From an uncultured Gemmatimonadaceae bacterium (lineage in GTDB: Bacteria > Gemmatimonadota > Gemmatimonadetes > Gemmatimonadales > Gemmatimonadaceae), in NCBI GenBank assembly GCA_963822945.1, contig CAWGJO010000021.1, positions 96,001-160,000 on the forward strand: a stretch of DNA of 64,000 bases, read 5' to 3'. Below the pieces are notes generated by a model. It was not told the DNA's origin. It was given only the letters and a program-made list of their open reading frames with translations, and made no database searches. The position numbers and the translations under genes are program-made. This document shows positions 1 through 64,000 of the stretch, in pieces. Numbering within the stretch: position 1 is the stretch's first letter; each line of letters opens with the position of its first letter.

Positions 1-28
1 CCCCCTCCGATAGCCCCCGGGGACATCC

Positions 29-1311
29 ATGAGCAAGCGCGCAAAGTTGTCCGTTTTCGCTGTCATTCTGGTGGTGGTCGCCGGCATCGTAGGGTTGACC
101 ATCTCCCGGAAATCCAACGCCGGCGTGGAGGTCCGCATCGAGCCGGTGCAGCGAGCCAACCTGGTGGCGTCGGTGACGGCCAGCGGGCAGGTGAGCCCGC
201 ACACCAAGGTCAACGTCAGCTCCGACGTCTCGGGCAAGATCACGAAGCTCTCCGTGAAGGAGGGCGACATGGTGAAGCAGGGGCAGTTCCTGCTCCAGAT
301 CGACCCGTCCAACGCCCAGGCCACCGTGAAGCAGTGGGAGGCCAACGTGGCCTCCGCCCGGGCTCAGAATGAACAGGCAAGGGCCAACCTGATGCAGGCC
401 CAGAGCGCCTACCAGCGCAGCACGGAGTTGCAGAAGGCCAACGCCCAATTCGTGACCCCCGAGCAGATGGAGCAGCTCAAGACGGCCGTGGACGTCAACC
501 AGGCGCTCGTCCAGTCGTCGGCCCACCAGGTGGATCAGGCGCTCGCCTCGCTCGACAATGCCCGGTCCTCGCTGGCCAAGACCACGATCTACGCCCCGAT
601 GTCGGGGCGCGTCACGCGGCTCAACGTGGAACAGGGTGAGACCGCGATTCAGGGCACCCTGAACAAGGATGCCGCGACGCTGCTCACGATCAGTGACATG
701 TCGGAACTGGAGACGAAGGTGAAGGTGGACGAGACCGACGTCTCCCGGATCGCCGTGGGTGATTCGGCCGTCGTCCAGATCGACGCCTTCCCCGACACCA
801 CGTTCCTGGGCCGCGTGACCGAGATCTCGAACAGCTCGGTGGCCGGCGCCTCCACCGCGGCCGCCAGCTCCGACCAGGCCGTCGACTACGAGGTGACCAT
901 CCGGCTGCTGAACGCCCCCAAGGACACCCGCCCCGACTTCTCGGCCACCGCCAAGGTGATCACGGCCACCCGCAACAACGTCCTCGCCATCCCGATCATC
1001 GCCCTCACCGTCCGCGAGAACCAGGCGCTGCAGAACGCCGATACGGCGGTCGGGCTGGGTCGCCCCAAACCGAAGGTCGAAGTGGGCAAGAAGGACGTCG
1101 AGGGGGTGTTCGTCGTCGGTGCGGACAACAAAGTGACCTTCCGCCCCGTAAAGGTAGGGATCGCAGGCGAGAAGGACTTCGAGGTCCTCGACGGCCTCAA
1201 GGAAGGCGAGCGCATCGTGGCCGGTACCTATCAGGCCATCCGTGATCTGAAGGACGGAATGGTGGTGCGGGAGACCAAGGTCGACACCAAGAAACCCCAG
1301 GACGGAACCAA

Positions 1312-1315
<4 letters not shown>
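29..1315 (+). CDS. Efflux RND/ABC periplasmic adaptor subunit (MacA/HlyD-like)
   Basis: N-terminal TM anchor, lipoyl-like halves ([17 protein letters not shown] / [10 protein letters not shown]), coiled coil, C-terminal GLKEGERIV; overlaps ATPase start (GTGA). Confidence 0.92.
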
Positions 1316-2109
<794 letters not shown>

Positions 2110-2195
2110 CAACTGCCGGCGCCTGCCGGTCCGGGGCGGCGGGGATCTTCTCCGCCGCCTCGTTAGCTTTCCGGGACCTCCTCGTCCAGCCATCC

Positions 2196-3437
2196 GTGCC
2201 CTTCTACGAAGCCATCCGCCTCGCCATCGCCCAGATCCGGGTGCAGAAGCTCAAGAGCTTCTTCACCGCCCTCGGTGTCATGATCGGGGTCATGTTCCTG
2301 ATCACGGTGGTCTCCATCGTGAGCGGCATGGGCAACTACATGCGGGACGACCTGCTGGGCAAGCTCATCGCGATCAATTCGTTCGAGCTGCGCCAGCGCC
2401 CCAACATCAGCGTCGGCGGGGTCACCGCGGCCGAGCGCCGCGCCTGGCGCCTGCGTCCGCGGATCTACAACTACGACGTCCCCCCGGTGGTGGCGTCGCT
2501 GGCTCCGGGCACGCTCTGGGCCAGCTACAGCGTCTCGGGCCTCACCGTGCAGTCGCGTTACGGCAGCCCGCGCCGCGTGACCGCCTACGGGGTGAGCTCG
2601 CAGTACTTCACGATCAAGCGCATGGACGTCGCGCTCGGGCGCCTGCCCTCGCCGCAGGAGTTCGCCCTCGGGAGCCCGGTCGTGGTGATCGGGAAGGACG
2701 TGCAGGACCACTTCTTCCCGAACCTCAACCCCCTCGGCCGCGAGATCCGCGTGGCCGGGATCCCGTACACCATCATCGGGGTGGCCGAAACGCAGGGGAG
2801 CGCGTTCGGCATGTCCTTCGACGGCTTCCTCGTCGCGCCCGACCGCTCGCCCATCAGCCGGCTGCTCAACCCGCACGGGGTGGTGGACGCCGTCACGGTG
2901 CAGTCGGCTACGGCCGCCGAGATCCCGGCTAACGAGGAGCGGGTACGCGAAGTGATGCGGGCCCGCCACGGGCTGCACCCCGCGGAACCCGATGACTTCG
3001 CCCTGCAGACGTCGGACTCGGCGCTCGCCTTCTGGAACAAGATCCAACACTACCTGGTACTGGCCGGCGTGGCGCTGCCGGCCATCGGGCTCGTCGTGGG
3101 CGCCATCGTGATCATGAACATCATGCTGGTGGCGGTGGCCGAGCGGACCCGCGAGATCGGCATCCGCAAGGCGCTCGGCGCCAAGCGCCGCGACATCCTC
3201 CGCCAGTTTCTCGTGGAGAGCGTCGTGCTGGCAGTGCTCGGCGCCGCACTCGGCGTCGCGCTGGGCTTCGGATTCGCCAAGTTCATTTCGGCGGTGAGCC
3301 CGATGCCGGCCGCGGTCGAACTCTGGTCGGTGGTCCTCGGCGTCTCGGTGGGGGCCGGCGTGGGAATCATAGCCGGGGTGTACCCGGCCAGCCGGGCCGC
3401 CCTGCTCGACCCCATCGCCGCCCTGCGGCAGGAGTAG
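2196..3437 (+). CDS. ABC transporter permease, MacB/FtsX family (pair 1, subunit A)
   Basis: TM1, large periplasmic domain, IMNIMLVAVAERTREIGIRKALGA, PASRAALLDPIAALR. Confidence 0.93.
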   Translation: MPFYEAIRLAIAQIRVQKLKSFFTALGVMIGVMFLITVVSIVSGMGNYMRDDLLGKLIAINSFELRQRPNISVGGVTAAERRAWRLRPRIYNYDVPPVVASLAPGTLWASYSVSGLTVQSRYGSPRRVTAYGVSSQYFTIKRMDVALGRLPSPQEFALGSPVVVIGKDVQDHFFPNLNPLGREIRVAGIPYTIIGVAETQGSAFGMSFDGFLVAPDRSPISRLLNPHGVVDAVTVQSATAAEIPANEERVREVMRARHGLHPAEPDDFALQTSDSALAFWNKIQHYLVLAGVALPAIGLVVGAIVIMNIMLVAVAERTREIGIRKALGAKRRDILRQFLVESVVLAVLGAALGVALGFGFAKFISAVSPMPAAVELWSVVLGVSVGAGVGIIAGVYPASRAALLDPIAALRQE

Positions 3438-3445
3438 GGAGCCCC

Positions 3446-4702
3446 ATGCGCGTACTCCTCGAGACCTGGGCGTTCAATCTGAAGGAAGGCGTGGGAATCG
3501 CCGTCGAGTCGATCCGCTCGAACAAGGTACGGGCCGGCCTCACCATTCTGGGCATCGCCGTCGGCGTCTTCGTGGTGGTCGTCATCTCGGCGTCCATTCA
3601 CGGCATCAACAACAGCGTGGCCAAGGACCTCGAGTCCGCCGGCCCCAAGACGTTCTTCCTGTCGCGATTCCCGATCACGTTCGAGGCGTGCGACGGCACC
3701 GACGCCACCTGCAAGTGGCGGCATAACCCGCCGCTCACGATGGCCGACCAGAAGGCCATCGACGCGTTGCCGGGGGTGCGCGCCGCGGGCGCCCGGCTCG
3801 ACATGTCGCTTCCGGTCAAGTACGCCGACCGCGATCTCAGCGCACCGTCGATCAGCGCCTTCACCTCCAACTGGGTCATCATCGACGGCGGTGGCGATCT
3901 CTATCCGGGGCGCAGCTGGACGCAGGCCGAAGCGAATGCGGGTGACCGGGTGATCGTGATCGACAGCATCATGGCGGCCCGCCTGTTCGACGCATCCGAT
4001 CCCATCGACAAATACATCCAGGTGCGCGGCGAGCAGTTCCGCGTGATCGGCATCTACCACTCCGGCGCGAGCTTCCTGGCCGGCGACGATCCGCACGGAT
4101 ACGTCCCCATCCAGACGGCGCTCCGCGTGCTCAACGCCGGCCGGCGGATGATCGGCATCTCCGTCGTCCCCCGCGAGGCCGTCTCGCGTGACGAGGCGGT
4201 GGACCAGGTCACCGCGCTGATGCGCCAGCGGCACGGGCTGCGCCCGGCCACCGACAACGACTTCGCCGTTATCACCCAGGACAAGCTGTTCGAGACGTAC
4301 AACAAGGTCTTCGGCATGTTCTTCCTGGTCATGCTCGTCCTGTCGGCCATCGGGCTCATCGTCGGCGGCGTGGGCGTGATCGCGATCATGATGATCAGCG
4401 TCACCGAGCGCACCCGGGAGATCGGGGTGCGCAAGGCGCTCGGCGCCACCCGGGCCACCATCCTCTGGCAGTTCCTGGTCGAGGCCATCACCCTCACCGG
4501 CATCGGGGCCGCGATCGGCCTGATCGTCGGAGTCCTGCTTTCGATGCTCGTGCGTGCCGCCACACCCATTCCGGCGTCGGTGCCGCCCTGGGCCATCGCG
4601 GCGGCCCTCGGCACCAGCGCATTCACCGGAATTCTGTTCGGACTGCTGCCGGCGGCGCGTGCCTCGCGGCTGGATCCCGTCGAGGCGCTGCGGTACGAAT
4701 AA
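3446..4702 (+). CDS. ABC transporter permease, MacB/FtsX family (pair 1, subunit B)
   Basis: GGVGVIAIMMISVTERTREIGVRKALGA; C-terminal LDPVEALRYE. Confidence 0.93.
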   Translation: MRVLLETWAFNLKEGVGIAVESIRSNKVRAGLTILGIAVGVFVVVVISASIHGINNSVAKDLESAGPKTFFLSRFPITFEACDGTDATCKWRHNPPLTMADQKAIDALPGVRAAGARLDMSLPVKYADRDLSAPSISAFTSNWVIIDGGGDLYPGRSWTQAEANAGDRVIVIDSIMAARLFDASDPIDKYIQVRGEQFRVIGIYHSGASFLAGDDPHGYVPIQTALRVLNAGRRMIGISVVPREAVSRDEAVDQVTALMRQRHGLRPATDNDFAVITQDKLFETYNKVFGMFFLVMLVLSAIGLIVGGVGVIAIMMISVTERTREIGVRKALGATRATILWQFLVEAITLTGIGAAIGLIVGVLLSMLVRAATPIPASVPPWAIAAALGTSAFTGILFGLLPAARASRLDPVEALRYE

Positions 4703-4954
4703 CCGCTGAATTCCGGAGCATTGGACTAGTCCGATAGCTGCCGCCCACGGGCGGCGCGCACGGGTGGAAACGCGCGAATCCGCGGCGGCGGCGATCCACC
4801 GATCCGGCCTTACGCCGTACCGGCCACTCGGTCATATTCTGGACGTGAGGCCGACGTCGACACCGGCCTCGCATGATGGGGTACCGTGTTGCCCCTCATC
4901 CAGGCGCACGCAGTACCGAGATCGATCATTCCGGCGACAGAGGAGGCGGAGCGT

Positions 4955-5842
4955 ATGAGGCGGGACCGTCTGCTGCGCAAAGGCATGACGTGCGCGGGGG
5001 TGCTCCTCGTACTCGGGGCGGCAAGTCCCGCCGGCGCGCAGAGCGTCGACAGCCTGCGCGCGCGATTCCGGCTCCCCCCGACCCCCGCTGCGGCGCGCCC
5101 TCCGCAGGACTTCGCGCGCTCCGCCCCGGGCAGCAGCGAGAGTTCCCCGTCGGCGTTCGGAGCCAGCTTCGGCGACGGCTTCGTCGGTCTCAGCTACCAG
5201 GCCAGCCTTCGCCACGACGCGAAGATCCAGGACGGCGCGGCATTCGGAGGATTCGGCCTCGGCGATCCCGTGAACGCGGTCGGACTGGAGGTCACGGTGA
5301 CCTCGTACTCCACCCTCCGGAACTCACAGACGCAGCAGACGGGATTCAACTTCATGCGCGTGGGTGGCGTGAGTGCAATGCTGCACCGCCGGCTGCCCGG
5401 CAATTTTGCCATCGCCGTGGGAGCGGAGAACGCACTCCAGTGGGGCACTGGAGGGGACGGCGGGTCGGACATCTACGGCGTGGTTTCCACCGTGCAGCAA
5501 CTCACCACCAACCCCGCCGGTCCGTTCGGCAGCATCACGCTGAATGCGGGGCTGGGAACCGGCCGGTTCCGCCCCTGGATTGGCGACGCATCCAGCGGAC
5601 ATCCGGACACCACGGGCGTCGGCATCTTCGCAAGTGGCGGGCTCCGCCTCGCCTCGAGCACGTCGCTGATCGCGGACTTCAGCGGACAGGATCTCGCCGT
5701 CGGTCTGTCGGTCGCCCCGTTTCCCAATTTTCCGATCGTCTTCAATCCGGCGATGGCCGACGTGTTGGGCCGTGCAAATCCGACAGCGCGATTCGTGTTC
5801 GGTGTCGGGTACGGCTTCCGCTTCTCGCAGTTCTTTCGCTAA
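4955..5842 (+). CDS. Hypothetical exported protein, probable outer-membrane beta-barrel
   Basis: GGAGG before ATG 4955, signal-peptide-like N-terminus (AGA-Q), Gly/aromatic alternating strands, C-terminal FVFGVGYGFRF. Confidence 0.65.
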   Translation: MRRDRLLRKGMTCAGVLLVLGAASPAGAQSVDSLRARFRLPPTPAAARPPQDFARSAPGSSESSPSAFGASFGDGFVGLSYQASLRHDAKIQDGAAFGGFGLGDPVNAVGLEVTVTSYSTLRNSQTQQTGFNFMRVGGVSAMLHRRLPGNFAIAVGAENALQWGTGGDGGSDIYGVVSTVQQLTTNPAGPFGSITLNAGLGTGRFRPWIGDASSGHPDTTGVGIFASGGLRLASSTSLIADFSGQDLAVGLSVAPFPNFPIVFNPAMADVLGRANPTARFVFGVGYGFRFSQFFR

Positions 5843-5860
5843 CCCGCATCGAGACCGAGC

Positions 5861-7177
5861 ATGATGGCGACGCGAACGCTGGTCTTCACCGGAACGATCC
5901 TGGGGCTCTGCATGGCCGGTGGCGCCGCCAACGCCCAGCGGGGTGCCGTGTCCGACTTTTCCGGTGCCGGCGTCGCCAGTTCTGCATTCATGGGGGCATT
6001 TCATCCTCGAGCCGCCGGCCAGGCCCGCAATACGGCGCTTTCGGCGTTCGCCGTGCGGGCGTTCGCGTTCAAGCTCGGATCGTCGCTGAACAGTGGAACG
6101 GTGGCGGGGGGCGGCCTCACCACGTCGGGGTTCGGTGTTCAGGCGCTGGGGCAACTCCTGTCCACCGCGGAGCCGGCCCCCGCGGTACGCCGGAAGATCG
6201 CCGACGCCCTACGCCCCAGCGGTGCGCTGCCCGCGCAGATCGACCGGCTGTTGGCGGCCCTCACGGGCCTTCTGGCCACGCCGGCGGCGGGGCCGGTGGA
6301 AGCGGGACCGCGATCCGGATTGCGGCCTGACCGAATCCCGCTGGCAGGGGCCGGCGGCCCCTCGGGCTCAGCCGCCGGCGACGACGATTCCGGACGTCCC
6401 CGGCCGGCCGCCCGCGGGTCGTCCCCGACGGCGCCGCTGTCGAGCGACCCGTCGTCGGTGGCCGTCCAGCGGGCCGCCGCCGCCTTCCGGGACTTCGTGA
6501 ACAGTGCCAGCGCGCAGTACCTCAGCGACCCGCCCGAGGAGTTCCGCGCCATATTCTCCACGCTGTTCGAACTCATCTGCAGCGAGAACGCGGCGTCCGG
6601 GATCAAAGCCACCGCGTGCACGCCACCGAACTACGTGGTCGACCAGCCGCCGCCCGTTCCCCTGGTCAACCGGGACAGCATCGCCGCCGCCGTGCGCGAC
6701 AGCGCCGCCGCCGCGGCGAAGGCGCGCGCCGACTCCTCGGCGGCAGCCGCCGCCCGGGCCCATGCCGACTCCGTCGCGATCGCGACGCGTCGCATGGAAA
6801 CGGAACGCGCTCGGGCCGTGATCGAGACCAAAGTGTTCTTCGACGCCGACCAGTTCGCGCTCGACGCCGATGCCAAGGCGGCCCTGGATGCGAAGATCCC
6901 CGTCCTGAAGGCGAATCCGAACCTCCGCGTCCGGGTCGAGGGCAACGTGGACCCGCAGGAGTCGGGCGCGTTCAACCACCTGCTCGGCAAGTTCCGCGCG
7001 GAACAGGCCCGGAGCTATCTGATTGCCCACGGCGTCGGCGTCAATCGCATCGACATCGTGGACCACGGCGCGTCCCATCCCGTCTGCACCGACCGGCGGG
7101 AGTCGTGCCGGTCGCGCAACCGCCGGGACGACTTCGTCATCGTCGCCGGCGGCGCCCAAATGACGCTCCCGCAATAA
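5861..7177 (+). CDS. Exported protein with helical N-terminal region and C-terminal OmpA/Pal-like peptidoglycan-binding domain
   Basis: Signal peptide (ANA-Q); C-terminal VFFDAD...RVEGNVD...NHLLGKFRA...SRNRRDDF matches OmpA_C/Pal. Confidence 0.85.
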   Translation: MMATRTLVFTGTILGLCMAGGAANAQRGAVSDFSGAGVASSAFMGAFHPRAAGQARNTALSAFAVRAFAFKLGSSLNSGTVAGGGLTTSGFGVQALGQLLSTAEPAPAVRRKIADALRPSGALPAQIDRLLAALTGLLATPAAGPVEAGPRSGLRPDRIPLAGAGGPSGSAAGDDDSGRPRPAARGSSPTAPLSSDPSSVAVQRAAAAFRDFVNSASAQYLSDPPEEFRAIFSTLFELICSENAASGIKATACTPPNYVVDQPPPVPLVNRDSIAAAVRDSAAAAAKARADSSAAAAARAHADSVAIATRRMETERARAVIETKVFFDADQFALDADAKAALDAKIPVLKANPNLRVRVEGNVDPQESGAFNHLLGKFRAEQARSYLIAHGVGVNRIDIVDHGASHPVCTDRRESCRSRNRRDDFVIVAGGAQMTLPQ

Positions 7178-7265
7178 CACCGGCGGCCGCGGCCGCCCCG
7201 ATTGACACCTGGCAGGACGCCCGTCCGTAGGGGGAGCATCGACTCACTCCCAGCCGTGGGGCGCC

Positions 7266-8510
7266 GTGCAATTCTTTGAATCCATCCGTCTGGCCATCGC
7301 CCAGATCCGGGTCCAGAAGCTGAAGAGTTTCTTCACGCTGCTCGGCGTGATGATCAGCGTGACCTTCCTGATCGCGGTCGTCTCGATCGTGCAGGGAATG
7401 AGCGTCTACGTCGAGCAGGACTTCGCCGGCAAGTTTCTGGGAATCAACACCTTCAACCTCCGTCCGTACCCCGACATCCAAACGGGGAACGTCACGGATG
7501 CCGAGTGGAAGGAGTGGCAGGAACGGCCGAAGATCTCGGTCAGCGATGGCCTGGCCGTGAAGGCCGCCCTGCCCGACGGGGCGCGTTGGGCGCTGCAGGA
7601 CATCCGGTGGATGAACGTCAGCTCCCAGTACGCCAGCGGTGGGGCCCAGGTGCTCGCCGAAGCGGTCTCTCCCCAGTTCTTCGTGATCAAGGATCTCCAG
7701 ATCGTCGAGGGACGGGCCTTCACGGAGGAGGAGGACGCCCTCGGCGCGAACGTCGCGGTGATCGGGGACGCACTGGCCAAGGAGTACTTCCCCAACCTCG
7801 ACCCGATCGGCCGGACGATCCGGATCGGCCGCTTTCCGTTCGAGGTGATCGGCGTGCTGGCCCACCAGGGAACGGTGTTCGGGCTCAACCTCGACCGCCA
7901 GGTCCAGGCGCCCTTCAATTCCGAGCTCTCGCGGGTGACGGGCGGCCGCCGGAATCTGTACGGCGTGCTGGTGCAGTCCCCCACGGCCGACACGTACCAA
8001 CCGATTGAAGAGCTGGTGCGCGAGGTCATGCGCCGGCGGCACCAACTCCACCCGGCGCAGAAGGACAACTTCGTGTTGGAGAGTTCCGCGTCGGCGCTGG
8101 CCCAGTGGGAGACGATCAAGAAGTACCTCGTGCTGGCCGGCATCGTACTCCCGGCCATCGGTCTCGTGGTGGGCGCCATCGTGATCATGAACATCATGCT
8201 GGTGGCGGTGGCCGAGCGCACGCGCGAAATCGGCATTCGCAAGTCGCTCGGCGCGCGCCGCCGCGACATCCTGTCGCAATTCCTGGTGGAGAGCGCCACG
8301 CTGAGCGCCTTGGGTGCGCTCATGGGGGTGGGGCTCGGCATCGGACTGGCCAAGCTCGTCGCGCTGGTGTCGCCGCTGCCGGCCGCCGTGGCGCCCTGGT
8401 CCATCGCCCTCGCCGTGGGCGTGGGCGCCGGAGTCGGCATCATCGCCGGCGCCTATCCGGCCAGCCGTGCCTCGCGACTCGACCCCATTCTCGCCATCCG
8501 CACCGACTGA
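7266..8510 (+). CDS. ABC transporter permease, MacB/FtsX family (pair 2, subunit A)
   Basis: Close paralog of 2196..3437 (IRLAIAQIRVQKLKSFFT; IMNIMLVAVAERTREIG). Confidence 0.93.
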   Translation: MQFFESIRLAIAQIRVQKLKSFFTLLGVMISVTFLIAVVSIVQGMSVYVEQDFAGKFLGINTFNLRPYPDIQTGNVTDAEWKEWQERPKISVSDGLAVKAALPDGARWALQDIRWMNVSSQYASGGAQVLAEAVSPQFFVIKDLQIVEGRAFTEEEDALGANVAVIGDALAKEYFPNLDPIGRTIRIGRFPFEVIGVLAHQGTVFGLNLDRQVQAPFNSELSRVTGGRRNLYGVLVQSPTADTYQPIEELVREVMRRRHQLHPAQKDNFVLESSASALAQWETIKKYLVLAGIVLPAIGLVVGAIVIMNIMLVAVAERTREIGIRKSLGARRRDILSQFLVESATLSALGALMGVGLGIGLAKLVALVSPLPAAVAPWSIALAVGVGAGVGIIAGAYPASRASRLDPILAIRTD

Positions 8511-8511
8511 C

Positions 8512-9765
8512 ATGAAGAACATCGTCGCCAGAGTCTCGGCTCTCTTCGAGGGCATCCTGATGGCCCTCGACTCGATCCGCTCCAACCGGGTGCGAGCCGG
8601 GCTCACCATTCTCGGCATCGCCGTCGGCGTGTTCGTGGTCACGGTCATGTCGGCCGCGGTTCACGGCATCAACGCCGGCGTGTCCAAGAGCATCGCCGCC
8701 GCTGGGCCGAACACCTTCTTCATCACGCGCTGGCCCGCGCAGATCAACAGCTGCACCGGGTCGGCCGATTCCTGTCCCTGGCGGCATAATCCGTCGCTCA
8801 CCCTGGCCCAGGCCAAGTTGATCGCGGCCCTGCCCGACGTACAGGAAGTGACGGCCCACGTGGGGAGCAACGCCGGCATCAAGTTCGCCGACCGCGAACT
8901 GAACGGCGTGAGCGTGAATGCCTACACGCCCGGCTGGTTCGACGTGTCGGGCGGCGACATCTCGCAGGGCCGCGACTTCACGCCTCAGGAGAACGACGCC
9001 GGCGCGGCGGTCGCCCTGGTGAATACCAAGATCGTCGACCGTCTCGCCCTGGGGGCCGACCCGGTCGGGAAGCACGTGCGCCTGGGTGGCCAGGACTTCA
9101 CGATCATCGGCGTCTACAACCCGATTCCCAACGCCTTCGCCAGCGGGGACAACGGGCTCGTCGTGGTCCCGATTCTCACGGCATACCGCCGGCTGAACTT
9201 CAGCCTGCGGTGGTTGGACCTGACCGTGAAACCCGTGGCCGGCGCGAATCGCGACGCGGCCATGGACCAGGTGATCGCGCAGTTGCGCGTCAACCGCCAT
9301 CTCCGCCCGGCCACGGAGAACGACTTCTTCGTTTCGACGCCGGAGAAGATCATGGAGCTGTACAACAAGATCGTCGGCGTGTTCTTCCTGGTGATGATCA
9401 CCCTCTCCGCCATCGGCCTGTTGGTGGGCGGCGTGGGCGTGGTGGCGATCATGATGATCAGTGTCACCGAGCGCACGCGGGAGATCGGGGTGCGGAAGGC
9501 GATGGGGGCCACGCGCGGCGTGATCCTCTGGCAGTTCCTCGTCGAGGCCGCCACCCTCACCACGCTCGGCGCCATCGTGGGGCTGGCGGTGGGCGGCGGG
9601 CTCACGTACATCGTCCGCCACGCCACCCCGATCGACGCCACGACCCCCCCGGTGGCAATCCTGATCGCATTACTCGGGAGCGCCTTCGCGGGCATGGTAT
9701 TCGGCATGCTCCCCGCGGCCCGGGCGGCGAGCCTGGATCCAGTGGAAGCGCTGCGATACGAATGA
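8512..9765 (+). CDS. ABC transporter permease, MacB/FtsX family (pair 2, subunit B)
   Basis: ATG 8512 just after the upstream stop (MKNIVARV); paralog of 3446..4702; ends LDPVEALRYE. Confidence 0.93.
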   Translation: MKNIVARVSALFEGILMALDSIRSNRVRAGLTILGIAVGVFVVTVMSAAVHGINAGVSKSIAAAGPNTFFITRWPAQINSCTGSADSCPWRHNPSLTLAQAKLIAALPDVQEVTAHVGSNAGIKFADRELNGVSVNAYTPGWFDVSGGDISQGRDFTPQENDAGAAVALVNTKIVDRLALGADPVGKHVRLGGQDFTIIGVYNPIPNAFASGDNGLVVVPILTAYRRLNFSLRWLDLTVKPVAGANRDAAMDQVIAQLRVNRHLRPATENDFFVSTPEKIMELYNKIVGVFFLVMITLSAIGLLVGGVGVVAIMMISVTERTREIGVRKAMGATRGVILWQFLVEAATLTTLGAIVGLAVGGGLTYIVRHATPIDATTPPVAILIALLGSAFAGMVFGMLPAARAASLDPVEALRYE

Positions 9766-9773
9766 CGGTGGGA

Positions 9774-9820
9774 CGGTAGGTCGGTAGGTCGGTAGGTCGG
9801 TAGGTCGGTAGGTCGGTAGA
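9774..9820. repeat. Tandem 8-mer repeat (CGGTAGGT)x5 plus partial copy
   Basis: Read directly; intergenic, just downstream of the permease stop. Confidence 0.95.
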
Positions 9821-9867
9821 ACCGTAACGGCGCATTTGCAGTCAGCAGACGGCTGTCGGCTGACCGC

Positions 9868-9924
9868 CCACAGCCTGTCGTAGCCGTTGCGTCGTTCCAC
9901 AGCCTGTCGTAGCCGTTGCGTCGT
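9868..9924. repeat. 28-bp direct repeat CCACAGCCTGTCGTAGCCGTTGCGTCGT, two copies, period 29
   Basis: Identical copies at 9868-9895 and 9897-9924. Confidence 0.9.
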
Positions 9925-9964
9925 ATCCCATTCGTCCCTTCCCCGCGGCGTAGTAGCTTTAGTG

Positions 9965-11206
9965 ATGCGCTTCGCCGACGTGCTGCTGACGGCGCTCACG
10001 CAGATCCGGGTGAGCAAGCTGCGCTCGTTCTTCACGCTCCTCGGGATCGTGGTGAGCGTCGCGTTTCTGGTGGCGGTCGTCGCCATCATCCAGGGCATGA
10101 ACGCGTACGTGAAGGAGAACATCGCCGACAACATGGTCGGCGCCAACTCGTTCATGGTCCGGCGCGACCCCATCCAGATCGGACTGATCTCCGACGAGGA
10201 GATGGAGCGGGCCCGCCGGCGCCCCGCCATCACGATGGCCGATGCGGAGGCCGTCGCGGCGGCGCTCCCCGATGCCGAAGCGGTCGGGCTGACCTCCGGA
10301 TACCCGACGCCGCGCTCCGACGTCATCTGGCGCGACCGGACGCTGGGAAGCGTCCTGGTTTTCGGCATCACGCCGCCGTATCAGACGGTGCAGGACTACC
10401 GGTTCACCGCCGGCCAGCCGATCAACGAAATCGATGTCCGCGAGCGGCGATCCGTGATCGCGATCGGAGCGGACGTCGCCAAGAACCTGTTCGCCGGCGT
10501 CTCGCCCGTGGGCCAGACCGTTCGCATCCGCGGCGAGCAGTTCACGGTGGTGGGCGTGATCGCGCCCAAGGGCAGCGTACTCGGGCAGTCGTTCGACGGC
10601 TTTGCGCTGATGCCGATCACGACCTTCGAATCGGTGTACGGCCGGCGCAAGACCACGCAGGTCTCGGTGAAGATGGCCACCGCCGCCGGCATCGAACGCG
10701 GGATGCAGGAGGCCGAGGCTGCGATGCGGGTGGCCCACCATCTGCGCCCGGGCCAGCCCGACGACTTCTCGGTAGAGACCTCCGAGGCGTTCGTCGCCTT
10801 CTGGAAGAAGCTGACCGCCGTGCTGTTCGCGGTCGTCCCGGCCGTCGTGGCCATCGGCATCGTGGTCGGCGGCATCGTGATCATGAACATCATGCTGATG
10901 GCCGTGCGGGAGCGCACGCACGAGATCGGAATCCGCAAATCGGTGGGTGCCACCCAGCGCGACATTCGCCAGCAGTTCCTGGCCGAGGCGATCATGCTGG
11001 CCACGCTCGGCGGCGCCCTGGGCGCGGCCGCCGGATTCATGTTCGCGCAGGCGATCACCATCGTCTCCCCCCTGCCCGCGCGGGTCACGCTCTGGTCGGT
11101 GGGTTTGGCCCTCGCCCTCGGCGCCGGCGTGGGCGTGATCTTCGGTGTGTATCCGGCCGTGCGCGCCGCCCGGCTGGATCCGGTGGCCGCCCTCCACGCC
11201 GACTGA
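9965..11206 (+). CDS. ABC transporter permease, MacB/FtsX family (pair 3, subunit A)
   Basis: MRFADVLLTALTQIRVSKLRSFFT; IVIMNIMLMAVRERTHEIGIRK. Confidence 0.93.
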   Translation: MRFADVLLTALTQIRVSKLRSFFTLLGIVVSVAFLVAVVAIIQGMNAYVKENIADNMVGANSFMVRRDPIQIGLISDEEMERARRRPAITMADAEAVAAALPDAEAVGLTSGYPTPRSDVIWRDRTLGSVLVFGITPPYQTVQDYRFTAGQPINEIDVRERRSVIAIGADVAKNLFAGVSPVGQTVRIRGEQFTVVGVIAPKGSVLGQSFDGFALMPITTFESVYGRRKTTQVSVKMATAAGIERGMQEAEAAMRVAHHLRPGQPDDFSVETSEAFVAFWKKLTAVLFAVVPAVVAIGIVVGGIVIMNIMLMAVRERTHEIGIRKSVGATQRDIRQQFLAEAIMLATLGGALGAAAGFMFAQAITIVSPLPARVTLWSVGLALALGAGVGVIFGVYPAVRAARLDPVAALHAD

Positions 11207-11215
11207 CGGCTGCCG

Positions 11216-12472
11216 ATGAGCGTCTGGACCCGCCTGCTCGACAGCTTCCGCGAGAACGTCGCCGTGGCGTTCGACTCGCTGCGGGTGAGCAAGCTGCGCT
11301 CCGGGCTCACCATTCTCGGCGTGGTGATCGGCGTCTCCACCGTCATGGCCATGGCGTCCATCGTACAGGGCATCCAGCAGCAGATCATCGACACCATCAA
11401 GATTGCCGGCCCGACCACCTTCTACGTGATGAAGGTGTTCTCCCAGACGCCGCTGAACCCGCAGGATCTGCCGCAGTGGGTGCGCGACCGGCCCAACCTC
11501 ACCGTCGCCGAGGCGCGGCGCATTCAGGCCCTGCCCGAGATCGCGTACGCCGGTATGTGGGGACAGTACATCGCCCGCGTGGAGTACGCGGGCATACGGA
11601 CCCAACCGCAGGTGATCGTCGGGGCCGACGCCAACTTCACGGAGATCCAGGGCGGCAGCCTCACCGAAGGCCGGTGGTTCACGCACAGCGAGGAGACGAG
11701 CGGCAAGTCGGTGGCCGTGCTCGACGTGGACGTGGCGCAGAAGTTGTTCGGCAGCATCGATCCGATCGGGAAGTGGGTGCACATCGGGAGCAAGCCCGCG
11801 CAAGTGGTCGGCCTGTACCAACCGGCGGCGAACATCTTCAATCCGCCCGGGCAACAGATCATGGCCATCGTGCCGTACCTGATGCTCGACCATCAGTTCA
11901 CGCTCGACAAGACGAACATGGTGTTCATCCCGGTGAAGCCGCGCCCCGGCGTCACCATCGACGACGCCGAGAGCGCCGTGATCGTTGCCTTGCGCGAGTC
12001 GCGCGGGCTGCACCCGGCGGATCACAACACCTTCGACCTGCTCACGCAGGATCAGATTCTCGACGTGTTCAACAAGCTCACGGGCGTGTTCTTCCTGGTG
12101 ATGATCGTGCTGAGCGCCGTGGCACTCCTGGTGGGCGGCATCGGGGTGATGGCGGTGATGATGATCAGCGTGACGGAGCGCACCCACGAGATCGGGCTCC
12201 GCAAGGCTGTCGGGGCCACGCGGCGCGACATCATGCAGCAGTTTCTGGTGGAAGCGGCGACGCTCACCGGCGTCGGCGGCGTGGTCGGCATTGCGGTCGG
12301 CCTCGCCCTGGGGCGCATCGTGACCGTCGCGATGAGCATCAACGCCGCGGCGCCGGTGGCGCTGACGCTCGCCGCAGTGGGGGTATCCGTCGGCATCGGG
12401 CTGGCGTTCGGCGTGCTGCCGGCCCTGCGTGCGGCGCGGCTGGATCCGGTGGAGGCGCTGCGGTACGAGTGA
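11216..12472 (+). CDS. ABC transporter permease, MacB/FtsX family (pair 3, subunit B)
   Basis: GGIGVMAVMMISVTERTHEIGLRK; ends LDPVEALRYE. Confidence 0.93.
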   Translation: MSVWTRLLDSFRENVAVAFDSLRVSKLRSGLTILGVVIGVSTVMAMASIVQGIQQQIIDTIKIAGPTTFYVMKVFSQTPLNPQDLPQWVRDRPNLTVAEARRIQALPEIAYAGMWGQYIARVEYAGIRTQPQVIVGADANFTEIQGGSLTEGRWFTHSEETSGKSVAVLDVDVAQKLFGSIDPIGKWVHIGSKPAQVVGLYQPAANIFNPPGQQIMAIVPYLMLDHQFTLDKTNMVFIPVKPRPGVTIDDAESAVIVALRESRGLHPADHNTFDLLTQDQILDVFNKLTGVFFLVMIVLSAVALLVGGIGVMAVMMISVTERTHEIGLRKAVGATRRDIMQQFLVEAATLTGVGGVVGIAVGLALGRIVTVAMSINAAAPVALTLAAVGVSVGIGLAFGVLPALRAARLDPVEALRYE

Positions 12473-12511
12473 CCGTCGAACGTTCACCGTTCGACGCCTA
12501 TATTCTCCCCC

Positions 12512-13229
12512 ATGCCCATCGATCTGCTGGCCATCGCCGCCCATCGCGACGACGTCGAACTCACCTGCGGCGGCACCCTGCTCGTGGCGGCCGGCCGGGG
12601 CCGTACCACCGGCATTCTCGATCTCTCGCAGGGCGAAGCGGGGACGCGAGGCTCGGCCGACCTGCGTGGGGAGGAGGCCGCACGCGCGGCGAAGATTCTG
12701 GGCGTCTCGGTGCGCGAGAACCTCGGCCTGCCCGACGCCGGGAATCGTGAACACGCCCGAGACGCGTGCCATGGTGGCGGGCGTGATCCGGCGTCTCCAG
12801 CCGCGTGTCGTCATCGCGCCCTCTCTCAAGGGCCGGCATCCCGATCACATCGCCGCGGCCCAATTGGTGCGCGATGCGTGCTTCGTGGCAGGCCTGGCCA
12901 AGGTGGCGCCGGGAATCCCGAAGCACCGTCCGCACAAGGTGATCCACGCCGTGACCTATCGGCAGGACTTCGAACGGCCGACCTTCGTCGTGGACGTTTC
13001 GGACGTGTTCGAGCGGAAGATGGAAGCCATCCGCTGTTACGGCTCCCAGTTCGACGACACGATCCAGGCCGGCGAGGTGTATCCCAATGGCGAACCGCTA
13101 TATGACGTCGTGCGGCACTACTCGGCGTATTACGGTGCGCTCATCCGCACCCGGTACGGCGAGCCATTCTACACCACCGAGACCATGCGCGTGGACGACG
13201 TGACGGCACTCGAGGTCGCGACCTTCTAG
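12512..13229 (+). CDS. bshB1: Bacillithiol biosynthesis deacetylase BshB1 / PIG-L family (one frameshift near 12740)
   Basis: [28 protein letters not shown] in one frame; RHPDH and YGSQF...YGEPF in the next; extra G in the GGG run near 12740. Confidence 0.8.
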
Positions 13230-13265
13230 CGGCGCCCGCTGGCGGGCCGCCCTATATTTCGGACC

Positions 13266-14429
13266 ATGGCGGTCCCCATCTATCTCGATCACTCGGCCAC
13301 GACCCCGGTACGTCCGGAGGTCCTCGACGCCATGCAGCCGTTCTACGGCCCGCGCTTCGGGAACCCGTCGAGCGCCCACCGGTGGGGCCGGGAAGCCCGC
13401 GTCGCGCTGGATGAGGCGCGGGAGCGCGTCGCCCGGTGCCTCGGGGCGCACGCGGATGAGGTCTGCTTCACCTCCGGCGGCACGGAGTCCGACAACCTCG
13501 CCGTGCTGGGCGTCTGGCGGGCGCATCGGAGCCGTGGGAAGACGGCCATCGTCACCACCCCCATCGAGCACAAGGCGGTGCTGGAGGCGGTGCACACGGC
13601 CGCCCACGAGGGCGCCGAGGAGCGGCTCACCCGCATGACGCCCGACGGCCTCGTCGATCGATCGTCCTTCGACGAGCTGTTGCGGGACGACGTCGCGATC
13701 GCGTCGGTGATGTGGGTGAACAACGAGATCGGCGCCATTCAGCCGGTGCCCGAGTTCGCGGCCATGGCGCGCGAACGCGGCGTGGTCTTCCATACCGACG
13801 CCGTGCAGGCATTTGGCAAGCTCGATGTCGACACCACGAAGCTCCCCGTCGACCTGCTCTCCATCTCGGGGCACAAGATCGGCGCCCCCAAGGGATGCGG
13901 CGTGTTGTTCGTCCGGCGTGGCACGTCCGTCGAGCCGCTCTTCCACGGCGGTTCCCAGGACCGCGGCCGTCGCCCCGGCACCGAGAACGTCGCGTTTGCG
14001 GTGGCGCTCGCCACAGCCGCCGAACTCGCGGTCGCCGAACGGGAGGAGGAATCCACACGGTTGGCCGCCCTGCGCGACCGCCTCCAGGCCATGCTCGAGC
14101 AGCGCATCCCCGAGATCGTCGTGCATGCCCGCCACGCACCGCGCGCGCCGCACATCCTGAACGTCTCGGTACCGGGCACGGAGAGCGAGTCCATGCTCAT
14201 GGCACTCGATCTCCAGGGCATCGCGTGCTCGGGCGGATCGGCGTGTCAGACCGGCGCCGGCTCACCGTCGTATGTGTTGTCGGCCATCGGCGTGAATCCG
14301 GCCCTGGCCGGCGCGGCCGTGCGCATGAGTCTCGGCGCGTTGACCGACGATGCCGCCATCGACCGGGTGGCCGAGGTGTTCCCCGCCCTCGTGGCCAAGG
14401 CGCGCGGCGTTTCGGCGGCCGCCGTCTGA
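13266..14429 (+). CDS. iscS: Cysteine desulfurase (IscS/NifS family)
   Basis: YLDHSATTP, FTSGGTESDN, HTDAVQ, SGHK (PLP Lys), GSAC catalytic Cys; directly upstream of mnmA. Confidence 0.9.
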   Translation: MAVPIYLDHSATTPVRPEVLDAMQPFYGPRFGNPSSAHRWGREARVALDEARERVARCLGAHADEVCFTSGGTESDNLAVLGVWRAHRSRGKTAIVTTPIEHKAVLEAVHTAAHEGAEERLTRMTPDGLVDRSSFDELLRDDVAIASVMWVNNEIGAIQPVPEFAAMARERGVVFHTDAVQAFGKLDVDTTKLPVDLLSISGHKIGAPKGCGVLFVRRGTSVEPLFHGGSQDRGRRPGTENVAFAVALATAAELAVAEREEESTRLAALRDRLQAMLEQRIPEIVVHARHAPRAPHILNVSVPGTESESMLMALDLQGIACSGGSACQTGAGSPSYVLSAIGVNPALAGAAVRMSLGALTDDAAIDRVAEVFPALVAKARGVSAAAV

Positions 14430-14449
14430 GCCCGCGCCCGATGCCATCC

Positions 14450-15559
14450 ATGAAGGAGCGCGTGTTGGTCGCCATGTCGGGCGGCGTCGATTCGTCCGTG
14501 GCTGCCGCCATGCTCGTCGAGCAGGGCTACGACGTCGTGGGCGCTACGATGAAGCTGTTCTGCTACGGCGACGAGGTCGTCGACCGCCCCTGTTGCTCAC
14601 TGGACTCGATCAACGACGCGCGCCGCGTGTGCGACACGCTCGGCATTCCGCACTACGTCCTCAATCTCGAGAGCGCGTTCTCGCACGATGTCATCGACGA
14701 CTTCGTCGACGAGTACGCGCGTGGACGCACGCCGATCCCCTGCGTGCGCTGCAACACCTTCACCAAGTTCCGGGACCTCGTGCATCGCGCGGACGGCGTC
14801 GACGCGCGCTGGATCGCGACCGGCCACTACGCGCGCATCGTCGACGGGGTGCTCCATCGAGGCGTCGATCGGTCCAAGGACCAGTCGTACTTCCTGTGGG
14901 GCATCGACCGCACGGTGCTGTCCCGCATGTTGCTCCCCGTGGGAACGCAGACCAAGAGCGAGACGCGTGCTCTGGCCCGCCTGCTGGACCTCCGGGTCGT
15001 GGCCGACAAGCTGGAGAGCCAGGACATCTGCTTCGTGCCCGACGGCGACCACACGAAGATCATTCGCTCGAAACTCGGCGCCGACGCCCCGAGCCTCTCG
15101 CGGGGCCCATTCGTGCTTTCCGGCGGAGAGGTCGTGGGACACCACGACGGACACGCGCGCTTCACCATCGGGCAACGGCGAGGGCTCCCCGGCGGCTTCG
15201 CCGAGCCGATGTTCGTGGTCGCCATCCGTCCCGCCGACCGGGCGGTGGTGATCGGCACGCGCGAGGAGCTGCTCGGCAGCGGTCTTGTTGCCCGCGGCGT
15301 GAACTGGCTCGTGGATGCGCCCACCGTCGGCGCGCGCATCCGCGTGCAGGTGCGCCACCGGGCGCCGGCGGCGCGTGCCGAGATCGTTCGGCTGGAAGGC
15401 GACGAGATCGAACTCGCCCTCGACGACGCAGTCAGCGCCATCACCCCGGGACAATCGGCCGTGTTCTACGACGGCGACCGGGTGTTGGGGGGTGGACTCA
15501 TCGAGTCGGCGGCCCGGCGAGCGCTGCCCGTGATGGCCGGTGAACCCGCAGGCAGGTAG
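14450..15559 (+). CDS. mnmA: tRNA 2-thiouridine(34) synthase MnmA
   Basis: VAMSGGVDS PP-loop, PCVRCN, ATGHYAR, KDQSYFL, ESQDICF, TIGQRRG, ITPGQSAVFY. Confidence 0.96.
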   Translation: MKERVLVAMSGGVDSSVAAAMLVEQGYDVVGATMKLFCYGDEVVDRPCCSLDSINDARRVCDTLGIPHYVLNLESAFSHDVIDDFVDEYARGRTPIPCVRCNTFTKFRDLVHRADGVDARWIATGHYARIVDGVLHRGVDRSKDQSYFLWGIDRTVLSRMLLPVGTQTKSETRALARLLDLRVVADKLESQDICFVPDGDHTKIIRSKLGADAPSLSRGPFVLSGGEVVGHHDGHARFTIGQRRGLPGGFAEPMFVVAIRPADRAVVIGTREELLGSGLVARGVNWLVDAPTVGARIRVQVRHRAPAARAEIVRLEGDEIELALDDAVSAITPGQSAVFYDGDRVLGGGLIESAARRALPVMAGEPAGR

Positions 15560-15630
15560 GCGAGTGTCCGCGTAGCAGCTCGTCCTGCCAGCCACTCACC
15601 ACCCCCACCGCAGGCGCCGCAGGTGCCGTT

Positions 15631-15688
15631 TGACTGTCTGACTGTCCGACTGTTGTCCGACTGTCCGACTGTCCGACTGTCCGACTGT
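15631..15688. repeat. Tandem 8-mer repeat (Y)GACTGTC, about 6 copies with one interruption
   Basis: tgactgtc tgactgtc cgactgt tgtc cgactgtc cgactgtc cgactgtc cgactgt, between convergent mnmA and dnaJ. Confidence 0.9.
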
Positions 15689-16810
15689 TCAGTACTTCAG
15701 CCCGCCCGCCTCCGCGAACTCCTTCATCATCTTTTCCTGATCGGGCGTGAGCTTGTCGGGCACCGTGACCTCGACCTGCACGATCAGGTCGCCGCGGGCG
15801 CCCTCCTTCTCCACCCCCTGCCCCTTTACCCGGAAGCGCTTGCCCGAGGGTGTACCGGCGGGAATGCGGATGGCCACCTTCTTCCCGTTGAGCGTGCGCA
15901 CGCCGACCTTGGACCCGAGGGTTGCCTGCGCGATGTTGATCGGGACCTTCGCCACGAGGTCGAGCCCCTCCCGGGCATAGAACCGGTCGGCGGCCACCTG
16001 AATGGTGATCAGCAGATCGCCCGGCGGGCCGTTGCGCGCCCCGCGCCCGCCCTGCCCCTTGAGCCGGATCCGCGTACCCGTATCGGCGCCGGCCGGCACG
16101 GTGATCAGCACCTTGCGGCGGGCCCGCACCTCACCGTTGCCACCGCACGTGGAGCAGCGTTCGCTCGGCACCTGGCCGCGCCCCAGACACTGCGGGCAGG
16201 GACGCTGGACGGCGAACCCACCCTGGCCGAACGAGATCGTGCCCCGCCCCCCGCACTCCGGACAGGTCTGGAACTTGGCGCCCGGCGCACCGCCCGATCC
16301 GTGACAGGTCTCGCACTCCTCGGTCAACTCGAGTTCCACCGGCACCTTGCCGCCGGTGGCGGCGGTGCGGAACGGCACTTCGAGCGACCGCTCGACATCC
16401 TGCCCGCGTTCGGGTCCGCGCGAGCGAGCGCGCCCCCCGCCGAACATGGAACTGAACAGGTCGCCGAAGCCACCCAGGCCTCCGAGGTCACCCAGATCCT
16501 CGAACTTGAAGCCGCCGCCGGGCGCGCCGCCGGGGGCCCCCGATGACGGGCGCGGACCGCGGGCCGACGTGAACCCGCCGCCGAACGCGCCGAGGCGGCG
16601 CATCTCGTCGTACTGTTTGCGCTTCTCCGCGTCGCCGATGACCGTGTACGCCTCCGAGATCTCCTTGAAGCGTTCAGCGGCCTTTGGGTCGTTCGGATTG
16701 GCGTCGGGGTGGAATTTCTTGGCCAGCTTCCGGTACTGCTTCTTGATGTCTTCCTGCTTGGCGGAAGCGGGCACCCCGAGTACAGCGTAGTAGTCCTTGG
16801 ATGGCGGCAT
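15689..16810 (-). CDS. dnaJ: Molecular chaperone DnaJ
   Basis: J domain with HPD, G/F-rich region, four CxxCxGxG zinc motifs. Confidence 0.97.
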
Positions 16811-16819
16811 GCGGGTTGG

Positions 16820-17419
16820 CTACGGTTCGTCGTGCCACTGCGTCACGACGACGCGAGCGGGACGAAGCAACTGGCCATTGAAGAGGTAGCCCACCTGGTA
16901 AACCTGGGCGACGCGGTGGTCCTCCTCAGGCAGTTCGGCACGGACGGCCGACACGGCTTCGTGCACCTCGGGGTTGAACTGCTCCCCGAGCGGATTCAGC
17001 ACCTCCAGCCCGTGCCCCGCCAGCGTCTTCAACAACTTCTTCTCCACCATGTCGGCGCCCTGAACCACCGTCGCCGCGTCCACGGTCGCCGGATCCACGT
17101 GTGCAAACCGGCCCAGGTCATCCAGCGCGTCGAGCATGCCGCGAATCAACAGCCCCATGCCGCGCAGTTCGGCGTCTTGCCGCTCGCGCACCGTACGCTT
17201 GCGAAAATTGTCATACTCGGCCGCGAGGCGGAGCAGCTTGTCCTTCTGGTCGGCGAGTTCGCCTTCCAGGGCGGCCACGACCGTGGCCGCGTCGACGACA
17301 TCGCCCGACGCTGCCGGATCCTGGCCCACAATGCCCACGTCGTCGGCGTTCGGCGTCGGTTGCCCGGCGCCCTCCTGCGGCTCGGCGGGTGTCTTGGCGG
17401 AATTGGCTTTGTGTGTCAT
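16820..17419 (-). CDS. grpE: Nucleotide exchange factor GrpE
   Basis: LRLAAEYDNFRKR, FNPEVHEA, VYQVGY...LLRPARVVV; start MTHKANS at 17419. Confidence 0.95.
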   Translation of the reverse strand: MTHKANSAKTPAEPQEGAGQPTPNADDVGIVGQDPAASGDVVDAATVVAALEGELADQKDKLLRLAAEYDNFRKRTVRERQDAELRGMGLLIRGMLDALDDLGRFAHVDPATVDAATVVQGADMVEKKLLKTLAGHGLEVLNPLGEQFNPEVHEAVSAVRAELPEEDHRVAQVYQVGYLFNGQLLRPARVVVTQWHDEP

Positions 17420-17450
17420 TGAAGTAAACTTCGTCCTCCGGGCGCACAGT

Positions 17451-17467
17451 CGCAATGTCCGTGCCCC
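17451..17467 (-). promoter_or_regulatory. Putative sigma54 (-24/-12) promoter for grpE-dnaJ
   Basis: Minus strand GGGGCACGGACATTGCG: GG-N10-GC with GGCAC and TTGC, about 30 nt before grpE. Confidence 0.6.
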
Positions 17468-17656
17468 AAGAGCCTGCCATCCCGGCGGAACTCGGGTGCG
17501 CACGCGCCCATCCTTGCAGGACTCGCCGGCAGTGTGGCCGACCCGGTGACGGCATCGGGAACCGCCAGGTCCATGAACGGTATCAGAGGACGCCCCCCGA
17601 GACGACGCGTCTGCATCACTCCTGGGGTGCGACCTCAGGCCACACAGAGGATAACG

Positions 17657-18238
17657 GTGGGTTCGCTGTTGACGGCGGTGCGACAGGCACCGGATCTCGT
17701 GCTGCACCAGGTGCGGCGGTATGCAGCCCAGGTCGTGATCTCGCGGCCTCAGCAGGTGTCGACGGTGCTTGTGGTGTGCCACGGGAATATCTGTCGCAGC
17801 CCGTATGCGGCCGTGATCATGGGCCGGTGGCTGTCCCGGACGGGAATTTCCGTGCAATCGGCCGGTTTCGTGGGCCCCGGACGGCGATCTCCCCCAGAGG
17901 CGATCCTCGCGGCCCATCGGCGCGGCGTGAACCTGTCCACGCACCGGTCGGTGACGCTCACCTCGGCGATGGTGCGCGCCGCCGGGCTGGTGGTCACGAT
18001 GGACGCGGCCCAGGCTCGCGAAATCCGCCGGCGATTCGGGAAGCCGTCGAGCCAGGTCCTCGTCCTCAGCGACTTCGACCCCATCGAAGCGACCCCCCGC
18101 GCCATCGACGATCCGTTCGGACAGCCGGCAGCGACGTACGATCGCGTCTACGGACGGATCGAACGGTGCTCGGCCGCCCTCACCGAGCGGCTGATCAGGC
18201 GGCTGCGGCGGCCCGAATCTTGCGCGGAAGCGGGGTGA
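17657..18238 (+). CDS. Low-molecular-weight protein tyrosine phosphatase family (Wzb-like), copy 1
   Basis: P-loop VCHGNICRSP, SAG, IDDPFG; GTG 17657 after AGAGGA (start uncertain). Confidence 0.85.
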   Translation: MGSLLTAVRQAPDLVLHQVRRYAAQVVISRPQQVSTVLVVCHGNICRSPYAAVIMGRWLSRTGISVQSAGFVGPGRRSPPEAILAAHRRGVNLSTHRSVTLTSAMVRAAGLVVTMDAAQAREIRRRFGKPSSQVLVLSDFDPIEATPRAIDDPFGQPAATYDRVYGRIERCSAALTERLIRRLRRPESCAEAG

Positions 18239-18301
18239 TCGTCGCGCTGGACCGGCGACGCAACGTCCGTCTTCACTCTCGCTCGTCATCCCCCCGCGAT
18301 C

Positions 18302-18895
18302 ATGACCGTGCGAAAACTGATGCACCCGGTTCTGGCCGCGTCCAGGTTCGCCCGAGACCGGGCTCTGCACCCCTTCCGCCGCCGTGCGGCGTACGCGGCG
18401 GCCGCCCGCGATCCGCGCCCGCGGTCCATCCTGGTCGTGTGCCACGGCAACATCTGCCGGAGCCCCTTTGCCGAGGCCGCGATTCGCCGTGAGTTGAACG
18501 GAGCCGCCGTTCGCGTCAGCTCGGCGGGATTCATCGGGCCGGGCCGCCAGCCGCCCCAGAACGCCCTCCAGGCGGCCGCCGGTCGCGGTATCGACATGAC
18601 CGACCATCGCTCGCGGGTGCTCGAACCAGCCATCGTTCAGGGCGCCGATCTCGTGATCACCATGGATGCGCGCCAGGCACGGGATATCTGCGAGCGGTTC
18701 GGGAAGCCGCCTGGGCAGGTGGTCCCGCTCGGGGATTTCGATCCGGGATCGTCGGACGGACGCACCATCATGGATCCCGTGGAACTCCCCGTTGAAGTCT
18801 TCGATCGGGTCTACGCCCGCATCGAGATGTGCGCGGAGCAGGTGGCCCGTGCTATACTCGGGGCGTCCGGGTCCCCCATCGCGACCTCTCGCTAG
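18302..18895 (+). CDS. Low-molecular-weight protein tyrosine phosphatase family (Wzb-like), copy 2
   Basis: VCHGNICRSPFAE, SSAG, IMDPVE. Confidence 0.88.
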   Translation: MTVRKLMHPVLAASRFARDRALHPFRRRAAYAAAARDPRPRSILVVCHGNICRSPFAEAAIRRELNGAAVRVSSAGFIGPGRQPPQNALQAAAGRGIDMTDHRSRVLEPAIVQGADLVITMDARQARDICERFGKPPGQVVPLGDFDPGSSDGRTIMDPVELPVEVFDRVYARIEMCAEQVARAILGASGSPIATSR

Positions 18896-18950
18896 GCCCA
18901 CCACGGCCGGTGGTCGTTGCGTCAGCGCCACAAATAGACCGTGGCAGGCA

Positions 18951-18967
18951 CGGCACATCCATTGCAT
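18951..18967 (+). promoter_or_regulatory. Putative sigma54 promoter for the deacetylase-FemAB-DegT operon
   Basis: CGGCACATCCATTGCAT: GG-N10-GC, near consensus; ATG lies 14 nt after the -12 C. Confidence 0.65.
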
Positions 18968-18978
18968 CGAGCGTTGTC

Positions 18979-19813
18979 ATGACGCAGCACCATTTTACCG
19001 TCGACGTGGAGGAGTACTTCCACGCATCGGCGTTCGAGCGCGTGATCGACCGGTCGGAGTGGGACGGGCTCGAACGGCGATCGGCGGACGCGGTTCGCCG
19101 GTTGCTCGACCTGATGGCCCGTCACGACGCCACGGGCACCTTCTTCGTCCTTGGCTGGGTTGCGGAGCGCGATCCCGATCTGGTAAAGGCCATCGCCGCC
19201 GCCGGGCACGAGGTGGCTTCGCACGGATGGGACCACCGGCGCGTTACGCAGCAGGCGCCGCACCAATTCAGGGAATCCGTCCGCGACAGCAAACGCCTGC
19301 TCGAGGATACCACCGGCCAGCGCGTGCGCGGGTTTCGCGCGCCCAGCTATTCGATCGTGCCCGGGCTCGAGTGGGCGCTCGATGTGTTGCTGGAAGAAGG
19401 CTACTCCTACGACTCCAGCCTCTTTCCGATCTGGCGACCCGACGGATATGGCTATGCGTGCGGCGAAGCCCGACCCCCATTGGCTCGAGCGTCCCAGCGG
19501 TCGGCTGGCCGAAGTTCCGCCGACCACCTGGCGCCGGTCTGGAATCTCCCTGCCGGCGGCCGGTGGAGCCTACTTCCGTCTGTTCCCCTACGCATTCGTG
19601 CGCTCGGCATTCTCGGCGTGTGACCGCCGTGGCGTGCCGGGCACCTTCTACATCCACCCCTGGGAAATCGATCCGGGGCAACCGCGGATGCCGGTGGGAT
19701 GGGCGACTCGCGTCCGCCACTACGGCGGTATGACGCGGACCATGCCCCGGCTCGAGCGTCTGCTCACCGAGTTCCGGTTCGCCACCATCGCTCAGACGGT
19801 GGACCAGTTGTGA
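18979..19813 (+). CDS. Polysaccharide deacetylase, XrtA/PEP-CTERM-system type with DUF3473-like C-terminus (frameshift near 19458)
   Basis: FTVDVEEYF, TFFVLGWVAE, HEVASHG, GFRAPSYS, YDSSLFP; next frame PAAGGAYFRL, FYIHPWEIDPGQPR. Confidence 0.85.
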
Positions 19814-20832
19814 ACGCGGTCGCCCCGTTCACCGGCCCCGCGGAGGAGTGGGACGCGTTCGTCCGCGCCGATCACGAAGGGACGTTCGCCCACCTGGCCG
19901 CGTGGTGGCCGATCATGCGCGACGTCTTCGGCCACGAGGTGCTGCCGCTCGCCGTTCGCGACGATCGCGGTGAGCTCACCGGCGTGCTGCCACTGGTCCA
20001 TGTGAGCAGCCGGCTGTTCGGGAAGTACCTGATCTCGATGCCGTTCCTGAATGCGGGCGGACCGCTGGGCACGCCCGAAGCTCGGGACGCCCTGGCGGCC
20101 GAGGCGGAGAGTGAGGGGCGGCGGCGCAAGGTGACCCTGGTGGAACTGCGGAACTACGGATCGGCGCCTCAGTGGGGGCGGGTGACGGACCGGAAGATCA
20201 CCGTGCACCTTCCGCTCCCGGCAACCGAGGAGCCGTTGTGGAAGGCGTTTTCGTCGAAGCTGCGCAGCCAGGTCCGGCGGGCGATGCGCGAGGAGTTCGA
20301 GGTCCGGTTCGGCAGCACTGAACTCGACGCCTTCTACGAGGTATTCACGCGCAACATGCGTGCCCTGGGCACCCCCGTGCTGCCGCGGCGTGTGTTCGAG
20401 CGGATCATGAGCGCGTTCCCCGGCGTGGCCGAGTGCGCCGTGGTCTACGACGGCACCACGCCGATCGCCGGCGGCGTCGGGTTCACCTGGAACGGCCAGT
20501 TCGAGTTGACGTGGGCGTCGGCGCTCCGCGAGTACAACGCCCGCGCGCCGAACATGCTTCTGTACTGGTCGTTGATGCAGCGCGCCATCGCCTCGGGCCA
20601 GCGCATCTTCGACTTCGGGCGCTGCACGCCGGGCGGCGGAACGCACAAGTTCAAGCGCCAGTGGGGTGGGCATGACGTTCCCCTGCCCTGGACGCAGTGG
20701 GCCCCGGGCGAAGCGCAGGCACCGCCGTCACCCGATCAGCCCATCTTCCGCATGGCGTCGGCGTGCTGGCGGAGGCTTCCCCTCGCCGTGACCAACCGGT
20801 TGGGGCCGATGATCGCCACGCAGCTACCGTGA
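19810..20832 (+). CDS. FemAB-related GNAT protein, XrtA/PEP-CTERM-system type
   Basis: GTGA overlap; SRLFGKYLISMPFLNAGG, KLRSQVRRA, NMRALGTP, PNMLLYW, FDFGRC, FKRQWG. Confidence 0.85.
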   Translation: MNAVAPFTGPAEEWDAFVRADHEGTFAHLAAWWPIMRDVFGHEVLPLAVRDDRGELTGVLPLVHVSSRLFGKYLISMPFLNAGGPLGTPEARDALAAEAESEGRRRKVTLVELRNYGSAPQWGRVTDRKITVHLPLPATEEPLWKAFSSKLRSQVRRAMREEFEVRFGSTELDAFYEVFTRNMRALGTPVLPRRVFERIMSAFPGVAECAVVYDGTTPIAGGVGFTWNGQFELTWASALREYNARAPNMLLYWSLMQRAIASGQRIFDFGRCTPGGGTHKFKRQWGGHDVPLPWTQWAPGEAQAPPSPDQPIFRMASACWRRLPLAVTNRLGPMIATQLP

Positions 20833-22106
20833 CCGACCCGCGCACGACTCCACCGGGCGATTCGGTGGAGCCGGGGTCTGCGGCTCCCCGGCGGCGTTCC
20901 GGACGTGCATGGCGAAGGCTGCCGCCGGCATACTCGCCCCTGCCGGCACGTGCAATTGCCGGAGCCACTGGCAATCTGATCCGCCGCCACGATTCGCGTC
21001 CGGCGCTGCGTGAGTATCTGAAGAGCGCGTACGAGGCGGAGAGCGTCGCGCTGCTGGACAGTGGAACGCACGCGTTGGAACTCGCCCTCCGCGTCGCCTC
21101 GCAGCTGACGGCAAACGGCACGGGAATCGCGCTGCCCGCGTATGCGTGCTTCGACCTCGCCACGGCCGCCGTTGCCGCCGGAGGGCCTCTGACGCTCTAC
21201 GACGTGCTGCCGGAGACGCTGGCGCCGCAGTCCGAGTCATTCGCCGACGCCATGGCGGCCGGCGCCGGCATCGTCGTGATCGCGCCGCTCTACGGGATGG
21301 CCGTGCCGTGGGACGAACTGCATGCCGCGGCGGCGCACACAGGCGCCGTGCTCGTGGAAGATGCCGCGCAGGGTCACGGAAGCTCGTGGGGCGGCCAGAT
21401 GGCCGGGCGGCAGGCGGGATTGAGCGTGCTGAGCTTTGGGCGAGGCAAGGGCTGGACCGGGGGGAACGGTGGTGCGCTGCTGGCCCGCGGAAAGGCGGCC
21501 GCCCTCCTCGAGGAGATGATGGCCGCCGCCGGCATGCACGCGGAACCCTCGGTCTCGACACTGGGGCGCGCCACCGCGATGAGTGCCTTCGTGCATCCGT
21601 CCACATTTTCGCTCGCGGCGGCCCTGCCCTGGCTCCACCTGGGAGAGACGCGGTATCACACGCCTACCCCATCGCGCCAACTCTCGGCCGCCGCGGCGAG
21701 CCTGCTCATGGCCTCGGCCCCACGTGCTGCTCAGGAAGCCGAGCGCCGCCGGGAAACAGCCGCGTGGTATCTCGCCCAACTCAGTGATCTCCCGCTCGTA
21801 TCGCCGGTGCCACCCGTACCGGGAGCCGAGGGCGGGTACCTGCGGTTCCCCATCCGGGTGCCGCGCGGGTTGAGCGGTTTCGCCGATCCGGAGCGGGCGC
21901 GCGCGCTCGGCGTCGCGCCCGGCTATCCGATCCCCCTCGGGGAATTGCTGCCCGTGCGCGCGCGTCTGATGCCGGAGGCGCACACCCAGCGCTGGCCCGG
22001 AGCCGAGCAACTGTGCCGGGAGCTGGCCACGCTGCCGACCCATTCCATGGCCCGATTGAGTGAGCGTCGGAAGATCGTGAGCCTGCTAGAGAGCTACGCC
22101 GGCTGA
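20829..22106 (+). CDS. DegT/DnrJ/EryC1/StrS-family PLP-dependent aminotransferase-like protein
   Basis: SGTHAL, LPAYAC, VEDAAQ, SFGRGK (PLP Lys), TLPTH. Confidence 0.8.
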   Translation: MTDPRTTPPGDSVEPGSAAPRRRSGRAWRRLPPAYSPLPARAIAGATGNLIRRHDSRPALREYLKSAYEAESVALLDSGTHALELALRVASQLTANGTGIALPAYACFDLATAAVAAGGPLTLYDVLPETLAPQSESFADAMAAGAGIVVIAPLYGMAVPWDELHAAAAHTGAVLVEDAAQGHGSSWGGQMAGRQAGLSVLSFGRGKGWTGGNGGALLARGKAAALLEEMMAAAGMHAEPSVSTLGRATAMSAFVHPSTFSLAAALPWLHLGETRYHTPTPSRQLSAAAASLLMASAPRAAQEAERRRETAAWYLAQLSDLPLVSPVPPVPGAEGGYLRFPIRVPRGLSGFADPERARALGVAPGYPIPLGELLPVRARLMPEAHTQRWPGAEQLCRELATLPTHSMARLSERRKIVSLLESYAG

Positions 22107-23236
22107 TCCACGCCGAGCCGTCGGGCGAAGAGTGCTGCGTATCGTTCGACGGACTGTGAGAGATCGTATTCCGCGCCGGCGCGCCGGAGTGCGGCGGCAC
22201 CGAGGCGTTCCGCTACGGCCCGGTCTGAGAGCACGACCCGCAGCGCGCCCGCCAGGCTCGTGGCGTCTTCGGGCGGTACCACCAGGCCGGCGCCCTCGGC
22301 GAGCACGCTCGCGACATCGCCCACGTCGGTTGCGACGATCGGAAGGCCGGTGAACATCGCTTCGAGGACGGCGAGCGGCAGGCCCTCCGAGCGGGACGGG
22401 AGCGCAAACACATCGCCCGACACGAGGATGTTGGCGATGTCGGCGCGGTAGCCCAGCAGATGCAGGCTGGGTGCGACTCCGAGTTCCTCCGCCTGGCGCT
22501 GCAGCGGTTCGCGCATTTCTCCGCGGCCGGCAATCGCCACGTGGACACCCGGAATGGTCTTCGCGACCTGGGCGAGGGCGTTGACGAGCACATCGTGTCC
22601 CTTCACGGGATAGAGATTGCCCACCGCTACCACGAGGCGGTCGGTCGGCGCCAACCCCAATTCGGCGCGCAAGGTACCGCTCACCTTCGGTGGACGAGGC
22701 ACGCCATTGGGAATCACTGTGACGCGGCCCCCGCTGAGGTTGAGGTCTTGGCGAAGCTGCGCCGCCACGCTCTCGGAGACTCCGACCAGGCCGGCACTGA
22801 GCCCGATGCCGGCACGCATCGCGAGGCGCCGGTGCCACGCCGAAGCGTAATGCCGGCCCCCGTGCATCGTGATGAAGTGCGGGATGCCGGCAAGCCGGGC
22901 GGCGGCGCTACCGAAGACCCCCATGGTGAACTCGTGGCTGTGCACGACGTCGATCCGGTGACGGCGGAACAACCGGGCGAGGGCCAGGACCACACGTGGC
23001 GACGCCGGTCCACCGAGCGCAACGTGATCGATGACGACGTTCGTGCCCTCGAGTTGTTTCGCGAGCCAGCCCTCGCCCTGGACCGGGAGCACTGCAACGC
23101 TCGGGCAACCGGCGCGTTCGAATGCGCCGGCCAGCGCGGCCACCATGCGTTCGGCGCCGCCGGGGCCGTCCGATTCGATCATGTGGGCGATGCGCTTGCA
23201 GCGGATGCTGTCGAGAGCTGGCGTGTGTGTCTTCAT
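22094..23236 (-). CDS. Glycosyltransferase family 4
   Basis: GGAERMV, VIPNGV, VGNLYPVKGH, SRSEGLPLAVLEAM (EX7E). Confidence 0.92.
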   Translation of the reverse strand: MKTHTPALDSIRCKRIAHMIESDGPGGAERMVAALAGAFERAGCPSVAVLPVQGEGWLAKQLEGTNVVIDHVALGGPASPRVVLALARLFRRHRIDVVHSHEFTMGVFGSAAARLAGIPHFITMHGGRHYASAWHRRLAMRAGIGLSAGLVGVSESVAAQLRQDLNLSGGRVTVIPNGVPRPPKVSGTLRAELGLAPTDRLVVAVGNLYPVKGHDVLVNALAQVAKTIPGVHVAIAGRGEMREPLQRQAEELGVAPSLHLLGYRADIANILVSGDVFALPSRSEGLPLAVLEAMFTGLPIVATDVGDVASVLAEGAGLVVPPEDATSLAGALRVVLSDRAVAERLGAAALRRAGAEYDLSQSVERYAALFARRLGVDQPA

Positions 23237-23252
23237 CACGCATGCGGGGGCG

Positions 23253-23268
23253 AGCAATGTTCGTACCG
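23253..23268 (-). promoter_or_regulatory. Putative sigma54 promoter for the GT4 gene
   Basis: Minus strand CGGTACGAACATTGCT: GG-N10-GC with TTGC; GTG/ATG starts 15-18 nt downstream. Confidence 0.6.
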
Positions 23269-23561
23269 CGCTGGCGATTGGTCGACGGGAATGAGTCCTG
23301 GCGAAACCGAGGAACAGATCAGTTTATGCACAGCTCGCATCATATGTTTAGTATTGGAGCCAATTAATCCACGCAGCGGAGAGTTAACGTCAAATTCTGG
23401 CTGTTACCTCGATGTTACCCCGAGGCAATGTCGGTCGTTAGTACTGCGAGGTCACTCACGAGTAACGCGGGTGACTCGTTGGAACACACCGGTAGCCCCG
23501 GAGTAACAGGGGGCACCGATGAAGCGGTAGGATACGCTGCTCAGAGCAAAGCCATCGAAAG

Positions 23562-26108
23562 GTGGTGACGCAGAGTTCCGGGGCTGTAGCGAGTGAAGAC
23601 TCGCGATGCCGGCCGAGCCGCCAGCGATTCCGACGAGAGCCCGTCGGCGCTGGCGGCTCATTCTACACCCTACAAGGTGTGGAACAGAATTACGGCAGTC
23701 GCTTTAGTACGCCCCCGGCCCCCGGGGGGAACTCCACTCAATGCGCTCCCCGTCTCGTTCGCGCCCTCGCGCGCGTTCGACAGTATCCCGCAGTCCTGCT
23801 CGCCCTCGCCATCGCCGCCTGCTCCTCCGACAACAGTACGCAACCCAGCCTGGTCTCGGGTACGAATAGTGCAGCGGGCGCGCCTGCCTCCCTTTCCATC
23901 TCGCCGAGTTCAGCCACCGACAGTATCGGGCACTCGACCCAATTCACGGCCACCGTCTACGATCGTCGAGGGATCGCACTCTCCGGGCGAAAGATTCGTT
24001 GGCATTCCAGCGACTCCACCATCGTCAAGATCGACAGCACCGGCAGGGCGCGACGTTGGGGAGTAGGCAGGACGACGATCACCGCGACCACCGACAGCGT
24101 GAGCGCCACCGCCCAGACGACCTCAACGGGCGTCCCGATCGCGTCGATCACGGTATCGCCGAACCCGTCGACCGAGACCGTCGGCCAGACCACGCAATTC
24201 ACGGCCACGCTGCTGGATTCCAGTGGGAATACGCTGACCAATCGACCCGTAGTGTGGCTCAGTACCGCGCCGAGCGTGGAGTCCATCGACAGCGCGGGGA
24301 TGGCCACGGCACGCAGCACCGGCACCGCGACGGTCTCGGCGACCAGCGCCGGTGTCCTGGGCGTGGCCTCCGTGAACGTTTCCGGCACGACGACCAATGC
24401 GCCGGGTGCGGTGGTGGACTTGGCCGCAGTAGCCTCGAGCGCGACTTCCGCCACGCTGTCGTTCACCGCGGTTGGTGATGGCACCGGCGGGAACGCGACC
24501 TACGACGTCCGGTATGCCGTACATCCCATCAGTTGGGGGAGCGCGACCCAGGTGGCTTCGGGTACGTGCAGCACGCCGGTGACCGGATACACGGCCGGCA
24601 GTGCGGTCAACTGCACCGTGACGGGGCTGACCGCGGCCACGAACTACGATTTCCAGCTCGTGGCGTACCGCGGCACGCTCAGCAACAATGCCGTCTTCGG
24701 ACCGCTCTCCAATGTGGCGACCGCCACGACCCCGAGCGCGCCGGCGGCCAGCGTGGCGAAAGTTGTCGTTTCGCCGAGCACCGCGAGCGACACGGTTGGC
24801 CAGCACTATCAGTTCACGGCCACCGTGCAGGACTCTGCCGGCAACGTGCTGACGGGGCGGACGATCACGTGGGCAAGTTCCGCCACGGGCGTGGCCACCG
24901 TCAACAGTTCGGGCTACACCACCAGCGTTGGCGCCGGGTCGGCGTCAATTCGAGCGACGACTGGCGGCGTCACGGGCAGCGCAAAGCTGTCGGTGGTCGC
25001 GGCGCCGGTCCAGCAGACCGTCTCCTCGGTCAGCGTCGCGCCGACCCCGGACACGTTGGCGCCCGCAGCCACCAAGCAGTTGGCGGCAACGGTCAGGGAT
25101 CAGAACGGCGTCGTCATGACCGGCCAGTCCGTGAGTTGGTCGTCCAATGCGACGGGCGTGGCGACGGTCAACGCCTCCGGGTTGGTGACCGCGGTCGCCA
25201 CCGGCACGGCCACGATCAGGGCCACGAGCAGCGGAAAGAGCGGCACGGCGACGGTTGTCGTCACAAGCGGAACGTCCAACAATCCTCCGCCGCCGCCGCC
25301 GACGGGGACGAGTGAACCGTCCTACAACTCGACAACGGGAACATTGGTGTTCTCCGACAACATGGAGGAGTACACCAGCGTCTCCGCCATGCAGTCCTAT
25401 ACCGGCTCCGCAATGAGCTGGAAGAATGAGTTCGTCGCCTCGGATCGCAACAACCAGATCGTGTCCCCGGGCTACGGCGGGACCGGACAGGCGCTGCGCC
25501 AGGTTTACGCCGGCGCCAACCAAGAAAGTCATACATGGGACCTGATCAACGCCCCGACGCTGCCGGATACCGCGACCGAATTCTTCCAGTACGAAGGGCG
25601 GGTCACGTTGGCCGCGCCGATCACGAACACCGTGCTCGCGTTCAAGTGGTTCATGGGTTTTCACCGCAACGGCAACCGCGTCCAGTGGAATACGCATGAC
25701 CACCTCCCCTGCGGCGTCGACAGCCCGAAGGGCTATTCCCTGTGGCAGGTGTACGACGACGGCGGAGAGACGACGTGCCAGGCCAATCAGCCCGTCGGAC
25801 CCTACCCTGTCGACGTGTTCGACGGGCGATGGCACCGATTCACCTACGAGTATCGTCCGAACACGTCGCCTGGATCGCGCGATGGCATCGCCCGCATGTG
25901 GATTGACGGCACGAAAGTCATCGACGTCTCGGCCTCGGCCGTTGGCGTGACACCAGCAGGCGGCTACAAACCCTGGTGCCAGTGGGACGACGTGGATGGG
26001 CTCTCCACTCAGGCGATTGACCTCATTCGCTGGGCCGGGAATTTGACCACCACCACACCAGGCTTCACGGTGGATATGGACGATTTCATGTGGTGGCGGG
26101 CGAAGTAG
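23562..26108 (+). CDS. Surface lipoprotein with four Big_2 Ig-like domains, an FN3-like domain, Pro linker and C-terminal jelly-roll/lyase-like domain
   Basis: Lipobox LAIAA-C; repeats of type VSP...QFTATV.D..G..L.GR.I.W.SS...VA.V...G; YDFQLVAY. True start is probably ATG 23741 (after GGGGA) with an early frameshift. Confidence 0.8.
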   Translation: MVTQSSGAVASEDSRCRPSRQRFRREPVGAGGSFYTLQGVEQNYGSRFSTPPAPGGNSTQCAPRLVRALARVRQYPAVLLALAIAACSSDNSTQPSLVSGTNSAAGAPASLSISPSSATDSIGHSTQFTATVYDRRGIALSGRKIRWHSSDSTIVKIDSTGRARRWGVGRTTITATTDSVSATAQTTSTGVPIASITVSPNPSTETVGQTTQFTATLLDSSGNTLTNRPVVWLSTAPSVESIDSAGMATARSTGTATVSATSAGVLGVASVNVSGTTTNAPGAVVDLAAVASSATSATLSFTAVGDGTGGNATYDVRYAVHPISWGSATQVASGTCSTPVTGYTAGSAVNCTVTGLTAATNYDFQLVAYRGTLSNNAVFGPLSNVATATTPSAPAASVAKVVVSPSTASDTVGQHYQFTATVQDSAGNVLTGRTITWASSATGVATVNSSGYTTSVGAGSASIRATTGGVTGSAKLSVVAAPVQQTVSSVSVAPTPDTLAPAATKQLAATVRDQNGVVMTGQSVSWSSNATGVATVNASGLVTAVATGTATIRATSSGKSGTATVVVTSGTSNNPPPPPPTGTSEPSYNSTTGTLVFSDNMEEYTSVSAMQSYTGSAMSWKNEFVASDRNNQIVSPGYGGTGQALRQVYAGANQESHTWDLINAPTLPDTATEFFQYEGRVTLAAPITNTVLAFKWFMGFHRNGNRVQWNTHDHLPCGVDSPKGYSLWQVYDDGGETTCQANQPVGPYPVDVFDGRWHRFTYEYRPNTSPGSRDGIARMWIDGTKVIDVSASAVGVTPAGGYKPWCQWDDVDGLSTQAIDLIRWAGNLTTTTPGFTVDMDDFMWWRAK

Positions 26109-26120
26109 GCCACCGCTCAC

Positions 26121-26168
26121 GCAGCGGCGCCGGAGGATCCTTCGGGGTCCCCCGGCGCCGTTGCTTTC
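26121..26168 (+). terminator. Probable intrinsic terminator hairpin
   Basis: GCAGCGGCGCCGG-AGGATCC TTCG GGGTCC-CCCGGCGCCGTTGC followed by TTTC, just after the stop. Confidence 0.65.
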
Positions 26169-26182
26169 TGGCCCTGTGCCCG

Positions 26183-26243
26183 GTGCGCCTCGTGCGCCTC
26201 GTGCGCCTCGTGCGCCTCGTGCGCCTCGTGCGCCTCGTGCGCC
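26183..26243. repeat. Tandem 9-mer (GTGCGCCTC)x6 plus partial copy
   Basis: Read directly; intergenic between the two paralogous lipoprotein genes. Confidence 0.95.
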
Positions 26244-26318
26244 CGAGAACCACGGTCGCTATTCCGTTTCCCGCAATGGCATACCAAGTTGGTCAGAATG
26301 AGGGCCGGAATGGACCAT

Positions 26319-27233
26319 ATGGGGAATATTCGGCGCTGGCGATTGCTCCGAGGATTGGCGCTCGTTGGCATCATGGCTTGCGGCAGCAGCATGACGCCCG
26401 GGGGCACGCCCCGAAAGCTGGGGCCTCCCCCAAGTTCGGAGCCGACGTTCGATGCCACCAAGGATACGATGGTGTTCTCCGACGACATGGACGAGTACAC
26501 CAGCGTCGCGAACATGCAGGCTTACACCGGTCCCGCGATGAGTTGGAAGAACATCTTCGTGGCCACTTTGAACAACACACAACGGCTCATCAAACCAGGT
26601 CACGGAGGCACCGGGCAGGCCCTCCGGGAGGTATACTCGGGCGCCGATCAGGAGACGCATACGTGGGATCTCATCAACATGCCCACGCTCCCCGATACGA
26701 CGACCCACTTCTTCCAGTATTGGGCGCGCGTCACCGTGGCGTCGCCCTTGGGAAGAACCGTCCTGGCCTTCAAGTGGTTCATGGCGTTTCACCGCGACGG
26801 AAACCGCGTCCAGTGGAACACCCACGATCACTTACCGTGCGCCGCGATCGCGCCGTCTTCTTTCGTCTGGCAGGTCTACGACGCAGGCGGTGGCACCACA
26901 TGCCAGGCCAACCAGCCGGTCGGGCCCTATCCGGCGGCGGTGTTCGACGGCCAGTGGCACCGCTTCACATACGAGTACAGGCCGAACACAGCCCCGGGCT
27001 CGCGGGACGGCATCGCCCGCATGTGGGTGGACGGCACGAAGCTTATCGATGTATCGGCTGCCGCCGTCGGCATCACGCCGGCGGGGGGTTACAAGTCGTG
27101 GTGCCAGTGGGACGATGTCGATGGGCTCTCGACCGAGGGGATCGATCTCATCCGTTGGGCGGGGAACCTGACAACCGTTACCCCGCCCTTCACAGTCGAC
27201 ATGGATGACTTCCGCTGGTGGCGGGCGAAGTAG
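26319..27233 (+). CDS. Lipoprotein consisting of a single jelly-roll/lyase-like domain (paralog of the upstream C-terminal domain)
   Basis: Lipobox VGIMA-C; domain shares VLAFKWFM, RVQWNTHDHLPC, FDGxWHRFTYEYRPNT.PGSRDGIARMW.DG, VDMDDF.WWRAK with 25311..26108. Confidence 0.8.
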   Translation: MGNIRRWRLLRGLALVGIMACGSSMTPGGTPRKLGPPPSSEPTFDATKDTMVFSDDMDEYTSVANMQAYTGPAMSWKNIFVATLNNTQRLIKPGHGGTGQALREVYSGADQETHTWDLINMPTLPDTTTHFFQYWARVTVASPLGRTVLAFKWFMAFHRDGNRVQWNTHDHLPCAAIAPSSFVWQVYDAGGGTTCQANQPVGPYPAAVFDGQWHRFTYEYRPNTAPGSRDGIARMWVDGTKLIDVSAAAVGITPAGGYKSWCQWDDVDGLSTEGIDLIRWAGNLTTVTPPFTVDMDDFRWWRAK

Positions 27234-27261
27234 CGGTCACACGGTCTCCGGCCGCGCGAGG

Positions 27262-29178
27262 CTAGCAACTCGCGCCCCAGCGTCGGCGCCACGCTTCGAA
27301 CATCAGCACGCTCCACAAGAGGTGCCCGCCGTTCGTCCGCCCCTTGGAATGCTCGCTCCAAGTTCGCCGCACGGCGGCTGCGTCGAAGAACCCAGCGCCT
27401 CGAAGCGGCCCCTCGGCAAGCAGGTCGTTGGCCCAATCCCGAAGCGCTCCCCGCAGCCACACTCCAATCGGCACTTCGAACCCCATCTTCGGCCGTTCGA
27501 AAAGTGACACGGGCAGATAGCGGGAGAGGACGCGTCGAAGCAGGATCTTGCCCTCGCGAGGTCCGGTCCGCCAAGCGAGCGGCAGCGTCCACGCAAACTC
27601 CGCGACGCGGTGATCGAGCAGCGGAACGCGCCCCTCGAGTCCCACTGCCATCGATGCCCGATCGAACTTGGTGAGGAGGTCGTCCGGCAGGTAGACGGCG
27701 GCGTCCGCAATCATCATACGCTCCATCGGAGCCGACCGGCATGCGTTGCCCAGAAGCCGGAACAGCCGACCGTCACTCTCCGCGCGAAAGCGTTCGTCGA
27801 CGAGCACGTCGGCGTTGCTCGCCGTCGACACCAACCCGCGGTAGAGCGCCTCCAGGCTCGGCGCGCTCAGCAAGTCCGCCGCCTTTGAAAGCTGCCCCGC
27901 TCGTGTCCCCGACACCTGGGCAGCCACTCGGGCCACATGCCGAAGCATGGTCCCACCACCTCGCCGTAGCGGGACCGGGATCGGCTGCAACCTTCGCCAG
28001 GCCCGCCCGCTGAACCGGTACCGGTCGTACCCGCCGAACAACTCGTCGCCACCGTCGCCGGAAAGCGCGACCGTCACGTGCTTGCGCGCCAACGCGGCGA
28101 CGATGTGGGTCGGAATCTGCGACACGTCAGCCAGCGGCTCATCATACATCTCAGGCAGTGCCGGAATGAGCGCCTGTGCCTCGCCTGCCGTCACCATCAT
28201 CTCGGTGTGCGCCGTCCCCAGAAATTCCGCGATGGCCCGCGCGTACCGACTCTCGTCGTACCGCTGCTCGGCGAAGCCGATGGTGAACGTCTTCACCGGA
28301 CGGTCGGCTTCGGCCTGCATCAGAGCCACCACCAGAGAGGAATCGATCCCGCCCGACAGGAATCCCCCGAGCGGTACATCGGCAATCATCCGGAGGCGCA
28401 CGGCGTCACGGAGCAGGCCATCCAGCGCTTCCTCCGCCTCTGGCTGACTCCCGCCGAACGGGCGTTCAGCGCCGGCGCCGGCGATAGCCTCGACTGTCCA
28501 GTAGGGCTCGGGCGCCCAGGACGCGTCGGCGGCTTCAAGCCTCAGCAGGTGCCCCGGCGCGAGTTTCATCGCATCGGCGAAGATGCAGGCCGGAGACGGC
28601 ACGTACGTGTAGCGCAAATAGTCGCCGAATGCGGCCGGCGCCACCCGACGACTGAATCGCGGATGTGCCATCAGCGCCTTGAGCTCCGACCCGAACAGCA
28701 GATCGCCGTCCGCGGTGCGCCCAACATACAGCGGTTTGATGCCCACACGATCACGTGCAAGGTACAGGGCCCGCTCCTGCGTGTCCCAGAGTGCAAACGC
28801 GAACATGCCGATGAAACGTTGGACGGCTCCTCGAACACCCCACTGCATGAACGCGGCCAGCATCACCTCGGTGTCCGACCCCCCTCGAAATGTGTGGCCG
28901 TGCTCCCGCAGTTCTTCCCGCAACGCGATGAAGTTGTAAACCTCCCCATTGTAACAGATCACGAATCGTCCATCCGGACTCGTCATCGGCTGATGCCCGA
29001 GCGCACTGAGATCGACGATGGACAGGCGGCGATGTCCGAACGCTACCGGCCCGTCGACCCAACTACCGGCGTCGTCGGGGCCACGGTGCGCGATCGCGTC
29101 GCGCATGGTCGTCACGACGCGCTGCATCTCATCGGCACCCGCAGGCTGCCGCGCCCAGATTCCGGCAATGCCACACAC
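27262..29178 (-). CDS. asnB: Asparagine synthase (glutamine-hydrolysing) family amidotransferase, copy 1
   Basis: N-terminal (M)CGIAG, HRGPD, GHRRLSIVD, NGEVYN, FLSGGIDSS, LSGDGGDELFGGY, RVPLLD, KMGFEVP. Confidence 0.93.
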   Translation of the reverse strand: MCGIAGIWARQPAGADEMQRVVTTMRDAIAHRGPDDAGSWVDGPVAFGHRRLSIVDLSALGHQPMTSPDGRFVICYNGEVYNFIALREELREHGHTFRGGSDTEVMLAAFMQWGVRGAVQRFIGMFAFALWDTQERALYLARDRVGIKPLYVGRTADGDLLFGSELKALMAHPRFSRRVAPAAFGDYLRYTYVPSPACIFADAMKLAPGHLLRLEAADASWAPEPYWTVEAIAGAGAERPFGGSQPEAEEALDGLLRDAVRLRMIADVPLGGFLSGGIDSSLVVALMQAEADRPVKTFTIGFAEQRYDESRYARAIAEFLGTAHTEMMVTAGEAQALIPALPEMYDEPLADVSQIPTHIVAALARKHVTVALSGDGGDELFGGYDRYRFSGRAWRRLQPIPVPLRRGGGTMLRHVARVAAQVSGTRAGQLSKAADLLSAPSLEALYRGLVSTASNADVLVDERFRAESDGRLFRLLGNACRSAPMERMMIADAAVYLPDDLLTKFDRASMAVGLEGRVPLLDHRVAEFAWTLPLAWRTGPREGKILLRRVLSRYLPVSLFERPKMGFEVPIGVWLRGALRDWANDLLAEGPLRGAGFFDAAAVRRTWSEHSKGRTNGGHLLWSVLMFEAWRRRWGASC

Positions 29179-29180
29179 GG

Positions 29181-30386
29181 CTAGCGGCCCCGCCCGGCGC
29201 GCAGCACCGCCGACAGCAGACGGCCACGATCCTGCGTCCACGAATACTGCTGTTCGACGGCAGATCGTCCCCGGGCCCCGAGTTGACCGCGCCTAACTGG
29301 ATCGTCCACCAAGTCGGCCAGCGCTCCGGCCAACGCTGCCGCGTCGCCCGGGGGGACGAGTACGCCCGCACCGGTTTCCGTGACCACGCGTCGCATCGGA
29401 CGCACGTCCGAAGCCACGATCGGAAGAGCCGCACCCATATAGTCGAAAAGCTTGTTGGCGAGCGTGATGTTGATGTGCTCGGTGTCGAGGAACGGCAGGA
29501 TTCCAATCGACGCATGTCGATAATACGGCGCATGGTCCCGATAGCCTTTCCACCCGAGCAGCCGGATGAAATCGTCCGCATCGAGGGCTGCGATCCGCTC
29601 GGCAATCCGTGGAGACTCTGGACCGTCGCCGATGATCGCAAGGGCGATCGTAGGCACCTTCTGACGCGCGCGAGCAACGGCCTCAACGGCCTCCAGCAGG
29701 CCGCGATCTCCGAGAAGATTTCCCAGGAACAGAACGATCGATCTCCCTTCCCAGCCTGCAAGGTCATCCGGAAATGGATACTCCGTGTTCAGATCCGGGA
29801 GTTCGGCGGGCGTATTGCCGACCACCACAGCCGCCTCGGGCGCCGCCCCAAGCGACAGACAGCGATCACGCGATTCGGCCGACACCGCGAACACCGATGC
29901 CGCCCGCCTGATCACGAGTCCATCCAGCCACTCCGCCAGGGCAGCGTTGCGCGCCATCCGCGAGATGAGGCCGGGATGCTCGGCACGGTTGGCCCGGAGC
30001 GCGATTGGATAGACATCCGCCATCTCGTAGTGCACCGGCAGCCCGAGCAGAGCCCCGACCGCGAGCACGGCAGGGGCGAGCGGAAGATCGCGGACGATCA
30101 GGCAGTCGGCCCGGAACCGACGTGTCGCACGCCAGATTCGCCACACCCAGAGGGGATTGGCAAAGACCGGAAAGTTGACATACCGATTGATGGCGCGCGG
30201 TCCGAGCATGGGGACGCGTTCGACGTCCATCCAATCGACGGATTCGCGAAGGGCCTTGCCGTTCGGATTCCCGGCCAGTAAGCGCACCGTGTGCCCGGCC
30301 TCGGCAAGCGCCTGCGTCTGCTTTCTGACGCGCGTCGCGTTTCGCGGCCAGTCTCCCTGGTAGACGTACAGCACACGAAGGCTCAC
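29181..30386 (-). CDS. Glycosyltransferase family 4
   Basis: GTGA overlap with upstream gene; FLGNLLGDRGL, NKLFDYMGAALPIVASD. Confidence 0.88.
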   Translation of the reverse strand: MSLRVLYVYQGDWPRNATRVRKQTQALAEAGHTVRLLAGNPNGKALRESVDWMDVERVPMLGPRAINRYVNFPVFANPLWVWRIWRATRRFRADCLIVRDLPLAPAVLAVGALLGLPVHYEMADVYPIALRANRAEHPGLISRMARNAALAEWLDGLVIRRAASVFAVSAESRDRCLSLGAAPEAAVVVGNTPAELPDLNTEYPFPDDLAGWEGRSIVLFLGNLLGDRGLLEAVEAVARARQKVPTIALAIIGDGPESPRIAERIAALDADDFIRLLGWKGYRDHAPYYRHASIGILPFLDTEHINITLANKLFDYMGAALPIVASDVRPMRRVVTETGAGVLVPPGDAAALAGALADLVDDPVRRGQLGARGRSAVEQQYSWTQDRGRLLSAVLRAGRGR

Positions 30387-31798
30387 GCGGGGGGCGTCTC
30401 CCAATTGACCATGCGGTCATGCGGAACACGGCAGATGACCCATCGAAATTTCCCGGACGGTTCGGCGGGAATCTCCTCCACCATCTGCATTTCGATCCGC
30501 ATCGCCGTCCCGAGTCGCTCACGAAGGCCCGCTTCGAGCTGGCTGCGCTGCTCGGCGGTAAACGCGGTCGAAGGAACGATCGAGACCATCACGTGATCCA
30601 GGGCGTCTTGCACGATTTGCGATTTCAGAATCTGGTCGAACGGTTTGAACGGATGCGTCAGCACCGACGGCGACACGAATCGGCCGTCCGGCGTCACCAC
30701 GATGTCCTCGGCCTTCGTGGTGACGTCGGCGAGGCGCGACAGCCCACGGCCACACCTGCACCGGGCCGGCACGAAGCGGGAGACGTCGGACGTCTGATAG
30801 CGAATGAGCGGCATCCCGAGGTTCCACAGTGAGGTGCCGGTGAGCATCCCGGAATCCCCCTCGCCAACGGTCCGGCCTTCCCGATCGGTGAGCTCCGTGA
30901 CGCCGTACTCGTCGAACAGGTGCTTGCCGCCATGGATCGCGCATTCACCGGCGAACAAGGCCCGTTCGGCAAGGCCATAAAAGTCGAATACGGGGGCGTC
31001 GAACGCTGCGGCCATGGTCTCCCGCTGCACATGGTGCAGCGTCTCGGACGACGTGAGCACGGCCCGCAGAGGCAGGCGTTCCCCGTTTCGGATCAGGTAT
31101 CGCGCCAGAATGAAGAGAGTGGAGGGATAGCCCTCGATGAAGCGAATGCGCCGCCGACGCAACTCCTGAACGTAGATGGGTAGCGTTGTCTCGGATAGGT
31201 GGAAGGACGAGCACCACAGTTGCCGCTGCACGTAGTCCGGCATCCAGAACGGCGGCCTCTGCTGCTCGATGGGAACAACGACGCGCCCGAGGAACAGGGC
31301 GCACCAATCGTTCTGGCGCATGCCGGCCCAGCCTTGCTGACGACGGTACGCCACCATGTTCGCCACGAGTACGGACCGATCGTACCAGAGCGAAAGCGGG
31401 GAGCCCGTCGTGCCACTGGTGTGGCCGTGGACCATCCCACGGGCCGGGCGAGCGAGGAGCGCCGCCCCAGCCTCTCGAACATCTGTCTTGGTCAGCACCG
31501 GCAGCAGCGGCAGATCGGCCACACCCTGGACCTGCCCCACGTTGACGCCGTGCGCATCCCACCGCTGACGGTAGAATGGTACCCGATCGTACGCCGTGCG
31601 CACGACTGCCCCGACGCGCTCGTCCTGCAGCGTGCGCAACGCGGCGGCGTTCCACCACTGGCTCTCTTCCCATTGAGCGGCCAGGCGCCGGAACGCCCGC
31701 CCGTCCCAGTGACTCCGGCGGCGGAGCGCATACGCATTCAGCATCGCCACTCGAGCCCACTGCGGCGCTCGCTGGTATAGGCCCTCCATCCACGCCAT
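30383..31798 (-). CDS. Phenylacetate-CoA ligase-like / CapK-like adenylate-forming protein
   Basis: AYDRVPFYR, LPVLTK, HTSGTTGSP, GYPS, DFYGLAE, TSLWNLGMPLIRYQTSD, CRCGR, SGKFRW. Confidence 0.88.
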   Translation of the reverse strand: MAWMEGLYQRAPQWARVAMLNAYALRRRSHWDGRAFRRLAAQWEESQWWNAAALRTLQDERVGAVVRTAYDRVPFYRQRWDAHGVNVGQVQGVADLPLLPVLTKTDVREAGAALLARPARGMVHGHTSGTTGSPLSLWYDRSVLVANMVAYRRQQGWAGMRQNDWCALFLGRVVVPIEQQRPPFWMPDYVQRQLWCSSFHLSETTLPIYVQELRRRRIRFIEGYPSTLFILARYLIRNGERLPLRAVLTSSETLHHVQRETMAAAFDAPVFDFYGLAERALFAGECAIHGGKHLFDEYGVTELTDREGRTVGEGDSGMLTGTSLWNLGMPLIRYQTSDVSRFVPARCRCGRGLSRLADVTTKAEDIVVTPDGRFVSPSVLTHPFKPFDQILKSQIVQDALDHVMVSIVPSTAFTAEQRSQLEAGLRERLGTAMRIEMQMVEEIPAEPSGKFRWVICRVPHDRMVNWETPPA

Positions 31799-31835
31799 TA
31801 CTTTCCCTCCAAGACACGATTCTCTGCCCGCCCGC

Positions 31836-31851
31836 CGGCACGATTCGTGCA
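31836..31851 (+). promoter_or_regulatory. Putative sigma54 promoter upstream of asnB copy 2
   Basis: CGGCACGATTCGTGCA: GG-N10-GC with GGCAC; in the divergent intergenic region. Confidence 0.5.
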
Positions 31852-31985
31852 ATTTCCGGGCCACATTGTAGCCACTTTTCTTGCCTTGACTTTGATTCCG
31901 TCGCAGCCTCCCTTACACCGCCGACCACCGGGACCCCGTAACCCATGACGATCCCCACCTTGACGCCTTCGGGCCGGTCCCGCTG

Positions 31986-33881
31986 ATGTGCGGTATCTGC
32001 GGCATTGCCCACCCAACCCACGATCTCCCGGTGAATCGGGAGGCGCTTCAACGCATGTGCGACACCATCGCCCACCGCGGTCCGGACGGCGCCGGCATGC
32101 ACATCGAGCATGGTGTCGGGCTCGGCCATCGTCGACTCAGCATCATCGACGTCGCAGGTGGCGCCCAGCCACTCGCGAACGAGGACGGGACGGTGTGGGT
32201 TTCCTTCAACGGCGAAATCTATAACCATCGCGAACTCGCCGGCCGGCTGTCGGCCCGGGGGCACACGTTTCGAACCCACAGTGACACGGAGGTACTGGTC
32301 CACGCTTACGAGGAGTGGGGGGACGACCTCGTTCGCGAACTGAATGGCATGTTCGCCTTCGCGCTGCACGACATGAAGCGGCACCGCGTCTTGCTGGCGC
32401 GCGATCACCTGGGCATCAAGCCACTGTTCTACCGGCTCGACGGGGGAACGTTGCGGTTTGCCTCGGAGATCAAGGCGTTGTTTGCCGGCACCCCATGGCG
32501 CCCTCGGCCTCGCCCGGAAAGCGTTCAGGAGTATCTCGTCTTCCGGTATGTCGCCGGCGGCAACGCCTTTCATGACGACGTGCACCGGCTCCCAGCCGGA
32601 CATGTGGCCGTATGGGAGCGAGGACGGCTCGCCGTCGACCGGTTCTGGAGCCCTCCGGCCGACGAAGTGCCGGGCCGGGACTTGGAACGTGCGGCCGACG
32701 CGCTGGCCGACCTCCTCCAGCAATCGGTGCAGTCGCAGCTCATGAGCGAGGTGCCCCTCGGGGCGTTTTGCAGTGGCGGCGTCGACTCCGGTCTGGTGAG
32801 CGCCTACGCGGCCGACGCCAGTTCGCATCAACTGGCGACGTTCGCCGTCGGATTCCACGATCCGGCGTGGGACGAGCGTGCCCTTGCCGAGGATACCGCG
32901 CGTCGCATCGGCGCCGCGCACCACACGGTCATCGCCGAGCCCGAGGAATTCGGGGGACTCCTGCCCCGCCTCGTGTGGTACCATGACGAGCCACTGAGTC
33001 ATCCGAACACGATTCCGCTCTACCAACTCAGTCGGTTCGCCCGCCAATTCGTCACCGTGGTGCTCACAGGTGAGGGCTCAGACGAATTGTTCTGCGGCTA
33101 TCCACGGTATCACATCGCGCGGTGGCGGGCCGCGGCGGACGGGCTGCCCCGCGCGATCCGACGACCGCTCGCCGGTATCCTCGCTCGCGGCCCGGGTCAC
33201 CGGACAACCAAGCTCGGGGACAGTTTCGGGCGTGATCTGGAAGACGCCATGCTCTTCAATTCAGCCTACGTTGCGCCGGAACTCGTCGCGCGGCTAACCG
33301 GAAACCCGGTTGACGCAGCTCTCTCGGAGCGCCGGGCCCTGCTGGCCAACGCACGGTCCCACAACGGAGCCGTTGCAACCCTGTCCAGATACGAGTTGCT
33401 GACGTATCTGGGGTGCGCGCTCGACCGCATGGATCGGATGTCCATGGCCGTCAGTCTCGAGGGACGGGTTCCGTTTCTCGACATTCCGCTCGTCGAGTGG
33501 GCGGTGCAGCTTGCCGGGCACCTCAAGCTCTCGGGCACCGAGAACAAGCGGGTCGTGAAGGCCCTGGCGCATCGACGTCTCAATCCCGCCATTGCTCGGG
33601 GTGCCAAGTCGGGATTTGGCGTACCGCTGGACACGTGGTTTCGTTCGCCAGTGCTCGCGCCGTTGCTGGACCGACTTCGTGACCCGGGGCATCCGGCCGC
33701 CGGCCTGTTCGTCCAGCGCGAAGTACGTCGCCTCACGGACGAACACGCCGCGGGCGCGGCGGACCACGGCGAAGCGCTCTGGCTGCTCTCCAACGTCTAC
33801 GTCTGGTCTGAGGTCAATCTCGGCGGAGTCATGAGCGAGCCCCCCGAGCCCGTAGGTACCGGCGCGGTCGCGACGCCGTGA
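31986..33881 (+). CDS. asnB: Asparagine synthase (glutamine-hydrolysing) family amidotransferase, copy 2
   Basis: MCGICG, HRGPDG, GHRRLSIID, NGEIYNH, SGGVDS, TGEGSDELFCGY, RVPFLD, KSGFGVP. Confidence 0.93.
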   Translation: MCGICGIAHPTHDLPVNREALQRMCDTIAHRGPDGAGMHIEHGVGLGHRRLSIIDVAGGAQPLANEDGTVWVSFNGEIYNHRELAGRLSARGHTFRTHSDTEVLVHAYEEWGDDLVRELNGMFAFALHDMKRHRVLLARDHLGIKPLFYRLDGGTLRFASEIKALFAGTPWRPRPRPESVQEYLVFRYVAGGNAFHDDVHRLPAGHVAVWERGRLAVDRFWSPPADEVPGRDLERAADALADLLQQSVQSQLMSEVPLGAFCSGGVDSGLVSAYAADASSHQLATFAVGFHDPAWDERALAEDTARRIGAAHHTVIAEPEEFGGLLPRLVWYHDEPLSHPNTIPLYQLSRFARQFVTVVLTGEGSDELFCGYPRYHIARWRAAADGLPRAIRRPLAGILARGPGHRTTKLGDSFGRDLEDAMLFNSAYVAPELVARLTGNPVDAALSERRALLANARSHNGAVATLSRYELLTYLGCALDRMDRMSMAVSLEGRVPFLDIPLVEWAVQLAGHLKLSGTENKRVVKALAHRRLNPAIARGAKSGFGVPLDTWFRSPVLAPLLDRLRDPGHPAAGLFVQREVRRLTDEHAAGAADHGEALWLLSNVYVWSEVNLGGVMSEPPEPVGTGAVATP

Positions 33882-34798
33882 ACTTCCCAGTTCGAAACGC
33901 GGCGAAGCGAGTCGCCGAGTTCACCCTGCGCGCGAGCGTCGCGCCCATCGTGCGCCGTACGTTGCGATCGCACGCGCTCGTTCTCGCCTACCATGACGTG
34001 GTCCCCGATGAGTGGTCTGGTGGGGGAGATCGATCGCTCCATCTACCAATCGGCGACTTCCGGCAACAACTCGATTTCCTCGAGGCTACGCACGAAATCG
34101 TCCCTCTGCGGCAGTTGCTGCGCCCCGCCACGAAGGCTCAGCGGCGGCCGCGTGCCGCCGTGACGTTCGACGACGCATATCGCGGCGCGGTGACACTGGG
34201 CCTGGCGGAACTCGCGCGCCGGAAGCTTCCCGCTACCGTATTCGTCACCCCAGGATTTCTCGAGGGCGGCACCTTCTGGTGGGACGAATTGGCCTCCCCC
34301 ACCGGCGGACTGGACCCCGGCCTACGTGCGACCGCGCTCGACGAACTGCGGGGCGACGACGAGGCAATCCGCGCCCGGGCAGCGGAGCGCCGCTCCCCGG
34401 TGTGGGCGGCGGCGCCCGAAGCCCGAGGGGCGGGGATCGCAGACCTCGAGGCGGCGATGCGCCCCGGCAACGTGGTACTCGGCGCTCACAGTTGGAGCCA
34501 CCCGAATCTCGCGCGCATTGACGCCCAGCACCTGACGCGTGAAATGACGGAGCCGCTCGCCTGGCTCCGCGAGCACTTCCAGAAGTTCACCGTGCCTCTC
34601 GTCGCCTACCCGTACGGCAGGTTCGACCCCCGAGTGATCATGGCGGCCGCCGCGGCCGGCTATGAGGCGGGATTCGCGATTGACGGCGGGTGGGCACCCG
34701 CCGTGATCGCAAATCCGTTCGCCGTACCGCGCGTCAACATCCCTGCGGGAATCTCGATCGACGGCTTCGCCCTCCGGGCGTCCGGCCTCCTCGTGTGA
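33878..34798 (+). CDS. Polysaccharide deacetylase (NodB/CE4, IcaB/PgaB-like)
   Basis: LAYHDV, VTFDDAY, ATVFV, GAHSWSHPNL, AYPYG. Confidence 0.88.
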   Translation: MNFPVRNAAKRVAEFTLRASVAPIVRRTLRSHALVLAYHDVVPDEWSGGGDRSLHLPIGDFRQQLDFLEATHEIVPLRQLLRPATKAQRRPRAAVTFDDAYRGAVTLGLAELARRKLPATVFVTPGFLEGGTFWWDELASPTGGLDPGLRATALDELRGDDEAIRARAAERRSPVWAAAPEARGAGIADLEAAMRPGNVVLGAHSWSHPNLARIDAQHLTREMTEPLAWLREHFQKFTVPLVAYPYGRFDPRVIMAAAAAGYEAGFAIDGGWAPAVIANPFAVPRVNIPAGISIDGFALRASGLLV

Positions 34799-34808
34799 CG
34801 AAGAGCGG

Positions 34809-35909
34809 CTACGGTTCCCGCGATTCGTTCGACGTCCCGATCAGACCTGACAACTTGTTTCGTAACGTCCGGACGACCAACTGGCCGAGAATCCTCGGCG
34901 GGAATCGCCAGGGGCGCGTCATCGTGTACCAGTACGCCGCGAGTCGCTGTCGGCGCCATGTGTCGCGGATGGCGCTGGCATAGTCAGCGGGATCGAGGGC
35001 CGTCAATTCGTGCGAGGGCACGGCCACTGACCGGCCACCGACGAGCCGGGGCCGGTAGTCGGGCTGAAGCAACGTGGCTTGCACGATGGCGTCGCGCACG
35101 ACGGATCCGTCGAGTGTCACGCGCAGAATCGCGCCCGTCCGGAACGGCGCATACCATACCATATCGCCGACCAGATTCCCAAGACTGTAGGCGATGATTG
35201 CACCGCGATACGTCTCGACCGGACGAACGACGTGCGGATGGTGTCCCAACACCACGGAAGCACCGGCGTCGACGAGCGAGTGGCCGATTGCCATCTCGTC
35301 GGTCGACGGAAGGGGCACGAATTCCTCGCCCCAGTGCATCGAGACGATCACGGCGTCCGTCTCGGAGCGGAGCCGCGCCACATCGGCACGTATCGCTTCC
35401 GCGTTCCCTTCGGCATGGGCGGGCACCTCCGGCGAGTACTGGCGCGGCCGCAGACAGTAGCCGAGGATGCCGATCCGTCTCCCGGCCGCCGAGATCGTGA
35501 CCGGAGTGCTCGCCCACGGCGCCGTCCCTCGGAGCCCGCAAACGGCGATCCCGGCGCGTCGTACGGCGTCCACCGTATCACGGAACGCCTCGGGCCCATG
35601 CTGCATCGCGTGGTTGTTGGCCACGTTGAGCACGGTAAACCCCGCCGCCCGGAGCGCCGCGGCGAATCCCGGATCACCACGCAGCTGCCGAGAGGCCAGA
35701 GAATCGGCGCGGCGCCCGCGCACTGAAAGAGGCGTCTCGAGATTCCCGAAGACGAGATCGGCGTCACGGAGAGTGGGAATCACCGCGCCGAGCACACGAG
35801 GGAGTGTCTCCGGGCCATAGCGACTGGCAAAGCCGAACCCCACACAGGTGGGGGAGTCCCCAAGTTGGAGGTCGCCGACCGCGGCGATGCGGAACGAAGT
35901 TTGGTCCAC
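34809..35909 (-). CDS. CapA/PgsA-family metallophosphoesterase-like protein
   Basis: AVGD, GNLETP, VANNHAM, SMHWGEE, GHHPHVV, YSLGN. Confidence 0.88.
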   Translation of the reverse strand: MDQTSFRIAAVGDLQLGDSPTCVGFGFASRYGPETLPRVLGAVIPTLRDADLVFGNLETPLSVRGRRADSLASRQLRGDPGFAAALRAAGFTVLNVANNHAMQHGPEAFRDTVDAVRRAGIAVCGLRGTAPWASTPVTISAAGRRIGILGYCLRPRQYSPEVPAHAEGNAEAIRADVARLRSETDAVIVSMHWGEEFVPLPSTDEMAIGHSLVDAGASVVLGHHPHVVRPVETYRGAIIAYSLGNLVGDMVWYAPFRTGAILRVTLDGSVVRDAIVQATLLQPDYRPRLVGGRSVAVPSHELTALDPADYASAIRDTWRRQRLAAYWYTMTRPWRFPPRILGQLVVRTLRNKLSGLIGTSNESREP

Positions 35910-36184
35910 TTGGAACTCCCTGACTCGGGGTCGGGCCGAAACATCTAACCATGATTGGACGAATTCTCAAGGCGGTCGTCGATTGTGGACCCGCCAATCC
36001 ACTATTTTCATCCGGCAGCGTGTGGAGCGCGGCGTTCGGTTCCCGTAGCGACGTACCTGGCCCCAATAGTCGACGGAATGGTTCTTGACATGATGGAGTT
36101 GATGCCGCGAAACCACCCCCGCCCCTACGGTAACGACATCCGCGGCGGCACCAGCCCGGGCCGCCGCCGGTGGACTTGGGCGTC

Positions 36185-37381
36185 ATGATTTCGCCACCGG
36201 CTACCGTATTGGTCACCGACGGCGAACATCGCGCCGCGCTGGCCGTGGTGCGATCGCTCGGTCGTGCGGGGCACCGAGTCATCGTGGCCTCGTCCCGGCG
36301 GCATTCGCTCGCTGGAGCTTCGCGGTATGCCGCGCGGGCGGAGGTCGTCCCCGATCCGTTGGCCGATCCCGACGGCTTCGCCCGAGCGGTCGTCGAGGCG
36401 TCGCGGCGCTACACCGCCGACGTGGTGCTGCCGGTGACGGACCCCGCGCTGCTGGCACTGTTGCCCGTGCGAGGGGAGCTTTCGGGAACGATCCCCTTCG
36501 CCTCGGCGGACATCGTGCGCCGGGCGGCCGATAAGCCGGTGGTGCTGCGGCTGGCCGAAACGCTCGGAATCCACGTCCCACGCCAACTCACGCTTTCCCG
36601 CGCCGAAGACGCCGGCGAAGCCGCGTTGGCTCGCGTTACTTGGCCCCTCGTGGTGAAACCCGGGCGTTCCGTGAACGATGGAACCGACGGACCGATCAAG
36701 CTCGGCGTCAGTTGGGCCCGAGACCTCGACGAGTTGCGTGCGATCTTGAATGCGCTGCCGGCCGCCGCGTTTCCGGTGCTCCTCCAGGAGCGCATCGTAG
36801 GCCCCGGGACCGGCGTGTTTCTACTGCGTTGGGATGGACGCAACCTTGCCAGGTTCGCCCACGAACGGATTCGCGAGAAGCCGCCGTCTGGCGGCGTAAG
36901 CGTGTGCTGTATCAGCGTCACTCCTGACCCCCCCTTGGTAGCCGCAGCAGAGGAGTTGCTCGCCGTGCTCGACTGGCAAGGCCCGGCGATGGTCGAGTTC
37001 AAGCGCGATGCGAAGACGGGCGTGGCGTACCTGATGGAGGTGAACGGCCGGTTCTGGGGATCGCTGCAGCTCGCCGTGGACGCGGGCGTTGACTTCCCGC
37101 GAATTCTCGTGGAGGCCGCGCTGGGCCGTGCTGCGACCGAGGAGCCGACCGTGCGCCCCGGGGTCCGATTGCGCTGGTGGTGGGGCGAAGTGGATCACCT
37201 GATCGCCTGTTTGCGCTGCGGAGCGGACGCAAGGGCGTCGGCCGGGAGCCGGTTCGCGGTGTTCAGGAACTTCCTTGCGCCGGGGCGAGGGTCCCGGAAC
37301 GAAGTCTTTCGCTGGCACGACCCGGCGCCGGCATTCTGGGAAACGGTGGATTGGTTTGCGGCGATTCGGCCGCGCCGATGA
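36185..37381 (+). CDS. ATP-grasp carboxylate-amine ligase
   Basis: VLVTDG...ALAVVRSLG, PLVVKP, LLQERIVG, HERIREKPPSGG, MVEFK, LMEVNGRFWGSL. Confidence 0.88.
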   Translation: MISPPATVLVTDGEHRAALAVVRSLGRAGHRVIVASSRRHSLAGASRYAARAEVVPDPLADPDGFARAVVEASRRYTADVVLPVTDPALLALLPVRGELSGTIPFASADIVRRAADKPVVLRLAETLGIHVPRQLTLSRAEDAGEAALARVTWPLVVKPGRSVNDGTDGPIKLGVSWARDLDELRAILNALPAAAFPVLLQERIVGPGTGVFLLRWDGRNLARFAHERIREKPPSGGVSVCCISVTPDPPLVAAAEELLAVLDWQGPAMVEFKRDAKTGVAYLMEVNGRFWGSLQLAVDAGVDFPRILVEAALGRAATEEPTVRPGVRLRWWWGEVDHLIACLRCGADARASAGSRFAVFRNFLAPGRGSRNEVFRWHDPAPAFWETVDWFAAIRPRR

Positions 37382-37510
37382 GTGGACGGATCCCGACCTG
37401 CCGAGTCGGACCCGAAGTCGGGCCTATCCGCGGACGGCGGCCGGCGAATCGAATCCAACAGTGGTTCGTCCGTCGGATATCCGACGCGGTCGTGTCCCTC
37501 TTGAGGTGTA

Positions 37511-39013
37511 ATGTCAGACTCCACGCCTAATTTGCCCCCCACGAGCACCGAGTCGCGCAGCAAGTCCGAGTCACTCGATCGGTCGCTCCTTCACGGGCTG
37601 GCCTGGACGAGCGGTGCAAAGTGGGGCAGCCAATTGCTCTCGTGGGCCTCCACGGTCATCGTGGCACGCCTCCTCACGCCCGAAGACTACGGATTGGTCG
37701 GCATGGCCTCGATCTACCTCGGCCTGGTGACCATGCTCAGTGAGTTCGGACTCGGTACTACGGTCCTGGCCTTGCGCGACCTGAGCGAGGAGCAGCTGGC
37801 CCAGCTGAACGGCTTCGCTCTTCTCTTTGGACTCGGCAGCTTTGCCCTGTCATGCCTCGCCGCCTGGCCGTTGGGAACATTCTTTCGATCGCCCGAGCTA
37901 CCCGCCGTTGTGATCGTCATGAGCGTGACCTTCATCATCACGTCGTTCCGGATCGTCCCCGGTGCCCTGCTCCGTCGAGAACTGCGATTTCGCGAATTGG
38001 CGGTGATCGACACCGTAAGCGCGATGACCCTCGCGGTCGCGTTGATCGCATTTGCCTACTTCGGGTTCAGGTACTGGACCCTCGTCATCGGCGGCGTGCT
38101 CAGCACGACGCTCTCAACCGTCCAGATCCTCCGGCTTCGGCGGCTCCGCGTGGCCCGACCGCGCGCCAGCACGTTGCAGCATGCGATGCGATTCAGCGGC
38201 CACATCCTCACGTCCCGTCTCTCGTGGTATGCGTACTCGAACGCAGACTTCGTCATCGCCGGCCGCCTGTTGGGCAAAGCGGCGCTTGGCGTCTACGATT
38301 TTGCCTGGACCCTGGCCAACGTACCAATCGAGAAGATCACGGTGCTCATCGGGCAGGTCGCGTTTCCGATCTTCGCGGCCGTACAGCATGAGCCGGCGGA
38401 ACTGCGCCGTTATCTGCTGCGATTGACCGAGGGGCTGGCCCTGCTGACCATGCCGGCGTCGGTCGGGATGGCGCTGGTGGCGCCGGATTTCGTCTCGGTG
38501 TTTCTCGGACCGAGGTGGAGTGGCGCCGTCCGTCCTCTAGAACTACTGGCGATCTTCGTCGGCTTCCGGTCGGTGATCCCGCTGTTTGCCCAGATCCTGA
38601 ACGTGATCCGCGACTCGCGATTCGCGATGTATACCTCCCTGCTCTCTGCTGTGGTAATGCCGGTTTCGTTCTACTTCATGGGCCGGCGATGGGGCACGCC
38701 GGGACTCGCCCTCGCATGGATGACCGTCTATCCCGTGCTGGCGTTCTTCCAATACTGGCGGGTTTCTCGACGTATTGCGCTGAGCACCAGTGATTACCTC
38801 CGGGCCTTGTGGCCCGCGGTGAGCAGCACCACCGTGATGTCCATGGCGGTCTGGGGAACGAAGACGGTGATCGGCGCGCATGTGCCCGGCCCGGTTGTGC
38901 TCGGAGTCCAGGTGGGGATCGGCGCCGTGGTGTACTCAGTTATGTGCCTCACGGTGCACCGCCGCCGCCTCGTCGCATTTGTCGAGGTCGTGCGACGCCA
39001 ACGTCGGACGTAG
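37511..39013 (+). CDS. Wzx-type polysaccharide flippase (PST family)
   Basis: ARLLTPEDYGL, many TM segments, NADFVIAGRLLG.AALGVY. Confidence 0.9.
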   Translation: MSDSTPNLPPTSTESRSKSESLDRSLLHGLAWTSGAKWGSQLLSWASTVIVARLLTPEDYGLVGMASIYLGLVTMLSEFGLGTTVLALRDLSEEQLAQLNGFALLFGLGSFALSCLAAWPLGTFFRSPELPAVVIVMSVTFIITSFRIVPGALLRRELRFRELAVIDTVSAMTLAVALIAFAYFGFRYWTLVIGGVLSTTLSTVQILRLRRLRVARPRASTLQHAMRFSGHILTSRLSWYAYSNADFVIAGRLLGKAALGVYDFAWTLANVPIEKITVLIGQVAFPIFAAVQHEPAELRRYLLRLTEGLALLTMPASVGMALVAPDFVSVFLGPRWSGAVRPLELLAIFVGFRSVIPLFAQILNVIRDSRFAMYTSLLSAVVMPVSFYFMGRRWGTPGLALAWMTVYPVLAFFQYWRVSRRIALSTSDYLRALWPAVSSTTVMSMAVWGTKTVIGAHVPGPVVLGVQVGIGAVVYSVMCLTVHRRRLVAFVEVVRRQRRT

Positions 39014-39311
39014 CCCCAACGCAATTGTTGTGTTGAGGAAGTGTGGCGTCTTAGCGCAGCCGGCCCGTATGGCGCGGGCTGCACTCTGGTGTGGTGGCGC
39101 CACAACGGTCAGTGGCGATCCGATCGGGGCGACTGTCTCGCGACTCGCGTATCGCCCATAGCGACCTACACGAGAGAACGCATGTGTTGGGTCGATTGAC
39201 ACTCTCTGCGAGCGACCCGCATATTGAGAAACACTGTTTCCCTTGATGGTGTCGCCCGGCCGTTGGCGCACCGGGCTTCAGGCCCCCCTCTAGCCGGTTG
39301 GTACTTGTCGT

Positions 39312-43246
<3,935 letters not shown>

Positions 43247-43513
43247 CCGGGGCACCAAGCGTGGGACGGAACGGGAGTGCGCGGCCGGGGCACCGACATG
43301 GACGGTTATATTTCCGCGTCGGCTTCCCGCGCTATCTCTCGCCGTGGGGATCGGGCCGGGAGGGGCCTGACGCTCCTCCCGAGCGAACTGAGTTGCCGTA
43401 CCGGCACCCGTACCTCGCTCGTCGATCGGTGGGCCGGCTAGAGGACATCGGACGCCGCCGGCGAAGCGAGAAACGCGTGCAGAACGACTGGCATCGGACC
43501 TGGAGTGATGACG

Positions 43514-44650
43514 ATGAAGAACTCTCGCCGTACAACTTCCGATGTCGTGATTCACGCGCTCAGCAGTGGCGGCCTGTACGGCATCGAACGCATGCTCCTC
43601 AACCTCCTGCCTGAACTGCAGCGGAAAAACTGTCCGGTGCGCCTGCTCTGCCTGGACGGTCCGGATGCCGAAATCGTGGGAGCGGCGGAGAACCTGGGAA
43701 TCCCGACAGCGTCAGTCATGTGCACCGCGCGATTCACACCGCGTGGATGGGCTGATCTCTACCGGACGATCGGCAGTTACGCCCCGCGGATCGTGCACGT
43801 TCACGGCTACAAGGCCACTATCCTGGCCGGGGCTGTGTCGGTCGCGCAGCGGCTGCCCACCGTGGCGACATATCACGGAGTGGCAGCAAAGGCCGGCGAG
43901 CACTCGAAGTCTCTCGCGCGGTATCTCGCCCTCGAGAGCCCAGTACTCCGACGCTTCAGCGGAACGGCGGCTGTATCCGATCAGATTGCCAAAGAATTGA
44001 CGTCTCGACGCGTGCTGTCCGGTCGCATTCGAGTAATCGCAAACGGTATCAGGATTCCCACCCCGACCACGGCCAGCCGCGCCGCGCCCGACATCGCGCA
44101 GGCCTTTTCGCCGTGTGTGCTTTCTCTCAGCCGGCTCGCCCCGGAGAAGAACGTTCACTTGGTGATCGATGCCGTTGCCGCACTCCGCACCGACTTCCCG
44201 AACATCGGCCTCGTGGTGGCGGGTCACGGTGATCTGCGGAACGACTTGCAGGCGCGCGCGGCCTCCCTCGGTATTGAACATGCCGTGCGGTTCGTGGGCT
44301 TCGTCCGGGACGTGCGTCCGCTTTACGAGCAGAGCGATGTGTTCGTCCTGGCGTCACAGACCGAAGGGATGCCAATGGCCCTCCTGGAGACGATGGCCCT
44401 CGGCGTGCCGATCGTGGCCTCCCGGGTCGGCGGAATCCCGCGGATGCTCGACGATGAACGCGAGGCGTTGCTCATCGAGCCCAACAGCCCGCAAAGCCTG
44501 TTCCAGGCTCTCCGCCGGATCGTGGCGGAAGAGCCGCTGCGCACACGCCTCGCGGAAGCCGCCCGGAAGCGGTTCGAGCGCGAGTTTACCGTCGGGCGAA
44601 TGGCCGATGCCTACATCCGGTTCTACGACGATGTCGCGCCCCATGCTTAG
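43514..44650 (+). CDS. Glycosyltransferase family 4
   Basis: YGIERM, IANGI, SRLAPEKN, SQTEGMPMALLETM. Confidence 0.92.
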   Translation: MKNSRRTTSDVVIHALSSGGLYGIERMLLNLLPELQRKNCPVRLLCLDGPDAEIVGAAENLGIPTASVMCTARFTPRGWADLYRTIGSYAPRIVHVHGYKATILAGAVSVAQRLPTVATYHGVAAKAGEHSKSLARYLALESPVLRRFSGTAAVSDQIAKELTSRRVLSGRIRVIANGIRIPTPTTASRAAPDIAQAFSPCVLSLSRLAPEKNVHLVIDAVAALRTDFPNIGLVVAGHGDLRNDLQARAASLGIEHAVRFVGFVRDVRPLYEQSDVFVLASQTEGMPMALLETMALGVPIVASRVGGIPRMLDDEREALLIEPNSPQSLFQALRRIVAEEPLRTRLAEAARKRFEREFTVGRMADAYIRFYDDVAPHA

Positions 44651-44790
44651 GTACGATATGTTGACGTTGCGGGCTCCGCATCCGGCAGCGCGTCTCCCGC
44701 GCGGCCGGATTCAGACGTTGTCCGCTGCGAGAGTCGTGGATTGGAAACTGCCGAGGCTTTCTCTTGGGTGAGCGATCACGAAGTGATGAC

Positions 44791-46119
44791 GTGAGCGAGT
44801 CGCGCGCCCCCTGGGGCATCGCACGCCTCCTGCTTGCCGCCGCCGTACTCGCGTACGCCTGGCGCATCCAGGATCTCTTCCCCGTTCTGGACGCGTTCAA
44901 ACCGGTGACGCTCGTGACCGGCGCGTTGTTCCTCCTTATGCTCTTGGATCCGCAGCTAGCGAGGAAGATCGCGATCGTCGCGGGAAAGCCACCGGCCATC
45001 CTTGCAGCAATCATCGCCGCCATCGCCGTACTCGGAATCCCGCTCAGCCTGTATCCCGGGTTGAGCTTCAATGTGGCGTTGAAAGTCGTGCTGCCCTCGG
45101 TCATTGTCGCTATCGGCATCGCAGCCACCATCCGCAGCTCGATCGATGCGTATCGGTTCTCAGCCATGCACGTCTTCGGTGCGCTGATATTCTCGTCGGT
45201 CGTCCTCGCCCGGTTCAAGGTGGGACCCGACGGCCGGCTCGGAGACCTCGTGTACTACGATGCCAACGGACTCGGCCTGATCCTCGTGTGCACACTGCCG
45301 CTAGCCAGTTGGTTTGCATTCAATAGCGTTCGGCGCGAGGCAAGACTCGGGGCGATGGCTGCAATCGGCATCATGCTCTTTACGATCATCCGGACTGGTT
45401 CTCGTGGCGCCTTCCTGGGCCTCCTCACCGTAGTTGGCTACGACGTGTTCGCCAACCGGTCGGCCCCGCTCCGCCGGCGACTCGGGCTTGCAGGGATCGC
45501 CGTCGTGCTTTTCGCAGGCGCGGCCGGCACGAAGTATTGGACGATGATGGACAGCATCATGCACCCGACCAAGGACTACAACTGGGCCGGCAACTCCGAG
45601 GGCGGCCGAATGAGTGTCTGGAAGCGTGGGATCGGCTACATGGTCAGCCACCCCGTGGTCGGGGTCGGTGCCGGGAATTTCCCGGTGGCTGAGGGCACGA
45701 TCTCACCCCTGGCGCACATCCAGAATTATGGCTTTGGGCTGAAGTGGTCTGCCGCCCACAATTCCTTCGTGGAAGTTGGTGCCGAGCTTGGAATCCCGGC
45801 CCTGATTGCATTCGTCGCCCTGCTGGTAGGTGGAATCGGACGTGCCCGACGCGTGGTTCGCCTCGGTCGACTCGTGGGGGATGTCCGGGCCGCCGCGATG
45901 GGGGATGCGCTCGCCGCAAGCCTGATTGGGTACTGTGTCAGCGGGTTCTTCCTTTCGCAGGGCTATTCGGCCTTGCCATACAGTGTCATTGGCATTTCAA
46001 TCGGCCTCCACACTGCGCTGGCGAGGCAGCGATTGGCGAGCGGGTTGATCGCGCGTCGGGCCGTTGTCGAATCGCCGCCCCCGACAATTTCAACGGCGGC
46101 CTGGACCTCACAGTCATGA
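44791..46119 (+). CDS. O-antigen ligase / Wzy-like polymerase
   Basis: Multi-TM; DANGLG, TGSRGAFL, GRMSVW...HPVVGVGAGNF, AAHNSFVEVGAELG. Confidence 0.88.
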   Translation: MSESRAPWGIARLLLAAAVLAYAWRIQDLFPVLDAFKPVTLVTGALFLLMLLDPQLARKIAIVAGKPPAILAAIIAAIAVLGIPLSLYPGLSFNVALKVVLPSVIVAIGIAATIRSSIDAYRFSAMHVFGALIFSSVVLARFKVGPDGRLGDLVYYDANGLGLILVCTLPLASWFAFNSVRREARLGAMAAIGIMLFTIIRTGSRGAFLGLLTVVGYDVFANRSAPLRRRLGLAGIAVVLFAGAAGTKYWTMMDSIMHPTKDYNWAGNSEGGRMSVWKRGIGYMVSHPVVGVGAGNFPVAEGTISPLAHIQNYGFGLKWSAAHNSFVEVGAELGIPALIAFVALLVGGIGRARRVVRLGRLVGDVRAAAMGDALAASLIGYCVSGFFLSQGYSALPYSVIGISIGLHTALARQRLASGLIARRAVVESPPPTISTAAWTSQS

Positions 46120-47076
46120 CTGGTATGCGGGTCGTCCCGAGCCCACGGCGCTGAGCCACCGGTGTCGCGGCCTGGACGACGAGGCCGAAACTTCTGACTC
46201 CAGCCGTCCTGACCAACGCGTCTGTGCCAGCGGAGATGGGGGCCCCCGGCAGGGGCGCGTCACCCGCGCGGTTTCCCCCTCAAGCTCCCCTCCGTGGACG
46301 GCGGCATCGGGCACGCCTCTCTGCCGACATCGCTCCGTCATTTCTGCTGTACTAGACACCGCCATGCGCGAGTTCCGGATAGATCACACCCCGGACGATC
46401 AGAGCACCAATCAGCGCCGCATCCGACACCGGGGCCACGCTCCCTGCCGACGCGCACAATCGTATCCGTGTCGGCGAGCGCCGCGACGCGGGTATTGGTC
46501 CCCGAATGCATTCGGGCCGCCGCCCATGACTCCGCCGCCGGCAAATGCTTGGGGCACTCGGAACACATCTTTAGCGACGACCATCCAGCGTACCCACCAG
46601 GCAATGCAGGGTTCAGACCGGCGCGACATAAAGAAGACACAAGCACGCGGGCAGTCTCCGCCCGCGACATCCGACTCCGGGAACACGAGCCGGAAGTGAG
46701 TAGCCCGCGACCCTAGCACCACCCACCCGAGTTGCGGTGGGAAGCGTGGCTCACGACCAGATGCTGAAGGCGTTCACGCTGGCGCTAGCCCGCCTCGAAA
46801 TGCAGCATTCGAGTAGTGGAAGACCTCGTCGCCGGCCTGGTGCCTGCCGGACAAGTTGTGGCTGGGGCGGGCTCGCACGCGAGCCCCCCGCTTCACATCT
46901 GGGCGGTGCTGCCAACACGGCGACCGCGAGGGAAGTCGCCTGGCGGCGCCACGGCATCAAGGCCACCCGCCGTGTGACTTCCATCGCGGCACGTGCGCGG
47001 CGAACCCGGTTAATTCGTGCCGCTCGGACGTGGCACAATGTTTCATTCACGCAGCGCCCACGGCACGGAACTTGTT

Positions 47077-47930
47077 ATGGAACGGCCCGTGACTCCCCAA
47101 CAACCGCGAATCAGCGCGCCGACGGCTTGGCAGATTACTCCCAGTTGTCCGGCAGAGTGGCAGGGTTGGATGAACGCCTGCGACGCTGGATTCTTCCATT
47201 CGCCCAAGAGCTTGCAGACGGGTGCGCCCGCGGGCGAACCGTTGTTCTGTGTCCACTCGAGTCCAGACGGGGTGGACGGAGTAGCGGTAGGCGTTCGTCA
47301 TGCCTGCCGGCTGAGCCGGCAGGCAAGGCACGTGTATTTTCCGTCAATTCCTGCATTACGCGATACTCACAATGGCGCGGGCGCCATCGAGGACTTGGTC
47401 GCCGCACTCAGCGAAGGCGGCGCCGCCGAAGTGATCATGGATTCCTTTGACGCTACGTGGTGCCACGGCTTGCCCGGCGCGACGGCATGCGTTCGCCGAG
47501 AAGAATTCGTCATCGCGCTCGGTGGGACACGGGAGGAAATGCTTGCGCGCTGCAGCCAACACCATCGGCGACACATCCGAAGGGGCGATCGTGCCGGCTG
47601 GACGGTACGCGCACACCTGGACTCGGATGCGAGTCGAGTGCTCGATGTGGTTCAGACCGGAGCGAGGCAGCGAACCAGCCTGCGCGCCGCGTCGCTTGAC
47701 GCCTCTTCGGTCGCAGGCCTTGCCGATCACATCCTCGACTCAACCACAGCGTGGGGGGCGACGGTGTTCGCGGCCTGGGATGGTGAGGTGATGCTCGCCG
47801 CAATATTGGTCGGCTGGGGGGGCCGTCGTGCGTACTATATCGCGGGAGGAGGAACGCCTGAGGGATACGCCGTGGGCGCGGCGGCGTGGCTCCAGTGGCA
47901 CATCACGGTGATGCTCGCATCCGGGGGCTG
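47077..47930 (+). CDS. GNAT/FemAB-like acyltransferase, apparently truncated at a junction near 47.93 kb
   Basis: FFHSP, HHRRHIRRG, AYYIAGG...GY..GA..WLQW; the expected C-terminal part (cf. FDFG...FK in 19810..20832) is missing. Confidence 0.65.
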
Positions 47931-47965
47931 GCACCCACCACGAGCACGTCGGAGTCGTCGCTCAT
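47924..47965 (-). pseudogene. N-terminal fragment of a putative FAD-dependent oxidoreductase (MSDDSDVLVVGA.P)
   Basis: Resembles a Rossmann start DVLVVGAGP; TATGCT 9 nt upstream; the frame ends within about 20 codons inside the GNAT gene. Confidence 0.45.
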
Positions 47966-48105
47966 CCGGCGCGGAGCATACCAGGGGGTCGGCAGTCGTG
48001 CGGATGAATTCCTGCACGCTGCAGTGCGGGCGCTGATTCATAAGGACGCCGCAGGCGCCGCCACTCACTCTTTGCCCGTGGATGGGTCTTTTAGGTGAGG
48101 TGATC

Positions 48106-48832
48106 ATGCGCTCGAAGTTTGTCTTTGGTCTTGCACTCGTTGCCGCCATGGCGGCAGTCCAGGGCTGCGGTTCGGACGACGAAGGAAGCGGCTCCGGCGG
48201 GTCCGGCGGCTCGACCGATGGCGGCATCGGCGGCTCCGGCGGCTCGACCGGTGGCTCTGGTGGGTCCGGCGGCTCGACCGGCGGCTCCGGCGGCTCGACC
48301 GGCGGCTCCGGCGGCATGGCCGGCGGGTCCGGTGGCGCGGCAGGCTCCGGCAGGCGCGGCAGGCGCGGCAGGCGCGGCAGGCGCGGCAGGCGCGGCAGGC
48401 TCCGGCGGCGCGGCGGGCGCAGCCGGCTCTGGTGGCGCAGCCGGCTCTGGTGGCGCAGCCGGCTCCGGCGGCGCAGCGGGTGGAACCAGCGCATCGTGCA
48501 CCGGCACGGCAACGCCCTGCGGCCAGCTCGGCGTAGCCGAGTGTGCCCTCGCCGCGGGCTGTAGCGCGCAGACCCCGAGTTGCAGCGGCACGGCCAAGGC
48601 GTGCAGCACCTACACGACCGCAGCCGGCTGCGCCCAGGCCGGCGGTTGCACGTTCTCGGGCAACCAGTGCAGCGGCACTCCGAACGCGTGCTCGACGAAG
48701 GCCACCAACACTCTGTGCACCTCCGCGGGCTGCACCTGGGACGCCAGCACCTGCGGTGGCACCGCGACGGCCTGTAGCACGATCACGACCCAGGCTACGT
48801 GCGCCTCGCAGCCCGGCTGCAGCTGGCAGTAG
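48106..48832 (+). CDS. Gly-rich lipoprotein with four Cys-rich repeats (frameshift in the GGCAGGCGC repeat near 48350)
   Basis: Lipobox VQG-C, GGSGGST/GGAAG low-complexity linker, then four repeats C.GT...C(x7-8)C...GC. Confidence 0.75.
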
Positions 48833-48887
48833 CGCTTCAGTCGCGGGCAGCGGGGCAGGTCCCCGCTGCTCGCAACTCGCGCTTGGC

Positions 48888-49377
48888 TCAGGACGCGGCG
48901 ACCGCGATCACACCCAGCACCGCGACCAGCAGCACCACCACGATGCCGAGCAGCATGGCGAGGACGAAGCCACCGATCTGAACAATGGTCGCCGTGGACA
49001 GCTTGTTTACCGCGTCCATCAGGTGGCCCATGTCGTTGCCCTGGGTGTCGCGGATCTTCTTGAACGAGCCGCCGGCCAGCAGCAGCATGATGCCGATGAT
49101 GATCAGCGCCAGGGAGATCGGCGCGTTGTACAGCCACTGCGCCAGCCCGAAGATCCAGCTGGTGACGCCCTGACCCAGACCCCACACGATCTGCAGCACG
49201 CCGGAAACCATCGAGCAGCGTGCCGAGCTTGCCGATCTTCTGGTCCTGATCCGGCGTGAACTCGTACGCTCCGCCCCCTGCGGCCTGGGGCGCCCCCGGA
49301 GGAGCCCCGTAGCCGGGCGGTCCGCCACCCGGTGCCTGTCCTCCCCAACCCGGCTGTCCGTATCCACCCTGTTGCAT
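48888..49377 (-). CDS. Membrane protein with Gly/Pro-rich N-terminus (DUF5362-like; frameshift near 49212)
   Basis: MQQGGYGQP...YEFTPDQDQKIGKLG then, in the next frame, three TM helices and DTQGNDMGHLMDA. Confidence 0.6.
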
Positions 49378-49439
49378 GAATGAGCCTCCTGTCAAAAGGG
49401 GTCAGGGTACCGCAACCGCGCGCGCCCAGCCCTCGAAAT

Positions 49440-52400
49440 TCAGTCGCTCGCGGAACGCCTCGGTCGACCCGCGAAGGCGGCGTAAACGACGGGAAGCACG
49501 AACAACGTGAGTAGGGTTGCCGTGACGAGCCCGCCAATCACCACGGTCGCCAACGGGCGCTGAACCTCGCTGCCCGGCGCCGTGGAAATCGCCATCGGCA
49601 AGAAGCCGAGCGAAGCCACCAGCGCCGTCATCAACACCGGCCGCAGCCGGAGCTCAGCGGCCCGGCGAATGGCCAAGGCCGCAGGCGCGCCCCGCTCCTC
49701 TTCCTGGCGCGCAAAGGCGACCAGCACGAGCCCGTTCAGCACGGCCACGCCAAACAGCGCAACAAAGCCAACCCCGGCGGAGATCGAGAACGGGATGGAA
49801 CGCAGCGCGAGGGCCAACACGCCTCCCACGGCAGCGAAGGGAACACCCAAGAATATGAGCGCCGCCGCCCGAGAGGAACGAAACGCCAACCACAAGAAGA
49901 AGAGGATCAGTCCTAGGGCCAAGGGCACCACCACGAGGAGCCGCCGCTTGGCCTCGGTGTAGTGCTGAAACTGGCCGCCCCACTTCCGGTGATAGCCGGT
50001 GGGTAGGTCGAGCTGTTGCTGCACGGCTCCTCGAGCCTCGTCCACGACAGAAAGCAGATCGCGCCCCCGGACGTTGAACTCGACGATGATGCGACGCGAC
50101 TGCGACTCCCGGTTGATCTGCGCCGGCCCAGTGAGGAAGCGGAGACTCGCAACGTCTCCCAGGGGGACGATCTGCCCGCTCACCGATCGAAGTGGCAGGG
50201 CATTGAGGGCAGCGAGGTCGCCGTCGAAACCGTGATGTATCAGGACGACGATTCCAAATCGACGTTCACCCTCCAACACCGACCCCGCCCCGTGCCCCAC
50301 TGCCAGGGTCTCCGCCACGCGGTTCACGTCCGCCACCGTCAGCCCATAGCGCGCGAGCTTGGCGCGTTCGGGCGTTATTCGGAGATAGCGAAGCCCGGCA
50401 ACTTGCTCCGCACGCACGTCCACGGCGCCCGGCACCTTGCCGATGATCTCCTGCGCTCGAGCACCCAACCGCTCCAGCTCGTCCAGGTTCGGTCCGTAAA
50501 TGAGAATTGCGGCATCCGCACGGATCCCCGCGACGAGCTCGTTCGTCCGCATCTCTATGGGTTGCGATATGCCGCCCGCAACCTCCGGCACCGCGCGCTC
50601 GAGCTTCTCCGAGATTTCTCGTGCCAGATCTTCCTTGGCGACGTCTGCTCGCCATTGTGCGCGCGGCCTGAGCGCGACATACACGTCGGTCTGCTCGATG
50701 CCCATGGGGTCCGTTGCCAGCTCGGGCGAGCCGGTCTTGCTCACGACGTGGCTCACTTCGGGCACCTCGAGAATCGCCTTTTGCATTCGCAAGTCCGTGG
50801 CCACCGATTGCGACAGCGCCACTCCGGGCAACCGGCGCGCTTCGACCAGAACGTCTCCCTCGTCGAGCTCCGGTACGAACTCGGCGCCGACCCGCGTGAA
50901 GGCCAATGCCCCGCCCACCAGGAACACGAAGGCGCTGGCGACGACGAGCCAGCGGTGCTGAAGCGCGCGGTCCAACAGCGGTGAGAAGAAGCGCTGGGCC
51001 GTGCGCACCAACCAGGTCTCACGTTGGCTCAGCCGGGGACGGACGACCAGGCTGGTCAGCACGGGCACCAAGGTCAGCGACAACACGAAAGCACCTGCCA
51101 GGGCCAAGAGCACCGTCGAGGCCATGGGGCGGAAGAGCTTGCCCTCCACTGCCGTGAGCGAAAGGATCGGAAGGTAGACGATGGCGATGATGAGCTCGCC
51201 GAAAACACTGGCCGAACGCACCTCCAGAGCAGCGTCGCGCACCACGTCAATCCGCTCCTCCGCGGCCAGCGCACGGCCCAAGCTCATGCGTCGCTCAGTC
51301 AGCCGCCGCGCCGCGTTCTCGACGATGATGACCGATCCATCCACGATGAGCCCAAAGTCGATGGCACCCAGGCTCATCAGGTTCCCGCTGATGCCCAGAG
51401 CCCGCATCATGGTGAGCGCGAACAACAACGAGAGCGGGATGACCGTGGCAACGACCAAACCGGCTCGCAGGTCGCCCAACAGCAAGAACAAGACGAGCAC
51501 GACGAGCAGCGCGCCTTCGACCAGGTTGGTGGTCACCGTGGAGATCGTGCGCTCCACCAACGCCGACCGGTCGTAGAAGGCTTCCACCCGGGTGCCCTCG
51601 GGGAGAGAGGGCTGGATCTCGGCGAGCTTGTCTTTCACCGCTTCGGTGACGGTGCGCGAATTCTCGCCCATCAACATCAGCGTCGTTCCGACGACCACCT
51701 CGCCCTTGCCGTCTTTGGATGCGGCACCGCGGCGTAGCCGGGGGCCAAAGCGAACGTCTCCCACCGTGGCGATGGTGATGGGCACGCCCTCGGGGGTAGC
51801 GCCGATCACCACCCCTTCCAGGTCTTCGAGGGACTGCACGAGCCCGTCCGTGCCAACGACGAAGTGCTCGCCTTCGTGCTCGATGTAGCCACCGCCGGCG
51901 TTCGCGTTCGAGCTTTCCAGCGCCTGCACGACCTGGGCGATCGAAACGCCGGATGCCTGCAGTCGCATGGGATCGAGCACCACTTGGTATTGCTTGTCCT
52001 CCCCACCGAAGCTGTTCACCTCCACCACACCAGGGACGGTGCGGAGCTGCGGGCCAATGTGCCAGTCGAGCAGCTCCTCGAGCTGCATCAGGGTGAGATC
52101 GTCGTTGGTAACGGTGAACTGATAGATCTCACCCAGTCCGGTGCTGATCGGGCCCATCTCGGGGGTCCCGTATTGGCTGGGCACCGCGCTTTGGGCCTCA
52201 CGCATCCGCTCACTCACCAGCTGGCGCGCGAAGTAGATGTCCGTCGAGTCCTCGAATACCACCGTAACGACGCTGATGCCGTACTTGGACAGCGAGCGCA
52301 CCTCGGTCGTGCGCGGCAAGCCGGCCATGCTGCGCTCGACGGGAACCGTCACGTATTTCTCGATCTCGACCGGTGACAACGCGGGCGCACTGGTGATGAT

Positions 52401-52550
52401 CTGCACCTGCTTGCTGGTGACATCCGGAACGGCGTCGATGGGGAGACGTGTCGCGGAGTGGACGCCATAGGCGATGAAGAGCAGCGTGGCCACGATTACG
52501 GCCGCTCTGTTCTTCAGCGACCACGCGACGATCGCCGAAAGGAGCTTCAC
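49440..52550 (-). CDS. czcA: CzcA/CusA-family heavy-metal efflux RND transporter
   Basis: LPIDAVPD, TGLGEIYQ, GAIDFGLIVDGSVIIVEN, RLRPVLMTALVASLGFLPMA, QRPLATVVIGG. Confidence 0.95.
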   Translation of the reverse strand: MKLLSAIVAWSLKNRAAVIVATLLFIAYGVHSATRLPIDAVPDVTSKQVQIITSAPALSPVEIEKYVTVPVERSMAGLPRTTEVRSLSKYGISVVTVVFEDSTDIYFARQLVSERMREAQSAVPSQYGTPEMGPISTGLGEIYQFTVTNDDLTLMQLEELLDWHIGPQLRTVPGVVEVNSFGGEDKQYQVVLDPMRLQASGVSIAQVVQALESSNANAGGGYIEHEGEHFVVGTDGLVQSLEDLEGVVIGATPEGVPITIATVGDVRFGPRLRRGAASKDGKGEVVVGTTLMLMGENSRTVTEAVKDKLAEIQPSLPEGTRVEAFYDRSALVERTISTVTTNLVEGALLVVLVLFLLLGDLRAGLVVATVIPLSLLFALTMMRALGISGNLMSLGAIDFGLIVDGSVIIVENAARRLTERRMSLGRALAAEERIDVVRDAALEVRSASVFGELIIAIVYLPILSLTAVEGKLFRPMASTVLLALAGAFVLSLTLVPVLTSLVVRPRLSQRETWLVRTAQRFFSPLLDRALQHRWLVVASAFVFLVGGALAFTRVGAEFVPELDEGDVLVEARRLPGVALSQSVATDLRMQKAILEVPEVSHVVSKTGSPELATDPMGIEQTDVYVALRPRAQWRADVAKEDLAREISEKLERAVPEVAGGISQPIEMRTNELVAGIRADAAILIYGPNLDELERLGARAQEIIGKVPGAVDVRAEQVAGLRYLRITPERAKLARYGLTVADVNRVAETLAVGHGAGSVLEGERRFGIVVLIHHGFDGDLAALNALPLRSVSGQIVPLGDVASLRFLTGPAQINRESQSRRIIVEFNVRGRDLLSVVDEARGAVQQQLDLPTGYHRKWGGQFQHYTEAKRRLLVVVPLALGLILFFLWLAFRSSRAAALIFLGVPFAAVGGVLALALRSIPFSISAGVGFVALFGVAVLNGLVLVAFARQEEERGAPAALAIRRAAELRLRPVLMTALVASLGFLPMAISTAPGSEVQRPLATVVIGGLVTATLLTLFVLPVVYAAFAGRPRRSASD

Positions 52551-52551
52551 G

Positions 52552-53703
52552 CTATTCCTCCTCGGCGAAGCTGTCTTTGAGCAAGGCGCTCTTCACCGAG
52601 AACACTCCGGCGCTGACGACGACCTCGCCCTCGCGCAGGCCGGCCCGCACTTCGACGCGACCCAAGCTGCCGTCGCCGAGCACGACTTCGTGGAGCTCGA
52701 AGTGGTTGTCGGCCTGCCGGACGAACACGACCTTTTTTCCGTGCACTTCCGTGACGGCCGAGCGCGGCACGACCAACTCCGCCGCGCGCTCTTTGCCCGT
52801 CTCGGTTTCCACCCGCGCGACGCCGAACAGCCCCACGCGCAACAGCTCGTCGTGGTTCTTCAGTCGCACCCGCGCGGTCAGGGTTCGGGCCACCGGATCG
52901 ACCTGCTTGCCCACGTACTCCAACTCACCGGCGAACCGCTGGTCGGGAAAGGCGTTCAGCTCCACTTCGGCTTTGGTCTCGGCGCGGACTTTTCCGAGGT
53001 CCTTTTCGAACACGCGCCCCAAAAACCAAACCTCCGAAAGATCGGCGATCGATCCCAATACCTCGTTGGCCGTGACGGGCTGGCCCACGACCGCATTCCG
53101 AGTCAGCACCGCCCCGGATACGGGAGCGCGCAGGGTCAGACTCGCACCACCCCCGGAGCCAACCGCGGCGAGATCGGCGGACAGACCACGCGCCTTCGCT
53201 TCGAAGGCTCGGACGTCGGCCTCGGCGTCGAGCAACTCTTGTTCGGACGTGAGGCCTTTGTCGAGCAGCGCCCGCAAGCGCTTCGCGTTGGCGTTGGCGG
53301 CCTTCGCTCTCGCTTGCGCGGTCGCGCGCTCTGCCCTGACGCGACCCAACTCGGGCACCCGGACCAACACCAGAGCATCGCCCTTCTTGACCCGAGCACC
53401 CTCCTTGAACAGCACTCGGTCGATGCGTCCGGCGATGGGAGAGCTGATGCGCGCACTTCGGTCCGGATCGGGAACGACTTCACCGGGCAGTGACAGCGTG
53501 GGTACGAGCCGCTCGCGCTTGACCGGCGTGGTGCGAATCTCGGCGGCCTTGATGACGTCGGCCGACAGGTGAACCGATTTGGGGGGCGCGATGTGCTCGG
53601 GCTCGTCCCGGTGGGACGGCTCGCCCGGAGGCAGCTCGCGTTGCTCGGCGGGCTTGGTACAGGACACCACGAGCAAGACCAAGAGTGCGGGCCAGCGGGT
53701 CAT
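52552..53703 (-). CDS. czcB: CzcB-like periplasmic adaptor
   Basis: Lipobox-like VVS-C, lipoyl halves, VPRSAV, GLREGEVVV; between OMF and RND genes. Confidence 0.88.
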   Translation of the reverse strand: MTRWPALLVLLVVSCTKPAEQRELPPGEPSHRDEPEHIAPPKSVHLSADVIKAAEIRTTPVKRERLVPTLSLPGEVVPDPDRSARISSPIAGRIDRVLFKEGARVKKGDALVLVRVPELGRVRAERATAQARAKAANANAKRLRALLDKGLTSEQELLDAEADVRAFEAKARGLSADLAAVGSGGGASLTLRAPVSGAVLTRNAVVGQPVTANEVLGSIADLSEVWFLGRVFEKDLGKVRAETKAEVELNAFPDQRFAGELEYVGKQVDPVARTLTARVRLKNHDELLRVGLFGVARVETETGKERAAELVVPRSAVTEVHGKKVVFVRQADNHFELHEVVLGDGSLGRVEVRAGLREGEVVVSAGVFSVKSALLKDSFAEEE

Positions 53704-54977
53704 GACGCACCTGCCTGGAAGGGGAACGACGCAGCGCGCGCCAGCTCCACCGATGCCGTGCACAGCGCATGACGCGCTTCAACGCGCCCGCGCAAAAGCT
53801 CCATCAGCGCCTGCGCGGTCATCAGAGCGTCGCGCACCGGCAAGCGGAGCTCGGCAAGCTCGCGCCCGATGTCATCCAGAGCCTTCTCCGCTCTTTGGAT
53901 CCGCTGCGGCGTGAACGCCCCCAGCTCCCGTTTGCGGGACTGGAACTCGGCCAACGCGGTCACCAGTGTCAACCGAAGTGCCCGGCGCCTCTCGGCCAGC
54001 CGGCTCGAGGCGCTCTGGCCCAGGGCCTCGGCTTCTTCGATCTCTCCTGCGTAGGACCGGCCCAAGGGATGCGGGAGAGGTATGGGAAGCGCCAGCCCCG
54101 CACCGAAGATGCGGTCGTCTGCGCCCTCGCGAGCGGCGAACACGGACACCGTCAGGTTCGGGATGCGCCGACTGCGATACAGCTCCGCTCGAGCCAAGGC
54201 TTGCTCCCGCCGCGCAGCGAGCACTCTGACTTCTGGTCGCCCTGATTCGCGGCGGGCCATGGCCGCACGCGCGAAGGCTTCCACACCCGAGATGGGCTCG
54301 AGCTGTCCGCTGACCGCGAGCTGCGGTCGCGCGGGATCCAATCCGACGCGACTGGCGAGCTGAGCTCGGCGGGTCTCGAGCCGCCGGGCGGCGCCAATCT
54401 CCAGCCGACGCGCGCTCACTTCCACAGCGGCAGCGAGCTCCGCCTCGACGCTGGAGGCGGCGCCTTCTCTCGCTCGGGCTGACACCGCTTGCTCGATTGC
54501 CGCCGCATTTCGCCGGAACCGACGCACGAGCCGCAGGTCCTCGCGTGCGGCCAAAACGTCGAAGTAGGACTGCCAGGCGTCAGCAGCGACGCGCCGCTCC
54601 TCCAGGAGCGCCTGTTCCCGCTGGGCCCTGAGATTGGCGCGAGCCGCTCGCCTTCGCGCGCCGCGCTGGCCGCCGATCTCGAGCTGTTGCGACAGCTGCG
54701 CACTGAAATCCAAGGACGCTCCCGCGCCACGCGTCTCTCGGCGCCCGGCGCTGATCCCCAGCACCGGATTTTCCGGCAGCACTGCCCGTGCGGCCTCGCT
54801 CCTCCCGCGCGCCGCCGCCGTCTGGCGCTGGCTCGCGTTCACCGCTGGGCTGTGCGAAACGGCGCAACGCGCGACGTTTTGACGGCTGATGGCGGAGCAC
54901 GAGGTGGGCGCCGCGTCCACGTTTCCTGTGAGCGCCAGCGTTGCGAGCGCAACGCCGACGCGAAATCTTGTCCACAT
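53700..54977 (-). CDS. czcC: CzcC/TolC-family outer-membrane factor
   Basis: Signal peptide, LPENPVL, SQQLEIGGQRGAR, RIPNLTVS, long helical coils. Confidence 0.85.
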   Translation of the reverse strand: MWTRFRVGVALATLALTGNVDAAPTSCSAISRQNVARCAVSHSPAVNASQRQTAAARGRSEAARAVLPENPVLGISAGRRETRGAGASLDFSAQLSQQLEIGGQRGARRRAARANLRAQREQALLEERRVAADAWQSYFDVLAAREDLRLVRRFRRNAAAIEQAVSARAREGAASSVEAELAAAVEVSARRLEIGAARRLETRRAQLASRVGLDPARPQLAVSGQLEPISGVEAFARAAMARRESGRPEVRVLAARREQALARAELYRSRRIPNLTVSVFAAREGADDRIFGAGLALPIPLPHPLGRSYAGEIEEAEALGQSASSRLAERRRALRLTLVTALAEFQSRKRELGAFTPQRIQRAEKALDDIGRELAELRLPVRDALMTAQALMELLRGRVEARHALCTASVELARAASFPFQAGAS

Positions 54978-55066
54978 GACGAATAAACCTCCGCTCGGCG
55001 CCGCGGACGGCACCGAGAATCACGCGACCGCTCGACGAGAGCGGCCCTCGAAAGACCGACGGTGAT

Positions 55067-55429
55067 TCAGCCCGCGGTGGGCTTCGGAGGTCGGTACAGG
55101 GAGGTCGGCTCGGGATGTTTCGGCGTGCGGCCGTCGTGAGCCAGATCCAGTCGGCGATAGTCGCGAGGCAGAACCAGAGATGCTGCCCAGTCGTGCTCCG
55201 GGGGTTCGACCACGCCGCTGCGCGCACAGTGACAGTTGGTGCAACCCGGAGGACAGGACTTCCCGTCCTCGTCGCAGTCGCGTTCGTGATGGCCGACGTC
55301 GGCGAGGCCGAGAGCAACATCCTGAGCGGCATGCACGAAGCCGGAGAGCTCCAGCGCCATCAACAGCGCGACGAACCGCACCGCTGCGGCAGCGAGCCAG
55401 AAGATCCGGAACTTTCGGGCACCAAGCAC
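55067..55429 (-). CDS. Small His/Cys-rich protein, CzcI/DUF2946-like
   Basis: Hydrophobic N-terminus, HHERDCDEDGKSCPPGCTNCHC, C-terminal LYRPPK; first gene upstream of czcCBA. Confidence 0.65.
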   Translation of the reverse strand: MLGARKFRIFWLAAAAVRFVALLMALELSGFVHAAQDVALGLADVGHHERDCDEDGKSCPPGCTNCHCARSGVVEPPEHDWAASLVLPRDYRRLDLAHDGRTPKHPEPTSLYRPPKPTAG

Positions 55430-55494
55430 GGGGAAGGTACGTAACGTAGCGTATGTTTCCGGGATTTCAACGCTGGTGGCATACTCACCCCGCC

Positions 55495-56040
55495 ATGGGC
55501 CAATGGTCGGCGGTCGTCGGACGCAGCAAATTGGAAAAAGATCGGGTGGCCCTCGGGGTGGCCCAAGAGCTGGCCCGGCGCGGCATCCGGGTGGGCGGTT
55601 TCGTGCAGCTCCGCTCCCACGACGCCGAAGGTGAGCTGGTCGGCTGGGACGTGTGTCGGGTGAGCGACGGTACGCGCCATGCCCTGGCGCGGCGCTCGAA
55701 CGATCCGGATCTGTGCTCTTATCGCTTCGACGATGAAGCGTTCGCCGTGGCCAAAGCTTGGTCCCGCGAAGAACCAGCAGAAGTCATCTTCATCGGCGGT
55801 GTGGGCAAGCTGGAAGCCGCCGAGCGCGGGCACTGGCCGGTGCTGAGCGAGCTGGTGGAACGCAGCGACGGACCGCACGTGGTCGCCTGCATTCGGGACA
55901 CCTCGCTAGCCACCATCGCGCTGAGGCTTCCAGATCCGGTGGAAGCGCTCGAGCTTCCCGCCGAAGAGGATGCGGTGCGCGCCTTTACCGAGGCGCTGGT
56001 CGAGCGGGTGCGCTCACCAGGGGTTCGCGGGCCGGCATAG
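55495..56040 (+). CDS. DUF2478-family protein (NTPase-like)
   Basis: LARRGIRVGGFVQ, CSYRFD, GGVGKLEA...G. Confidence 0.6.
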   Translation: MGQWSAVVGRSKLEKDRVALGVAQELARRGIRVGGFVQLRSHDAEGELVGWDVCRVSDGTRHALARRSNDPDLCSYRFDDEAFAVAKAWSREEPAEVIFIGGVGKLEAAERGHWPVLSELVERSDGPHVVACIRDTSLATIALRLPDPVEALELPAEEDAVRAFTEALVERVRSPGVRGPA

Positions 56041-56783
56041 GCCGCCCTGACACGTCAGGATGCCCGCCGGCACGCAATCCGGATCGCCGCTGCAAGGAGC
56101 GAGGCAAACCTGCTCGGCGGCGCTGGCGCCATCCCCGCAGGTGAGGCCGGTCTCGCACTCCGTCGTGCCGAGCCCAGCGAGCACATACCGTTGCCCGTGC
56201 GACACGGCATGTAGGCCTGGCCGCAGGTGTCGAGCGCAGACGCCTGCCAGCCCAGCGCGTTGAAATCCGCGAATCGGCACAGCTCTCCCGTCGTTCCGCC
56301 GGACAGCGGCAGCGTCGTGCTCATCTCTTCGGGCGGCTGCTGACCGGGGCACGGGTCGGTCACGATCTTCAGCGGGAGATCCGCATCGCGCGCGATTTTC
56401 ACGTCGAAGGTCCAGTCGTAGATGCAGGAGCCGCACGCGGCGAGCAGACAGCCGGGGTTCGTGGCCCACAGCTCGAGCCCGGTCTCAGGGGTCTCCACTT
56501 TGCCCTTCCACTGCGCGCCGCAGCCTCCGGCGAAGTTCACCAGCGTGATGCGCAAAGCGTCTTCGCCCAAGGGCTCCCAGCGGATACAGGAAAGACCCGC
56601 GTAGGCATCCTCCGCCGTGAGCGCCTGGCCCGACTGCGCCTCCTTCTTGCACTTGCTGCCGGAGAACGCGACCAGCGCGCTGCCGGGCGAAGAACTGGAG
56701 CTGTTGTCATCCGACCCGCAAGCGCCGACCAACGCGGCGCTCGCGAACGCCAGGACCGAAAGCGTCAAGATCCTCTTCGACAT
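56014..56783 (-). CDS. Cys-rich lipoprotein (frameshift near 56185)
   Basis: Lipobox LVGA-C, NFAGGCG, CGSCIYDW; C-terminal CLAPCSGDPDC...TCQGGLC in the adjacent frame. Confidence 0.65.
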
Positions 56784-56841
56784 GTCGCCACCTCTCGGGC
56801 GAAGCGTAGCACCGCGCGAACGCCGCCCCGGGTGACCGAAG

Positions 56842-57838
<997 letters not shown>

Positions 57839-57870
57839 GGGCGACAAGGTACCCGAGGACTCGCCGGCCG

Positions 57871-58573
57871 TCAGCCGGCGCGGGGCGGGCGGCTTTTGCG
57901 AGCCTCGGCGGCGTGCCAACCGGGATTGCTGGCAAAAGCCGCGGCGCAGGTCAGCGAGCAGAACCAGAATTCCTCCCCGTGGTAGCGGAGGCGTCCGGCG
58001 GCGCCGCGGCGATCCACGGGCGTACGGCACACCGGGTCGATGGGGGTTTCCGTCACGCCCACCACCAGCGCCAGGGAGAAGAGCGGAATCGGGTCCCGAA
58101 CGTTCTTGAGCAATACGTTGCCGAGCTCGGCCACCGGAATGCCGAGGCCGCGAGCCGCCTCCGCGACAGGACCGGTGCCGAGCACCTCGCCGGCGTGGGC
58201 CTCGCCGGCGACGCGAGACGCGAGGTTCACCGCCGCGCCGAACACGTCGCCATCGCGTTCGACGGCATCGCCGTGGTGCAAGCCGGCTCGGAGTGCCGGA
58301 AAGCCTGGCTCACCCGCGGCGTAGGTCAGCAGCCGCTCGACCAAGGTAACGCCCGACAGCGGGTTCGGCGTCGTCACCAATACGGCGTCCCCGATGGTCT
58401 TCACCAGGCGGTCGCCCGGTTCGAGTGACTCCCGAGTGGAGATCGGCGAAGCGCGTCGCAACGTCCGCGGCGTCCTCGTCCCCCTGCGCTTCGGTGAGCG
58501 CAGTGTAACCAGCGAGGTCCACGAAACAGAAAGTCGCCTCGATGCGCGACGAAGTAGAGAGAGGTCCCGGCAC
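57871..58573 (-). CDS. Class III adenylate cyclase fused to a C-terminal YHS domain (frameshift near 58440)
   Basis: FVDLAGYTAL, VKTIGDAV, RAGLHHG, DVFGAAVNLASRV, LKNV; then DPVC...FWFCSLTC...F..NP. Confidence 0.82.
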
Positions 58574-58613
58574 GTCCCTATTCGAGTCTACACCCACCGT
58601 GTTACGCTGCGTC

Positions 58614-59702
58614 ATGTCAGAAGATGAAGGCCCGGTGTTTCGCTTTTTGCACCGGATCGGCGTGCCTGAAGGAATGGAGCAGCTGGTGCTCACCTTCGGC
58701 ACCGTCGCCATCTTCGGCATCGCCTTCGCGGCGTACTGGTTCGGAGAGCGCGTCCGCGTGGCCCGCGGCGGTATGTCCGACGACACCTACGTCGTGATCA
58801 AGTGGGGCTCGGACGCGCCCATCCCGGTGGACGTGAACGGCGACGGCGTGGAGGACATCGTTGGCGTGTACGTGGGCAAGCCCCGCGGCCGCTACCTGGG
58901 CGCTTTCAACGGCGTGGACAAGAAGCCGCTGTGGCGCTTCGGCCCCATCGACATCGCAACCGCGGTGGCAGGCGGTCTACCGCAATTCGGGAAGCAAGGT
59001 GACCTGCTGCTCTTGCACCAGAAGCGGCAGGGCACCGTCTTGAACGTCCACGACGGAAAGCCCACGGCAAAGTTCCCGCTACCGAACGCGCGCCTCGTGT
59101 GCGCCGGCGAGACCCCGACTTCGCCGTTAGTGCTGGGCACGACGTCACGCCGACCATCCGTTGCAAGTGGACATCTGCGACCGGCGCTCAGACCCCGCTG
59201 GACGGGTCGCCGCGTTTGCCAGCGCAGCATGGCCCATGCGCGCCAGACCGACGTCGCAACGCTCGGTGATCTCGCGCAGCACAAGCAGAGCTGGGCACTC
59301 GTCGATGGCACCACCGTCGTAGGCGTCGCCAACGGCCCTACCACCATTCCCACTGCGTACGGCTTCTCCGGCGAGGAGCGCGAGCCGAAATGGCAAACCG
59401 TATTGCTCCCCAGCGCCAAGCCCGGCGCTCTCGTGCTCGGCTCGAATCACGCGGATCTGGCCGGCGGCCGAGCCTTCATCGGCTACTGGTCGCAGACGGA
59501 CAAGAAGCAATGGGTGCTGGCCCTGGATGCCAAGACGGGCAAGGAACTGTGGCGCAGCCCCATCGACTCACCCGGCAGCTTCATGAAGAGCGTCTCTGCA
59601 TCGGAAAACCGAGTCTACGTCGTCGTGGGGGACTACCTGGTCGTCCTGGACGCCAAGACCGGCAAGGTCGTTCTCGACCTGGGCGTGGGCGACGACGAGT
59701 AG
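58614..59702 (+). CDS. Membrane-anchored PQQ-like beta-propeller protein
   Basis: One TM helix, FG-GAP-like DVNGDGVEDIVG, repeats LDAKTGKELW / LDAKTGKVV. Confidence 0.7.
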   Translation: MSEDEGPVFRFLHRIGVPEGMEQLVLTFGTVAIFGIAFAAYWFGERVRVARGGMSDDTYVVIKWGSDAPIPVDVNGDGVEDIVGVYVGKPRGRYLGAFNGVDKKPLWRFGPIDIATAVAGGLPQFGKQGDLLLLHQKRQGTVLNVHDGKPTAKFPLPNARLVCAGETPTSPLVLGTTSRRPSVASGHLRPALRPRWTGRRVCQRSMAHARQTDVATLGDLAQHKQSWALVDGTTVVGVANGPTTIPTAYGFSGEEREPKWQTVLLPSAKPGALVLGSNHADLAGGRAFIGYWSQTDKKQWVLALDAKTGKELWRSPIDSPGSFMKSVSASENRVYVVVGDYLVVLDAKTGKVVLDLGVGDDE

Positions 59703-59757
59703 CTCGCCGGCACGCGTTGCGTGAACGCGCGTGGGCCCTGCAACCGTTGCTGCCGCG

Positions 59758-59949
59758 CTACGTGTGGTGCCGGCGGTGTCGGTCCTCGTCCTGCTGTCGT
59801 GCCCACTCCGTCGCGACGACGAAAGCGACCACGACCGTGGCATAGAAGAGGCCGACGACCACGAAGTACCAACTGTTCAGCAGCGCGAAGATCGCGGCGG
59901 CAATGACTGCCAGACTGAACCACTGAATGATCTTCCAATGCTCGTTCAT
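59758..59949 (-). CDS. Small two-TM membrane protein
   Basis: GGAGGA before ATG; MNEHWKIIQWFSLAV... hydrophobic, 63 aa. Confidence 0.55.
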   Translation of the reverse strand: MNEHWKIIQWFSLAVIAAAIFALLNSWYFVVVGLFYATVVVAFVVATEWARQQDEDRHRRHHT

Positions 59950-60060
59950 GACGTCCTCCAAGAAGAGCAACGCCCGTGCCACCCCGAACCGAAAAAAGAA
60001 GATCCTTCCGTAGGGGATCCCTGCCGCACTCCGTCGGACCCTGTGAACAAGGAGATAACG

Positions 60061-60444
60061 ATGGATAGGAAGACCAAGACTTTCATGGGTTTGGCTGCTG
60101 CATTTGGAATCCTGCTGGCGGGAGTGACGGCCGCCCACGCCGCTCCGAACGGACCGGGAGCCAAGAAAGCCGAACGCATGGAAGCCCGGCAGGCCAAGAA
60201 GGCCAAGGGCGCGCGCGGCAAGCACCGAGGCGCTCGCTTCCAGAAGGCCGACAAGAACAAGGACGGCTTTTTGACCGAAGCCGAGGTCGGCGCCAAGCGC
60301 TGGAAGCGCATCAGCGTGGCCGACGCCAACAAGGACGCCAAGGTGAGCAAGGCCGAGCTCCGGCAGGCCTTCAAGGACGGCAAGCTCGGCCACCGCGGCA
60401 ACAAGGGCAAGCGCGGCAACAAGGGCAAGCAGAAGAAGTCCTGA
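60061..60444 (+). CDS. Secreted basic EF-hand protein
   Basis: AAGGAG before ATG, signal peptide AHA-A, DKNKDGFLTEAE and DANKDAKVSKAE. Confidence 0.8.
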   Translation: MDRKTKTFMGLAAAFGILLAGVTAAHAAPNGPGAKKAERMEARQAKKAKGARGKHRGARFQKADKNKDGFLTEAEVGAKRWKRISVADANKDAKVSKAELRQAFKDGKLGHRGNKGKRGNKGKQKKS

Positions 60445-60468
60445 TCACCCTCCAACGACCTCCAGCCC

Positions 60469-60510
60469 GCACCGCCGGACGCACCACGCGCGTTCGGCGG
60501 TGCACTTTTG
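60469..60510 (+). terminator. Probable intrinsic terminator
   Basis: 14-bp stem GCACCGCCGGACGC / GCGTTCGGCGGTGC (one G-U pair) followed by ACTTTT. Confidence 0.7.
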
Positions 60511-60791
60511 AGTGAGCCGCGAACCACGATGAACGCCAGCTTCTGGAGGAGTCCTTTTGGCCACCGCTCATCGCACCTACGCGCGAAGAAGAAGAAACCG
60601 TTGCGAGAAGTCACCCTCGCAAGTTATCTTCGAAGGTTTTTGTCGGCGGCCGCGTCGATTTTTTTTGCATGAGTGCGTGCATCTGTTGGTTGCTGAGGGG
60701 CGCGGCGGGCGGCTATCTTTTTCGGTCGCGGCTCTGTCTCATTTGCTTGCACTAAAGCAGGCCATGCAGCGGACCGTTCACGAGCCATACG

Positions 60792-63700
60792 ATGAGAATT
60801 GCCCGCCTTCGTCGCAGCGTATTGGGCCTACTTTCCGTCGCAATCGCCATCGGCTGCACCAAGAACGGCGCACAATCAATCCAGTCTCCGACGCGCGCCC
60901 AGGGTGCGTGCGGACAGGCCCGCGCGGCCGCCGATCCCGATGCAAAGAACCTTTCGGCGGAGGAAGAGCTCGACGCGCTGATGGCGGGTGACTCGAAGAG
61001 CGGGCTGTGCACCGACGTCGCGCGCATCGCGGTTCCGCCCCTAGTGGTGCTCGGCGACGCGGACAAGGCTTGGCTAGGCGAGGCTGCGGCCGAGGTCGTG
61101 GCTGCCCGCTTGAGTCAGGCTGAGGGCACCAGCGTACTGGAGCGCGCGGAGCTCGAGCGCATTATCGAGGAGCTGGAAAAGACTCGCGGCGAGGCAGGTG
61201 ATTCCGTCGTCGGCGCGGGCAAGCTGCTGGGCGCGCGCCTGCTGGTGACCGGTAAGATGTTTCCCAACGGGGACGGCAGCTTCAAAGGTGTGATCAAGGC
61301 GGTCGCAACCGAAACCGGCGTATGGCAGCCCGCCATCGAGTTCGATGCTCCGCTCGACTCGTGGTCGAATGCCGTCGCGACCGCTGCAGAGCGATTGCGC
61401 AAGTCGCTGGGCACCACGGTCACGGCCATCAGCGGACCGCCGCCCCTCGATGCGAAACGCTTGGAGACGGCGGCACGCGCATGGAGCTCCAGTACCAAGG
61501 CAAGACGCTGGATGCGCAGCCGCTCTACGCCAGGGCCTTGGACCGCCCCAGCAGCGCGTGGCGTTACGAGGCGGAGTACCTAAAGCTCATGAGCGACCTC
61601 GGCATGCGCGATTGGGTCCAGGACCGCGCCGACAAGCTCTTGTCGGCCATGCCGAACACTGCGGCCACCTCCTGCGACCGCGCGCGCATCACCACCGAGC
61701 GGTATCGCGTGGGTGACAAGGGTAGCGTGCGGGGCATGCGGCAGGCGGTGCGACTGGCCGCTTCGTGCGGAGACCCGGCGGTGATGGTCAACGCCCTCCT
61801 TCGCTACGAGCAGCAGGTGGGAAAAGTGTACGCACCGGCAGCAAATCGCGCCGTCGAGCTGGCCCAACAGCTCGCCCCCAAGGGCGGTGCTCTGTCGGAG
61901 TGTAGCGTGCGCTTTCACGCACTCTTCAACGATATCCATCGCAGGCTGCAGCGCGGCGAGAATGCTTCGAAAGACTGGCGCGATGTCGCCGGGCTCTGCG
62001 TCAAAGCCGGCAACTATCGAACCGGCGCCATCGCTCTTGGCAACGCCGCCGGCGAGGCGCGTACCGGCAAGCAACGCATCGAGCTCCGCGAGAAGGCTCT
62101 GAAGATGGCGCAAGGGGTGGGCGGTGCGTATCTCGACGAAGCCTATGTGTACTTGGCTGAGGAGCTCCGTTCGCAGGGCTATCCCAGCAAGGCAGACAAG
62201 ATGCTGCTCGATGCGATGGCCCATCGCCTCGACAAGATCATTGCGCTACACGGTGGCTTGCCCGACCCGGCCTCGCGGCTCGACGCGGATCTGCTCGCGC
62301 GCACGGGTGTGAAGTCGCCGTCGGCGCCCAAGCGCTCCCTCAACGAGGGCGACGCGCTGTTGGCCAAGGCTTACAACGTGGACCTGGCTTCGTTGCTCCG
62401 TGAGTGGGCCAAGCGAACCGCCCCCGAGTCTCAGCGACAGGCCAACGTCTAACGAGCGTCGCCGCGCTCTTGGATCCGCCGGAGGACGGCGTCGATCTGG
62501 AGTCGCTGGAAGGTCAAGAAAAGCTCGAAAAGAGCCTAGCACGCAGCGGCATGACCCTGGCCGAACTCAGCGGAGCGAACGAAGCTCCACTCAGGGGTGA
62601 CAGCGCCGACTTGCGAAAAGCCTTCGACGCACTGTGGGTGCGCTACTGGGAGCTCAAGGGGAACAGTGAGGCCGTCGAAGCCGAGCGCGAACGAGTGGTG
62701 AGCTTGGCCAAGAAGGTCGCCTCCTGGCTAGAAGAACCCCACACCAACTTGAATGCGTTGCGTCTCGAAGCGCTAATGCTCGCTTCGCACGGCAAGACCG
62801 ATGCGGCGCAAGCCGCCATCACGGCTGCACGCCGAATGACAGAGCAGCAACCCGCGATGCTGTACTTCACCTTGAACGACGCCGCAGCCGTGGCGGCGAA
62901 CGTGCGTCCCAAGGCCAAGGTGGCCGCCTACACGGCGCGCCTGGATGCCGCGCGCGTACTCACGAACCGCCAGCGCGCTCAAGCAGCGTACGATCTCGGG
63001 TATGCCGCGATCGGCGTCGATTCCTCCGCGACGCAAGCAGCCAAGAAAGAGCTCCGCGACATCGAAGCTCAGACGGAGAGAAAGCGGCAACTACGAGACG
63101 GCGGCGTCCTGTCTCTCCAACCTGGCCTGGCTCGAGAATGCGTCAAGTGCATGCTACCGGCACGGTCGAAGCGATTGCGCTGCAACGCCGTCGCGCAGAG
63201 GTCATCGAAAAGCTCGGCGACCCATTGCGCTCGCTCGAAGCTCAGGCGGACGTGCTGCTCACGCGATCTCGCGAGCGTACTCGCACCAGTATCGCGGCGG
63301 CGCGGAGAAGGCCCTCGAGGCTAATCGCATGGTCGGTCTGCTGAAGATCGACGGCATCGGCATGAAAGCCCGGGCGTTGGCCAAGGCGGGCCGCTATCGC
63401 GAAGCGGCACGAGTCGTGGCGCGATTGCCCTCTCGGACCTCCAAGATAGACGCGCTGGCGGCAGAAGCCCTGGGAATGGGCCGGTCACTTCGAGGACAGC
63501 GCTGAGCACCCCAGCTTGGTCGGCAGCCTGTATTCGAAACGCGCCTTCCTCACCAAGAGCGCTTCAAAGGCTCGGGAGTTTCGCAAGAAGTCGACCGAGG
63601 CCTACCTGAAAGCGAAGGACGTGGCTAAAGCCGCAGCCCAGCTCGAGTACAGCTTGAAGAACTCCGCCAACAACGACGACTTCGCGACACTGCTGGATCG

Positions 63701-64000
63701 AGTGCATGGACGTCGTCAAAGGCGCGCCCGCCTACGAGGCAGAGTGCGCCCGGGGTGCCATGCACTACGCGAACAAGGACACCGGGCTCTCGGCCGCAAC
63801 GCTGAATCGAGTCGTTGCCCTCGGCCAGCGCGCCCTGCCCGAATTCGACAAGGCCTTCGGCCCCATCGACCGCATCACCTACCGCGGCTACCTGTCCGCG
63901 ACCTACGCGCTCGCGGGCAATCAAGCCGAGAGTCGCAAAATCAACGCCTACGTGCGTGACTACTACACGCGCGCCTCACCCAACCCCTACCAGCTGGTGA
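60792..64000 (+). CDS. Large lipoprotein with N-terminal CsgG/FlgO-like domain and long helical (TPR-like) body; several frameshifts; runs off the window
   Basis: Lipobox AIG-C; VLERAELERIIEE...GKLLGARLLVTG; protein-like reading passes between ORFs 60792, 61322, 62404, 62945 and 63516. Confidence 0.55.

Follow-up and report, generated by a model that had tools for sequence, protein, structure and literature searches.

An optional single-module NRPS in a likely Gemmatimonadaceae surface-polysaccharide locus: a candidate module for amino-acid decoration of a glycan

The window, a stretch of 64,000 nucleotides, contains at positions 17657-47930 what is likely a Wzx/Wzy-type surface-polysaccharide locus of a Gemmatimonadaceae bacterium (Table 1), in which a single-module NRPS of the order C-A-T-TE is located between the wzx and the wzy-like gene on the same strand. 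Comparison of related loci shows that this NRPS is an optional cassette in a capK-asnB-capA-asnB operon. Its position between flippase and polymerase-like genes and the occurrence of its closest relatives among such genes suggest that it likely decorates the polysaccharide with an amino acid. Judged from the sequence, we slightly favour a role in which the NRPS would load glycine, acylate it and pass the product to the glycan.

Results

Pfam and NCBIfam scans recovered all genes that the sequence-only reading had listed for the island and upheld its count of five amide- or acyl-forming chemistries; beyond that list, the island encodes a CapA/PGA_cap protein, two lipobox-bearing proteins and two LMW phosphatases. 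Both AsnB proteins score above the NCBIfam cut-off of TIGR01536 and below that of TIGR03108. PF04932, the family of the Wzy-like protein, of which the island has one copy, spans polymerases as well as ligases. For the C-terminal domain of the lipoproteins no relative was found in the PDB, and the structure predicted for 26289..27233 has a pLDDT of 32.

Table 1. Features of the polysaccharide locus and its right edge (positions in the window).
Feature	Position	Strand	Evidence and remarks
LMW tyrosine phosphatase (Wzb-like) 1	17534..18238	+	LMWPc E 3e-22; start codon uncertain
LMW tyrosine phosphatase (Wzb-like) 2	18302..18895	+	LMWPc E 4e-25
XrtA-type polysaccharide deacetylase (CE4 + DUF3473)	18985..19813	+	TIGR03006 in two frames, 215 + 102 bits; one frameshift near 19450
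FemAB-like GNAT	19810..20832	+	TIGR03019 305 bits, cut-off 260
DegT-family PLP aminotransferase	20829..22106	+	PF01041 E 2e-30; EDAAQ and SFGRGK motifs in translation
GT4 glycosyltransferase a	22094..23257	-	PF00534/PF13439
Predicted lipoprotein (Big_2 repeats, fn3)	23562..26108	+	Lipobox; C-terminal domain weakly polysaccharide-lyase-like, PF14099 weak, below cut-off
Predicted lipoprotein 2	26289..27233	+	76% paralogue of 23562..26108 C-terminal domain; lipobox; PF14099 E 0.002
AsnB amidotransferase 1	27262..29178	-	TIGR01536 497 bits; N-terminal Cys present
GT4 glycosyltransferase b	29181..30404	-	Pfam
CapK/PaaK-like adenylate-forming ligase	30383..31795	-	NCBIfam PaaK-type below cut-off; PDB 2y4o E 1e-22; no Pfam match
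AsnB amidotransferase 2	31986..33881	+	TIGR01536 458 bits; N-terminal Cys present
Polysaccharide deacetylase 2 (CE4)	33878..34798	+	PF01522 E 5e-17
CapA/PGA_cap metallophosphoesterase	34809..35909	-	PF09587 E 1e-60; no membrane anchor predicted
ATP-grasp ligase (ATPgrasp_Ter type)	36170..37381	+	PF15632 E 2e-12
Wzx flippase	37511..39013	+	PF13440 E 5e-62
Single-module NRPS C-A-T-TE	39312..43246	+	C ~39312-40600, A 40650-42130, T 42180-42400, TE 42410-43246
GT4 glycosyltransferase c	43505..44650	+	Pfam
Wzy-like / O-antigen-ligase-family membrane protein	44764..46119	+	PF04932 E 5e-18; TIGR03097 below cut-off
Second FemAB-type GNAT (Acetyltransf_6)	47017..47927	+	PF13480; similarity to G009 orthologue stops at 47927; probably truncated by join
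Probable chimeric join	47928..48100		Myxococcota-like DNA beyond

Synteny with the related genome G009 (99% complete) extends over 20 of the 21 island genes and, in addition, over grpE, dnaJ and mnmA. The genes for export and priming lie outside the window: wza and wzc orthologues are found at the start of another contig (C36) of the same genome (G000, 88% complete, with about 5 kb of the island unassembled), and in G009 Wza/Wzc export and a priming transferase are linked to the locus. The G000 assembly yielded no orthologue of wcaJ. At about 47,930 the contig becomes Myxococcota-like, as indicated by a shift in composition and the loss of synteny; all seven taxon-named matches of the DNA past this point are from Myxococcota, and a search of 30 relatives returned no long match to it. 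The right edge is thus probably a chimeric join, at which the second GNAT is truncated.

Comparison of the operon between genomes revealed a natural series: the NRPS is absent from G158 and G357, present once in L046 and present twice in G527/L048, and L044 has one copy, with capK missing at a contig end. Where the NRPS is present, a PPTase gene follows it. In the tandem pair, each copy comes with a C and a TE domain of its own and the A codes differ, as would be expected for separate single attachments. In the corresponding region, the NRPS-less G158 and G357 have FkbH, a small carrier and MBOAT. As the operon exists in these two genomes without the NRPS, its ligases do not need the NRPS and do not form an obligatory line with it. 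The proposal of the sequence-only reading, in which deacetylases and the aminotransferase create free amines to which ligases and NRPS attach amino acids, is supported in part: the linkage of the NRPS to glycan genes stands. A role of CapK as dedicated donor enzyme of the NRPS was likewise rejected, since CapK is retained where the NRPS is absent.

That NRPS homologues co-occur with glycan genes elsewhere was borne out. In a neighbourhood count tied to the TKTTRR pattern of the C domain, glycan genes were located near the NRPS at 7/7 loci of the core clade, 4/8 of the wider clade and 2/4 of the sister group, but at none of 48 control loci, all of which had 3 kb or more of DNA outside the NRPS. 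Accordingly, Pfam analysis of 71 neighbours of 13 control loci identified one GT1 and no polysaccharide genes. The core clade belongs mostly to one family, so that its seven loci do not represent seven independent cases, and one of them (L105) was counted on the basis of an acyltransferase and AsnB. Glycan-adjacent NRPS loci also occur in Acidobacteriota and Nitrospirota (L049, L050, L052). Four wider-clade loci (L111, L119, L120, L124) showed no glycan neighbours, and in L118 and L119 this C type heads multi-module NRPS operons; it therefore also makes ordinary peptides.

The C domain of the NRPS is of the D-type, with the motif HHILIDGRS and a second motif of ten residues. Its profile scores 253-339 bits against McyB, BacC, PvdL, TycB and SrfA-C and at most 143 bits against everything else. 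With McyB, TycB and SrfA-C (257-339 bits), whose PDB entries we take to be DCL condensation domains, it shares an intact HHxxxDG motif, whereas their DGW and TVSGR are replaced by DGR and TKTTRR. A canonical DCL elongation module would be preceded by a module with a terminal epimerisation domain, and none was found here. A search of G000 with the C profile and a second C-like domain as queries gave one C-like domain; G527 has two and G013 one, and those of G000 and G527 all reside in the operon. In the islands of G000, G009 and G527, PF00550 identified no free carrier protein.

Among solved structures, the A domain matches AB3403 best, a protein crystallised with glycine; eight of the ten code residues agree (DILQAGLVWK versus DILQLGVVWK), and from this glycine-type code the A domain, like that of the G009 type, is predicted to activate glycine. 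The A codes of other homologues were read by alignment, apart from the Thr-type prefix DFWNIG, which comes from a pattern search. The T domain carries the motif GGHSL and the TE domain GFCxGG, with Cys in place of Ser. As a clue to function, the fold of the TE model was not discriminating, the top match being the Pks13 TE (TM 0.63-0.64) and other TEs being nearly equal (0.60-0.62). The Cys nucleophile and basic TE lid were dropped as signs of glycan transfer, since ten control loci without glycan genes share both. Two further candidates were discarded: a second A-T-TE on contig C35 of the same genome as donor module, an orthologue being present in one of five genomes searched (G009, not G527, G013, G582 or G158), and a promoter-like site at 39196-39225 (one found, 1.6 expected by chance).

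Discussion

In the role that we narrowly favour, the A domain would load glycine on the T domain, which is the most confident of three steps. The orphan D-type C domain would then serve as a starter that acylates the T-bound glycine, with a CoA thioester or some other donor supplied in trans. Finally, and least confidently, the Cys-TE may pass the acyl-glycyl group to a nucleotide sugar or a lipid-linked repeat that offers a free amine or hydroxyl, a transfer that would occur in the cytoplasm prior to the Wzx flip. As a variant, a carboxyl of the glycan could be the donor of the C domain, yielding a uronyl-glycine amide. AsnB, FemAB/GNAT, ATP-grasp and CapK would likely form separate amides on the same glycan, for which the NRPS is not needed. 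The finished product may be a free EPS, a capsule or a glycan linked to protein.

The most serious alternative, which we nevertheless regard as unlikely, is that the NRPS produces an independent small molecule, an N-acyl amino acid or amino-lipid to which a neighbouring GT4 may add a sugar, and which shares its regulation with the polysaccharide without being attached to it. In the available text of PMC10510592, the solved C-A-T-TE systems with known product, EntF and ObiF1, release small molecules; such a role would also fit the dispensability of the cassette and the members of the clade that reside away from glycan genes or head multi-module clusters. However, it does not readily explain why the NRPS recurs in Gemmatimonadaceae glycan operons and, in other phyla, near glycan genes, with none among the controls, and Pfam identified neither a dedicated exporter nor a tailoring set for a small molecule in the island.

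Still less probable appears a pathway in which a short peptide containing D-amino acids is assembled by the NRPS together with CapA and the ligases, CapA acting as an in-trans epimerase that feeds the D-type C domain, and in which this peptide serves as a link or cross-link of the glycan or as its anchor to the lipoproteins. In L044, L046, L047 and L048, CapA is the immediate neighbour of the NRPS, the one relative of known structure that the search found for it is the epimerase MslH (8gq9; available part of PMC8179263), and the Wbp/Vim aminoacyl sugar links protein to glycan (available part of PMC7468200). CapA scores strongly with PGA_cap, and its NNH and two His residues further along line up with MslH. 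However, the match to MslH is no better than E 2e-18, with 77 bits to NF038314 against a cut-off of 700; CapA is kept in G158 and G357, which lack the NRPS, and did not turn up in L105, L108 and L109, and the island searches returned no carrier for a peptidyl donor and the search of G000 no exosortase. Nothing in the analysis supports the cross-linked exopolysaccharide envisaged earlier.

That this copy of the NRPS is a gene in decay, or a passenger without function at the locus, as 24 frameshifts and one stop within 40413-42871 next to mostly intact neighbours might suggest, is very improbable, since at the two sites tested the frame is restored, and the stop removed, in two short-read contigs of about 99% similarity, so that the frameshifts look like assembly errors, since whole-gene identity to intact homologues (65-68%) compares with 60-69% for the intact C domain, and since frames of at least 1300 aa are open in L044-L048, L105, L108 and L109.

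Returning to glycan decoration by the NRPS, a broader and more tentative proposal, which we hold at somewhat less than even, is that the clade (DGR/TKTTRR C domain, swappable A domain, Cys-TE) comprises programmable glycan aminoacylases, each gene adding one amino acid to a Wzx/Wzy repeat, and that the surface differs between strains according to whether the module has been acquired, duplicated or given a new specificity; a sugar acid or a residue epimerised by CapA may be the donor for the D-type C domain. If true, a C-A-T-TE module acting on a glycan would be a further route to amino-acid decoration, the A-domain code would allow its substituent to be predicted, and some of the lone NRPS genes that are taken for antibiotic clusters in soil metagenomes would be envelope genes. 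The natural series of zero, one and two copies makes the idea testable. In the papers searched, at the level of titles and abstract openings and largely outside subscription journals, no NRPS module acting on a Wzx/Wzy glycan was described.

Comparison with known systems

Amino-acid substituents are common on bacterial capsules and O-antigens. DltABCD places D-Ala on a surface glycoconjugate by means of a free-standing A domain, a carrier and an acyltransferase, without C or TE. Lipid A glycylation by AlmEFG of Vibrio cholerae likewise uses adenylation and carrier chemistry to put Gly on a surface glycoconjugate, again with free-standing A domain, carrier and acyltransferase and without C/TE (available text of PMC4278540), whereas the window encodes one C-A-T-TE protein. 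This domain order is shared with AB3403, EntF and ObiF1; the A domain is closest to that of AB3403 and the Cys-TE resembles that of ObiF1. However, these three are supplied by a separate A domain and carrier protein (available text of PMC10510592), while the island has a CapK-like ligase and no free carrier, and its D-type C domain reaches only 77 bits to AB3403.

The locus also resembles XrtA/PEP-CTERM EPS loci, to which the sequence-only reading had pointed. FemAB scores above its cut-off (TIGR03019), and the same group of models gives the best matches for the deacetylase (TIGR03006), AsnB (TIGR03108) and GT4 (TIGR03088); in contrast to those loci, AsnB and GT4 of the window remain below the equivalog cut-offs, and the NRPS is added. 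No exosortase was found in G000, G009, G013 or G582, the first two at the completeness given above, while one was found in G527 and in G158. The search for PEP-CTERM proteins gave no match anywhere, controls included.

A characterised counterpart in gene content is Wbp/Vim of Porphyromonas gingivalis and Tannerella forsythia, which comprises deacetylation, FemAB-like transfer of Gly/Ser to a sugar amine and an AsnB uronamide synthase (available text of PMC7468200). At the family level the window likewise combines CE4 deacetylase, TIGR03019-matching FemAB-like protein, AsnB, aminotransferase and Wzx, although no WbpA/B/D genes were found among the window ORFs scanned. The earlier statement that no characterised pathway with this combination is known therefore does not apply to the part formed by deacetylase, FemAB and AsnB. 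An NRPS does not appear in the available text of PMC7468200; the window adds one, together with ATP-grasp, CapK and CapA. Decoration in the cited systems proceeds through FemAB-like, ATP-grasp, AsnB or split A-carrier-transferase enzymes. Thus, amino-acid decoration of glycans as such is known, and what appears to be new here, as far as sequence comparison can tell, is the part of the NRPS.

Results

Scans of 66 ORFs of the window against Pfam and of 42 against NCBIfam recovered every gene that the sequence-only reading had named, each at the place assigned to it, and added a CapA/PGA_cap protein and two predicted lipoproteins, whose shared domain is kept in related loci. Of the 11 island genes whose third-codon-position GC was measured, 10 have values of 0.75-0.80 and FemAB has 0.90, versus 0.87-0.93 in four flanking genes, which fits a foreign origin of the island. 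In the related genome G009, which is syntenic across the island, the locus likewise adjoins grpE, and the host is probably a member of the Gemmatimonadaceae, since that name is attached to each of the five nearest loci with a name (58-61% identity).

Features of the polysaccharide island, its flanks and comparison loci (L)
Feature	Position	Remarks
NRPS	window 39312-43246	one gene
NRPS frame breaks	window 40413-42871	24 frameshifts and one stop, all within this interval
Wzx		one gene
Wzy/ligase-family protein		one gene
GT4		three genes
LMW phosphatases		two
XrtA-type deacetylase		gene split by one frameshift
Second deacetylase
DegT		one gene
AsnB		two genes, both with N-terminal Cys
ATP-grasp		one gene
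FemAB		NCBIfam score above cut-off
CapK/PaaK-like ligase		one gene
Second GNAT
Lipoproteins	window 23562-27233	common 270-aa domain, 76% identical, weak polysaccharide-lyase signal only
MacA, ABC ATPase, six MacB/FtsX-type permease genes	window 29-12472	around an OmpA-domain gene (Pfam)
FkbH, small carrier, MBOAT	L173:13031-16545; L178:3-3368	genomes G158 and G357, NRPS-less
C-A-T module with Gly-type code	L128:3-13969	in one run with FemAB, free TE, PPTase and Wbp-like genes (GFO oxidoreductase, hexapeptide acetyltransferase, DegT, UDP-sugar dehydrogenase)
Related C-A-T module	L052:796-17193	Nitrospirota; with wza, wzc, PPTase, PKS
Second NRPS-like A-T-TE with PPTase	L190:9160-12908	own contig C35, inside another glycan-type locus (GT4, C-methyltransferase, dTDP-sugar epimerase, class III aminotransferase, TPP enzyme, deacetylase); A domain appears to lack the conserved Asp; of five genomes searched, an orthologue was found just in G009

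Synteny with G009 stops at 47,927, within the GNAT gene. Tetranucleotide divergence is 0.01-0.025 before the island, 0.027-0.039 inside it and 0.03-0.06 across the 247 kb remaining after this point. DNA beyond this point gave only short, weak matches in 30 relatives, and the single protein tested from there returned Myxococcota in seven of seven taxon-naming hits. The contig is probably chimeric, window positions 47930-64000 and the rest of the contig (C21) probably being Myxococcota DNA joined to it, and other findings from the Myxococcota-like part of the assembly call for caution. The genes that come next in G009 (sigma54 regulator, wzc, wza, UDP-GlcNAc 2-epimerase) were found at the start of another contig of our genome (C36); the GT2 gene, wcaJ and an unknown 411-aa gene of G009 were not found in our assembly.

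The C-domain profile scored 253-339 bits on McyB, BacC, PvdL, TycB and SrfA-C, whose C domains we take to be D-type, and at most 143 bits on all others. The HHxxxDG motif of the window domain is intact. A tree of 100 C domains placed it in a clade of 29 (support 0.998) with readable motifs DGR and TKTTRR, and there in a 12-member core (support 1.0); since the scan pattern contained TKTTRR, conservation of this motif is partly selected, while the neighbourhoods are not. All clade C domains start near the N-terminus of their protein. C-like domains number one in our genome, two in G527 and one in G013, and no free carrier was found in the island; a starter is therefore the best reading of the C domain, which would be without an NRPS donor. 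The A-domain code DILQAGLVWK agrees at 8 of 10 positions with that of AB3403, whose structure contains glycine as representative substrate (excerpt of PMC10510592). Among 40 clade A domains, six codes are Gly-type as in the window, 11 read DI[VA]QVTL[IV]WK and seven DIVQIGG[VI]YK, the rest being other; judged from these codes, the A domain is exchanged under a constant C domain. The TE nucleophile is Cys in at least 90% of aligned rows and the His is invariant (18 rows, one partial). A Cys thioesterase is also common to the cyanobacterial/actinobacterial NRPS loci L054, L055, L059, L061, L068, L074, L081, L082, L085 and L093, and among the ones that were scanned, genes for HupE/UreJ, OCD or acyl-CoA dehydrogenase are recurrent neighbours.

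NRPS orthologues (58-60% identity) occur in 2 of 40 relatives, and C domains at core-clade score in 4 of 251 family genomes, ours included. For the neighbourhood count, 10 duplicate loci were dropped, as were loci with less than 3 kb of non-NRPS DNA (core 3/10, wider 10/18, sister 2/6, control 20/68, grouped by C-domain kinship); glycan-gene queries came from clade loci, each locus's own proteins being excluded. Glycan genes lay near 7/7 core, 4/8 wider, 2/4 sister and 0/48 control loci, which bears out the co-occurrence that the sequence-only reading had proposed as its check; as kin loci are not independent, the counts carry no P value. Because of the origin of the queries, neighbours at 13 control loci were checked in Pfam; the 71 examined, out of 97 called there, included one GT1 and no polysaccharide gene. 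More distant C-domain relatives (L185, L187, L189, L132) head NRPS operons with TauD upstream; a GT4 also precedes the operon in three of these four, and ABC transporter genes lie near in two.

A CapA orthologue is present in 6 of 251 genomes, with varying content of the NRPS slot: capA adjoins asnB with no NRPS between them in G158, a GT-like gene occupies the slot in G357, one NRPS and a PPTase are found at L044 and L046, and two NRPSs with a PPTase in G527 (L048). The FkbH, small carrier and MBOAT genes of the NRPS-less loci, which lie in the same region, are possibly an alternative carrier-based acylation cassette; none of the three was seen in the scanned stretches of G527.

Discussion

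We slightly favor a pathway in which the module would load Gly, use the orphan C domain to acylate it and pass the acylated Gly via the Cys-TE to a glycan precursor, or in which a glycan carboxyl would act as the donor. Against transfer to a glycan speak the absence of glycan neighbours at four wider-clade loci, clade members that start multi-module clusters, basic-lid Cys-TEs in 10 control loci as well, and a TE model (pLDDT 90) that fits the Pks13 TE only slightly better than other TEs; that the product is instead a separate small acyl-amino acid appears unlikely. The D-type C domain and the CapA gene might also be read as parts of a D-peptide linker system with CapA as epimerase, which we regard as quite improbable. 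A pseudogene, as the frame breaks might suggest, is very improbable: frameshift-aware alignment to three intact homologues recovered a complete C-A-T-TE at 65-68% identity, and in sequencing run X1 (5% of sampled words present) two short contigs, about 99% alike, differ by indels with which the stop disappears and the frame is regained at both tested places, a check that covers few of the breaks at a depth below 5 and in a run that may share its source with the assembly. We therefore read the breaks as probable assembly errors.

Several related elements are known from other systems, here taken from excerpts of the cited papers. Acyl-CoA serves as donor of a starter C domain (PMC7804268); AB3403, EntF, ObiF1 and Cys-TEs (PMC10510592), AlmEFG (PMC4278540), and MslH and CapA (PMC8179263) have been described, and linked peptide ligases are listed for teichuronopeptide and O-antigen synthesis (PMC4431377). 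Our search of open-licence papers brought up no description of an NRPS module within a Wzx/Wzy locus. In the VimA pathway (PMC7468200), the FemAB-like VimA attaches Gly or Ser to the amine of a sugar, AsnB makes a uronamide and a CE4 deacetylase is putative; similar arrangements were noted in exosortase loci. As no exosortase was found in our genome or G009, the island is not classed as an XrtA system. The sequence-only reading had taken glycan genes, NRPS and at least five amide- or acyl-forming chemistries for a candidate peptide-decorated glycan pathway. The observation stands, while the interpretation does so only in part, its non-NRPS core being already covered by the VimA pathway as excerpted. 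Taken together, the five chemistries largely amount to a rich case of amide decoration as already known; what is new is the NRPS cassette, which is linked to glycan genes, optional and re-specifiable and has an orphan D-type C domain.
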